64,000 bases of DNA from contig CP075492.1 in NCBI GenBank assembly GCA_021613535.1, positions 1,550,001 through 1,614,000 of the forward strand. Direction: 5' to 3'. A program made the translations under genes and the position numbers. The DNA comes from Adineta vaga. Taxonomy: Eukaryota; Animalia; Rotifera. Below the pieces are notes generated by a model. The model was given only the letters and a program-made list of their open reading frames with translations, did not search any database and had not been told where the DNA came from. Positions 1 to 64,000 of the stretch are shown here, in pieces; within the stretch, counting starts at the first letter, position 1, and the number at the start of each line of letters is the position of its first letter.

Positions 1-1074
1 CCATATTAAATGAACATCAACAAAAACAATTATCGAATGTTATTCAGTCATTCCCACAACTGTTTACCAACACACCAGGACGTACAAATATAATAAAGCA
101 TCATAGTGAAGTACAACCGAGTAGCAAACCATGCAACTCACCTCCGTATTGTTACGCTCCAGCACGCCGTCAAGTTATCGAAGAAGAACTCACTGCAATG
201 TTAAAAGAAGGTGTCATTATTCCATCTAAAAGTTCATGGGCATCCCCAGTAGTATTGGCTCCTAAGAAGAATGGAACGATGCGTTTCTGCATAGATTATC
301 GCAAACTAAATAATCTTACAATAAGGTATGCGTACCCATTACCTCACATCGACGATACCTTAGATTCATTACAACAAGCTCAGTTTTTCTCAACACTCGA
401 CTTCCGATCTGGTTACTGGCAAGTTGAAATGGACGAAGCTAGTAAACCACTTACAGCATTTGTTACACACAGAGGTCTTTTCGAATGTACAGTTATGCCG
501 TTTGGCCTTACAAATGCTCCAGCAACATTTCAGCGATTAATGGATATCGTATTAGCAGGACTTAAATGGCAATGTTGTTTAGTATATTTAGACGCTATTA
601 TTGTATTCTCCACAACATTTGAACAGCATCAACATGACTTACGAAAAGTCTTTACTGCTCTATCCAAGGCAAACCTGACACTCAAAGTCTCAAAGTGCAA
701 TTTTTGCCTTCCTGAGATCATATACTTGTGACACTTAGTCACATCTGAAGGTATTAAAACAACGACTAGTATTACCGCCTATTATGCAACCTCCAAACTT
801 TTCTTATCCATTTATACTGCAATTGGACGCATGTGAATACGGTATTGGATGCGTACTTACCCAAGAATATGACAAACACACATGTGTTATTGCATACGCT
901 AGCCGGACACTCAATACAGCGGAAAGAAACTACAGCGCAGTCGAACGCGAGGCTCTCGCTATCGTCTGGGCAACCAAACATTTCCGACAATATATCGAAG
1001 AAGGCCCAACCATCGTTCGTTCTGACTGTAAGGCCCTACAGTGTTTGAAAAGCACTCGAGATCCAACTGGCCGA

Positions 1075-1652
1075 TTTCAAATCTTAACTGATTCAGTATT
1101 CATACATCGTGTTGGAGAGCATTCGGTAGTGTCAACAAATTCAACTACTAAATGTCACACTGTTAAAACTTTTGATACGGAACAGCACATGATTAAAAAA
1201 CAATGAAGAAATCACTTTACTTCCAGTGGCTCTTATTACAACTATGGATACAAAATCTTTAGCATGTGATAAATTTTCCTTACCCGTATTACCAACCAAG
1301 GTGGGGAAAACACTCTCGTTTATACAAAATGCAGCCATGAATCCAATAGACAAAGATTTAATCGACTTACATTCAATGATTAGTAACCAAACTCATTGGG
1401 CAAAATTACCGCATATTCCATCGAATATGCAAGCTATTATTGATTTTATTTCCAATACTCCAAAACCGGAATTGACATTTAGATATAAAGAATAGATGAA
1501 TCATTCAATTTCATTTACTGGCATTATCATTGCAGCTTTTAGTATTATTTTCGGTTAAAAAGAAATAAATCTCCAAATTTGACAGTTGGTCTCCCAGCTG
1601 GTGCGTTAGAATTAACAACAATTGAAGCCCTTAAATCGAAAGCTGTCTCATA
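1075..1652 (+). pseudogene. C-terminal remnant of env-like ORF3
   Basis: FQILTDSV, TLLPVALITT..LACDKFSLP and NQTHWAKLPHIPSNMQAIIDFIS match FQILNDSI, TLSTVTLITI..LLCEQFHIP and NHTRWPKIPFISNELQEVIKFIS of ORF 46299-48020; interrupted by stops and deletions. Confidence 0.85.
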
Positions 1653-1906
1653 AGTTATATGGTAATATTTTATACCTACTCGTTTCTTCTTTCGAATTGT
1701 TGTATTTTTAGTTCATCTTATAGTTACCTTGGACACATTTCTAGTATTGTTTTGGGGTGTATGTGCTCTTGTCTGTTCTCTCCTTGATCGTGTAGCATGT
1801 GGGATAGTAATCTTTTTATCTCACTTCACGTCTTCTCTCGTTCAGTTTTCATATACGTTCTGCTTTATACAGAGACTCGAGAGCGCATCTCAATTAGACG
1901 GGGAGG

Positions 1907-2342
1907 TGTGCCAAGAAAACAGACAAACATCCTTTCATATAACACTCCCTGGTTATCTATTTTGATAATACGTAATCTTTTATTACCCTAGTTCATATTT
2001 TCTTTTTCTATCGCTCTTCACATTTTTCTCAATCTCTCTGAGATATTATGGAAGAAGACAGTCGATTACAATTAATAGCTGAAGATAGTTGTGTCTTGTC
2101 TGAGAGTGAGTTGTCGATGATTAGAGTCTGAACTTCAAGTCAGCATAGAAGCATATATGTATACGAGCAGTACATAGTGTGTTTTGCTGTGTTGATTCAT
2201 TTTATTTTTTTATTTACATTATGTTGTTATTATTACTATTATTCAATAAATCCTTACGTTTTTGTGTTGTCCAAACGTTGTGAACCGTTAGTCTTCTCTC
2301 AACATATAGATTCATCAACCAGAAAGAGTATTTTACGTTACA
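1907..2342 (+). repeat. Probable 3' LTR of the deleted element
   Basis: Begins TGT immediately after the purine tract AGACGGGGAGG, contains AATAAA (~2245) and ends CGTTACA. No second copy in the window, so the boundaries are inferred. Confidence 0.6.
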
Positions 2343-3039
2343 AATATGACTGTCATAAAGCTCAGGGTACGGTTGAATGTATCTATTTTTTGTATGTTAA
2401 GCTCTTATTTTCTATTTGTACAGCTATGTGGGTGTGGTTGTGGGTGAGGTTAGTGTTTACTGAATCTCACCCACACTCCAGAGGATCAATTAAAGTTTCA
2501 ATTTGAAGATATAATTGAACGTGAAGTCCAAAGTACTTTTTCTGTTTTGATATTCCTATCTATGTAACTCTCTGTGTTAATATTTAACACTAAAAGAAAC
2601 TTTCTATTGCTATTAGTTGATTGTCAAAGAAAACAACCAGGAGAAGATTGTTTCCGACGTAACAGTATATTATTAAAAACGATGAAAAGAAAAGCAAAAT
2701 GAAACGATTCTAACAATATTGTTTCAACGTCATCCGGAAATACAAACTAAGCAACTAATATTTATAAAAACAATGAAAAAAACCTGGATATCGATGATTA
2801 AAGAGTGAAAAGAAAGCAAAAAAGACATGCGTTGTTCAGCTTTTTAATATTATATATTACAGTACTACCATTATCAACATAAAATTATTGCAATAAATAA
2901 ATATTTGCTTTGTTTGAAAACTGACGAAGATAGATTCATATATTTTTAAAAATCAAAATTGATAAATAAAAATCTTGGTGATGAATGAAAGGCATTTAAA
3001 TGAAACGAAGAAAAGGTGTGAATGAATATAATAAAGCTT

Positions 3040-4052
3040 TTATAATTTGAGAAATTTTCGAACTTGTTCAGCTGTGAATTCACTAACGTACATATTCATT
3101 GATGAATCAAAGGCAATACCTCTTGGGCCGCTTAATGCAGTCGCGCCACTTCCAGCGGAACCAGTACCAGCAACTGTTATACCATTCGGATTATTCGGAT
3201 AGAACAATTGTATTCGATTGTTATTATAATCAACAACGTACATGTTCAAATCAACATCTAATTTGATATCTCTTGGACTATTCAGGAGTGTTGCATTAGA
3301 TCCAGCTACGCCCGGTACACCGACTATAACAGTACCCGATGAAGCACCCGGTAGCCATTTCATAACAGTATGTGCTTCAGTATTTGTTACATACATATAT
3401 TCGCTTATAGTTTCATTATAAAAAATTCCCCATGGTGTGTATAATTGTGTATTCGTAAAACCAGCACCATTTCCACCAGCAACAATGGCTCCGTCATCTC
3501 CAGTTGTTGAATTTGCTCGATAACGCATAATTCGGTGATTACTACTATCTACAAGATACATATATGTACCTGTTGAATCGAAAGTAAAATATCGTGGACC
3601 ATTCAATTGATTCAATGAAGTACCGGCTGATCCAGTTATTCCAGCCATTGTGAGTCCATTATTTGTTCCATTAATGTACTTTTGTACTCTGTTATTGGTA
3701 AAATCACTAACATACAAGGTTTTATTTGAATTGAAATAAACACCTTGGGGATAATCTAATGTGGTAGCAGTTGCTGCACGTACTCCAAGTGTTCCAGCTA
3801 CAATAATCGGTGTCGTCGTATTTTTCAATAATTTCCATACAACGGAATTCGTTGATTGATCTGCTATAAACAACGTACCTTGCGAATCAATAAATATACC
3901 AGTAACTTTTGTCAAAGATGATGTACCCAATATCGTAATGCCGGTTGTATTCCAACGCTTACTACTCGACATACCTATGTGTTATAAACAATTCTATATA
4001 GTGAAATAAAACAACATTGTCTACACTCACAAAGATCTAAAGATGACGTTGT

Positions 4053-4090
<38 letters not shown>

Positions 4091-4525
4091 ATGATGATGA
4101 TGTTGTTGTTGATGCTATATATGAAATGTACGTTAGATTTTTCCTCAATATCAATATTCTTGTGAATTTTGTTTCAATTAGATACTATTTTATTATGTAC
4201 TAAACTTACCTTTTGTCGTTACCGATGTAATCGATATAAATGATTGATTCAAAAATCGAACTGAACTATTCATATAAAATTCAATTGTCAACAAAGAACT
4301 ATTCAAACTGAATAGTTGACATGTATTATTTGCATAAAAATAATTCAAAACAGATAATGATTCATGAGATTGCACCATTCGACACATACATTCATTGTAT
4401 GTTATGTTATAAAACAAATCTTGTTGACTTCCAATGTATATACAATTTTCTATCTTTCCAATATTCACAGAATCAATAGTAGATAAGAAAAATAGTACAA
4501 GAATAAGGCAAAATATGTTTACCAT
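3040..4525 (-). CDS. Secreted NHL-repeat (beta-propeller) protein with N-terminal Cys-rich domain and Ser/Thr linker; 3 exons (4525-4210, 4114-4031, 3974-3040)
   Basis: Signal peptide MVNIFCLILVLFFLSTIDS; GT-AG introns join the frames; (GTT)n at 4048-4110 encodes poly-Thr; repeated L..P.G...D...N.YV.D..N.R NHL motifs in ORF 3040-3972. Confidence 0.85.
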
Positions 4526-5210
4526 TGCATACACTTTCTCTGAATTATTTTCCTTAAATGCGTCATTCTGAGTTTTAATCTTAAATATGCAGTGGTAGAA
4601 AGAAAGAAAAATCTTCTTCTATCGTTGCCAGAACTTCTCTTTATTTGATTAAATTGTTTTCCAGCATATTGTCAAACATGAGATGCCAATAAAGGAAAAA
4701 AAAGAACGTCACTTTGGATCTCAAACTATTCACCTAATTGAATATATGTTATTCTATTTTTCATAAGAATAGAAATAAAAAAAACTTGAATACAGTCGGA
4801 ACGTGTGTATCAACATGTTGATCATCAAAATGAAAGTATATGATTATTGTATAGAAAGAGTTAAGTTACAGTAAAAATTTGAATAAAAATAAAACTCAAT
4901 CATACAAAACAGATGAAAGTGTGAATAAATTCTTCTGTACATATGACTTTCACATTTCATTATTTTGATAAATAAATATAAAAACATCTCTCTCATTGAA
5001 AGATCGTGTTATTGAGTGATATATTTCAGTGAGAGATATGATGATTATTCTTCATTTTTCATTTCTTATTGGACAATTTACATAACAAACACTTTGTATC
5101 ACACTTTTCTTGACCGAGACATTATCTCTCGTCCGCGCCGTTCAACATTTCTCTATATAAATAGTGATGTTGTACACAAATTCAAAATAATCAATTATTC
5201 TTCAAACAAT

Positions 5211-5939
5211 ATGGCATTTCAACGGTTTATACCTTTCGTAACTCTTCTATTCATTCATCTTTCATGTGCCAAACCAATCGGTAAGTAAAAGAATTTGAAT
5301 ATAAGAGAGAAATGTATGTTTATTCTTTTGTTTGCTTCATCAGAATTTTCTGATGATAACAATGTTCCATCAATGGAAACAAAAAATACTCATGGAAATG
5401 TCTATGAGAATACTTATTTTGGTATTTCGATCGAGAAACCTAGTGGATGGTATGTAATGGATTTAAAACAAGTAAAATCCTTAGTTGTAAGTAGTGCTAC
5501 ATCATCAATGTCTTCAAATAAGAAGGTAACAACAGATTTAGTCCCTTTATTCGGTTTTTTTGCATATCCATATGGTTCAAATGTTAGTAAAATTAATGCA
5601 AATATTTTTGGAGTAGGTGAAAATGTTACTAATCGAATGGTAATTAAAAATGATTGTGATATTTTGAATTACAAAAAAACAGGATATCCAATAACAAGTG
5701 AGCAAGCATGTGAATATGTAGAAATTAATGGAATTAAATATGCACAAAAAATGATTACACTTTTATATGCTGAGACAAATATTCATCAAGTTCAACTTGG
5801 TCGAAGTACTCAAAATGGTTATGTATTTGCATTTGCATTAACATATGGTGATGATGATGATAATGATAAAAATCAACTTATGAATACAATGAGTACAATT
5901 CGTTTTGGAAAAGATTCGAATTTTTTTGTTAGAAAATAA
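5211..5939 (+). CDS. Small secreted protein of unknown function; 2 exons (5211-5280, 5344-5939)
   Basis: TATATAAA at ~5154, signal peptide MAFQRFIPFVTLLFIHLSCA, phase-1 GTAAGT...CAG intron joining in frame to ORF 5295-5939. The YENTYFGISIEKPSGW motif recalls bacterial PsbP/DcrB-like periplasmic proteins (weak). Confidence 0.75.
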
Positions 5940-6256
5940 TGGATATCGAATAAAATTCAAATTTCTTTTCTGTCTTTTCGTAAAGTAAATAAAAGGGAAC
6001 GTATTTATTTACGTGGAATGATTAATTGATTTAATTTCGGTAGTTCCCATCTGAATTTTATAAACATGTTCTACAAATGATTTATACGGATCATTTCATG
6101 TTCGTGATTGATCAGAATACGTTTAAAATAACACAAATTGATCTCGAAAAAAATTTAATAAACTTTCTGCAGTTTGTTTATCATTGACATATATCTACAT
6201 ATAATATAAATGAAATTACTGATATTAATTACAGAAGAATAATAATGATAAATCTT

Positions 6257-6555
6257 GAGGGTGTGAGTGTTTGGATAATACACAATAAGACTCAGCTTAA
6301 CACCAACACTTGCACCCAAAACATAATAACATCTTTATATTCTATCCGAAAGTTATGTTTACTGCAAATAAGTGTTTGTGAGAGAGATGAGTCATTCTGA
6401 GATGTCTGAACATCATACCTATTATGGGAAAATTTTCAACGAATTTTTATATTTATATCTATGGGAATTATGGTCGTTTTTAACTTCATAAATCTTTGAA
6501 AGATATGGATGTGGTTGTGGGTGAATACAAGAGACCCTCACCCACACCCACACCC
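6257..6555. repeat. Short element with telomere-like inverted ends (GAGGGTGTG...CACCCACACCC); related copies at 2427-2477, 9785-9921, 12428-12478
   Basis: TGAGGG/TGTGGG hexamers facing CCCACA/CCCTCA in four places within the first 12.5 kb. Confidence 0.65.
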
Positions 6556-6680
6556 GCCTGTGAAAAGAAAATTAATTCAATGAATAAAATGATGCGCTAC
6601 GAGTTGTTTTCTCTACTCACATGCTGTTTATTGTGTTTAACTATAAACCAGAAAGAAACTAAAACATGAAAGAGAAAACA

Positions 6681-7993
6681 TTAACACCAAGGACTGATGG
6701 TCGGTTCTCCTAATCCAAAACATTTTCGGATTCGTTTATAAGTATCTATCCGTAGTCCTTGATTTGCAGCACCTGGTCCACCATTACATTCCAATTTTCC
6801 ATTTATAATTCGTGTAGTCGCAGCAAAGTCACCTCGACGAGCAGGCTCATCCATTTTATTAGTTTGATAGAACCATACGGCGGTTCGTACAGCTAGACTT
6901 GGTTGCTGTTCAACAACATCTGGATTGCTAAGCAAATCAACACCTAGAGCTTGTCCAGCGGCATGATAATTACAGGGCCACGAAAGTTGAAACCATCCAC
7001 GACCATAATACAGTTTACCAGGTTTACCTTGAATTCCACACCACGATCCAGCATAATTCGATGCACAACCTATTCAGACATGAGAATAGAGAAAAGTCTT
7101 CTTTGAATTGCTATTCTTATCATGAAACAAGTGGTAACTCACCTGGAGCACAATACTCTCGCATAGTCTTTAAGCCATCGGTTTCATGAAACACATGAGC
7201 AAGAAACACTGCTGCTTCATCTTTATTCGCTGGTGTCCAACCAGATTCTCGGAGTCCATTAAAGCGACTGGCTCTCATACCTGCATCGATGGTATTAAAC
7301 GCACAGGCGAATGTTTGTTCATTAATGATGTCACCACTACTACTACCGCCGCCAACAGTATTATCACCTATAGAATTAATAATTATAAATTGTATTCACA
7401 GATACACTGAATTTACCTAGTACTCCACAAACCATAGATGGATCATTTGTTGAGAAAGCATTATTTTTTGAAACTGCACCGTATTTCATCCAGCAAGTAC
7501 CACCTTGATGATCTGTCCAAGTAAAGTGAGTGCATCCTGTAGTTTCAGCACATTTTCCACCACAAAGTTCCCCTGCAATTTTTACATTAGAAAGATCATT
7601 ACCAGAGAAATCACATTGCACAGCCCAATTATTTCCATTCCAATTAATATTCGAGCCAGAACCACCTTGGTGACCACCCTCCATTATACCACATACTACA
7701 TTTGGATCATTTGTTGAAAAAGCATTATTTTTTGAAACTGCACCGTATTTCATCCAGCAAGTACCACCTTGATGATCTGTCCAAGTAAAGTGAGTGCATC
7801 CTGTAGTTTCAGCACATTTTCCACCACAAAGTTCCCCTGCAATTTTTACATTAGAAAGATCATTACCAGAGAAATCACATTGCATAGCCCAATTATTTCC
7901 ATTCCAATTCACAGCACATTTAACATAATCAATAATTAAAATATTTATTATTAAAAAGCTAAGCAAAATCGAACGAGAAAGAATATTGATCAT
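6681..7993 (-). CDS. Secreted GH19 chitinase with two N-terminal PAN/Apple-like repeats; 3 exons (7993-7417, 7367-7143, 7069-6681)
   Basis: Spliced translation gives AAVFLAHVFHETDGLKTMRE, YYGRGWFQLSWPCNY..AGQALGVDLLSNPD, TAVWFY and TTRIINGKLEC (GH19 signatures), a signal peptide, and two CDFSGNDL...CGGKC....GCTHFTW....GTCWMK repeats. Confidence 0.92.
7440..7908 (-). repeat. Near-identical tandem duplication of the PAN/Apple domain (period 264 bp)
   Basis: 7440-7645 and 7704-7908 are almost identical at nucleotide level. Confidence 0.9.
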
Positions 7994-8869
7994 TTTATGA
8001 TGTTCAGTATTTAGTCGATGACTACTAAAATCTAAAAAAAGAAATAGTCTGAGAATGTTGGACATTTTCTTTCATAGAAAAGAAACATTAGAATTATACT
8101 TACAATTTAATTGAGGTAATTGTATCCAATTGATATTTTACTGGATTACTGATTATGTCACGCATCTATATATATTAGTGTCCTGTGGGAGTCATTTTTT
8201 CCCTATGTTTCCCATTTGTAGTAAGAGAATGGAAAGTGTCATTGAATCTTAGGGATTAGGAATCGAAGAGTGAGAGGCGAGTTAAAAATTAACGTTTTGT
8301 AAATCATATCTATTTTGCGCAGGAGGATATATACCCATGTAAAACAAATCCGACTTTAATCGATTTTTTATGATGAAAAATCGATAAAAATGTCACGATT
8401 TTCATCAAGTTTTCATCTGTTCTTTTCTTTTCACAGATTTTAATCCTCCGTAACCTGCCTACCAATTGTCATGTCTTTCTATCTGTGCACTTGATTTCAA
8501 TACATTATTTCTTAGAAAATTAATGTTAATAGACTTTTTTTGGGAAATTATTTTTCCTCGATTCAAACTGGCTATTTTTACAATAGACTCCAGCATTTTA
8601 CCAATAAGATAAAAGTTCGCAGAACTTTTGTAACAGATATGTTTCTGTAACAATTCGAGTAATATGAATGAATAATGAGTCATTCTAAATTAAATATTTG
8701 AAAATTTTTTTGGATTCAATAAAAAAATATTTCTGTTAAGAATCTGTACTGTAGATTTTCCTCATCAATCTGTCTATGATGTAATATTGTATTCAATCAT
8801 TTTGCATTGTCATGTACTATTATGTGCTGAGATACTTTGAACTTCGAAAGTTTTAATCAGTTAACTAGG

Positions 8870-9786
8870 GTGTGATGATACAAGACAATCAATTGGAAAT
8901 TTAAGTATTCGAATTCTATTTGGTAAATTAATGATTGATTTGTACGATTGGAATGAAGCTGAAAGATTATTTAATGAAGTTTATAAACAAATGATTGAAA
9001 ATAATCCATCACGTATTGAAGATTCATCAATTGTTCTCAATGATATGGGAAAGGTTTTATTTCGACAAGGAAAATACGAAAAAGCTCTCGATTTTCATCA
9101 ACGTACATTGATTATTCAACAAGAAATATTTCCATCGAATCATCCTTCTATTACTGAAAGTTTACACGATATTGGTGGAATTCTTCGACGTTGGAGAAAA
9201 ACTGACGAAGCATTTGATTATTATTAACGATCATTTGATCTTCGACAAAATTATTATAATTCTAATCATGTTGATATTGGTCATAGTTTAACTTATATTA
9301 CTGGAATTATTATCGATCGAAATGAATATCAACAAGCTTTAGATTATCAGCAACAAGCATTGAATATTTAAAAAAATTTCTTATTCATTTTATCATATTG
9401 ATATTGCTGATGTTCTTCATTGGATGAGTATTCTTTTCTTAAGTGAAGGAAAATTTTCCGAATCATTTAATATTGCTCAATAAGTCTTAGGAATTTATAA
9501 AAAATTATATCAACCATATTACCCTTCTACTGCATATATTTTATGGCATATTGGAAATATTCAATATCAACAAGGAATGATTGATCAAAGTATAGAATTA
9601 CAAAATGAAATATTAAATAAAATAAAAGAGTCTCTTCCATTTGATCATCCAGATATTATTTTATTTCTTAATTCACTTTCTGATAAATATTTTCATGGAA
9701 AAGAAAATTATGATAAAGCTATAGAATATTATCAACAAGCTTTGAATATTTTAGAAAAATCTCATTTATCACATATTCCATCTTGA
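8870..9786 (+). pseudogene. Decayed TPR-repeat (kinesin-light-chain-like) gene
   Basis: TPR-like text (GKYEKALDFHQRTL...PSNHPSITESL, NYDKAIEYYQQAL) broken by in-frame stops at ~9225, ~9369 and ~9481; ends abruptly at a TGAGGGTGTGGG motif. Confidence 0.8.
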
Positions 9787-12700
9787 GGGTGTGGGTGTCT
9801 TATTGAATGTACACACCCACACCCAAAAACCACAAAGAAAGAAATTCCCCTGATTGTCAATTATTCTACACAACATAAACTAGTTATGGCAGCTGATCTC
9901 ACATCCACACCCACATCCTTCTCTACATTGACTGAAATCAAGTTGCCAACAATATTCTTCATCATAATAAAATAATTCATATTGACATTTTGATCCAAAA
10001 TATGACTCTGTACAATTATAATGGATTTCTTTTGTTAAGGATAAATTGTTTATTTCAATATAAAATTCATAGTTTTCAATAATATCAATGTGTGTTGATG
10101 AAAGATATAAATCATTACTTGTGATATTTAATTTGAAAAAAAATCATTAAATGAATATTGTTCTATTGAATTATCATTTTAAATAGAAAATTTAAATGTT
10201 GATTCACTCATATAATATTATGAAATATATGAATTAAATTCACTAACATCAAAATCTGAACCTGTACGAAAACAATTATATCTTATATCTATTTGATTAT
10301 ATTCATTTTCATTTATTTCATTTGTATAATGAAAATTTATTTGCGATATTGATAGGATATAATCAATTCATATTAAATGAAAGATATATTTTAATATTGA
10401 TATAAAATAAAGTTTCGGTCTAATCTCTTTATATAATTTAACAAACTTTCTTTAATCTCAATTAGATAATAAAAAAACTGATTTGTTCCACCAAAGTGAA
10501 CTTTTTTTTATTGTTTGAATAGATGTTTTCTTTATTCTCAAATATGTTATTCATTTCATTCTAATGCACAATTTTCTTAAGACATCACAAAAACAGGATG
10601 TATACATATTCATAGTGTGTTCAAATAAAACAAAGTATGCTGATACACTATTTGAAAGTCTTATTAGAACCATTGTATTAAAGATTATATTCAAATCAAT
10701 CTTTTTCTCTCTATTGAATTTTTAATATGAATTGATTTCTAAGAATTATTTTAATGAAGAAAATAAGAATATGTTAAAATAATGAAAAAAGGAAGAAAAA
10801 GAAGGAGAGAAAGAGAAAAAAGAAAGAAAGGAACAAAGACAAAAAAAATGACTTGAATTACAATAAAATCGTAACCATATAAAGACTAATAAACTTTAGT
10901 AAAACCATAATTTTAATTAATTTTAATTAAATTCATTTCTTGATAATCCTGTCGCATCTAAAAATATTAATTCATAATTTGGCTTCAATAAAGTATTATT
11001 AAATACAGAATTATCATAAGCAATTGAATTATGTTTACCATATTGAGATTATTTATATGGATGAAAAATTTTGTATAAAATTTCACAAAATACATCTGTA
11101 TTAGTTATATTTTGATTTTATTTTTGAAACTATTGATCCAGTTTTCAATAAATGTTTAATTTAAAAATGATTTTTATTGAAAAGGATAAGCGCTGATGTG
11201 GATGAGCAATAAGAGATGTTTATCTACACTGATAACTACACCATGTCTTCACCCACCTTCAAAATATAGTTCAAGAATATAAAATCCTGACTCCAAATGT
11301 TATCAGAATAGTAACACAATTTATTGAAGTCATAGACACGCGAAAAACAATAAAAAATTTTTAAATATAACTAAAATAAAGGTAAACGCGACAAGAGTGT
11401 TTAAAAACATGAAATTCAAGTTAAATCCAGCAAATATCTGAGCATTAAACAATCATGGTTAAATCTATCGATCAGAAATCTATTCAAATCTAAAATAAAT
11501 AGTAAATAGTTGATCAAAACCTAAAAAAAATCTGTTACATTATCGTCGGTAATCATATCTGCGGTATATATCGAAACAATGAGAAAATAAAAGGATTGTT
11601 AAAGATTACTCAGAACGCAAGAGAAAATGTATAGGTAATGAAGATGACCTGTCGAGTACAAGGATTACTGATCTATCAATTATAATTACCTTTTCTCATG
11701 GATATCCTTTTTGTTCTTATTATTGCAAAGACAATACACACAAAAAAAAAAACGATCATGCGTTGAAGGAAAGATATGCCTCTAATCTATTGATGGTTTG
11801 AACGAGAAAATGAAAGGATTGTCAAAAAAATACATATAATAAAAGAATGTACAGATCATTGAAATATTTAACTTCTGATGGGGAGAATTGATTTTAGAAA
11901 TCATTCTTAGTATTATTTTATTTTTGTGTACTAAAATAATCAGCCTAAATTTATTATCAAAAATCCCACGTTGAAGTGATTATTACTATCTATAAAGGGT
12001 GTTTCCAATTGACGTGTGATTTTTCTATTAGTTAAAGTCGTATTAGTGTTAAATCTATACTAATAGGCTTGCTTATAATCTAAACCATCTCTAAAATGCA
12101 AAAGGTCAGTACTTTGATTACTGATCATCAATGAGTGAAATAAATCTTTTGAATAATCTGCGAGGGATGACTTAAAATATAAACAACGAGAGAAAAAAAA
12201 GAAAAAAATAATGGATGAATACACACCACAGTAGAAATGGAGGAGAAAGAAAAAGAGAACGTAAGTAGTGAAAGATAGATGAGACCTGTGTGTTTATAAG
12301 TTACATACACTAGTTTAATTTTCATTTCATTTATAAGATATCAATACAAGCAATTATTTTTATCGGTAACTGATATATTTTTTAATATTTTCACTAATGT
12401 CCTGCACGAAAGATTTTACCCTGCTTTGAGGGTGGTTGTGGGTGAAGGTATCTCCTCTTCTTTCACACCCACACCCTCAGGTAAGACCCTCTAAATGCAG
12501 GAGCCTTTTTCATTTGACTATCATTTTTTCTAATATTTACTCGATCGTTTGCTTTAAGTATCCATATGCCCAGAGGTCGATGTTTGCACAATTAATCAAG
12601 TAAATAGGTAAATAGTTGCTTACTATAATGTACATTTTCTATTTTAGACTGTTCCACGACTGCGTCGTCACTTCAGAATACGGCTGTATTATGGTATAGT

Positions 12701-12985
12701 TTTAAGTGTAAATGGTATTCGTTTTTCGTCGTGGACGATCGTCGTTATGTTCGATGTGGGATGGTAGGATTGCCTCATCGTATTGGATCTATGATTCAAA
12801 CATTGTCAAATGAAGTTTTGTATAAAACTCTAAATACGAAACCTTGTGTGCGGAACCATTTCTCTCATCCGCCACGAAAAAGTTCAGTACGAAACCATCT
12901 TCCGACAAAACCATGTGAGGTTCGCAGGGTGTATCCGCGTCCGAATCTTCTTTCGGTTTCGTAAAAACCCTTTTTCTACAGTGCA

Positions 12986-13482
12986 ATTTGTGCTCTTCAC
13001 TGTAAAAAAAAATAGTTTACTACTAAGCCCATCAAAAAGGTTTGGTAGGTGCCGAATAGCTTCCAAATAAGTCAACATGTTGAAAAAAAATGGCCTTCAA
13101 AATCAACGAAACCTACAACGGTTCTGGCCACGGGCACACGCTCCGAATCATCGTCTACGAAACCTTATTAGGTTTTGTACATCAGAAAAAAACGTTTCAT
13201 GAGAAAATATGAAACTCATAGGTTCAGCACTATGATTCTATACTAAATACCATGGTTTCGCATTTTCAGACGAAACCTTTTTTCTGATGTACAAAATCTA
13301 ATAAGGTTTCGTAGACGATGATTCGGAGCATGTGCCCGTGGCCAGAAACGTTGTAGGTTTCGTTGATTTTGAAGGCCATTTTTTTTCAACATGTTGACTT
13401 ATTTGGAAGCTATTCGGCACCTACCAAACCTTTTTGATGGACTTAGTAGTAAACTATTTTTTTACAGTGCAGAGCACAAATT
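12986..13482. mobile_element. Fold-back/MITE: ~500 bp palindrome with CACTGTAAAAA...TTTTTACAGTG near the ends
   Basis: 12986-~13225 is the reverse complement of ~13245-13482 with few mismatches; internal CGAAACC motifs; a second ACAGTG end with CGAAACC repeats abuts it at 12830-12983. Confidence 0.85.
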
Positions 13483-14354
13483 CAAGAAATTAACATTTGA
13501 CTAGGTCCAGAGAACCGAGAAATACATGTTTGGTATTGAAGTCTATAATTATACCACGACATGTTTTCACATATTTGTATTTTTCTTTTGCTATCATTGA
13601 ACAAAAGTGAGATACTAGACTAGCAAATAGTACTTGTACACTCCCATGCCATTTTCTGATTACTGTCTTTTGTATATGAAAAAAGCATTCGATACTAAAG
13701 ACGAACTTCACAGATATAGAAAGAACTTGTGTATTCATCTCAAGACCTGGAAAACGAATAACCACTTATATAGTGCATGTTTTGTTTGAGAGCTTGTCTG
13801 GATGGCCAACTGCCCTCGTGATTCTTTCTGATAAAATCATACTTTTTAAGTGAACAAATGGATAACAAATTCAATGACACATGAGATCCCTCTCCTTACA
13901 GTGCTTTTCCCCTAGAAATGTGCTCTTATATGATGATGATGAATAAACTTATCTTTAAAAAAGTTGACAAGCAGCGCTAGCACTACACGAGTTTTCAAAA
14001 TAAACTCTATGTTAGAGATTGCCCATTCCGGCCGAATACCCCATTGAGTTTTTCTGTATTATACGAGTAAAGCATGTTGCTGTTCACGTCATGTGAGACA
14101 AGATCATTAAGAATCCAAGATTATGTCCAACAACGCCAGGTTTTATCATTATAACAATGGGAAAAACTGCTAGCTAACATGGAAGCTGATTCTCTTTCCT
14201 CTATTATTATGAGGATGAAATTCGATGTCATTGGACCTAATCTAGTTTTGTCGATGGTCCTCTCACATATGACCTGAACAGCGACATCCTTTATCTTTAT
14301 ACAACAAGAAAAACAGTGGGATGCCCAGCTATACTACGTAAACCTATATATATA

Positions 14355-15237
14355 CCCCTGGAAATAAATAGCTGCAGTTGGTATTTCGCATATTTTATCA
14401 TTATGAAAAGACATTTTTTAAAATCCAATTATATATTCTGAAAGCACACGGAGTTTTCTATCATCCTATGTAATTGGTTTTCAATTTGTCCCTTTCTTAT
14501 TATTGAAAAGAATTGAATGCAATGAAGGCACTCTCATGTTCAAATTCTCAACAAACAGTTGTTTTTGCTGCTATTGAGATTCGTTTTTAAACTATTTTAT
14601 AATGAGAATAGTATCTTTTTAAAAAAGTAACTATATATTTTGTTAGAGCTTGAAATTCTCTCTCGCCCTGTATATTTACTTATTTTCTTATACCCATTTA
14701 TTCAAAGAAAGTTTGAGTACACTAAGAAAAATCTTCAATCGGCAAGTAGTGAAAATATAGCATTTTCACTGTTCCTTTTCGATTACCACAAGGAAGAAAT
14801 AAACTATATAAAAGATGTACATCATTTGATAGAACATGAAATTCTCTATCGTCCTATGTATTTTTTTTCGTGCTCTGGATTAATATATTGAATACATGGA
14901 TCTAAAGCAGAACACAAATAAATAGCATGATAGAGAATTTCATGCTCTATCAGAATATATAATTACTTTTTTAACAAGATACTATTCTCATTATAGAATA
15001 GTTTAAAAACGAATCTCAATAGCAGCAAAAACAACTGTTTGTTGAGAATTTGAACATGAGAGTGCCTTCATTGAATTCAACTCTTGTCAATAATGAAAAG
15101 GGATAAACTGAAAACCAATTACATAGGATGATATAAAACTCCATGTGCTTTCAGAATATGTAATTGAGTTTTAAAAACTCTCTTTTCATAACGATAAAAT
15201 ATGCGAAATACCGACTGCAACTATTTATTTCCACGAG
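14355..15237. mobile_element. TA-flanked MITE (Tc1/mariner-like) with ~320 bp terminal inverted repeats
   Basis: TA|CCCCTGGAAATAAATAG ... CTATTTATTTCCACGAG|TA; arms 14355-~14680 and ~14915-15237 are diverged reverse complements; no transposase ORF. Confidence 0.85.
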
Positions 15238-15583
15238 TATATATAATGAGACTTCTAGAGAATTTTTTAGAAATGAGATGAGCGATTATATTTTGACCCT
15301 CGTTTAGTGCATATCTGTGTCAAACGTCAAAGTATCGAACTGAAAACTTTACCAGGACTTCGGCACTTCAGCCTCAGTCTAAACTAGAAATTTCAGTCCA
15401 TTAGAACGAACTTCGACTGAAATAAGTTTTTGAGGTTGGAGACCTTAAGTTTTTATGAACACATATCTATAATTAGTTCAATAATATAGAATATGTCAAA
15501 AATGCGATCACAAGCTCATTCGCACTTTCAGTATTATCTATCGAATTAATTTAAAGTTCTGGATTTTTCAGATACATTATTGG

Positions 15584-15608
15584 TATATATATATATATAT
15601 ATATAAAT
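15584..15608 (+). promoter_or_regulatory. (TA)n / TATA-like tract ~100 bp upstream of the PKS start
   Basis: TATATA...TATAAATA run before the ATG at 15711; function inferred from position only. Confidence 0.4.
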
Positions 15609-15710
15609 AATGTCTTCTTCAAAATTCTTTCTTTTTAGATACAAAACTTTTTCGCAATCTTTTCTATTTACTTCTTACATTTATCAATTGATTAATCGTG
15701 CGAGGTTTCA

Positions 15711-18700
15711 ATGGCATCAGTTTCAAGTACTTGTCTAGAACCAATAGCTATCATAGGAATAGCTTGTGAATTTGCAGGTGATATTCATTGCGCAAGCGAT
15801 TTATGGCAAGCACTAAAAGAAAGTCGCGATGTTGGAAGCATTATTCCACGTGATCGATTCGATTTAGAATCATATTCTGCTCATATGTTAAATATGGATA
15901 ATCACGGGCAACTTCATCAAAAGCTTCTTCGTCGAGGTTATTTCCTATCAAACAATCAATGGGATATGTTTGATGCAAGTTTCTTTGGGTTATCAGATGC
16001 TGAAGCAGGTAGCATCGATCCATGCCATCGATTACTTATGCTCAAATTTGTTCATTTACTCGATGACGCTGGATATAGCATGGAGAAAGTAAACGGATCG
16101 CGTACATCTGTTTATATTGGCCAATTCTCTACAGATCACGCTGCTACATCATTTAGAATGGAACCTGAACATCGATCAAGATTCCATGGACCTAATAGTT
16201 TACTGTACAATGCTGCAGCTCGATTATCTTATCATTTCAATTTGCGTGGTCCTAATGTTTCATTAGATGCTGCTTGTTCATCGTCATTACAAACTGTTCA
16301 TATGGCTGTTCAAACGCTTCGAACAAGTGAAGCAGATATGGTGGTATGCGGTGGTGTTAATGGTCTTTATGCACCAGAGAATTTTCTGTGGAGTTCCTTG
16401 ATTAGTGCTCAATCACCAGATGGTCGAAGTCGATCATTTAGTTCTGATGCAAATGGTTATGCTAAAGGTAAAAAATTTATATAAATATATTGACAATACT
16501 CTGTGTTTCTAGGTGATGGTCTCGGTCTTCTCTTATTGAAACGATTAAGTGATGCTGAACGTGATGGAGATCGTATATATTGTATTATTCGTGATGTTCT
16601 TAGTGGTCATGATGGAAATGAAGACAAAAACAGTTATGTTGTTCCATCAGCTGCTGGACAGGCACGTCTCCTCAACGATATATATAAACATGCAAATGTT
16701 GATCCTCAACGTATCTTTTATGTTGAAGCACATGGCACTGGTACACTTGTTGGTGATCCTATTGAAGCCAATTGTTTAGGTCAATTTTTTAATCGTTCAA
16801 CTATTGATCCACCATTATTGATTGGTTCTGTCAAGAGCAATTTGGGACATACTGAAGGAACTGCTGGCATTGCTGGACTTATTAAAATAGCTATGTGTAT
16901 GCGTCATCGAGCTATTCCATCAAATATGCATTTTACATCACTTAATCCTAAAATTGAAGCAAAACGATATAATCTTCATGTTGTTCAACATTATGTACCG
17001 TTCCCTTCTTACGCTGACATTGAACCCATTGCTATAGGTATAAATTCATTTGGAATAGGAGGAAATAATGCACATGCTATCGTTGAAGAATATCGATCAA
17101 CTAGGAATCCGATTGTTAATGGATATCGTGAAGAGAATAAACAATATATCATTTTTATTTTCTCCAGTAAGTGGTGTAGATGAATTTATTATATTACCAA
17201 CTATCTTACTTATTTTTCATTTTCAGCAAAAAGTTCTAAATCTCTCAAAGATCAAATAGTTCAATTTAATCAATGGCTAGAAGAAAAATCTTTCATTGAT
17301 ACAAATAATGAACATGCTTTTCTTCAACATATCTCTCAACAACTTTTACTTCATCGAACTATTAGTCATACAAATTTATGCATCTTCGTATTTGCTGATC
17401 GTAAACAGTTGCAAGAACAAATCAATGCTTTTCTTGTTGAACAGACAATAGCTGGTCTCTCGATAGCATCACGTCCAACAGAATCTCTATCAACAAAAAT
17501 ATGTTTTGTATTTAGTGGACAAGGACCACAATGGTGGGCGATGGGTCGACAATTGTATGAAAGTGAACCTGTCTTTACACAATGGATCCAACTAATTGAT
17601 AAAGAAATGAGCAAAATTAATAATGGTGAATGGCGATTATTAGAAGAACTAATTGAAAAGAAAAATGAACAAGAATCTCGTATTAATGATACAAATATTG
17701 CTCAACCAACATTGTTTGCTATTCAAGTCGCTCTTGCAGCTCTACTTGTATCATGGAATATTTATCCTTCAACTATTATTTCACATAGTGCTGGTGATCA
17801 AGCAGCTGCTTTTGTTACAGGTCGTCTTAGTTTACAAGAAGCGGTTCGTATCGTTTATCATCGATCACGTCTTCAAAATCGAAATACACGACAGGGTGGT
17901 CAAATGCTTGCAGTTTCGATGAGTGAAGAAGAAGTACAAGAGAAACTTCTCCAAGGTATTGAACATCTTGTTTCTGTTGCTGTTGTTAATAGTCCTCGAT
18001 CAGTAACATTGAGTGGAGATGAAAAGATTATTCATGAATTACAACAAATCCTTTCTACACTTTATCCAAACGTTTTCAAAGCTCGTCTTCGTATTGAAAA
18101 TGCATTTCATTCTCATCAAATGGATCGATTTAATATTGAAAAAGAAATGTTGTCATCTCTCAAAGATATTCGAGGATTACCATTACAAGATGCACAGCAA
18201 ATCTTTGATCCAAAATGTGCACAAGCTCATCTTTATTCAAGTGTTATTGGTAATAAACTAAGTGATGATATACCAGTTGATGCACATTATTGGTGGACAA
18301 ATGTTCGACATTGTGTTCGATTTCGTGATGCTATTGCATCCATTATTAAAGACGATGCTGCAGATATTTTCTTTGAAATTTCACCACATCCAGTGTTAGC
18401 TACTTCTATTCGAGAATGTTATGAATCTAGCAATCATCGACAACCACTCATTCTTCCAACATTAAAACGAAAAGAAAATGAACAAATAACATTACTCACT
18501 AGTATAGCACAATTAACAGCATCAACTGATATGTGGCAAAAATATTTCGATACTCGAAATATATTAGCTACGAAAGAAAATGAATTATTACTTGATGACT
18601 TTCCTCTATATACATTCGATCTTAGTTCATGTTGGTATGAATCAAAAGATTCAGTTATGAAGCGTTTAGCTAATCGTATTCCTACTCATCCTCTTCTTGG

Positions 18701-21700
18701 TGTTCGTCAATTGACAGGTCAAACAACTGCAACATGGAAGAGTCTTATCAATATTAATCTACCACAATATACATATCTGAAAGATCATAAGATTCAAGAC
18801 TCAATCCTTTTTCCTGCTGTTGCCTATCTTGAACTTGCAACAGCTGCTTGTCGTCAATTACTTTCGTCAGTGGATGACAAACAACCGACTATCATCTTTG
18901 AAAATATCAAATTTAGTAAAGCATTGGTTCTAAGTGAACATGAATTGACAGAAGTATTTACACAAATTATTATGCCAATGCAAGAATGGTATATTTATAG
19001 TCGACCATGGTCATCAGCTGGTTCCGATTGTATGCGTTCATCAGGAATGTCAAGCATCGACATACTTAATTCGTTTGATGATCAACAAACTCTTAGTCAA
19101 TATTCATTAAGTGAGTTTACTCTCCATGCTCATGGTCGAATCGAGACTGATCATACTTCACAAAAGTCAACAACATTATTTAACTGTACAAGAACTCCTG
19201 CTACCTGGTCGACACATGATATAACAAGTATCTACACTCATTTGTCAACACGAGGTTATCAATATGGACCGTCTTTCCAAAATATGCGATCATTACAGGG
19301 TACAACATCGACAGTTGTTGCGAAGATCTCGAGTGATTCTACTTTAATTAATGATCTTCACTGTTATAATCTATACCATCCAACATTACTAGATGCTTGC
19401 CTTCATCCCTGTCTAACGCTATTACCGGGTATTGATACCACTTTTATTCCTGTCAGTATTGAGAAGTTTATTACCAAAAGCAACGTGGATACATATGATT
19501 CAAATATTGAAGTTCACGGAAATTATTATGATAATATTTGTGGCTTGAATCAAGAACGAACATATACTGTGGATCTAATGGTCATACCAAATGACATAGC
19601 AAAGGAAAGAGCAATGTGCATTTTTCAAGGTTTTGTGCTTCAACAAATTCAAAGCGTACAATCGGGTCGATGGATACGAGAGAAATCAATATTTGATAAT
19701 CTAAATGCCGCTATTGATTTACCTAACATAGATCGTAGAAAATACTTGGATGCAATTATGAAAGACTATTGTATGAAAAGAACATGGACTGAATCATCAA
19801 TGATAACCAGTGCCGCCAATCTGCTACCATCCCCACTCACATTAGTCAATAGCCAAGTCAACATTGTTATTAATCAAGATCTGATTGAATCAATTGAACC
19901 ATTCAATGAATTAGCTGCATGTTATGCACAGATGGCGATCGAAGGTCTCGACACAAATGTTGTTGATCATCACTACCGTCCTTTATTCGATACTTGTCAT
20001 TCTCTTGCTACTATTTTACACGAAAAAGTCACACATCATTCGACACAAATTCGTCTTATGCAATTGTTAGATCGTTTTCCTCGACTAAAGCCACTTTTAA
20101 TCCCACTGAACGCACATGGTTCTCATCTGAAACATGTTTTCAGAGGACATCCGAGTAAATCAAGTATATTTTTTGGAAACGATGAAACTGGACACATCTT
20201 ACAACAATTCAAAAACATAATTAGTGCAAATAAAACACAAATGATATTCGATACAATCGCTCGACATTTTCAAAACGCTCATGAACAAATTAAAGACGTT
20301 TCACTTAACACCTACCGATTGCGGATACTCTGGTTTGCTGCTGGTGAATTTTTGGACATTCTTCCTATTCTTCAACTTCTGCTAAACTTATCTGATCAAA
20401 CTGGTTTATGGATCGACTTATACTATGTAGATGCCGATTTAGCATCGCTCACGCAGGCTGAACAAGCCTTTCAGTCATATTTAACTTCTCAAACGCGTGT
20501 ATCTGTTACATATGATCAAACAGTTGATTTATCTGACAGTGAAACATTTGATAAGATCCCAGTAGAATCATTCGAGATTATATTTGCTGCAAATCAATTA
20601 AAAAGAAATCAAGATTTAACAAAAATTCTAGCACATCTCCGCTGTTTACTTGTTCCAAATGGTATTCTTCTGTTACTCGAACTGATTGATGTCCCTCTTT
20701 ATTTTGATATTATCCTTGGTCTAATCGATGAATGGTGGTCACCAGCCGACAATACGCGTGCACTAAATAGTGTTCATCAGTGGACCAGCATTTTAAAAGA
20801 AACAGGTGGATTTGTTGATGTTCAACTGGTGCCAAGCCAGTTCCAAAGTACATTAATAATTGCTCAAAAGACAATATCTCAGGAAATATTACGGACACTA
20901 AGTGAAAGACAACATCAAGCATGGTTGCTTTTTGCTAGGAACGATTCCCAAAGTCTTGGCCATGAAATAGCATCACTTTTACCATGTTCATATATTCAAT
21001 TTTTTGATTTTAACAATCGAAATATTAGGTTAATTCGTTCTATAATGCAAATGATGGCGACTACATATAAACAGTTGTATATCGTCTTTGCCTGGCCTTT
21101 TGAACAGACTCCTCATGATGATAATACAGTTACATCATTTAAACAAAATGTAGAACTTATATGTTGGACATTCATTCAACTTCTTCAAATAGTTCAAACA
21201 ATACCTTCTCGCTTCCGTCCATTCATATTTGTTATTACACGCAATGCTCAGCTTAATAGTGATTCTGACTGCAATGTCCTCATAGCGCCACTTATTGGTC
21301 TAGTTCGTAGTTTGATCGCTGAATATGAACCACATCGATTGAAACTTATTGATCTCCAATCATCATCATCATCACTATTGAGTAATGAAGTAGGGCTTAT
21401 TCCTGCTCTAATACAATATATGATTACGTGTCGATATACTAACAATACTGATGAAATAGTACTTCATCTCGATGCAAGTAATAATCAAGTTAAACATATT
21501 ACATGGTATTATGAGATGTTGCAGACATCTACAAATAAAGAAGAAGAATCAAAATTAGGAAAAGACATGATTATTCCTCGACAAGATCCTGATCAAAAAC
21601 CATTTCGTCTTCATGTACCAACGTCTCGTTTTCTCACTGATTTAACATGGATTCCAGACCATCGACCAAAAGAACTCTTACCAGGCAAGTTAGAAGTTCG

Positions 21701-24360
21701 TGTTCAGTGTGTTGGTATTAATTTTCGTGATGTACTCAAAGCGCGAGGTCTCTATCCACATACACACAAGTTTGCACAACTCGATGAACATCAACCACAT
21801 GCTGATCGAGATACAGAACCAGGTTCAGATTTTGTTGGAATTGTAGTTCGTTCATGTCCTGGTGTTAGTATTCAACCTGGTGATCATGTTCTAGGTATCT
21901 CTGTCAATGGTGTATTTCATTCACATGCTGTTGTCGATTCCTCTCAAGTGGTACCTATTCCAAGTGGATGTCCTCTCACTGATGAACAACTGTCAGCTAT
22001 GCCTACTGTCTGTTTAACAGTCATATATTCTCTTAAATACCGTGTTCATCTTCGACGTGATCAAACTGTTCTCATTCATGCAGCAACAGGAGGTGCTGGT
22101 CAAATTTGTATTCAATATTGTCAATATATTGGTGCTCGGATCATAGCTACAGCTGGAACTGAAGAAAAACGTCGTTTTCTTCGTGAACACTATGGTATTG
22201 AACATGTATTCAATAGTCGAGATACTTCTTTTGTTAATGGTGTACGCAGTGTTGTACCCAATGGAGTTGATATTGTTATTAATTCATTATCAGGTTCTCT
22301 TCTCCAAGAATCTGTTAAATTACTTGCCCATCATGGTCATTTTGTTGAATGGGGTAAACGAGATATTTATGGTAAAAGTCAATTATCTATGTTTGAATTG
22401 CGATCAGACTGTAGCTTCCATGTAATTGATTTGGTTTCGCTCGCCCTCTCACAACTAAACTGTGTACCTTTGATGTTACAAGAAATGATTGACTTATGTC
22501 TTGAAGGTAAGTTAAAACCAATTGAATCAACAGTCATTTATGAGCCATCCAAGATAATCGAAGCATTTATGAAAGTGAGTAGTGGTCAGGTTATAGGCAA
22601 AACAGTTATTCGATTAACTAACTCTGATGAACCACTAGCATTGAATACTGAGCAATTCAATAATTCGATTGAAGGTAATTTCTAGTTTTCTTTTGTTATA
22701 TGATTAATAAATTGATGTAGGCAACAATGATACAATGTTCACTTCGGAAGTATGTAGGAGAGGAACAATTCTGATTTCTGGTGGTTTTGGTGGTCTCGGA
22801 TTGGCAATGACACGTTGGATGATAGAGAAACGAGATATTAAACGTGTGATATTGCTAAGTCGTCGTACATTAGCTGAACTTGAACAACCTTCCAATCCTC
22901 AATACGAAGAATGGTTACGAGTAAAACAAACAATAAATCAGTATAATGCTTATGTCGATGTACTTCAAATTGATGTGACAAATTTCGATCAAGTGCATTC
23001 TCTCATTGAAAGACTTAACCAAACTCCTTATCCTGTTCGAGGTATTATTCATAGTGCTGCCGTCGTCGAAGATCTTACATTAGCCAATATGACAGAAGAA
23101 CATTTGACACGAGTAACATCAGCTAAAGTTCATGGTGCTTGGATTCTTCATCAAGCAACACAACTTACAAATACTCCAGTTCATTTTTTTATTATGTTCT
23201 CATCTATTCGAAATCATTTATTAGAATTAGCATCTGCGAGTTATAATGCTGCCAATCAATTTCTTGATGCTCTTGCTCATTATCGCATGACAAAACTCAA
23301 GTTACCTGCTCTTTCTGTTAGTTTACCAGCTGTAAGTGGTGCTGGTATGTTTCATCGGCAACGAGATTTACTAGCAAATTTTCAAGCTACACATGGTTTT
23401 GAAACGGTGCCAACAGTGACTGTATTCGAGCTGATTGAACGCTTCTACGAAAATGAGAAGACTTGTTCATGTCCTATTATTTTTACTGTTAATTGGCAAA
23501 CATTATATGAAAGACGTCATAAATTACCCCTCTTTCAATTGAGTAAAATAGTAGAAGAACGGTACAAAACTCTGAGTCTTGAAAACACATCATCAACATT
23601 ATCAGGACCTATCAGTAGAATCGATTTAAATTTGAGTACTAAAGAAAGCATTATTGAACGAACTCAAGCAGCGGTAGCTCGATTACTTGGTGCATCAACT
23701 ATTGATCGTATTTTGATTGATCGCTCATTGATTAGTCAAGGAATGGATTCATTAGCTGCTCTTTCTTTATATAATTGGTTAGGACAAGAAACTGGCATTT
23801 ATATACCAATGGCTGATCTTCTTCAAGGTCTTTCTATTGAAAACATTGCGTCAGTCGTCCATAATAAATTCTACCAACAACAGCAAATTGTTTCAACAAC
23901 GACTAAAGAATATGATATAGACGTTGATCTAATAAAGGAAAATGAAGTCAATATAACTGGTAGTCTTATCTATACTGGCACAGAAAATATTATATGTCTA
24001 GGATCGATGCTTCAGAACACTGGTTCAGTTCTTTTCTATATTACGAACAAGCCAACGATTGATATTAACGATTCGTTTAGATTACATATCAACAAAAAAT
24101 TATTCAGTCAGCAGAGTCCTAAAGCATCAGTTATCACCTATGCTATACAAATACCATCAATGCCATTGACTACAGATATATCTAAATATGCTCGTAACAT
24201 GATTTTACAAATACGTCGCATTCAACCTCGTGGACCTTATCAATTAATGGCTTTAGGTAACACACCAGAGGAAAACATCGCACATGAAATAATCAAACAT
24301 CTCAAGGATCATTCCCTTGTAATCGATATTCAATTGGTTTTATTCGACGGTCAGGACTAA
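15711..24360 (+). CDS. Highly reducing type I polyketide synthase KS-AT-DH-(degenerate MT)-ER-KR-ACP-(degenerate TE); 4 exons (15711-16467, 16513-17166, 17227-22674, 22721-24360)
   Basis: KS DAACSSS/EAHGTGT/SNLGH; AT FSGQGPQW, SHSAG, NAFHS; DH HPLLG, DHKIQDSILFP, LLDACLH; ER LIHAATGGAG; KR ISGGFGGLG, YNAAN; ACP GMDSL. Three short GT-AG introns restore one continuous frame. Confidence 0.95.
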
Positions 24361-25281
24361 AAGACAATATTTCAAATCTTTCTTTTAGAGTTATTTGTGA
24401 GTCAATCACTTTGAATTTTTTATTATCTACTTAATTCCGCACTATAAAATCGCTGCTAGAACTCCAGGTCGTTATAATTATAAAATTTGGAAGTCATATT
24501 TGGAAGTTTTAGAAAGTTTCTTTAGCATCACTTTAGCAGATAATTACTAAAATTCTTCATGAGGGCATTTTGTCACACAGGTATCTGGACGCAGAAAAGA
24601 ACTTAATCGTTTTGGCTAGATAAATTATACTTTAAAGTATGCAAGGATCTTTATATGGTTCACTATCGAAAATATTCCCGTTAAGTCCTTAATTTTTCCA
24701 ATAGTTACAGATTGGATAAATTTTCAAGCATTTTAGAGAATTCTTACTGATTATATAGATAATTTTTCTCAAAATGTCCAAGAATTTTATATTGATAAAT
24801 AGAAATTTATAAAAATTCTTACGATAAGATCTTGAGTTTTGAATCTTCTGTGATGGAAATACCAATAACTAGATTTTGAAAAGTTTTAGAATACAGGATT
24901 GACCATATATCTTGTAGATCTACTTTACTGGCGTAAGCTTATACGAGCGAGTACATTTTTAGATTAGTAATTCTGCTATTCAGAAGCTGATTATAACTTT
25001 AAAAGATTTAATTCATATACAATGACCTCTATTGATTTCTGATATTTTCCAAAGATTATCGACATAATCTCGAAGAATTATTCACATCCTTGAAGTGATA
25101 TCATGATTACTCCCGATATTTCCAATGCAGAAATTAGTTTGCCTCACTTTGAAACTTATCGCATGTTTTATTGTACACATATTATATTTCACTACTATAC
25201 TTACTTACACTATTGTAGATAAAATAGGCTTTTTATTTTACATTATCAAGCACCGATTTTACAATTCTTCTATTACAAAAA

Positions 25282-26941
25282 ATGCTTTCACGTAAACAAT
25301 TGACTGTAACAGTTCCAACAACTGTCCAAAATAAACAAGGTCTTGAAGCTTCAGGTCGAACAGAAGCTGTAGCTTCACTTGTTCAACAGCGGATATATTT
25401 ACATGAAAAGTTATATTTTAGTGATTCTAATATATCTGTTTACAACATATTGGTTCCACTGATGGTACAATGCGGCTCAGTATTAGTTGAACAGATCCAT
25501 TCATCGTTTGTAAAAATGATTCAGGAACAGGCAGTTCTTCGCTCATCAGTTCGCTACAATCCAGGGAATAATCAAGTCGAGCAATTGGTTCAAGATTTTG
25601 ATAAGGATATATATTCTTTTCAACATTCACATGGTATTTTGACACCTGAGCAACTTGATATTTTACTTACAAGTGAATTAACAGGCAAATACTTTGATGT
25701 CGAAAAGGGAAGAGTCACTAGGTGCCACGTAATCCAGCGAAATGTTGGCAACAGTGATATACTGTTACAGCAAGGCGATTGTGTTATTTTTAATATTCAT
25801 CACATTGCTCTCGATAACGTTTCACTTAAATTATTCGTTCAAGCATTTGAAAAAGCATGCTGGGCTGATAAGTCTGCTCAATCAATGTCAAAAGTACCAC
25901 AGTATATTGATTATACAATTTATGAGCAGGCATTGTTAGTGGACCCAAGTCCAAATGCAAAAATGAACAAAGCTCGTCTATTCTGGAACAATCTATTAGA
26001 TGGCTATGATTGGAATAAAGTACAAAATCTAATGCCAGATCAAGTGAGAAGTTCTCAAATACGGTCTGGCCATGCTTATTCAACAACATTTAATATCAGT
26101 GAACATGTTGTGAATGCAATGATGCAATTCTCTACAGCAAACAATCTAACTATGTTTGCATTGTCACTCGCCTGTTATTATGTGTTCCTATTCAAATTAA
26201 TCGATGATGATGATTTGTGTGTAGCAGGTGTTACAGCCAATCGATATGAACCAGAGTTTAAAGATATGATTGGCATGTTTGTCAATCTTCTTCCATATCG
26301 AATCCAAATGAGGCCAGCTGATTCATTTTATCATTTTGTTCAAAAAGTGCAACAGCTGAGCAATGACATTCTGCAATATTCTTATCTACCTTATCAAGAA
26401 ATTATCAATTCCAATGGGAAATCAGAACATAATTTACTACCCTCTACATCATTCAATTATGAATCAATTCTGTCTTTAACTCAGAAAACCACTGCGGAAA
26501 TAGCTGTCAATGAAAATTCTATTCTGTGTAGCTATTATGAAGAAGATCGCTCTCGCGGTAACGGCGTTACATTATTCGATATGACTATAACAATATCACA
26601 TAGTCATCGTGAGCGAAGAACAAAATGTTTTCTTGATTGTTCAATCGAAACATTTAAAACACAAACTGATGTCGATTTACTTGCAAAACGTTTTCATCAT
26701 ATGATAGAACAACTCTTCTGTGTACCTATGATCCATGAATCAATCGATCAATTATCTATTTTGCTTTCGAACAAGCAACAATTTTCGTATCATCTCAATG
26801 ATGCCGATAACTTTTCATCTACTTTTACATCAGGTACTAAATTTGTTACTTTCATGAATAAATTATTTCTTAGTTTACTAGATGACACTAACGATTTGGA
26901 AACAATTACCTTTCACAGACTGGCTGATATTATAGACGAAG
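25282..26941 (+). CDS. NRPS first exon: N-terminal (starter-position) condensation domain
   Basis: ASLVQQRIYLHE, HHIALD, IGMFVNLLPYR; ends DIIDEG at donor GAAG|GTATGT. Confidence 0.85.
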
Positions 26942-29900
26942 GTATGTAAATAAATATTACTTTCGCTACACTAACATCAATACAAATCAGTCATATAAAA
27001 TGAGCCAAACATATCAGCAAAAGAAACATGGCTCATTTCATATAGAAAGAACGGAGAAATCTAAATGCGAGTGCTAGAATTAACATTATTACTAGACTGT
27101 CAAAAAACATTCTATTTCCAAAACAGAAAAAAATTACTCAGAACTCAGAGATATCATTTCCGTAACAGAACAATTATGTTTTGTTTTGAGGGTTTTAACC
27201 TCCGATTTATAAGTACTTGTTCCATTTTAAGAGTAATAATTCTGGATTTTTGGTATTATTGTTCGATTAGAAGAACGATACATACGATATCAAAACGCTA
27301 TATATTCACAATAGGAGTAGTATGAATTACTGGACTCTACTTGAGCTCACTTCACATTATCATAAACGAATGATATTGCTTATTCAAATTTAGTATGATA
27401 ACGAAAAGTAGTCTTATAAACATTGTTATCATAATAACAACAGAATATGTCAAAAGATAATATTTTGATCTGTTCTTTGTAGCAGTCTAATTGGATCTAT
27501 TGTTATTAATTGCAAATCTAAATGATAGAATAGCAGACATAATTGTTACAATCTAACAATGTGCACGTTTACCAATTCGACAAAAATAAATAGTTAGATG
27601 CGAATCTAGTTATATATGGCAGATACTACACAATAAACGCGCATAAGTTTATTCATTATTCTATCAATCAAACTATGTTAATTGATTTTATAAATAAGAT
27701 TTGTATAAAAGAGTTGAAAACGAAAATATGTTGAAAGTTCTAAAACTTCAAGCTCCCTGCATTTCTACACTTTCACTCTTAACCTTATTTAGACTTTCAT
27801 TAGTACCCTTTCTGGCTATTTCTTGGGTAAAGATATAAGACATAAACAGATAATCTATCTATCTTTTTATTTCATCCAAAGAAATCGCATCTATACTGTG
27901 TCTGCCTCATTCTTATACAGCACTTGAAACGTACAGTATTACTTTAGAGAAAAACAATAACTTCCACAGACAACTTATGAAAAGAAGGCGAAAATCAGTA
28001 CTAAGCATGAGCACATGTGTCAAAGTATGATGCGAAGCGAAGTAGAGAGATGAAGTGTTGTATAGCTGATATGTTGTGTTAGAAAAAAGCATCAATATAT
28101 GAGGAGAAAAAGAAACGACAACTGTATACGACGGACAGGATCCTAAAATCAGCAAATCAAGTATTCGGTGCTTTATTGGAATGTTTTTTGGAGCACAGCT
28201 ATAATCGATTTCAATACTAGGTCGAGGGAGGTCCAGAAGAGTACTGCGCTACTTGATTTCAACTTTCTCAAAATTCAGGATCAAAATCAAAATTCACTTA
28301 TTTTCGAACAACTCATCAGTCACAACCACATTAGCTATCCCTTGAATCAATATTCAATCAACTCTTAAATAGAGAGAGTATATCAAATAATACTTAGCCA
28401 AAATGTTATATTGTGCTCTCTACGATAGTAATACTTCCATTGTTTTGCAAATCATGTATAACCATTTTAGCGCCCGCATCATATGCGCAAGGTCGTATTT
28501 GGCTCGATGAACAAATGCGATTCGATCCTGATCATCCACAAGTGGCAATCTATAACATGCCTTTCGTTTATCACCTCTCTCCAAACAATACCATATCAGT
28601 TAAACAATTACAGCATGCACTCTATCTTACTGTCAACAAACATCTTTCACTTCATACAGCATTCATCTTCGACAAGGATAAAAATATATTGATGCAACGA
28701 GTTATGCAAGTAAATAAAAACCAGAAGACACTATTTGCGTTTATTGAGAGTATTTATGAAACACAAGAACAACTCAACAATATCATTCGCGAAACGAAAT
28801 GCTCAACTCTTCAATCTTGCTCAAGGTCTTGTCTTTCGATGTCATCTTGTTTATTACAAACAAATATCTTTCGAAATGCTACTCTCAGAGAAAGATGTAA
28901 TCATCTTCAACTTTCATCATGCAGTATTTGATTTTCCATCAATGAACATATTTGTTCACGATCTTAATCAAGCATATATAACAGGTCAACTACTTGATGG
29001 CAATAATGAAACTAATCTTCGTTATCTCGATTGTAAGTATACACACTTATTGCACTTTTCTCTTTCTCATATGTCAATCATCGTCATTTTCTAGATGCTG
29101 CCATCGAACAACAAATACCAATGACTGGCGCACAAATGTTTTGGCTTGATACTCTACATAATAGTAAACTTGATCAATCTCTTTCATTGCCATACGACCG
29201 ATATCGTCTTGCAAATGAACATCGAACTGGTCGTGGAACATCGATTTCTTTTGATTTTGGACAAGATCTTTCACGTTACTTTCTTTCGTATGCATCGACA
29301 AATAACATGTCACTTGAATATTTGTCACTCATCACTTACTTCATCTTCTTATTCAAATTAACTAATGGAGAAAAAGACCTATGTATTGGAATGAACACAG
29401 AGGGACGTTATCGAGATGAACTTCAATCAATCATTGGAATGTTCGTGAATGCTACTCCTCTACGATGTCAACTTAATCCTCATTTAACCTTTCACACCTT
29501 CTTCGAACAAATGCGATCATTGATCAGCAATACTATGAAATATTCATATTTTCCACTCCAGCGTATTCTTGCTCAACATCCTCATCTATCAAATCCTGCA
29601 TTTCTTGATACATCATTCGAGTTTATAGCATCTATGGCAAATGTTGATGAAAACAAAATAATGCTTGGCGATAATGCACTTATTTTAGCACCATATTCGA
29701 TTGAGATTAGTGAAGATGAAATCATGAGTAAATTTGATTTCATTCTTAGTTTTAATTATAATTCCAATCTGAATGAACTCTCGTGTAAAATCGATGCATC
29801 ATTAGATTTGTTTCACGTAGAAACTGTCACTAAGATTTCACAACAATTTCATTCAATGTTACATCAATTATCTACATCTATTTATAGTCAATCGAAGAAA

Positions 29901-32900
29901 CCACTCTATGAGTTGTCAATAACATTACCCTATGAACATTTACTTCTACAATCAATGAATAATACAGAAATATCATTTCCATCTGTCAAATGTATTCATC
30001 ATGAATTTGCTTTAAAGGCGATCACATATCCACAAAAACTGGCTGTTGAATTAGATGAACAATCGTTGACATATTGTGAACTGTTATATTATGTTCAAGT
30101 GTTATCTTTGAATCTTCTAAATGAGTATCATATCTCTCCAGGTGAAATCATTTGTCAGTGTGTTGAGAGAAGTATATCAATGGTAAGTTGATGAATGAGA
30201 GAAGTATCTGTTCATGTTGATGTGAGATTATTGTTTGATATCCAGGTTATTGGGATGATGGCGATTGAAATGGCAGGTGGTGTATATTGTCCATTATCAC
30301 CTCGAGATCCACCACATCGCCTACATATGCTTGTAGACCAAACACAAAGCCGATTTGTGCTTGTTCATTGGTTAACAAACAAAAAGATACATCATGAAAT
30401 TATCATGATCAATATTGATATGATATTAACTAATAATGAAATACAAAATGCTATAGGCTTTGACCATTTGTCAAACATCGTAGTGACACGAGAAAATATT
30501 GCATACATCATTTTTACAAGTGGCTCAACTGGAGTACCGAAAGCGGTTCGTTGTTGCTTATTTCTTTTTGTTGAAACAATCGTTTTCTCTTTCACTTTAG
30601 GCCCAAGTACGACATGGGAATTTCAATGAATGCATGCATTCTTTGACCTTTATAAATTCGTTTAATGAAAATGATACAGCACTACAAATGGCACGATGTT
30701 CATTCGATATTCATGTTCAAGAAATACTTGGCATTTTATCGAAAGGTGGTTCCTTGATTATGCTTCGTCCTGGAGGAACTATTGATTTTGATTATTCATC
30801 CAAAGTGTTATACAACAAACAAATTACATACATGCACACTGTTCCAAGTTTGCTTTTTCATTTCTTCACTTTTATCAATCAACATGACAAGGGTCATGTT
30901 ATAAAATATCTTCGATCACTTTGCAGCAGTGGTAAGTTGATCAGTATATAGATATTTAGATGGGGCGGTCTACTCCGTATGTAGTCATTGCTACAGTCGT
31001 TTTGTCACTGCGCGATTTTGAGTCAATGGATAAAGGACTACAAAAATTACATACTGTGATAATATGACTGAATACAGTGTTATTTTCATGCACTGCCAGT
31101 CTCTATTTATGGGCAGGAGACCTACAGGCGTATGACGAAACGTACCGTTATATCTATCTATTCACATATTTTATCTGATTCAATTTTCTTTTTTAAAAGG
31201 AGAACCATTTAATGCCAAATTAATACATTTAATTGAAAACATCAACATATTAAAATGTAATGTTTGGAATTTATATGGTCCAGCGGAGGCAACCATTGAT
31301 TGTACTGTTCATGTTATAAATCATACAATCGACGCTGAAAACATCCCGATAGGTAAACCACTTTCAAACTATTGTCATTCAGTTTTGGATGAACATTGGC
31401 AAAGTGTATTGATAAACCAAGAAGGAGAGCTACTTGTTGGAGGAGTAGGCGTCTTTGCTGGTTATCTTGGCCGTGACAATTTAACATCGAAAGGGATGGT
31501 TTATATCAATGATGTGTTGTTTTATCGAACTGGTGATCTTGTCAAGATAGATCATCATAATCTTATTCGATATCAAGGAAGAAAAGATTTTCAAATCAAA
31601 TTACATGGACAAAGAATTGAACTTGGTGAAATTGAACGATGTCTACTGAGTATATCATCCATCTCAGCTTGTGTTGTCATCAAATGGGGTGAAGATCATC
31701 TTGTTGCTTATGTTCAAAGTTCAGTCATAAATGAGAAGGAATTACTTGACCATTGCCAATCACATCTTCCACCACATATGATTCCATCTCGCTTCATTAT
31801 TCTTGATAAATTACCTCTAAATGCAAATGGAAAAATTGATCGGAAACGTCTTCCATCACCTGATTTGGCCTCATTGACTATGTCACACGATAATTCGGTT
31901 GATGCTCCATTCAATGAATTAGAATGTCGTATATGTGATGTTTGGCGACAAGTTCTAAATTATAAAGGAGATAATATTTCGAGAACTACGAACTTTTTTA
32001 CCATTGGTGGTCATTCACTCTTATTCATTGAACTTTATCATCGTTATCAATCATTGTTTAATTTTGATACTCACAAACTTTTGATGAGCTCCTTTCTTCA
32101 GCAACCAACTATATTTCAACATTCACAACTACTTCAAACAATTACAAACAATGATGTGCAAGCAACAATATGGCATCCATTGCATATTAATCGAAGTAAG
32201 TGTATTTACAGGAAAATTATTCAATAAACTCATATATTCTTTTGTTTATTCTATAGGTATTGCTTCTTTTGCCCAAGAACGAATCTCTCTTGATGAGCAA
32301 GTTCGTTTTTCAAATCGTATCGGTATTTATAATGAACTTATTGTACTGAGAGTTGCTCATGGATCATTATCCTTAACACGTTTAACGGAAACTTTTCAAT
32401 ATATCTTGAGCAAATATAAAATATTACGTACATCTATCAAGTTTAACACTAATAATGGCGTCTTAGAACAATATATTAAAGATAATGATAACACATTCAC
32501 AATAGTGGCGAATCAAACTTTCGAAGATGAAAATGAACTTCAAAATATAATTATTCAAATAACTTTTGATCCTCATTTGTTTGATTTGTCAATAGGTCGT
32601 GTTTTTCATTGTCAAATACTTCAACATCAGAACTCAGTAAACAAAATTAATGATAATCAACTAGTTAAAAGTTCTGATGTTCTAGTCATTGCTTTTCATC
32701 ATGCAGCATATGATCGATCATGTAGACCGATTTTTTTTAGTGATTTCTGCTTTGCTTATAATAATGCTGCAGAATGGTCAAAGAAAGACGATGAAGAAGC
32801 ATTACAATATATTGATTATACTATACATGAACGTCAAATTGACATGACATCATCACAAGAATTTTGGTCTTCACAATTAAAAACATATGATTTTCAACAT

Positions 32901-35900
32901 CCATTATTATTACCGTATGATCGATCTCGTTCATCCATTCACCAGCGATCTGGTTTAGCTTCTACCATTCATATCACACTTAACAATCATATAACTACAT
33001 CGTTTGTAAATTATGCATCATCACATCATCTTACACTTTTTCAACTTGGATTATCCATATTTTATGTATTTCTATTTCGATTAACTCGTGACGATGATCT
33101 ATGCATTTCTTGTCTTAATGCCAATCGATATCGAGCTGAATTGCAGAATATAATAGGAATGTTTGTTTCGACACTACCATATCGTTGTCAACTTGATCAT
33201 CAATTGCCGTTTAATGAATTTGTTTACTATGTAAAGGAAATGTGTTTATCAATTCTTGAACATTCTCATTATCCACTTCAACATATTGTCAATGATTTTC
33301 ATCTTAATCATTCTAATGTTGAATTTCTTGAAATATTGTTCGATTTTATTACTTTGTCCAATGATACAAATTATTCATTGATGCATGATATAAAATTAGA
33401 ATCATTACTAATAGGACAATCGTATGAATTAGCTAAATTTGATTTTATGTTAACATTTATTTATAATCCAACATTTGAAGATGGCACATTATCATTTAGC
33501 TTGACTGTTTCTGATGATTTATTTGATAAGAGATCTGTTGCAAATACAGCTGAACGATTTTCATATTGTATAGAACAATTGTTTCAACCGAATAAAATAG
33601 TGAATGATGTGGACATCAGTGTTACGACTGTATCGAAACTTAGTCTTATATTGCCGAAGGAGGTGAAGGAAACTGATAATGTTATATTTCAGCGACAATC
33701 AAACATTATGTTTGAAGGTAGTTTGCTCGTTTCTGTTTTTTGTCCTGTTGAAGATACATACTTTATTCAAGAAAGCTCTTCGGAATGTCCTGTAATCGGT
33801 AGATATACACCCTAAAAAAGTTGGTACCCTATGAAAGCTTTCAAAAAGGCTCTGTATATGTCAGAAAGCTCTCTAATGCGTTTAAATGTCAAAAGTAACA
33901 GTTATTGAAATCTGTGAACATCTGAGTTTCTTAGATTGCTTTTAGGATGAAAACCATCCTACACGAAACCTTTTAAAGTTGGGTGAAGCAAAGAAGGAGA
34001 TTCTGCAGGAGAATCCGCATTGCTAAAGGTTCTTTATTAAATCCACAGGCTGTGGACAAAATTCCGTCGATTTTGCGGGTATTTTTTACGAAACTTTTCA
34101 ACTTAATAGGAAGTTTTGAAGGTTTCTAGTTTTACACGCCATATTTGTGAAGACTTTCATATGATATGGATCTGCTTTAGAGTTTACTTTTTCCTATCGA
34201 AACTGTATTAGGTTACGTTCGTTTGATTAATTTGAGCGTCCCAGAAAATAAAAAGTTTATCTAGTTTTACTTTCCGATGGAGATTCTATTATCTTTCACA
34301 TCTTTTTTCGTCTGACATAAGAAATATGAAAGGATTAACATAAGTATAGTTACAATGTGAGTGAAAATGAAACATTCTCTATGGAAAAGAGTAACAGGAT
34401 AATTACCAGTTTTTGAAGTTCCATATGTCTTTAACACGTTGTTGTGTTATTAATGTATCAAAAAACAATTACAAGAAAACGCGACAGGTATTTGATGCAC
34501 ATTTCGATGTGCGTACTTCTGATAGTTTTAAAGTTTAACCCACCGTAAAATACTAGACATTTTGTTCTCAGTATTGTAAGTTTGAATAAAAAATAAGGAA
34601 ATTGCTCTCTTTGTCTGATGTTCACTTGCTCATTTGCTCTGAATCGATCAGACTTTAGTAATAAAGAGCGCATCCATAGATGAGCTTCTAAAGGCATGGT
34701 TATAGTCTAAGTGGACTACTAATGTGAGTATAGACATTGGTGTAGACTGTGTAGTGTGTATAAATATCTACTGATAATGATCAAGGCTTTGCGAGTACGT
34801 GCATCTGTGAAGCTGGCTCTACGATAATACGAACGTCTAGTAAAATGCATCACTTCGTACATACGATTTTGCTAAATTTTCAATAATAAAATTCTTTTCT
34901 TCGGTTTTCACCGCCATTCCCACAATAAAAGCTATGTGAAATACTAAAACCAACTCCGTATTAGAAGCCCCCTCTCAGGTGACCAATGTGTACTCTGTAA
35001 AAAGAACCGGGTGATAGTGAACCATCAAAGGTTTTAGCGACGATCCAGAACCTTTTTTAATGGTTCTAGAATAAGAATCTAAAACCTTTTTTAGTTCCGC
35101 AAGTCTCGCCAAACCATTTAAAGTTCTAGATTTTTTTGCTCGAACCTAAAGAGGTTCTGAAAATGGTATCGAAAAAAAGGTTCAGTGTATCAACTTTGTT
35201 TTTACAGAGTATAGCGCATTAGAGGCCCCCTGAATTTTAAAAACTTTTTGGATGGTTTTTGAGGATCTAAATTAGTTTTTTTACAGCGAATTTTGAGAAA
35301 TAAAAAGGGTTTGATGTTAAAAAAGTAGCAAAACTTCAAAGAACGATTGACAGTCTCTCAAAGATCTGTAAAAAACTCCAAGAACTTTATTACTTGGAGT
35401 TTTCGAAAAAATGAAGGGACATACTAGGAGCCCCATCCAGTAATTTCTTACGCTTGCCACATAAAAATTTCTCGGGGACTTCTAATATGGGGAGGGGTTT
35501 AGCATATCCACAACAAAAAGGATCAAGGATCTTGCCACAAGTCTTATGATACGGTTTTCTCATTGATATTTGTGAAAAAAAAACATGTATAATGTCAACA
35601 CGTGTTGACATATTCGCTACCGTAATAAAACTGTCGACTACATGAACAATGACGAATAATTTCATTCACTACAAGCAGTATGTAAATACAATGTGCTTAG
35701 TGCTGTTATAATCATTTTCTTCAGTTTTCTTAAGTCGGTGAAACACGTACTCAATGCTTTAATGCATTCAATGTTAGAGCACATCTATAAACCCTTCCGC
35801 CATTCGACAAACTATAGTCCAAAAGACCGACGCCTTACCTGTGTTTAACTTTTTCATACTTCAAGCTCACAAAATAATGTGCAGTTCTTCTAAACAACTC

Positions 35901-38900
35901 ATCTTTAAACCCAGCAGTTAACTACCACTTACACGACCACTGAATCTACTTTAGGAGAAAGAGGCTACATAAAATAATCAGCACACAAAGTATTAAACAG
36001 TGTTCCCTTCATCATCCATGCTCCTATTGTTACACAAACCTACTATAATTATTGCAGCACCAACATCCCATGCACAAGGTCGTATTTGGCTCGATGAACA
36101 AATGCGATTCGATCCTGATCATCCACAAGTGGCAATCTATAACATGCCTTTCGTTTATCATCTTTCTCCAAACAATACCATATCAGTTAAACAATTACAG
36201 CATGCACTCTATCTTACTGTCAACAAACATCTTTCACTTCATACAGCATTCATCTTCGACAAGGATAAGAATATATTGATGCAACGAGTTATGCAAGTAA
36301 ATAAAAACCAGAAGACACTATTTGCGTTTATTGAGAGTATTTATGAAACACAAGAACAACTCAACAATATCATTCACGAAGAGAAACGAAATGCTCAACT
36401 CTTCAATCTTGCTCAAGGTCTTGTCTTTCGATGTCATCTTGTTTATTACAAACAAATCTCTTCTGAAATGCTACTTTCGGAGAAAGATGTAATCATCTTC
36501 AATTTTCATCATGCAGCATTTGATTTTCCATCAATGAACATATTTGTTCATGATCTTAATCAAGCATATATAACAGGTCAACTACTTGATGGCAATAATG
36601 AAACTAATCTTCGTTATCTTGATTGTAAATATACACACTTATTGCACTTTTCTCTTTCTCATATGTCAATCATCGTCATTTTCTAGATGCTGCCATCGAA
36701 CAACAAATACCAATGACTGGTGCGCAAATGTTTTGGCTTGATACTCTACATAATAGTAAACTTGATCAATCTCTTTCATTACCATACGATCGATATCGTC
36801 TTGCAAATGAACATCGAACTGGTTGTGGAACATCGATTTCTTTTGATTTCGGACAAGATCTTTCACATTACTTTCTTTCGTATGCATCGACAAATAACAT
36901 GTCACTTGAATATTTGTCACTCATCACTTACTTCATCTTCTTATTCAAATTAACTAATGGAGAAAAAGATCTATGTATTGGAATGAACACAGAGGGACGT
37001 TATCGAGATGAACTTCGATCGATCATTGGAATGTTTGTGAATGCTATTCCTCTACGATGTCAACTTAATCCTCATTCAACCTTTCATACCTTCTTCGAAC
37101 AAATGCGATCAGTGATCAGCAATACTATGAAATATTCATATTTTCCACTCCAGCGTATTCTTGCTCAACATCCTCATCTATCAAATCCTGCATTTCTTGA
37201 TACATCATTCGAGTTTATAGCATCTATGACAAATGTTGATGAAAACAAAATAATGCTCGGTGATAATGCACTTATTTTAGCACCATATTCGATTGAGATT
37301 AGTGAAGATGAAATCATGAGTAAATTTGATTTCATTCTTAGTTTTAATTATAATTCCAATCTGAATGAACTCTCGTGTAAAATCGATGCATCATTAGATT
37401 TGTTTCACGTAGAAACTGTCACTAAGATTTCACAACAATTTCATTTCATGTTATATCAATTATCTACATCTCTTTATAGTCAATCGAAGAAACCACTCTA
37501 TGAGTTGTCAATAACATTACCCCATGAACATTTACTTGTACAATCAATGAATAATACAGAAATATCATTTCCATCTGTCAAATGTATTCATCAGGAATTT
37601 GCTTTAAAAGCGATCACGTATTCACAAAAACTGGCTGTTGAATTAGATGAACAATCGTTGACATATTGTGAATTGTTATATTATGTTCAGGTATTATCTT
37701 TGAATCTTCTAAATGAGTATCATATCTCTCCAGGTGAAATCATTTGTCAGTGTGTTGAGAGAAGTATTTCGATGGTAAGTTGATGAATGAGAGAAGTATC
37801 TGTTCATGTTGATGTGAGATTATTGTTTGATATCCAGGTTATTGGGATGATGGCGATTGAAATGGCAGGTGGTGTATATTGTCCATTATCACCTCGAGAT
37901 CCAGAAGATCGTTTGTATAAATTGATCGAACAAACTCAAAGTCGACTTGTTCTTGTGCATTCATTGACTAAGTCCAAGTTCAATCATGATATTGTCATAT
38001 TGCATATTGATGCACTCTCAATTGTCGACGTCGTTTTAAATAATATTGTTGATAATGGATTAATAAATGTCATTGTAACACCTGATAGTGTAGCTTATAT
38101 CATTTTTACAAGTGGTTCAACTGGGATACCGAAAGCAGTTCGTATATAGATATGTCTTGAAAATATCTTTTACTTCTGTTTTTCGTAGGTTCAAATTCGA
38201 CATCAAAATTTCTATCAATATATGCATTCTTTGATTTGTGCAAAAACATACACTGAAGATGACGTCGTTATACAAATGTCACGATGTTCATTTGATGTTC
38301 ATCTTCAAGAAATATTTGGTGTATTGATGGTGGGGGCTGCAGTGATTATGCTTCATCCGAAGGGTATTTTCGATTTTGAATATCTGTCACAAGTCTTAGA
38401 TGAGAAACAGGTGACATATATGGAGAGTGTACCTAGTCTACTTTACACTTTTCTCACTTATGTTGACAAGTATCTTTCTGGTAATGGTATCAAATATCTG
38501 CGATCCATTTGCAGTGGTGGTAAGTGATGAACAATAACATATATTAAGATGTTAACATTATATTTTGATTTTCCTAGGCGAATCATTTTCTCCGAAATTG
38601 ATCGGTTTATTCAGTGAGACAAGTACACAAAATTGTTCTATATACAATTCATATGGCCCATCTGAAGTAACAATAAGTTCTACTTTTTTCTCGATCGATA
38701 TACACAATCACACGAATACGGTACCAATTGGCGTACCATATCCTACATATCTTTGTGCTATTTTGGATGAATCTTTTCAAAATACTGTTGTCAACAAAGA
38801 AGGGGAACTATTTATAGGAGGAGTAGGTGTCTTTGCTGGTTATCTTGATCGTGATGATTTGACATCGAAGGTACTCATCTATATTGATGATGAATTATTC

Positions 38901-41900
38901 TATCGAACTGGTGATCTTGTCAAGATAGATCATCATAATCTTATTCGATATCAAGGAAGAAAAGATTTTCAAATCAAATTACATGGACAAAGAATTGAAC
39001 TTGGTGAAATTGAACGATGTCTACTGAGTATATCATCCATCTCAGCTTGTGTTGTCATCAAATGGGGTGAAGATCATCTTCTTGCTTATGTTCAAAGTTC
39101 AGTCATAAATGAAAAGGAATTACGTGACTATTGTCAATCACATCTTCCACCACATATGATTCCATCTCGCTTCATTATTCTTGATAAGTTACCTCTAAAT
39201 GCAAATGGAAAAGTTGATCGAAACGTCTTCTATCACCTGATTTCGCTTCTCTCTCTTCAATAAATCTCAACGATGCTAACCAATTGTTAGAACCAACAAG
39301 TGAAATTGAATCTATTATCCATCGCATATGGTGTGATCTATTGAAACAAAAACAAATCTCTATAAATACAAACATATTCACTATTGGTGGTCATTCATTA
39401 ATTATCATGCAACTTCTGCATCGATTTAAAGTAGAATTTCGATTGGAAATAAACTCAATTGCCATTAGTGATCTATTTCAACATCCAACAATCATTGATC
39501 ATGCACAACTTATTCATCAGATTGTACACTTCAAATTGAATAAAGATAATTATTGTTGGCATTCATTAAATATCCTCACAGGTAAAGGTATAATTTGAAA
39601 AATACTCTAATAATTATATTCTATTTCTTATTTAAGCTAAAGCATCGTTTGCCCAAGAACGCATTTTCTTAGATGAAAACATTCGCTTTTGTGCTTCTGC
39701 AATAGATGATATTACAAATATGTATGTTATTCCATTAATATATCGTGTTTCATCGCTAAATATTCATCATATATCAATTTCACGATTATATCATGCATAT
39801 CAATGTATTATTAGAAAACATAAGATTCTTCGAACAGCACTTTACCTTGATCGAAATGGTGTCATTGTACAAGACTGTCGAAATACGAAGTACTCACAAT
39901 GATATCGAAACATATGCTTTTTCAATAGTGAATGTCTCCAAAGAAGATCATGATAAGAGTGAAGCTGTGAAGAGAATCTTGAATAAATCTGATTTATTTG
40001 ATTTATCAAAAGGACATGTCATTAATTGTCATATTCTTCGTTCTCAGAATAGTTCAAATGAAAATGATGATGACATGTTGACTAGAGATGATTTGATATT
40101 ATTTACTATTCATCATGCTTTCTTTGATGGTGCATCAACATCAATCTTTATTCGTGATCTTTCTCTTGCTTATCAAGACGATAGTTCGCTTTTTGTTGAT
40201 GTCAATTCATTTCAATATATTGATTATTCTATTCATGAACATATTATGGCTATGACATTAGCTCGTGAATTTTGGTTTGCTCAACTTCATGGATGTGATC
40301 TTCAACATTCATTATCATTACCATATGATCGATCTCATTCATCAAACCACCACCGATCTGGCTTAGCTTCTACAACTCAAATAACATTAAATGATTCGTA
40401 TGTACATCATTTCTACATTATGCATCATCACATCATCTGACACTTTTTCAACTTGGACTATCGATATTTTATGTATTTCTATTCAAATTAACTCACAATG
40501 ACACTGATTTGTGTGTTGGCACTATCAATGCCAATCGATATCGATCTGAATTATATAATATGATAGGAATGTTTGTAGCAACATTACCATATCATATTCA
40601 ACTCAATGCAGATTGGTCATTTGATGAACTTGTTCATCATGTAAGAGAAATGTGTGTATCAATTCTTGAACATTCTCATTATCCACTTCAACACATTCTC
40701 AATGACTTTCATCTCAATCAATCTAATCTTAGATTTCTGGAAACAATCTTCGATTTTATCACTTTGTCCGAAAATGAGACGTACTTATCGATGAATGATA
40801 CAAGATTAGAAGAAGTATCATTAGATCAATCATATGAAGTTAGTAAATTTGATTTCATGTTATCATTTGTTTATAATCCAACATTAGAAAATAATATCAA
40901 ATTGTCATTCAATTTGATATGTTCTCATGATTTATTTGATGAGAAATCTGTCGCAACTATAGCCGAACGATTTTCGTATTGTATGGAACAATTGTTGTTT
41001 CGATCGAATGAAACAGTGGATGAAGTGAAGACCTGTGTGAACACTGTATCGAAAGTTAACCTAATATTACCGAAGGAAGGAAATGAAATCAATGATGTTA
41101 TATTTCAGCGACAATCAAATATCACAAATGAAGGTAGGTTTATGTTCTCATTAAAAATCTATTGCAGCTAAAGAGGGATATTACGAGTAATCTCGTATAT
41201 AAGTATCTTGCGTAGAAGTTAACTATGATTGTTAGAATTTGCATATGCATATGGTTTTTGCAGACTTTTTCCTCTTACGGGTAGTGATATCTACATCCAT
41301 ACTGTCTAATATTCTGATAAGCATTGTGGGCATTATGTTAGTGTAGGATTCATGAGAAGTGGCTCATTCGAGAAAAATTTCTCGTTCACGATTTGTTGAG
41401 ATTTAAACACAATATCGTGTCGATATATATCGATTAGCATAAGCACTCTACCATCGCAACTATTTAAGATGTATTTTTTTCAGTGGCAACGCATGTTTGA
41501 ATGCTGTAGTTAGCTACCATTGGCAGGAACACTGAATTTCACAGATGCGAAAATACGAGCTCAAATGGTGCTCTGATCTTATGTAAATTCTATATAAATT
41601 AAATATATCTCTGATGATTCGATGTTTTGATACATATTGATCTTCTATGGTCTAAAAACTTATGATCGGTTAGCTAACACTGTTGTATACTTTCATGTAC
41701 TGTCATGGACTACTGTGTATTGATCAACTTTGGTTATAGAAAATTGAGAAACGGATAGCGTGTATTCTGATGTACTGACTTACTCTGGTTCTAAGAAACG
41801 TAGAATCGGTTACGTTAATGTGTCAAGCTCTGTTATTTATTTAATCTTTGGTTTTAATCGTCCAATTATTCCATTTCAGAGTTGAATATCACAATATTTA

Positions 41901-44900
41901 TATAGCACATGATCACCCACACTCATTCACGTTTTACTATATCTAAAACCATCGCATGAACGACCAATTGGCACTGCACATAAAATCTTTACCCTCTCAC
42001 TCGTTCTCAAATGCAGATACTGTCAGTGCATATTCTGAATATCATCATTTCTTATCCTCTTGCTTGATCTCCATAATAGACATTGTAAATAAGTCTTCCA
42101 AACATCATCCTTTTCTTTCGTCTTGCTTGGTTCCTGTGAGAGTTTCGCTTTAAGGAGGTGTATATCTACTTTTAGCCTACAATATAATTCTAAAGTAAAG
42201 TCGAAATCGAACTAGTTTCGATCGAGTAGTATCGAGAAATTTTAATATAAAATGAAGCCTACTGTCCAACAATAGTGATATAAAAAGAAAAAGATAACAG
42301 TAACTATGTTTATTGAGGTGAAGTGATGACAAAAAAGAAAGAGAAAAAACACTAACAAAAAGAAGAAAAATAACTCTTTATATAACAAAGACATAAAGAG
42401 AAATCAAAAGCAAAATCAAGAAAACAACAAAGAAAATACGAGAAAGAATACATTTATATAACTCATAATCATCAGATTTTGTATTGGCATAATCTTACAC
42501 GTGTGGTTTATTATATATTATTCATTATATGGGTCTATCATTTTAATTCGAATAAACATCATCAAAACCGTAACGATGTATTTAATTTCTTTCTTTCAAT
42601 GATGTGTACAATTATTAAAGATCAGATAAGAAATAAATTTCTTTTTATCATTATCATATCAATATTTCGTCACAAACATGTATCACATTTTGTGGTCAGA
42701 AAAATAGAACTATCTTCATCTGAACTCAGCATACCTGAATGATTAGAACTAGATTTAAAAAATGATAACAAAAGTTCACAGAAATCATCGAAAGATTGAA
42801 TATTTTTTACGATGCTGCAAGTATATATACATGTAGTTGCTTTACATCTCCTTTCAATAATAATGATATAGACTGAAATCGACGTTGACGTCTTATACGA
42901 AATTTATTAAATCTTTTCTTCTGTTTCATCTAACCATCGTATCCCGTCACTTTTTCCAGAAAATGGAATGAAATTGTCTAAGATAAAAATATCAAAATTA
43001 TCGTTATTTCTGTTTTACCCGTTTGTTCAACTTAATCATTATCAATTTCTTCATTAGGGTTTCGAGTATGACTGATATACTGAAAAATGTCGATCTCTTT
43101 TTGACTGATTAATATCAGTTTCTATATTACTACTCACAAAATTTTGTATGCAATTCTGATGATTTTTTTCCGGTAACACAGTCATTCTATTTTTGAATGT
43201 ACAGCTATTCATATTATCTTATGGAATTCTTGTTGAAGTGAAAATAGCGGTTTCGTCATTCAGTTGAATATTTACCGATTCAACTGATCTTCATTTAATA
43301 ATGTTTAACTTCTTTTCTAAATTCGACACCACAAGTAAATGTATATATATATTTATCTTTAAACGCTTCTGACCGAAGAGGCAAAAAATAATCCTGCATC
43401 AATCACAGTACATCACTTCTGATTACACAATCGACGATTGGTTGTTAATATTTTCGAAAACCGTGATTAATGGTTCAAACGTAGTCGATTTTGAAGACAT
43501 AAAAACCGCAAGCGTTTAATCGTAAGCAAAAGATATGACATAAGATAGATTATTAGAGAGTCTTTTGTCATCGAATTCTATCATTTTCTTTATTCAAACA
43601 ACAAGTCTCTAGCGAATGAGAAAAGTAAGGTAATTTAACGAAAAATTTAAGGATAGAAACGATTGATCTCAGATACTTATCCATGTTTTTATCGGTTACA
43701 AAAATTAAGAAAAAATGTCAGTGAAGTCGCGATTAATTATGAAAACCGCGACGATTTTGAAGATATTCTTTGGTGATATATTATTTTCAACTTACTCCTA
43801 CTTATCCACATAGAGATTTATCACATATTAATTTAAACTATTATAAGAGATGTCGCATTAAAAATAATCATGTGAATCACGTTCAACCAATGCTTCTTTA
43901 CCATAGCACCAGCATCCTATGCTCAAGCACATATTTGGTTCGATGAACGACTTCGAATCGATCGACATAAAACACAAGTATGCATCAACAACATGCCTTT
44001 TGTGTATCGTCTTCATCAACATCATACTTTATCACTACAACGACTTCATCATGCTCTTCAACTGGTTATCAAAAAACATTCATCACTTCATACATCCCTT
44101 TTATTCGATGTAGATAAAAATTCACTTATGCAACGAATTAGTAGCATCAATGATGACAATAATAGAATGTTTACATTGATTGAAAGTACATATGAAATAG
44201 AAGATGAACTCAACAATATCATGCATAATGAAAAACATCATCTGGAAATATTTAATCTTGCTCAAGGTCTTGTCTTTCGCTGTCATCTTGTTTATTACAA
44301 ACAAATCGCTTCAAATGACATTCTTTCTGATCAAGATGTACTTATATTTAATTTTAATCACACAGTTTTTGATTATCCATCAATGGATGTCTTTCTTCAT
44401 GATCTCAATCAAGCATATACAACTGGTCAACTATCAATCAATGATGATGATGATACTAATCTGCGTTATGTTGATTGTAAATAATGATATAACATATTAT
44501 AGTTTACTTCTACAATACTAATTATCTCTTTCCTATTTAGATTCTATTATTGAACAACATTTACCAATGAATGGTGCAGATATATTTTGGCTTGATACTC
44601 TTCATGATTATGATCCCCAACGATCATTACTATTACCATACGATAGACATCGTCTTACAAATGAACATTCAACTAATCGTAATACATCTATTTTTTTTGA
44701 GTTTAATCAAGATCTCTCATATAATCTACTTATATATGCATCATCCTACAACATGATACCTCAACATCTCATACTTACTTTGTACTATCTTTTTCTATTC
44801 AAATTAACAAATGGACACAAAGATTTATGTATTGGAATGAATATTGATAATCGATATAGAGAAGAACTCAAATCAATCATTGGATTATTTGAGAACACTA

Positions 44901-47900
44901 TTCCAGTAAGATGTCAACTAGATGCTCAATGGTCTTTCCATCAATTATCTGAATATGTTCATGAAATAACGACAAATACTATGAAATATTCATATTTTCC
45001 TCTACAACGTATTCTTGATCAACATTCAACTATTTCAAGAGCGACATTTCTTGATCTATTATTCGAATTTCGACCAAATCGAAATAATCAAATAATGATT
45101 GAAAACAGTCGACTTTATCAGTTGTCTGTCGATAATACGAGTAATGATAATGATGAAATTATGAGTAAAAGTGATTTCTCACTTATAATTAATCATGATA
45201 TGGATAGTAATCAACTTTCATGTACGATCAGTGCATCACTTGATTTGTTTAATAGAGAGACTGTTCATAAAATATCACAACGATTTCATTTCATATTAAA
45301 TCAATTATTATCATCTATGGACAATCAAGTGAACAAATCAATTTATGAATGGTCATTAACTTCATCAAGTGAACAATTACTTCGACAATCAATAAACAAT
45401 ACGCAAGTATTATTTCCTCGTACCAAATGTATTCATCATGAATTTGTTGATCAAGTAATTAAATATCCACAAAAGCTAGCTGTTGAATTAGATGAGCAAT
45501 CGTTGACATATTCTGAATTATTATATTATGTTCAAGTATTATCATTATGTTTGATGAAAAGAAATGGAGTTGTAGAAGGTGAAATCATTTGTCAATGTGT
45601 TGAGCGAAGCTTGTCAATGGTAAGTAAATCGGAGACGAGTGTTTTTATATTGTGACGATTTCTGATACAAGAGATGATGTATGATATATGTATCTTTTAT
45701 TTGATCCAAAGAAATCGTATCTATACTGTATTTCCCTCGTCCTTATATAGTTCTCGGTACATACAGTGTCACGCTACAGAAAAATATCAAACTCCATAGA
45801 TAATATGTAAAATCTATTGCTATCACTAAGCGAGGTTATGGGTAAAAGAAACATACGATCAAAGTTTGCTCTAAGGGAAGATAATCTATGTCGAGCATGA
45901 GGGCAAGTACAAACATATCATGCATAAAAGTGGAACTATCATATGGATATCATATGAGTGTCACACCATATGAAATATAAGAGGAAAGAAAACATATGTG
46001 TATCAATATCTCTCTAATGGATACATAAGAGGCTAATATCTAAGTAGAAACAGGAAGAAGGAAAATAGACGATGATCGACTAACTCATCGACATAAGAAA
46101 AGAAGAGAAAGAGGAAAGAGGAAAGGAGGAAAAAGCATATTTCAAGGACAAGCGTCATAAAAAAGTAGGAAGAAGGTATACAATCATTTAGATTGTCACA
46201 CTCCCGGATGAAAATAAGACGCTCTCCTGAGCGTCTCAAGCAGGGTAGAGGGTAGGTGGGGAGAGAGAGAGAGAAAAGAAAGAAAAGAAATGTTAGTGTT
46301 ATGTTGTTGTAGGAACGTTTGTTGAAGTTGGGACTCGAAAATAGACTGATGGTAAACGAGGTCGTCGGATAAAAAAACATACTGCTAATATGATGAATAG
46401 TAAGGTAATAATAATAAGAGTAGTTATGTTGAGAATACCAATTGGGTGACGATGTAGGTCACGTAGTGTTGGCATTGATGGGACATGAACGATAGAAGGC
46501 GGTGAAGATTGTTGAGAAATAAATTTAATTACTTCTTGTAGTTCGTTTGATATAAATGGTATCTTCGGCCATCGAGTATGATTATGTAAGTAATCATGCA
46601 TATCAAATTTTTCGCCATAGGTAAAATTGACTAAAGAGAAATCCCATAAAGAGACTGGTGGGGCTGAAGTTTCAGGTGAAGCTGGTATATGGAACTGCTC
46701 ACATAAGAGTGTTGTTTTAGATGGAATAGTGATTAATGTAACTGTAGATAATGTTCGGCCGGTGTTTTGAATGAGTTGTGGTGTATTGGCCGTAGGAGCT
46801 GTGGCAAAATTGCATCTTTGCATTCGTGTTGTGGATATAATCCATTGTGATCCTATCTGTTGATAGAATATGTCTTCGTTGTAAGGTTCGGTACGACAAG
46901 CTGACAGAATAGAGTCGTTGAGTATTTGGAATAAACAAGTATTATTCCACTTTGTAATAATAGGCGGTGTTTCTCGGCAAACAGACATATCATTAAAGTT
47001 ACAGGTTTGAAAATCGGATTTGGTCCATTGAATGAGTTGAAAGTTAATGTAATCAATACCAATAGCCTTTGGTAAGTTTGCTAAACGGATGCGTTTTCCA
47101 TAATAGTAAAAAGGTACTGAGAACAGTTCATATACTGCAAAAGGAGTGACGCGTCGTTTAACATCGGCAAAGAAGGAAGAAATTGATAGTGTTCCAAGGA
47201 TCCCTTCCGTTTGGTTAGATGACGTTTTTGGTAAGAAGTGAATTGTTTGTTGGACTAGGAGACGACTAATTAATTCAATTAATGGTGGTCCTAAGTTTTC
47301 AGTGGTAAAGTTGACATTGGTGGATAGTGCAATATGTTTTGCCACTTTGTTCAAGTCACGATGGTGTATGAAGTTAAGATTAAGCCGATTGGCAAGTATG
47401 TCTGCAATGGACGTATGTAAGAAATGTGATTCCACAGAATGAATGAATGTGGAAAGTCGATTGTCTAGGTATTTTGCAAAAATACCAAGGTGTTCAATAG
47501 CAATTCCATGATGATTTATAATGTTTATAGTACGATTCAAAGCATTTTGTGTATGATTGAGTGCGAGTGCAAGTTTTAATTGACCCGCTTGCAGGTGAAG
47601 AAGTTCCACTGCTACTGAGTCGAGTTTAGTTAGTGCTCTGGTAATCGTTTCCAGATCATGTTGAATTTGTGCCACGTGGGCGTAGTTTATCGTTGACATT
47701 GTGAGTGCTGCTGATCCTATCCCAATTGCAATGAGCTCTGAAACGAGACGTTTGTGGCGTGTTGTATCGTTAGATGATGATCCATTGGGATCGTAGCCAC
47801 ATTGTGGTATTTTATGCAATGTGTGTAATGGGAGTAAGTAGCACATGTCTTGTGTAAGAGGTATTGCCACAGTAAATGATATAATATTGTCAGCTGGAGC

Positions 47901-50900
47901 ATATTGACCCAGATACCGAAAAGCCAGGCCAGAAGTTGGGTGAACCACATTACCAGGTGGTAATGGTATTAAAGACGAACCGATTGGTATAATGATGAGG
48001 AGTACGAAGAATTTCGACATATTTGTGAAAAAGGTTAGGTATATAATACTAAAAAGACAAGGATAAAAAGTGATTTGGATACTACGATTAATGATATAAA
48101 AATTAATTAGTAGATTAGTTAATGTTTACGATTTCGTAAAAAATATCGTTGAACTGGAGGGGAAGAGAATGAGCTCTGAGTGTGTACAGTAGGGGTGGTA
48201 TCAGTCTTGGGTTCATAATATGGTTTCATTCGATCGACGTTGGTTGCACCAAGGTTGACATTGTCTTTAAGACGTAGTACATTGAATGTAGATGTTGAAA
48301 GTTGTTCGATAAGTCGACATGGTCCTTGATATTTTGGTCGTAGTTTATGTGAAATTGTTACGTTGCTAATTGTAGAAGTAGGGATTTGAATCCATACTAA
48401 ATCACCCACATAAAATTGTCGTTGTTTTGTGTGTTTATCATATTTATTTTTTTGACTAATTTTTTGAACAAGAGAATGTTCACGAACCAGTTGATAGGTG
48501 TTGCGTAAGGTTTGAGCTAATTCATTGCGATATTTTTGTAAAAATATGTGTTCAGGAGTAGTTACTGGTGTGTTAGTTGGTGATTTATTTAGAAGAAGGT
48601 CAAGTGGTGTTATAGGGTCTCGACCGAAATTTAAAAAAGCTGGTGTATCACCTGTAGATTCATTAATTGATGTTCGAATAGCGAATGCAAATTTTTGGAG
48701 TTCTTTGTCCCATAATCCTGGGCTGTTTTGAGTATACATGGCAATTAAGGTTTTGAGAGTTCGATTTACTCGTTCTGTCATGTTTGTTTGAGGATGATAG
48801 TTGGCTGTGAACTTGCGTATAATACCTAAATCATTACATACTCCATTAAATAAGTTTGATATGAATTGTGGTCCATTATCAGATAACATATATATTGGAG
48901 TACCATATCTGCAAATAATTTCATCGATGATTATGTTAGCGATATCTGTTGCAGTAGTTTGACGTAATGCAAATAATTCTACCCATCGAGTAAAATAATC
49001 CACGACGACTAAAAGGAACCGTTTTTGTCGAAATGTTGGAGGAAATGGTCCCATAATGTCGATCCCTATTGTGTGCCATGGTTGTGGAACCATATGTAGT
49101 TGCATTGGATTTGCCTTGGGTGAATTATCATATTTATATTGTTGACAGGCTGAACAAGATTGTATGTATTTGAATATGTCTTTTCTCATTGATGGCCAGT
49201 AGACTCGGGCGGATAGACGATGTAGTGTTTTGAATCGTCCGGCATGACCAGCGGTTGGATGATCGTGAGCTAGATGTAAAATTTGTTGTTGGAGAGCTTC
49301 TGGTATGACAAGAAGATGCTTATTTCCGAGGATTCGGTGATCTGTATAAGTGTTAAAATGACGTACTTTATATAGTAAGTTGTTGATTAAAACGTATGGT
49401 GCATGTTTTGCATTAAAAGGTTTAGCTGGTTGGCAATTAATAGCTTTAATAATTGATTGTAAACGTGGATCGTTTTTTTGTTCTTTCTGTATATTTTCGA
49501 GTAGGCTAGTACCTTCTAAAATATTGATGCTGTATTCAATTGAGTTTAATTCAGATGATTCAGTATTTGATGGATCTACTGGATATCGTGACATAAAATC
49601 TCCATTTGGATTTTTTGTACCTGGTCGATGTTGTATAACTATATTGTATGGTGAAAGTCTCATTGCCCATCGTGCTAGTCGTCCAGTTGGATCTCGAGTG
49701 GTTTTTAACCACTGGAGAGCTTTACAGTCCGAACGAACAATTACTGGTCCTCCTTCGATGTATTGTCTGAAATGTTTGGTAGCCCAAACTATAGCGAGGG
49801 CTTCGCGTTCCACTGCACTATAATTTCTTTCAGCAGTGTTAAGTGTTCGACTTGCATATGCAATAACGCATTTGCGGTTGTCGTATTCTTGAGTAAGGAC
49901 GCATCCGATACCATATTCGCAAGCATCCAGTTCTAGGATAAATGGATAAGAAAATTTGGAGATTGCATGATAGGTGGTGAAATTAAACGTTGTTTTAATG
50001 CATTAAATGCTGTTGTACAGTCTTCATTCCATTGTAAGGGTGAACGCGTTGTTGTACTTTGATTAGATCGTAATAATTTGAGAAGAGGTTCTGAAATTTT
50101 TGCATATTCTTTTATGAAACGTCGATAACAACCGGTAAGTCCAAGAAAGGCTTGAACTTCTTTGATTGTTGTTGGTTGTTTGAATTCGACAACTGTGTTA
50201 ACAAGTTCAGGATCGGGTTTAATTCCTTCAGATGTGACTAAATGTCCGAGATACTTAATTTCTGGTAGACAAAAGTTGCATTTTGAAGCCTTGAGTGTAA
50301 GGTTTGCATCTGATAAAGCCGTAAAGATTTTCTGGAGGTCTTGTTGGTGTTGTTCGAAGGTAGTTGAGAAAACGATAATGTCGTCCAAGTACACTAAGCA
50401 ACATTGCCATTTAAGGCCCGCTAATACGATGTCCATCAATCTTTGAAATGTTGCCGGAGCATTAGTAAGACCAAATGGCATAACGGTGCATTCGAAAAGA
50501 CCTCGATGTGTCACGAATGCAGTGAGTGGTTTGCTCTCGTTTTTCATTTCTACTTGCCAATAACCGGATCGAAGATCAAGAGTTGAGAAAAATTGAGCTT
50601 GTTGTAAGGCGTCTAACGTATCATCGATGCGTGGTAGTGGATATGCGTCTCGTATTGTAATATTGTTAAGTTTTCGGTAATCTATGCAGAACCTCATTGT
50701 TCCGTCCTTCTTAGGGGCTAATACAACCGGGGATGCCCATGGGCTTTTTGATGGGGTTATGACACCTTCTCTTAACATTTCGTTGAGTTGCTCTTCAATA
50801 ATTTGACGTCGTGCTGGAGCGTAGCGATAAGGAGCTGAGTTAATAGGTCTATTTCCAGGTTCTATCTCGATGTAATGTTTTATCATGTTCGTACGTCCGG

Positions 50901-53900
50901 GTGTATTGGTAAATAATTGTGGAAATGATTGGATGGTGTTGAATAATTGCTGTCGTTGAGGTTCATTTAATATAGAATTGGTCAAATCAGGTTTTTCTGA
51001 TGATGTTTGCTGATTTGTATGTGAAATATCATGAATGTCGGATGGAAATTGAGAGGAATCTTCGTGTAGGAAGTTGTGTCGGATCAGTGGAGGATTTGTT
51101 TTATGCGAAGGTCGATAGTAAGGTGGGGGTTTTTGAGATGAGTAGTAAACTAGTTGATGTGCACCATCGATGATAAGTTTGTGTTTGCGAATAAAGTTAT
51201 TGCCGATGATGCATGGTCGCCATAGATTTGGTACTACATATGTAAGATGCCAACGTGTGGTCTCATTGAACGTAAAAGGTAGATTTACGACCCATTTTAT
51301 GGTGAGTGGTGAATGGTCAGCTAGATGTAATGATAATGATGGGGGTGGTTTGTATTTTGTTTGAGTGAGTCGGGGGTTGAGTTGATTGAAAAGTTGAGAG
51401 TTAATAAGGGTAAGGGTGGATCCGGTATCGATCAAAAAGGTAATTGGTACTGCGCCAATTCTTCCATGAATTGTTAATGGGTGACTAGGGAAAGAGTCTA
51501 TAGTGTTTACATGTGATATTTTTGTAGATTGCGGGTTAGAATAATAGGAGTTTTGTATTCCCGCTTTACGAAAACTCCTTAATTGTTTTTTGGACGTTGT
51601 GGTAGTGATTGTTGGGTATATTCTGATGAATCATAGGTTCGGCGAGTTTCATTAAGGGGGCAGGTTGTCGCGTAATGGCCCGTTTCGTAGCAACGCCAGC
51701 ACGTTGGTGTATAAGGGGTGGTTGTAGTAGATTGTGTATTACGTGTTGAGTATTGATTTGATGTGTTTAATGCTAATAATGGCGTGTTTGTATTTAGTTT
51801 CGATCGTTGATTTGAGCGTCGTCTAGCTTCTTTGTTTCGTAAATATAATATTTCTTCCACTTGTTGAGCTTCCGTGATAATCTCGGGGAGAGTTAATGAT
51901 CGATTAGCACTCATCAATGTTAGCATATCAGGTCGCATTTTGCAGAACAAGTGTTTAATAAAGTCATTTTCTGTTTGATCAGGTTTTTGTTCAAACCAGA
52001 GTGAACGTAGACGAACGACAAATTCATTGATTGTTTCGTTGTCTTGTTGTTTGCATTCGTCCCATTCGTGTTCTTGTTGTGCAACGCGAATAGGGGAGTG
52101 AAATTGCGCCAAAAACTGTGGAACAAATTCGTTCCAGGTTTCAGGTAAGTTGTGTGTATTGTAAAGTTGACAGTACCATTCTAGAGCCGAATCTTTTAAA
52201 AATTGAGATATTCCTTGAAGTAGTGTATCGATAGACCATTTATTAACAGTTCGTGCATATTCCTCTACGCGTAGTAAGAATTGGCGTGGTCTATCCGTCG
52301 GTTTACCCGCAAATGTTGGAAAAGATGAGATGGGTGGAACAATAATTGTACTTGTAGCCGGTGGTGTTAGTTGATTGTAATTATCAGGAGACACTGTTGG
52401 AGTGATATATTGACGTGTTGGTTGTATAGGTGTATGAAGTTTTTGTTGTGTAGATGTTGTTGGTTTAGCATCAGTTTGAAAAATGTGGTCGCGTATTGCG
52501 GCAATATCTTCACGAATGGTGTGTATGTCAGCTTGTAGACGTGATTCAGTCGTTTCTAATTCCTTTCGGAAAGAAGTTCGAAAGGTGTCCATTTCTGCTT
52601 GAATTTGTGATTGTAGAGAATCCAAGTTAGTTTGTATAGAACGAATATTATCCGTGTGTTGGTTTACAGTTTCCGACGTTATGAGAACAGCCTTGTCAAT
52701 CTTTACTTTCATTTCTTCTGAAGTTGCCATGATAATTAAGAATGTGACTAATTAATTGATTATCGTTAATGTATAATAGGAGAGAGATTCGAGTAGACAG
52801 GGTCGCCAATTGTGACGTTTTCTGATACAAGAGATGATGTATGATATATGTATCTTTTATTTGATCCAAAGAAATCGTATCTATACTGTATTTCCCTCGT
52901 CCTTATATAGTTCTCGGTACATACAGTGTCACGCTACAGAAAAATATCAAACTCCATAGATAATATGTAAAATCTATTGCTATCACTAAGCGAGGTTATG
53001 GGTAAAAGAAACATACGATCAAAGTTTGCTCTAAGGGAAGATAATCTATGTCGAGCATGAGGGCAAGTACAAACATATCATGCATAAAAGTGGAACTATC
53101 ATAATATTTGTTGATCATTTAAATATCCACAAAAAGCTTGCTGTTGAATTAGATGCATCAATCTTTGACATATTCTGAATTATTATATTATGTTCAAGTA
53201 TTATCATTATGTTTGATGAAAAGAAATGGAGTTGTAGAAGGTGATATCATTTGTCAATGTGTTGAGCGAAGCTTGTCAATGGTAAGTAAATGGGAGACGA
53301 GTGTCTTTATATGTCCATGTGAGATTGTTATTGTTGTTTTTTTCTATATAGGTAATTGGAATGATGGCAATTGAAATGGTTGGATGTGTTTATTGTCCAT
53401 TATCACCTCGAGATCCTCCACAGCGTTTGCATGCACTTATTGAACAAACTCAAAGTCGTCTTGTTCTTGTTCATAATTTAACAAAAGCTAAACTTCAAGA
53501 TAATATATTATCACTTGATATTAATTGTATAGTGCTCGAAAATGATTTGAATAGTATTGAGATGAGTGGATTCTTGAATGTGATGATGAAAGCTGATAGC
53601 ATAGCATATGTAATTTTCACTAGTGGCTCAACTGGAATACCAAAAGCGGTAAGTTTAAGGGGGAAAAAGCGAAAAGTCGGTACTCCAGTGTACTCATTGT
53701 ACTCTCTCAATAAGTTATAACTATCCTTGAGATTTTTTTCAGTGTTTTCAAGTCCACTAGTGACCAATGTTACAGTGCACCAGTTGGAGTACAATACAAC
53801 TAAGACTAGCGAACTGGAGAGCTCAAATACTCCATGGTACTTCGAAGTACCATGGAGTATTTGAGCTCTCCAGTTCGCTAGTCTTAGTTGCATTGTACTC

Positions 53901-56900
53901 CAACTGGTGCACTGCAACACTGGTCACTAGTGGACTTGAAAACACTGAAAAAAATCTCAAGGATAGTTATAATTTATCGAGAGAGTACAATGAGTATACT
54001 GGAGTACCGACTTTTCGCTTTTTTTTCCTTGGATGAGTTGCTAAGCATCTGACTGATTTCTAATTGATTTTTGCATTTTCTTGTAGGCACGAGTTCGGCA
54101 TAGAAATTTCACAGACTGTATACGTTCTTTTATGAGCACCAATACATTCAACGGACACGATATAATTATACAAACGGCACGATGTTCATTTGATATTCAT
54201 GTTCAAGAAATTATGGGTTCATTGATTATGGGAGCTACACTCGTTATGCTTCACCCTAGAGGAACTCTTGATTTTGATTATATGGCGAATGTCTTTAAGA
54301 CCGCACAAATTTCATATATACATACAGTGCCTACTTTGCTTTACAGCTTTTTTACTTTTATCCTGGATACTAAAGCTGATAAAATTCTACAGCATCTTCG
54401 ATCATTGTCCAGTGGAGGTGAGTAATGAAAAAAAAACCATTATGTTTTAGAATCATAAATAATTTTTTCTAGGTGAACCATTTTCTGTTAAGTTAAAAAG
54501 CTTAATTTTGAACATCACTATGCCACAATGTATGGTGTGCAATGTGTATGGACCAGCAGAAACAACCATCGACGCTACGTTTCATGTTTTCAACATAATA
54601 ACCAGTAGCGACATTATCCCCATTGGCGCTGCACTTCCTAACTATCAATGTCTGATATTAGACGAACTATTGCAAAATGTGCTCACGAACCAAGATGGAG
54701 AATTGTTCATAGGAGGAATAGGTGTTTTTGCTGGATATCTTCATCGTGATGTTTTAACATCAAAAGTACTGATCTATATTGATGATGAATTATTCTATAG
54801 AACTGGTGATCTTGTTCGAATAGATAACAAGGGTCTTATTCATTACATTGGAAGAAAAGATTTTCAAATAAAGATACATGGACAAAGAATTGAACTCGGT
54901 GAAATTGAACGATGTCTACTCAACATATCATCCATCTCAGCTTCGATTGTTATCAAATGGAATAATGATCATTTAGTAGCTTATATTCAAAGTTCGAGTA
55001 ATGATGAAGAACAATTACGTCAGCATTGTCAATCTCATCTTCCACCACACATGATTCCATCCATATTTATCATCTTAGAAAAATTTCCTTTGAATGCAAA
55101 TGGAAAAATAGATCGAAAACATCTTCCTCAACCTCACTTCTCTTCAATAGACTCTAGAAATCATACTGAACTATTACAACCAAGAACTGATGTTGAAACT
55201 AAAATTCATGAGATCTGGTGCGATCTATTGAAACATGATGAAATCTCTATAAATACAAATATCTTCACTATTGGTGGTCATTCACTTGTCATCATGCAAC
55301 TCTTTCATCGATATAAATTAGAATTTCATCTCGAACAAAATTCTCTCTCCATTTCTCATCTTTTTCAACATTCAACTATTCTTCATCATTCTCAAATCAT
55401 TCAACAATCTCTTAATATTTTACAACGTATCTATAATTATCATTGGTCTCCATTACATCTCATTCAAGGTAGAGACTAGTTTTTCAATAATTGTTATGAA
55501 TTATGTTTTTTTATACTTTTTTTTTAGCGAAAGCATCTTATGCACAAGAACGCATCTTCTTACATGAACAAATTCGTTTCTCATCAGAACACAAACATAA
55601 CATGTATCTTATTCCATTACTTTATCGACTTTCATCTTCTACAGATCAAATGTTCATATCTCGATTTTATGATGCATTTCAACTCGTCATTAGAAAACAT
55701 AGTATTCTTCGTACAGCACTTTATCTTGACACAAATGGTATCATAATGCAACAATGCATAGGCGAAAATACTACTCAAGACGACATCAAAACTTATGAAT
55801 TTTCAGTTAGAACTCTTCACAGTGGTAATGATTTTGAACTGGCTGACGTTATCAAAGGAATATTAAATAAATCTGATCTATTCGATTTATCAAGAGGACA
55901 TGTTATCAATTGTCATATTCTTCGTTACCATCGATCTGAGAAAAATTTTTCGTTAGAAAATAATGATTTATTGACAAAAGATGATTACATATTGATAACT
56001 ATTCATCATGCAATGTTTGATGGATTTTCTACGGAAATCTTTCTTCGTGATCTTTCTGTTGCTTATGATTTGAATGATGATTTTCTCTCGAATGATAATA
56101 CTTTTCAATATATCGATTATTCTATTTATGAACATATTATGGATATGACATCTGCTCGTCAATTCTGGCAATTCGAACTTCAAGGATACAATTTTCAACA
56201 TCGGCTATCATTGCCATTTGATCGACAACATTTAGGAAGTGATCAACGATCAGGTTTAGCTCATGTTACTGAAATAACTTTCGATAGTGATATTGCACAC
56301 TCATTTATACAATATGCATCATCACATAATCTTACATATTTTCAACTTGGATTAGCTACATTCTATGCATTTCTCTTCAAATTAACTCATCATGAAACTG
56401 ATCTATGTATTTCTTCTATTAATGCTAATCGATATCGAAACGAACTACAAGATATGATAGGAATGTTTGTATCAACACTACCACATCGTTGTCAACTTGA
56501 TCATCATTGGTCATTCGATGAACTTGCTCAGCATGTACGAGAAAAATGTGTATCAATTCTTGAATATTCTTATTATCCATTACAACATGTTCTTGATGAT
56601 TTTCAAGTTAATCGATCAAATGTTTCATTTCTTGAAACAATGTTTGATTTTATCACAATCTCATCTGAAATCGATCGTTTATCGTTGGGCAACGAAAATT
56701 TGCAGCAAGTATCAATAGAACAATCGTTGGATTTGGCAAAATTTGACTTTTCATTGACATGTATTTATAATCCATTCTCTAATGACGATCAGTTAGCATT
56801 CTCTATGATTTGTTCACGTGATATTTTCGAAAAAACATCAGTCATACAATTTGCTGAACGATTTCACTGTATAATGGAACAACTTTTCGAAATGGAATCG

Positions 56901-59900
56901 AACAAGACTCTGTCGAATGACTTGGAAATATCGATAGATCGAATTTCTCTTATCTTAAAACAGGAAGCTGAAGAAATGAAAATGACTGTTTTTCGTCGAA
57001 TGGAAAATATTGTTGATGAAGGTTAGGAAATCAATATTGATTTAGCTATATCCTATTTTGCATTTATGTGAGACTATAAGTTGATTCTGATGTTGACAAT
57101 AGATTAACCAATATTGTAATGAGAGATACTGTTTATTATCAATATTAGACTTACCAATGACTTTTCTAAGATTTCATAGGATCAAGCTATCTGTCAACTG
57201 TATAATTGCATTCAACGTCAGATAGCAAGTTAAAGATGTATATAGAATAAATCTACTAGTGAAATGAAACGAAATTTTTGTATTGTTTGTCACATAAAAT
57301 TTTTATATGAATTGAAAACATTACAAAGAGATAAAACATGATGCTATAGTGACTACCATGATGTAAGCAAAAGTGTCTTATTGAGTATGAATATTTTCTT
57401 CATTTATCTTTTTCTTCTTCGTTGTTTTGTGTTTTATTCTTTTTCTCTTTGAGTTCCTTTCTTTTTGTCGTATCTGATAGATATCTATCTGATTTCAGGT
57501 TTCAGGAGTGGAAGTCTAGGTGTATCTTGGTGTTTACATTTGTCAATTTTTGAGTAGTCCAAAGTGAGACAATTTCAAAATTTCCTTCATATATTTCGAT
57601 TGGAATGATATTGAGACCTATAGTTATCACCATTGAACAGAGAACATGAAAATACAACGAACAATGTGTAGAAAAAAATAACGATTATTTTTCTGACCTG
57701 TTTCTGAATTCTTTTCGAAGACTAGTAGTTACAATTACTTCCTTATATGTTGAGTGTACATTCTCTAATCTTGAACAAACTGTGAGTTATGTGAATCATT
57801 AAAGTATGCTGCTTTTATCTCATAAGAGACAATAAGTCTATTCGCGTGTGCTAGGTTTTTTCAAAATAAAATAGCGGCTAAGTAATGGTTGTGATTATGA
57901 GAAAGGAAATTTTCATAGATATTATGTTGATTCCGCTTGATAAACGTTACTTTACTGTAGCACCAGCTTCATATGCTCAGAGTCGTATTTGGCTTAATGA
58001 ACGAATGCAGTTTGATCCTAATAAACCGGAAATAGCAATCTTCAATATGTCATTCCTTTATCGTCTCTCGCACCACCATACTTTATCAATTGAACGACTT
58101 CGACATGCACTTCAACTACTAGTCATGAAACACCAGTCACTTTGTACATTACTTACTTTCGATAAAGAGAAGAATCTGCTTATGCAACGGATCGCCAATT
58201 TTAATAACGTGACAAGTGAATTGTATGCATTTGTCGAAAGTGTTTACGAAACTGATGAGCATCTTAACGATATAATATACGAGGAAAAACGGAACCCTCA
58301 TCTTTTCGATCCTTCTCAAGGTCTTGTCTTTCGATGTCATATAGTCTATTACAAGCAAATCTCTTCAGATGATCTTCTCACCCATAAAGATATCATCATT
58401 TTCAACTTTCATCATTCTTTATTTGACTATCCATCTATGAATGTATTTCTTCATGATCTCAATCAAATATATATAACAGGTCAGTTAACAAATGATATTG
58501 AGACCAATCTACGATATCTTGATTGTAAGTATTCAATATTTTTGTCTATTTATTTGAATCAATCATCCTTCACCTCTCTTTCTACTTGCAGATGCAGTCA
58601 TCGAACGGCAACTACCAATGACTAGCGCAAGTATGTTCTGGTTTGATACTCTTCATAATTGTGATCTCGATCGGCGACTATCATTACCATTTGATCGGTA
58701 TCGACTTCTGAATGAACATCCAACCAATCATAATACATCCGTTTCTTTCGATTTTGATCCAAATCTTTCTCATCATCTTCTCATTTATGCATCATCGTAC
58801 AACATATCATTGCAACATCTTATACTCACCATCTACTATCTCTTTCTATTCAAAATAACAAATGGAGAAAAAGATTTAACGATTGCAATGACTATTGATA
58901 ATCGATATAGAGAAGAACTTAAACCAATCATTGGATTATTTGAGAGTATTGTTCCATTTAGATGTCAATTAGACTCTCATTGGTCTTTTCATCAATTACT
59001 TGACTATATTCATGAGATAACAACCAACACGATGAGATATTCATGTTTTCCTCTTCAACGCATACTTGATCAACATGGAGCTGTTTCGAAACCTAGATTT
59101 CTTGATACTTCATTTGAATTTCGATCATATCAAAACAATAAAAGTATGATTGACAATAGTGAACTTTATGAGATGCTTATTGACAATATCAATAATGACG
59201 ATGTAACCATGCGTAAAAGTGATTTCTCATTTCTAATCAATCATGATACCCATATCGATCAAGTCTCCTGTACAATCAATGCATCACTAGACTTGTTCAA
59301 CATTGAAACTATTCATATTATTGGACAACGATTTCATTTCATGTTACATCAATTATCTTCCTCGATTGCCAATCAACCGAAAAAGCCAATTTACGAATTG
59401 CCATTAATATTACCAAATGAACAATTACTTCTACAATCAGTGAATAATACGGAAGTGTCATTTCCTTCTGTCAAATGTATTCATCATGAATTTGTTTCTA
59501 AAGCAATGATATATTCACAAAAGCTAGCTGTTGAATTAGATGAGCAATCGTTGACATATAGTGAACTATTGTATTATGTTCAAGTATTATCTATGAATCT
59601 TCTAAATGAATATCATATATCTCCAGGTGAAATCATTTGTCAATGTGTCGAAAGAAGTATATCAATGGTGAGCTACTTCATATAAGTATCTGCTGTTTTA
59701 AATTAGGAAATCTGGTATAATTTAGATAATTGGTATAATGGGAATTTTAATGGTAGGTGGTGTATATTGTCCATTATCACCTCGAGATCCAAAAGATCGT
59801 TTATATGCATTAGTACAACAAACAATGTCTTGCCTTATTCTTGTTCATCGGCCTACTGTGACGAAAATGCTAGATATTGCGAAGTTATTAGATATTGAAG

Positions 59901-62900
59901 TAATACTGACTAATGCGAATTGGAGCGATGATCTCAAATTAGCGAAAGTATCAAGCATAATAGTATCACCTAATGATGTAGCTTACATTATTTTTACAAG
60001 CGGATCGACTGGCGTACCGAAAGCGGTATGCTTTTCACACTCTATATCAGATCGCTTTTAGTTTGATGCTTTATCCTAGGTTCAAGCCAGACACCGAAAT
60101 TTCTCAAATTTCATACAAGGTTTGCATCATACTGGCGTATTGCAGACGAACGATGTTGTGGCGCAAATATGTGCTCCTACATATGATGTGCATGTCATGG
60201 AAATTATTGGTAGTTTAGTTTTGTGTTCATCTCTCGTACTGTTACGCCCTTATGGCAACATGGACTTTTTGTATTTTACAAACATATGTGAAACTAAAAA
60301 CATCACATGTATTGCACCTGTTCCGACTTTCCTAGATTATTTGTGTGATGCTATTGAACATTTACAGAGTGATTCTTTGTTGACGATACGATCACTTTGC
60401 TTTGGTGGTAAGTAAATTATAAAAAATAGTGTCCAATGCATTTATCAAATTTCTAGGGGAACCTATATCAAGTAATCTTGTTCAACGCTTACAAAAACAC
60501 ACTACCAACAACTGTGCCATGTATAATATATACGCGCCAGCTGAAACTACAGTTGTTTCTTTCTATCACCGTGTCAATTTTATATGCCGTGAATCACATA
60601 TTGCTCTTGGTAGATTACTCTCTAACGAGCACTATAAAGTATTGGATATATACTTCCAGTATACACCTGTCGGACAACAAGGTGAATTATTTATTGGTGG
60701 AGCAGGCGTATTCGCTGGCTATCTTAGCCGTATGGATTTAACATCGAAAGTTCTTCTTGAAATTAACGATGAAAAGTTTTATCGGACGGGTGATCTCGTA
60801 AAAGTAGACCATGAGGGTCTTCTCCATTATGAAGGTAGAACCGATCATCAAATCAAATTACATGGACAAAGAATTGAACTTGGTGAAATTGAACGATGTC
60901 TACACAGCATATCATCCATCTCAGCTTGTGTTGTCATCAAATGGGGTGAAGATCATCTTCTTGCTTATGTTCAAAGTTCAGTCATAAATGAAAAGGAATT
61001 ACGTGACTATTGTCAATCACATCTTCCACCACATATGATTCCATCTCGCTTCATTATTCTTGATAAATTACCTCTAAATGCAAATGGAAAAGTTGATCGA
61101 AAACGTCTTCCAGCACCTGACTTCATTTCTCTCTCTTCAGTAAATCTCAACGATGTTAACCGATTGTTAGAACCAACAAGTGAAATTGAATCTATCATCC
61201 ATCGCATATGGTGTGATCTATTGAAACAAAAACAAATCTCTATAAATACAAACATATTCACTATTGGTGGTCATTCATTAATTATCATGCAACTTCTGCA
61301 TCGATATAAAGTAGAATTTCGATTAGAAATAATCTCAATTGCCATTAGTGATCTATTTCAACATCCAACAATCATTGATCATGCACAACTTATCTATCAG
61401 ATTGTGCATTCTAAATTGAATAAAGATGATTATTGTTGGCATTCAATAAATATCCTCACAGGTAAAGGTATCCTTTGAAAAAGAGTCTAATAATCACATT
61501 CTATTTCTTATTTTAGCTAAGGCATCCTTTGCCCAAGAACGCATTTTCTTAGATGAAAACATTCGCTTTTGTGCTTCTGCAGTAGATGATATTACAAACA
61601 TGTATGTTATTCCATTAATATATCGTGTTTCATCGCTAAATATTCATCATATATCAATTTCACGATTATATCATGCATATCAATGTATCATTAGAAAACA
61701 TAAGATTCTTCGAACAGCACTTTACCTTGATCGAAATGGTGTCATTGTACAAGACTGTCGAAATACGAAGTACTCACACAGTGATATCGAAACATATGCT
61801 TTTTCAATAGTGAATGTCTCCAAAGAAGATCACGATAAGAGTGAAGCTGTGAAGAGAATCTTGAATAAATCTGATTTATTTGATTTATCAAAAGGACATG
61901 TCATTAATTGTCACATTCTTCGTTCTCAGAATAGTTCAAATGGAAATGATGATGACATGTTGACTAGAGATGATTTGATATTATTTACTATACATCATGC
62001 TTTCTTTGATGGTGCATCAACATCAATCTTTATTCGTGATCTTTCTCTTGCTTATCAAGACGATAGTTCGCTTTTTGTTGATGTCAATTCATTTCAATAT
62101 ATTGATTATTCTATTCATGAACATATTATGGCTATGACATTAGCTCGTGAATTTTGGTTTGCTCAACTTCATGGATGTGATCTTCAACATTCATTATCAT
62201 TACCATATGATCGATCTCATTCATCAAACCACCACCGATCTGGCTTAGCTTCTACAACTCAAATAACATTAAATGAGTCTGTATGTACATCATTTCTACA
62301 TTATGCATCATCACATCATCTAACACTTTTTCAACTTGGACTATCGATATTCTATGTATTTCTATTCAAATTAACTCACAATGACACTGATTTGTGTGTT
62401 GGTACTATCAATGCCAATCGATATCGATCTGAATTATATAATATGATAGGAATGTTTGTAGCAACATTACCATATCATATTCACCTCGATGCAGATTGGT
62501 CATTTGATGAACTTGTTCATCATGTAAGAGAAATGTGTGTATCAATTCTTGAACATTCTCATTATCCACTTCAACACATTCTCAATGACTTTCATCTCAA
62601 TCAATCTAATCTTAGATTTCTGGAAACAATGTTCGATTTTATCACTTTGTCCGAAAATGAGACGTACTTATCGATGAATGATACAAGATTAGAAGAAGTA
62701 TCATTAGATCAATCATATGAAGTTAGTAAATTTGATTTCATGTTATCATTTGTTTATAATCCAACGTTAGAAAATAATACCAGATTGTCATTCAATTTTA
62801 TATGTTCTCATGATTTATTCGATGAGAAAACTGTTGCAAGTATAGCTGAACGATTTTCGTATTGTATGGAACAATTGTTGTTTCGATCGAATGAAATAGT

Positions 62901-64000
62901 GGATGAAGTGAAGACCTGTGTGACCACTGTACCGAAAGTTAACCTAATATTACCGAAGGAAGGAAATGAAATCAATGATGTTATATTTCAGCGACAATCA
63001 AATATCACAAATGAAGGTAGGTTTATCTTCTAATAAAAAATTTGTCGTTGGTGTTAAAGTTGCATATTAGGATTAATATCTGATATAAGTCTGTTGTGCA
63101 GACGCCAAGTAGCATTGCTACGATTTGCATATACGACTAGTGTTCGCATGCTTTTTCCTTGTAGAAGCAGCGGCATCTGCAAAGTTACTGTACAATATGT
63201 TGGTTAGCATTTTAGGAAATGCGTTGGTATGAAAATTGTGAGAAGTACCTCATTCAAGAGAAATGTTTCGTTCTTGATTTTTTTTGAAATTTATTTCTTG
63301 AATTTTGACATCGGAGTTCGAACACAGTATCTTGTCGATTTATGTGGAGTAGCATAGGAACTTGGCCGTTACACGTATGAAAGACGAATGGTTAATGTTC
63401 ATTTGATCAGTTTGCCGTCGCCAAAAAAAGAAACATTCTGTTGCTTTACTTTGTGGTAGAGAACGTAATATCTCAAAATTGCACGTTCACCAGTAGTATG
63501 TTTCGTGCATTTACTGTTTAGGGGAAATAAATAAAGTGATAATTGGAGAGACAGATCTAAAGAGGGGCTTGATTTAATTTTTTCGCTACAATAACTGAAA
63601 CAAAAATAGTAACTCCTTAACGTCGAATTCAGTGTGTACCCTTATGACAGTTCTAAAGAGTAATCGTGTTTAATATTGCAATCACTCCAGCATAATTTAA
63701 AACGGTTTCTCACGTAATTTCGCCGTGTTTTAAGAGCAGTCACACTCTTCAATTTTTTTATTCCCAACTCATTTTCGAAAACAAAAGTTAGCCATCACTC
63801 GCACGAGCACTGAATTTTTAATCATAAGGAGAAAAGACAAGGAAAACGGCTAGTAGGCGAAATGTTACATCATCCCGATCTAAATCATTGATACTTCTAC
63901 TGTAGCACCAGCATCGTATGCACAAACTCGCATTTGGCTTGATGAACAAATGCGATTTGATCCTGATCATCCGCAAGTTGCAATCTATAACATGCCTTTC
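25282..64000 (+). CDS. Giant multi-exon NRPS: C0-[C-A-T-C]x4-C..., running off the right edge; several frameshifts in this sequence
   Basis: Repeated C (HHxxxD, IGMFV.TLP), A (YIIFTSGSTG.PKA, YRTGDL, GRKDFQIK.HGQRIELGEIE, NGK.DR) and T (FTIGGHSL) motifs; each block ends GAAG|GT and the next begins AG|C(A/G)CC in phase 1. Joining across the long introns is inferred from splice sites. Confidence 0.85.
27830..28120 (-). mobile_element. Diverged LTR relic of the same family as 45651-46200, in the first NRPS intron
   Basis: TATCTTTTTATTTCATCCAAAGAAATCGCATCTATACTG...CTTATACAG matches TATCTTTTATTTGATCCAAAGAAATCGTATCTATACTG...CTTATATAG of the LTR; the right boundary is approximate. Confidence 0.75.
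28471..33717 (+). CDS. NRPS cassette 1 (C-A-T-C); frameshift at ~28790
   Basis: C HHAVFD; A motifs across ORFs 29121-32227; T FFTIGGHSL; second C exon 32257-33717 with HHAAYD. Confidence 0.88.
34991..35211. mobile_element. Short MITE (CMC/EnSpm-like architecture)
   Basis: TIRs TACTCTGTAAAAA / TTTTTACAGAGTA with internal GAACC/GGTTC repeats. Confidence 0.7.
36058..41133 (+). CDS. NRPS cassette 2 (C-A-T-C); frameshifts at ~39220, ~39898, ~40395
   Basis: C HHAAFD; A and T motifs; second C exon 39637-41133 with HHAFFDG. Confidence 0.88.
43907..57021 (+). CDS. NRPS cassette 3 (C-A-T-C), with an LTR element and a palindrome in two of its introns
   Basis: C NHTVFD (43907-45619); the A domain resumes after the acceptor at ~53351; T; second C exon 55528-57021 with HHAMFDG. 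Confidence 0.88.
45651..46200 (-). repeat. 3' LTR (~550 bp)
   Basis: Termini TGTGACGATT...GATTGTCACA; minus-strand TATATAA (~45745) and AATAAA (~45698); short GGGAG tract just upstream on the minus strand. An alternative end at GTCACA 45965 cannot be excluded. Confidence 0.8.
46299..48020 (-). CDS. env: Env-like class I fusion glycoprotein
   Basis: Signal peptide, furin site RHKR, hydrophobic fusion peptide LVSELIAIGIGSAALTMS, heptad region, Cys-rich ectodomain, C-terminal TM. Confidence 0.9.
   Translation of the reverse strand: MSKFFVLLIIIPIGSSLIPLPPGNVVHPTSGLAFRYLGQYAPADNIISFTVAIPLTQDMCYLLPLHTLHKIPQCGYDPNGSSSNDTTRHKRLVSELIAIGIGSAALTMSTINYAHVAQIQHDLETITRALTKLDSVAVELLHLQAGQLKLALALNHTQNALNRTINIINHHGIAIEHLGIFAKYLDNRLSTFIHSVESHFLHTSIADILANRLNLNFIHHRDLNKVAKHIALSTNVNFTTENLGPPLIELISRLLVQQTIHFLPKTSSNQTEGILGTLSISSFFADVKRRVTPFAVYELFSVPFYYYGKRIRLANLPKAIGIDYINFQLIQWTKSDFQTCNFNDMSVCRETPPIITKWNNTCLFQILNDSILSACRTEPYNEDIFYQQIGSQWIISTTRMQRCNFATAPTANTPQLIQNTGRTLSTVTLITIPSKTTLLCEQFHIPASPETSAPPVSLWDFSLVNFTYGEKFDMHDYLHNHTRWPKIPFISNELQEVIKFISQQSSPPSIVHVPSMPTLRDLHRHPIGILNITTLIIITLLFIILAVCFFIRRPRLPSVYFRVPTSTNVPTTT
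48119..51591 (-). CDS. pol: Pol (protease, RT, RNase H, integrase), -1 frame relative to gag; one 1-nt frameshift at ~49952
   Basis: LIDTGS, YLDD, LDACEYG, HDHPTAGH..CSAC, IDIMGP/SDNGPQF/ERVNR, KYQGP. Confidence 0.95.
51531..51591 (-). promoter_or_regulatory. -1 ribosomal frameshift signal (slippery heptamer plus H-type pseudoknot)
   Basis: A AAA AAC in gag frame, 5-nt spacer, stem AGGAGTTTT/AAAACTCCT, loop GCGGG pairing with downstream CCCGC. Confidence 0.85.
51579..52730 (-). CDS. gag: Gag with CCHC zinc knuckle
   Basis: N-terminal coiled coil, retrotransposon capsid motif (KQQDNETINEFVVRL), CWRCYETGHYATTC. Confidence 0.93.
   Translation of the reverse strand: MATSEEMKVKIDKAVLITSETVNQHTDNIRSIQTNLDSLQSQIQAEMDTFRTSFRKELETTESRLQADIHTIREDIAAIRDHIFQTDAKPTTSTQQKLHTPIQPTRQYITPTVSPDNYNQLTPPATSTIIVPPISSFPTFAGKPTDRPRQFLLRVEEYARTVNKWSIDTLLQGISQFLKDSALEWYCQLYNTHNLPETWNEFVPQFLAQFHSPIRVAQQEHEWDECKQQDNETINEFVVRLRSLWFEQKPDQTENDFIKHLFCKMRPDMLTLMSANRSLTLPEIITEAQQVEEILYLRNKEARRRSNQRSKLNTNTPLLALNTSNQYSTRNTQSTTTTPYTPTCWRCYETGHYATTCPLNETRRTYDSSEYTQQSLPQRPKNN
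52791..52808 (-). promoter_or_regulatory. tRNA primer-binding site
   Basis: TGGCGACCCTG begins 2 nt after the LTR end on the minus strand; complementary to a tRNA ending GGUCGCCA (Arg-like, unverified). Confidence 0.8.
52811..53103 (-). repeat. 5' LTR, truncated to 293 bp
   Basis: Identical to 45651-45943 except one base (position 8), then switches abruptly to NRPS sequence. Confidence 0.93.
53106..53312 (+). repeat. ~205 bp duplicate of NRPS exon end/intron start 45442-45650
   Basis: Direct repeat flanking the LTR element, with indels clustered at its left end. Confidence 0.9.
53657..54030. repeat. 374 bp spacerless palindrome inside an NRPS intron
   Basis: Centre TTC|GAA at 53843/53844; 187 bp arms with few mismatches; mirror-image ORFs in the ORF track. 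Confidence 0.95.
57961..63016 (+). CDS. NRPS cassette 4 (C-A-T-C), apparently intact
   Basis: C HHSLFD; A with variant YAPAE; T; second C exon 61517-63016 with HHAFFDG. Confidence 0.9.
63906..64000 (+). CDS. Start of NRPS cassette 5 (C domain), truncated by the window
   Basis: TAG|CACCAGCATCG encodes APASYAQTRIWLDEQMRFDPDHPQVAIYNMPF, matching cassettes 1 and 2. Confidence 0.88.

Follow-up and report, generated by a model that had tools for sequence, protein, structure and literature searches.

Cluster 3.2 of the bdelloid rotifer Adineta vaga: an intact reducing PKS gene beside a giant and probably decaying NRPS gene

The stretch of DNA analysed here (the window, 64,000 nt) contains the first two thirds of the subtelomeric biosynthetic cluster 3.2 of Adineta vaga, with two genes on the plus strand. 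We favor, with a probability of about 60%, the reading that an intact and transcribed PKS gene is followed by one NRPS gene of ~77 kb, and that this copy of the NRPS is most likely inactive or decaying, because of a 5-nt deletion in module 1, three frameshifts in module 2, and an LTR retrotransposon in module 3. The features of the window are compiled in Table 1. Similarity searches were run exon by exon, and spliced protein models were built by script and used for frame and motif checks.

Table 1. Features of the window, numbered from its first nucleotide
Feature	Position	Strand	Evidence
Stand-alone highly reducing type I PKS gene	15711-24360	+	Pfam; introns via tblastn against A. steineri and A. 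vaga PKSs
PKS-NRPS intergenic spacer	24361-25281	.	Conserved PKS stop; PKS 3' UTR to about 24440-24465
NRPS exon 1: C0, active-site stretch IHHIALDN, ends at phase-1 GT donor	25282-26941	+	Pfam Condensation 2.6e-44; donor alignment; same Met in A. steineri homologue
Long phase-1 intron i0, 1,529 nt	26942-28470	+	Conserved donor/acceptor; joined frame ...IIDE/APASYAQ
Module 1 (C1-A-T-C2), broken by 5-nt deletion	28471-33717	+	Pfam; alignment to modules 2, 4, 5, 6
Long phase-1 intron i1, 2,340 nt	33718-36057	+	
Module 2 (C1-A-T-C2), three frameshifting deletions	36058-41133	+	Pfam; alignment to modules 4, 5, 6, 8
Long phase-1 intron i2, 2,773 nt	41134-43906	+	
Module 3, C1 exons and start of A domain, ending at GTAAGT donor 45620	43907-45619	+	Pfam; sequence context; exon model
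Ty3/gypsy-type LTR retrotransposon in intron b of module 3	45651-53101	-	Pfam; LTR pair
Direct duplicate of host 45435-45650 (C1/A1 exon tail, donor, 31 nt of intron)	53098-53312	+	Sequence comparison
Module 3, A-T-C2 exons	53352-57021	+	Pfam; exon model
Palindromic foldback element, 187-nt arms, 95% complementary, no spacer	53657-54030	.	Sequence comparison
Long phase-1 intron i3, 939 nt	57022-57960	+	
Module 4 (C1-A-T-C2), intact, six exons, 1,591 codons, no stop	57961-63016	+	Pfam; exon model
Long phase-1 intron i4, 889 nt	63017-63905	+	
Module 5 start	63906-64000	+	Gene continues past the window

The locus and its separate PKS gene

The window corresponds to positions 1,550,001-1,614,000 of A. 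vaga chromosome 3 (Av20; CP075492.1; assembly of 100.8 Mb in six contigs), which settles the host as a bdelloid animal, as presumed in the initial annotation, and not a non-animal contaminant. That annotation had also recognised no known product for the architecture. The locus is already known, its existence having been published as cluster 3.2, and the ORF coordinates match exactly after adding 1,550,000. The published entry lists the region 1562128..1670576, "6 frameshifts", an estimate of 17,794 aa, and NRPS_term (Nowell et al. 2024, Nat Commun 15:5787, PMC11258130, Supplementary Data 9); the annotated domains are PKS_KS/AT/KR, Condensation, PCP, and NRPS_term, and the position is subtelomeric (PMC11258130). 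In that paper, cluster 3.2 is given as an ORF and domain list only, and length estimates generally presume co-translation of PKS and NRPS. Compared with this entry, our analysis adds the LTR retrotransposon, the long phase-1 junction introns, the separate PKS gene, the indel positions, and the tandem-C grammar; the words 'retrotransposon' and 'tandem' yielded no match in the text and supplements searched. Within the 15.7 kb upstream of the PKS, no tailoring, transporter, or PPTase genes were found; the region contains only a retroelement fragment plus NHL, PAN, and TPR genes.

The PKS has the domain order KS-AT-DH-(weak methyltransferase-like stretch)-ER-KR-ACP, followed by a degenerate thioesterase-like tail of ~170 aa. 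Pfam matches on the plus strand span 15711-17183 (KS), 17409-22685 (AT-DH-ER), and 22735-24360 (KR-ACP). Its four exons are separated by three canonical GT-AG introns at 16468-16512 (45 nt), 17167-17226 (60 nt), and 22675-22720 (46 nt), and the spliced sequence of 8,496 nt comprises 2,832 codons with zero stops, the homologues having 2,826-2,842 aa. In the spliced model, the Cys-His-His catalytic triad of the KS is present (DAACSSS, HGTGT, NLGH). The active-site Ser of the AT lies in the variant SHSAG instead of GHSxG (Pfam Acyl_transf_1, 2.9e-60), and we take the AT motif NAFHS to resemble the malonyl-type xAFH. The reducing loop is complete, with the motifs HKIQDSILFP (DH, a Gly to Asp variant), LIHAATGGAG (ER), and GGFGGLG plus YNAAN (KR), and matches PKS_DH_N, PS-DH, ADH_zinc_N, and KR in Pfam. 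The ACP retains the phosphopantetheine Ser (GMDSL; Pfam PP-binding and ACP_SdgA_C). Thus, the initial annotation was right in describing an intact reducing PKS.

The PKS is a gene separate from the NRPS. This conclusion is drawn from three observations. The TAA stop codon (24358-24360) coincides with the end of the ~2,830-aa homologues. In A. steineri, PKS and NRPS are annotated as two genes, with a 3,946-aa NRPS model 567 nt downstream of the closest PKS. Finally, contigs of the runs X13, X14, and X22 (probable RNA) lie on 23001-24465, that is, on the PKS 3' exon, and end at 24440 and 24465, 80-105 nt past the stop. The two genes share a strand and are only 921 nt apart, and the published aa_length_est sums both, as would be expected if they were co-translated into one hybrid polypeptide. 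Given the stop codon, the two A. steineri genes, the contig ends, the lack of a splice donor site at the PKS end, and the C0 start Met common to A. steineri, we consider such a hybrid hardly credible.

The PKS is intact and transcribed, the RNA nature of X13 and X14 being inferred from their coverage pattern. The initial annotation had looked to transcripts of both genes; the PKS part was borne out, and no X13, X14, or X22 contig was found on 24600-29000, which holds C0 and the start of module 1. Contigs prove presence, not absence, and the missing NRPS contigs are weak evidence given the reported baseline: according to PMC11258130, these genes have near-zero baseline expression and are strongly induced by fungus.

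A single predicted NRPS gene with long junction introns

The first Met of the NRPS (25282) lies on the plus strand and opens a condensation domain, C0, in agreement with the initial annotation, which had placed the NRPS 0.9 kb downstream of the PKS on the same strand. The gene stop is found ~38.1 kb past the window end, and modules 5-9 and a Pls/PosA-like terminal domain lie in that part. The whole NRPS, ~77 kb long, comprises C0, eight C1-A-T-C2 modules, and then C1-A-T with the Pls/PosA-like end domain. The earlier count of at least four A-T units agrees with the four complete ones in the window (modules 1 to 4), after which module 5 begins. Each module contains five short GT-AG introns, and one long intron lies between modules; spliceosomal introns, as noted earlier for both genes, occur in the PKS and in every NRPS module.

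At every module junction, a long phase-1 intron (0.9-5.9 kb) separates C2 from C1. All nine junctions have the donor GAAG/GTAGG, the acceptor AG/CACCAGC (slashes mark the exon borders), phase 1, and a continuous frame, without a conserved start codon. Because donor, acceptor, phase, and frame are conserved at nine of nine junctions and an A. steineri model bridges such a gap of 1.7 kb, we predict that the NRPS is one single gene. The order T-C2-C1-A is kept at the nine junctions here, in the paralogous A. vaga clusters, and in A. steineri. PKS-NRPS linkage is likewise kept in the paralogous clusters as well as in A. steineri, where the initial annotation would have taken its loss in related genomes as refuting the pathway.

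Hidden coding exons inside the long introns were considered and rejected, no conserved ORF being present in the gaps. Intron i4 aligns end to end, at roughly 60-65% identity, with the equivalent introns of the paralogous cluster 3.1; an intron identity of ~62% beside flanking exon ends at roughly 85-90% (by eye, in the same alignment) is compatible with neutral decay. Intron i0 contains a fragment of the LTR family at ~27850-27983 (C3:1577850-1577983).

The gaps far exceed the introns of 45-67 nt that are usual here, and bacterial subunit breaks often fall at this position. Each C1-A-T-C2 unit might, therefore, have its own gene or mRNA, with small first and last exons concealed within the 0.9-5.9-kb gaps, or trans-splicing might act on the units, yielding a multi-protein line. 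We regard this arrangement as very unlikely, since no conserved in-frame start follows the C1 acceptor, the phases match at nine of nine junctions, the gaps lack a conserved ORF, and the A. steineri model runs across one of them. One continuous NRPS gene remains the preferred model.

Core motifs of A, T, and C domains were found in every module. The HHxxxD(G) motif is present in the C domains (IHHIALDN in C0, FHHAAFDFPS in C1, IHHAFFDGAS in C2), and C1 and C2 both retain HHxxxD while being only 32-34% identical to each other. In modules 1-4, the A domains carry TSGSTGxPK (A3), YRTGD (A7), GRxDxQIK (A8), and NGK(I/V)DR (A10); A5 reads NxYGPxE in modules 1-3 and has the variant form NIYAPAE in module 4. 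The T domains of modules 1-4 show GGHSL and match Pfam PP-binding. The A-domain pockets differ from module to module.

Assignment of C2 as an epimerisation domain was rejected: the C-type motif IGMFVxTLP is present, and no EGHGRE-like motif was seen on reading the sequence. The best solved relatives of C2 are AB3403, TycC, and LgrA, which we take to be C domains, and no entry titled epimerisation domain is among the solved relatives listed. A search of 1.84 billion representatives with C2 returned fragments at 38-64% identity, presumably from bdelloids, and then large multi-domain synthetases at 24-28%. For C0, the solved relatives include no starter-C structure; elongation C domains and the one from PsoA, a fungal hybrid, rank best. 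The first N-terminal C1 exon alone gave no solved-structure match. A complex prediction for C0 (25282-26940) with the PKS ACP plus tail (23650-24357) scored 0.00, which is evidence neither way.

After its T domain, the last ORF of the gene, outside the window, matches TIGR02353 over profile positions 44-458 of 695 with an E-value of 1.5e-29 and 102.9 bits, against a cut-off of 423.1. Lying below the curated family cut-off, this likeness to Pls/PosA is a resemblance only. No thioesterase or reductase release domain was matched in the last NRPS ORF.

Frameshifts and transposable elements in the NRPS gene

As assembled, the NRPS lacks one continuous open frame, with one break in module 1 and three in module 2. 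The 5-nt deletion of module 1 lies at 28788/28789 in the first C1 exon, within a stretch 96.6% identical to module 2, and causes a first stop at codon 153 of the spliced model. Module 2 has lost 1 nt at ~39220, immediately past the A10 motif, and, within C2, 2 nt at ~39897 and 1 nt at ~40397; this C2 is 98-99% identical to the C2 of modules 4, 5, 6, and 8. Module 3, with intron b (45620-53351) removed, has 1,589 codons and no stop, and module 4 is likewise open. The sole independent DNA contig at 28790 (run X2) has GAAGA there, yet its loose end consists of module 2 sequence. The contig thus comes from the module 2 paralogue and neither confirms nor refutes the 5-nt deletion. The first C1 exon is symmetric (phase 1/phase 1) and measures 564 or 570 nt in intact modules, so a module 1 transcript without it would stay in frame; in the A. 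steineri homologue, the half-domain that this exon encodes is absent.

The retrotransposon in module 3 is 7.45 kb long. Its LTRs (45651-45941 and 52811-53101) are identical at 294 of 295 positions, and its other copies in the genome are all diverged (<=93%); the element is young. It encodes gag (51579-52730), RT (49933-51435), RNaseH-integrase (48119-49813), and an env-like ORF of 572 aa (46299-48020), with Pfam matches to Retrotrans_gag, RVT_1, RT_RNaseH, Integrase_H2C2, and rve. For the 572-aa ORF, language-model comparison gives viral fusion or envelope proteins as look-alikes, which we treat as a lead only. The usual target-site duplication of 4-6 bp is absent. The element is flanked by TATAT and TAATA, and a 216-nt host segment is duplicated instead, the copy being 93.6% identical (97% over a core of 154 nt) with its own 1-nt indel. 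Without the insertion, host intron b would measure 70 nt. With the foldback element inside it, intron c of module 3 reaches 438 nt, and at least eight similar copies of ~366 nt exist elsewhere in the genome. Transposable elements have landed in several NRPS introns; an intronic retrotransposon need not abolish splicing. Both the minus-strand retrotransposon and the frameshifting indels of modules 1 and 2 had been overlooked in the initial annotation.

The same data may be read as a fully functional cluster, in which the indels are errors or confined to a single haplotype, the LTR element is spliced out, the NRPS is silent until a pathogen appears, and an N-acylated nonapeptide-type product is made together with the PKS. 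Several observations are consistent with function. No module has lost its catalytic motifs, modules 3 and 4 have open frames, and linkage is maintained in A. steineri. Homogenisation has affected the C domains, whereas the A cores, which carry specificity, remain diverse (54-67% identity). Of the four indels, two shorten brief single-base runs (AAAA to AAA, GG to G), where assembly or polishing may have introduced the change. Moreover, some 'defective' clusters are highly expressed and their defects possibly assembly problems, according to PMC11258130. Av20 is a haploid representation, and the other haplotype may be intact. However, errors of the single-base-run kind do not account for the 5-nt and 2-nt deletions, six frameshifts were counted independently by the curators, the runs that show the PKS have no NRPS contigs, and several introns contain transposable elements. 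We, therefore, hold full function to be possible, albeit clearly less probable than an inactive or decaying NRPS copy.

Relation to known synthetases and meaning of the locus

Judged from the architecture, C0 would receive in trans a saturated acyl chain from the PKS ACP, and the NRPS line would then add nine amino acids. Architecture and linkage fit the acyl-peptide pathway put forward in the initial annotation; this copy, on the other hand, is frameshifted in modules 1 and 2. With nine modules, two C domains per junction, and a Pls/PosA-like end, a simple product of an acyl chain plus 4-5 residues is not readable from the full line.

In the surfactin and emericellamide types, a lipopeptide NRPS with an N-terminal starter C is fed by a separate acyl or polyketide carrier. 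Like these, the NRPS described here begins with a C domain, and a reducing PKS with its own ACP adjoins on the same strand. Unlike them, this NRPS has a second C domain (C1) ahead of its first A domain and lacks a thioesterase, and the solved structures that rank best for C0 are ordinary elongation C domains and the one in PsoA. Both Pls and PosA are enzymes of one module, whereas the Pls/PosA-like domain here terminates a nine-module line, ~35-38 kb past the window end. The icosalide synthetase uses tandem condensation domains for in-line lipoinitiation (PMC10510592). It shares with the present NRPS the placement of two condensation-family domains in direct succession, after a carrier domain and before the following A domain; the tandem occurs at one module in icosalide and at all nine junctions here, in two types.

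Possibly, T-C2-C1-A is the working, non-canonical logic of a bdelloid-specific NRPS family, with maybe two condensation-type steps per module (as in icosalide), a PKS ACP acting repeatedly, a Pls/PosA-like membrane domain in the usual place of a thioesterase, and release onto an amine at the membrane. We consider this proposal doubtful. If true, the result would be a type of lipopeptide for which no animal source has yet been described.

Cluster 5.2 (AVAG|g48151) and its A. ricciae orthologues belong to the same bdelloid PKS plus NRPS family and represent a different paralogue. Its KS N-terminus, as given in the paper's SeMPI file, is only ~70% alike to the one here (by eye, not computed). Cluster 5.2 is strongly induced by the pathogen and has a predicted product, whereas the consulted portions of the same source report neither induction nor a product for cluster 3.2 (PMC11258130). 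For expression or chemistry, another paralogue would be preferable to cluster 3.2, or the second haplotype should be checked first.

As the inventory is published, the existence of the locus adds nothing new. The value of the analysis lies in a precise gene model, with a separate PKS, a predicted single NRPS gene of 77 kb with conserved long junction introns, and four indels and a young retrotransposon placed exactly. To our knowledge, bdelloid rotifers are the only animals with dozens of horizontally acquired PKS/NRPS clusters, some of which are switched on against fungal pathogens. Cluster 3.2 shows such giant subtelomeric clusters in decay, reshuffled through gene conversion and transposable elements.

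Genomic placement, earlier description and upstream flank

The sequence was placed at 1,550,001-1,614,000 on the + strand of chromosome 3 of Adineta vaga (Av20 Chrom_3, CP075492.1), in an assembly of 100.8 Mb and six contigs, and NCBI names paralogous PKS proteins from the same chromosome as Adineta vaga. Contamination as the source of the window is excluded, and the host, initially guessed to be a bdelloid animal, is indeed one. The PKS/NRPS locus is already catalogued in print as cluster 3.2. Its entry in Supplementary Data 9 of Nowell et al. (2024; PMC11258130) reads region3.2:1562128..1670576, +, with 6 frameshifts, 17794 aa, NRPS_term and 8 Av13 model hits. The ORFs listed there correspond to those found here plus 1,550,000. 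The pathogen-induced cluster with a product prediction in that study is a different paralogue, cluster 5.2. Bdelloid NRPS and NRPS-PKS genes were also reported by a 2023 survey.

The 15.7 kb upstream of the PKS contain NHL, PAN and TPR genes besides a fragment of a retroelement; no tailoring genes were found in this interval. Nine (TGTGGG)2 telomere-repeat dimers were counted (0.06 expected), all upstream of the cluster, within 2427-12479, and none in the cluster introns. Several form facing pairs (6510-6552, 9784-9827).

Features of the locus (window coordinates unless stated otherwise)
Feature	Position	Strand	Remarks
Fragmentary retroelement	198-1206	+	window start; second retroelement; RT and RNaseH ORFs
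PKS C-terminal tail	23850-24357		~170 residues after ACP
C0	25282-26941		first NRPS condensation domain
Retrotransposon-family fragment	27850-27983		75% identity; first long NRPS intron
Module 1	C1 start 28.5 kb		A-pocket code DIQHLSLIDK
Module 2	C1 start 36.1 kb		A-pocket code DVQEISSISK
Module 3	C1 start 43.9 kb		A-pocket code DIQHLSVIDK
Module 4	C1 start 58.0 kb		A-pocket code DVMALFIVVK
Modules 5-9	C1 starts 63.9, 73.9, 84.9, 90.9, 96.8 kb
LTR retrotransposon	45651-53101	-	7,451 nt; module 3; gag, RT, RNaseH, integrase, 572-aa env-like ORF
Direct duplication of host exon + intron	45435-45650 and 53098-53312		216 nt; flanks the retrotransposon
Palindromic foldback element	53657-54030		374 nt; module 3 A-domain intron, next after retrotransposon intron
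PKS_KS ORF, region3.2 (PMC11258130)	chromosome 1565711-1566484
Condensation ORF, region3.2 (PMC11258130)	chromosome 1575282-1576949

The PKS gene and its linkage to the NRPS

Pfam assigned KS, AT, DH, ER, KR and ACP domains to the PKS. Its closest homologues, all about 2,830 aa long, come from A. steineri (69% identity) and from A. vaga paralogues (66-67%); the nearest non-bdelloid relatives reach only 28-37%. Aligning the closest homologues by tblastn left three gaps, either in frame or changing the frame; all three are canonical GT-AG introns, 45, 60 and 46 nt long. The spliced model comprises 2,832 stop-free codons, shares its stop codon position with the homologues, and retains the KS triad, AT serine, DH histidine, ER and KR nucleotide motifs and ACP serine. 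The tail behind the ACP resembles the start of a thioesterase (…RRIQPRGPYQLMALGNTPEE…) and lacks the GxSxG serine and the remainder of the fold. By reading of the sequence, it looks like a thioesterase remnant, and it may represent a docking remnant.

Read contigs were placed on one 6,000-letter stretch, 23001-29000. Contigs of the DNA run X2 span all 6 kb; those of X22, guessed to be RNA, and of X13 and X14, whose kind is not on record, fall on 23001-24465 only, covering the last PKS exon and about 100 nt beyond it. With the latter three runs taken as RNA, we read the PKS as transcribed, with its mRNA ending shortly past the stop codon. None of the three yielded contigs on the NRPS within this stretch, although contigs cannot prove absence.

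The closest A. steineri PKS has its own gene model, and an NRPS model of 3,946 aa lies 567 nt downstream of it. The PKS-NRPS linkage is thus present in a related genome.

Layout and frame defects of the NRPS gene

To view the entire NRPS gene, we added 60 kb downstream of the window. The gene consists of C0 and nine modules, with its stop codon 38.1 kb past the window end; the last ORF encodes the C-terminal part of an A domain and a T domain, then a TIGR02353 Pls/PosA-type domain (score under the family cut-off). A C1-type condensation domain precedes every A domain, and a C2-type domain follows every carrier domain. In the alignments, conservation stops exactly at the donor GAAG/GTAGG after C0 and each C2, and resumes exactly at the acceptor AG/CACCAGC before each C1, where no conserved start codon was found. 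All nine junctions are phase 1, giving the joined frame ...DE/APASYAQxRIW. Together, these features identify the 0.9-5.9-kb gaps as introns within one NRPS gene. The ~0.9-kb form is old, since it can be aligned end to end with introns of the paralogous cluster 3.1; longer junction introns contain transposable-element remains. Each module further carries five short introns with conserved sites (phases 1, 0, 0, 1, 1). The initial description of a PKS and an NRPS with an N-terminal C domain, spliceosomal introns and at least four A-T units is correct.

Relative to a 96.6%-identical paralogue, 5 nt are missing from module 1 at 28788, and the spliced model of this module meets a stop at codon 153. 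An X2 contig with GAAGA at 28790 derives from module 2 and is therefore no test of this deletion. Module 2 carries single-nucleotide deletions at ~39220 and ~40397 and a 2-nt deletion at ~39897. The frame stays open in module 3 (1,589 codons) and in module 4 (1,591 codons). The proposed lipopeptide pathway agrees with the architecture and with the conserved linkage; however, the NRPS copy at cluster 3.2 is most likely defective.

Mobile elements and mosaic evolution of the modules

The LTR retrotransposon sits 31 nt into a 70-nt intron. Its LTRs are identical at 294 of 295 positions, it has open ORFs for gag, RT and RNaseH-integrase, and language-model look-alikes of the 572-aa ORF are viral fusion or envelope proteins. 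It is a young, retrovirus-like element; no other copy found in the genome exceeds 93% identity to it. The flanking 216-nt duplication stands in place of a 4-6-bp target-site duplication, and its copies are 93.6% identical to each other versus 77-81% to any other module. The foldback element, which enlarges its host intron, has 187-nt arms (95% complementary, no spacer) and at least eight relatives of ~366 nt (81-84% identity) on several chromosomes.

HHxxxD is kept in C0, C1 and C2, which share 32-34% (C1 versus C2), 28-30% (C0 versus C2) and 24-25% (C0 versus C1) identity. The nearest solved structures are ordinary C domains (AB3403, TycC, LgrA) for C2 and C0, and TycB, McyB and Txo1/2 for C1; no E domain was matched among these solved relatives. 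Icosalide is the only published precedent found for two adjacent C domains, in a single module there, whereas here they occur at every junction. The ten-residue A-pocket codes are our own reading, anchored on core motifs, and not predictor output; those of modules 1 and 3 resemble the serine code, as a lead only. In the A. steineri counterpart (CAJNOE010000112.1, 19232-21892), only 55 nt separate C0 from the C-terminal half of C1, and the first module is without the N-terminal C1 exon. In A. vaga, this exon is symmetric (phase 1/phase 1) and bears the 5-nt deletion of module 1.

The A cores are strongly divergent among modules (54-67% DNA identity), whereas modules 2, 4, 5, 6 and 8 have C2 domains with 97-99.9% identity to one another, and modules 6, 7 and 9 have C1 first-exon halves with 99.8-100% identity. 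Such near-identical C domains beside divergent A cores indicate that the C domains are subject to gene conversion, a pattern of mosaic concerted evolution across 28471-63016 and the 60 kb downstream.
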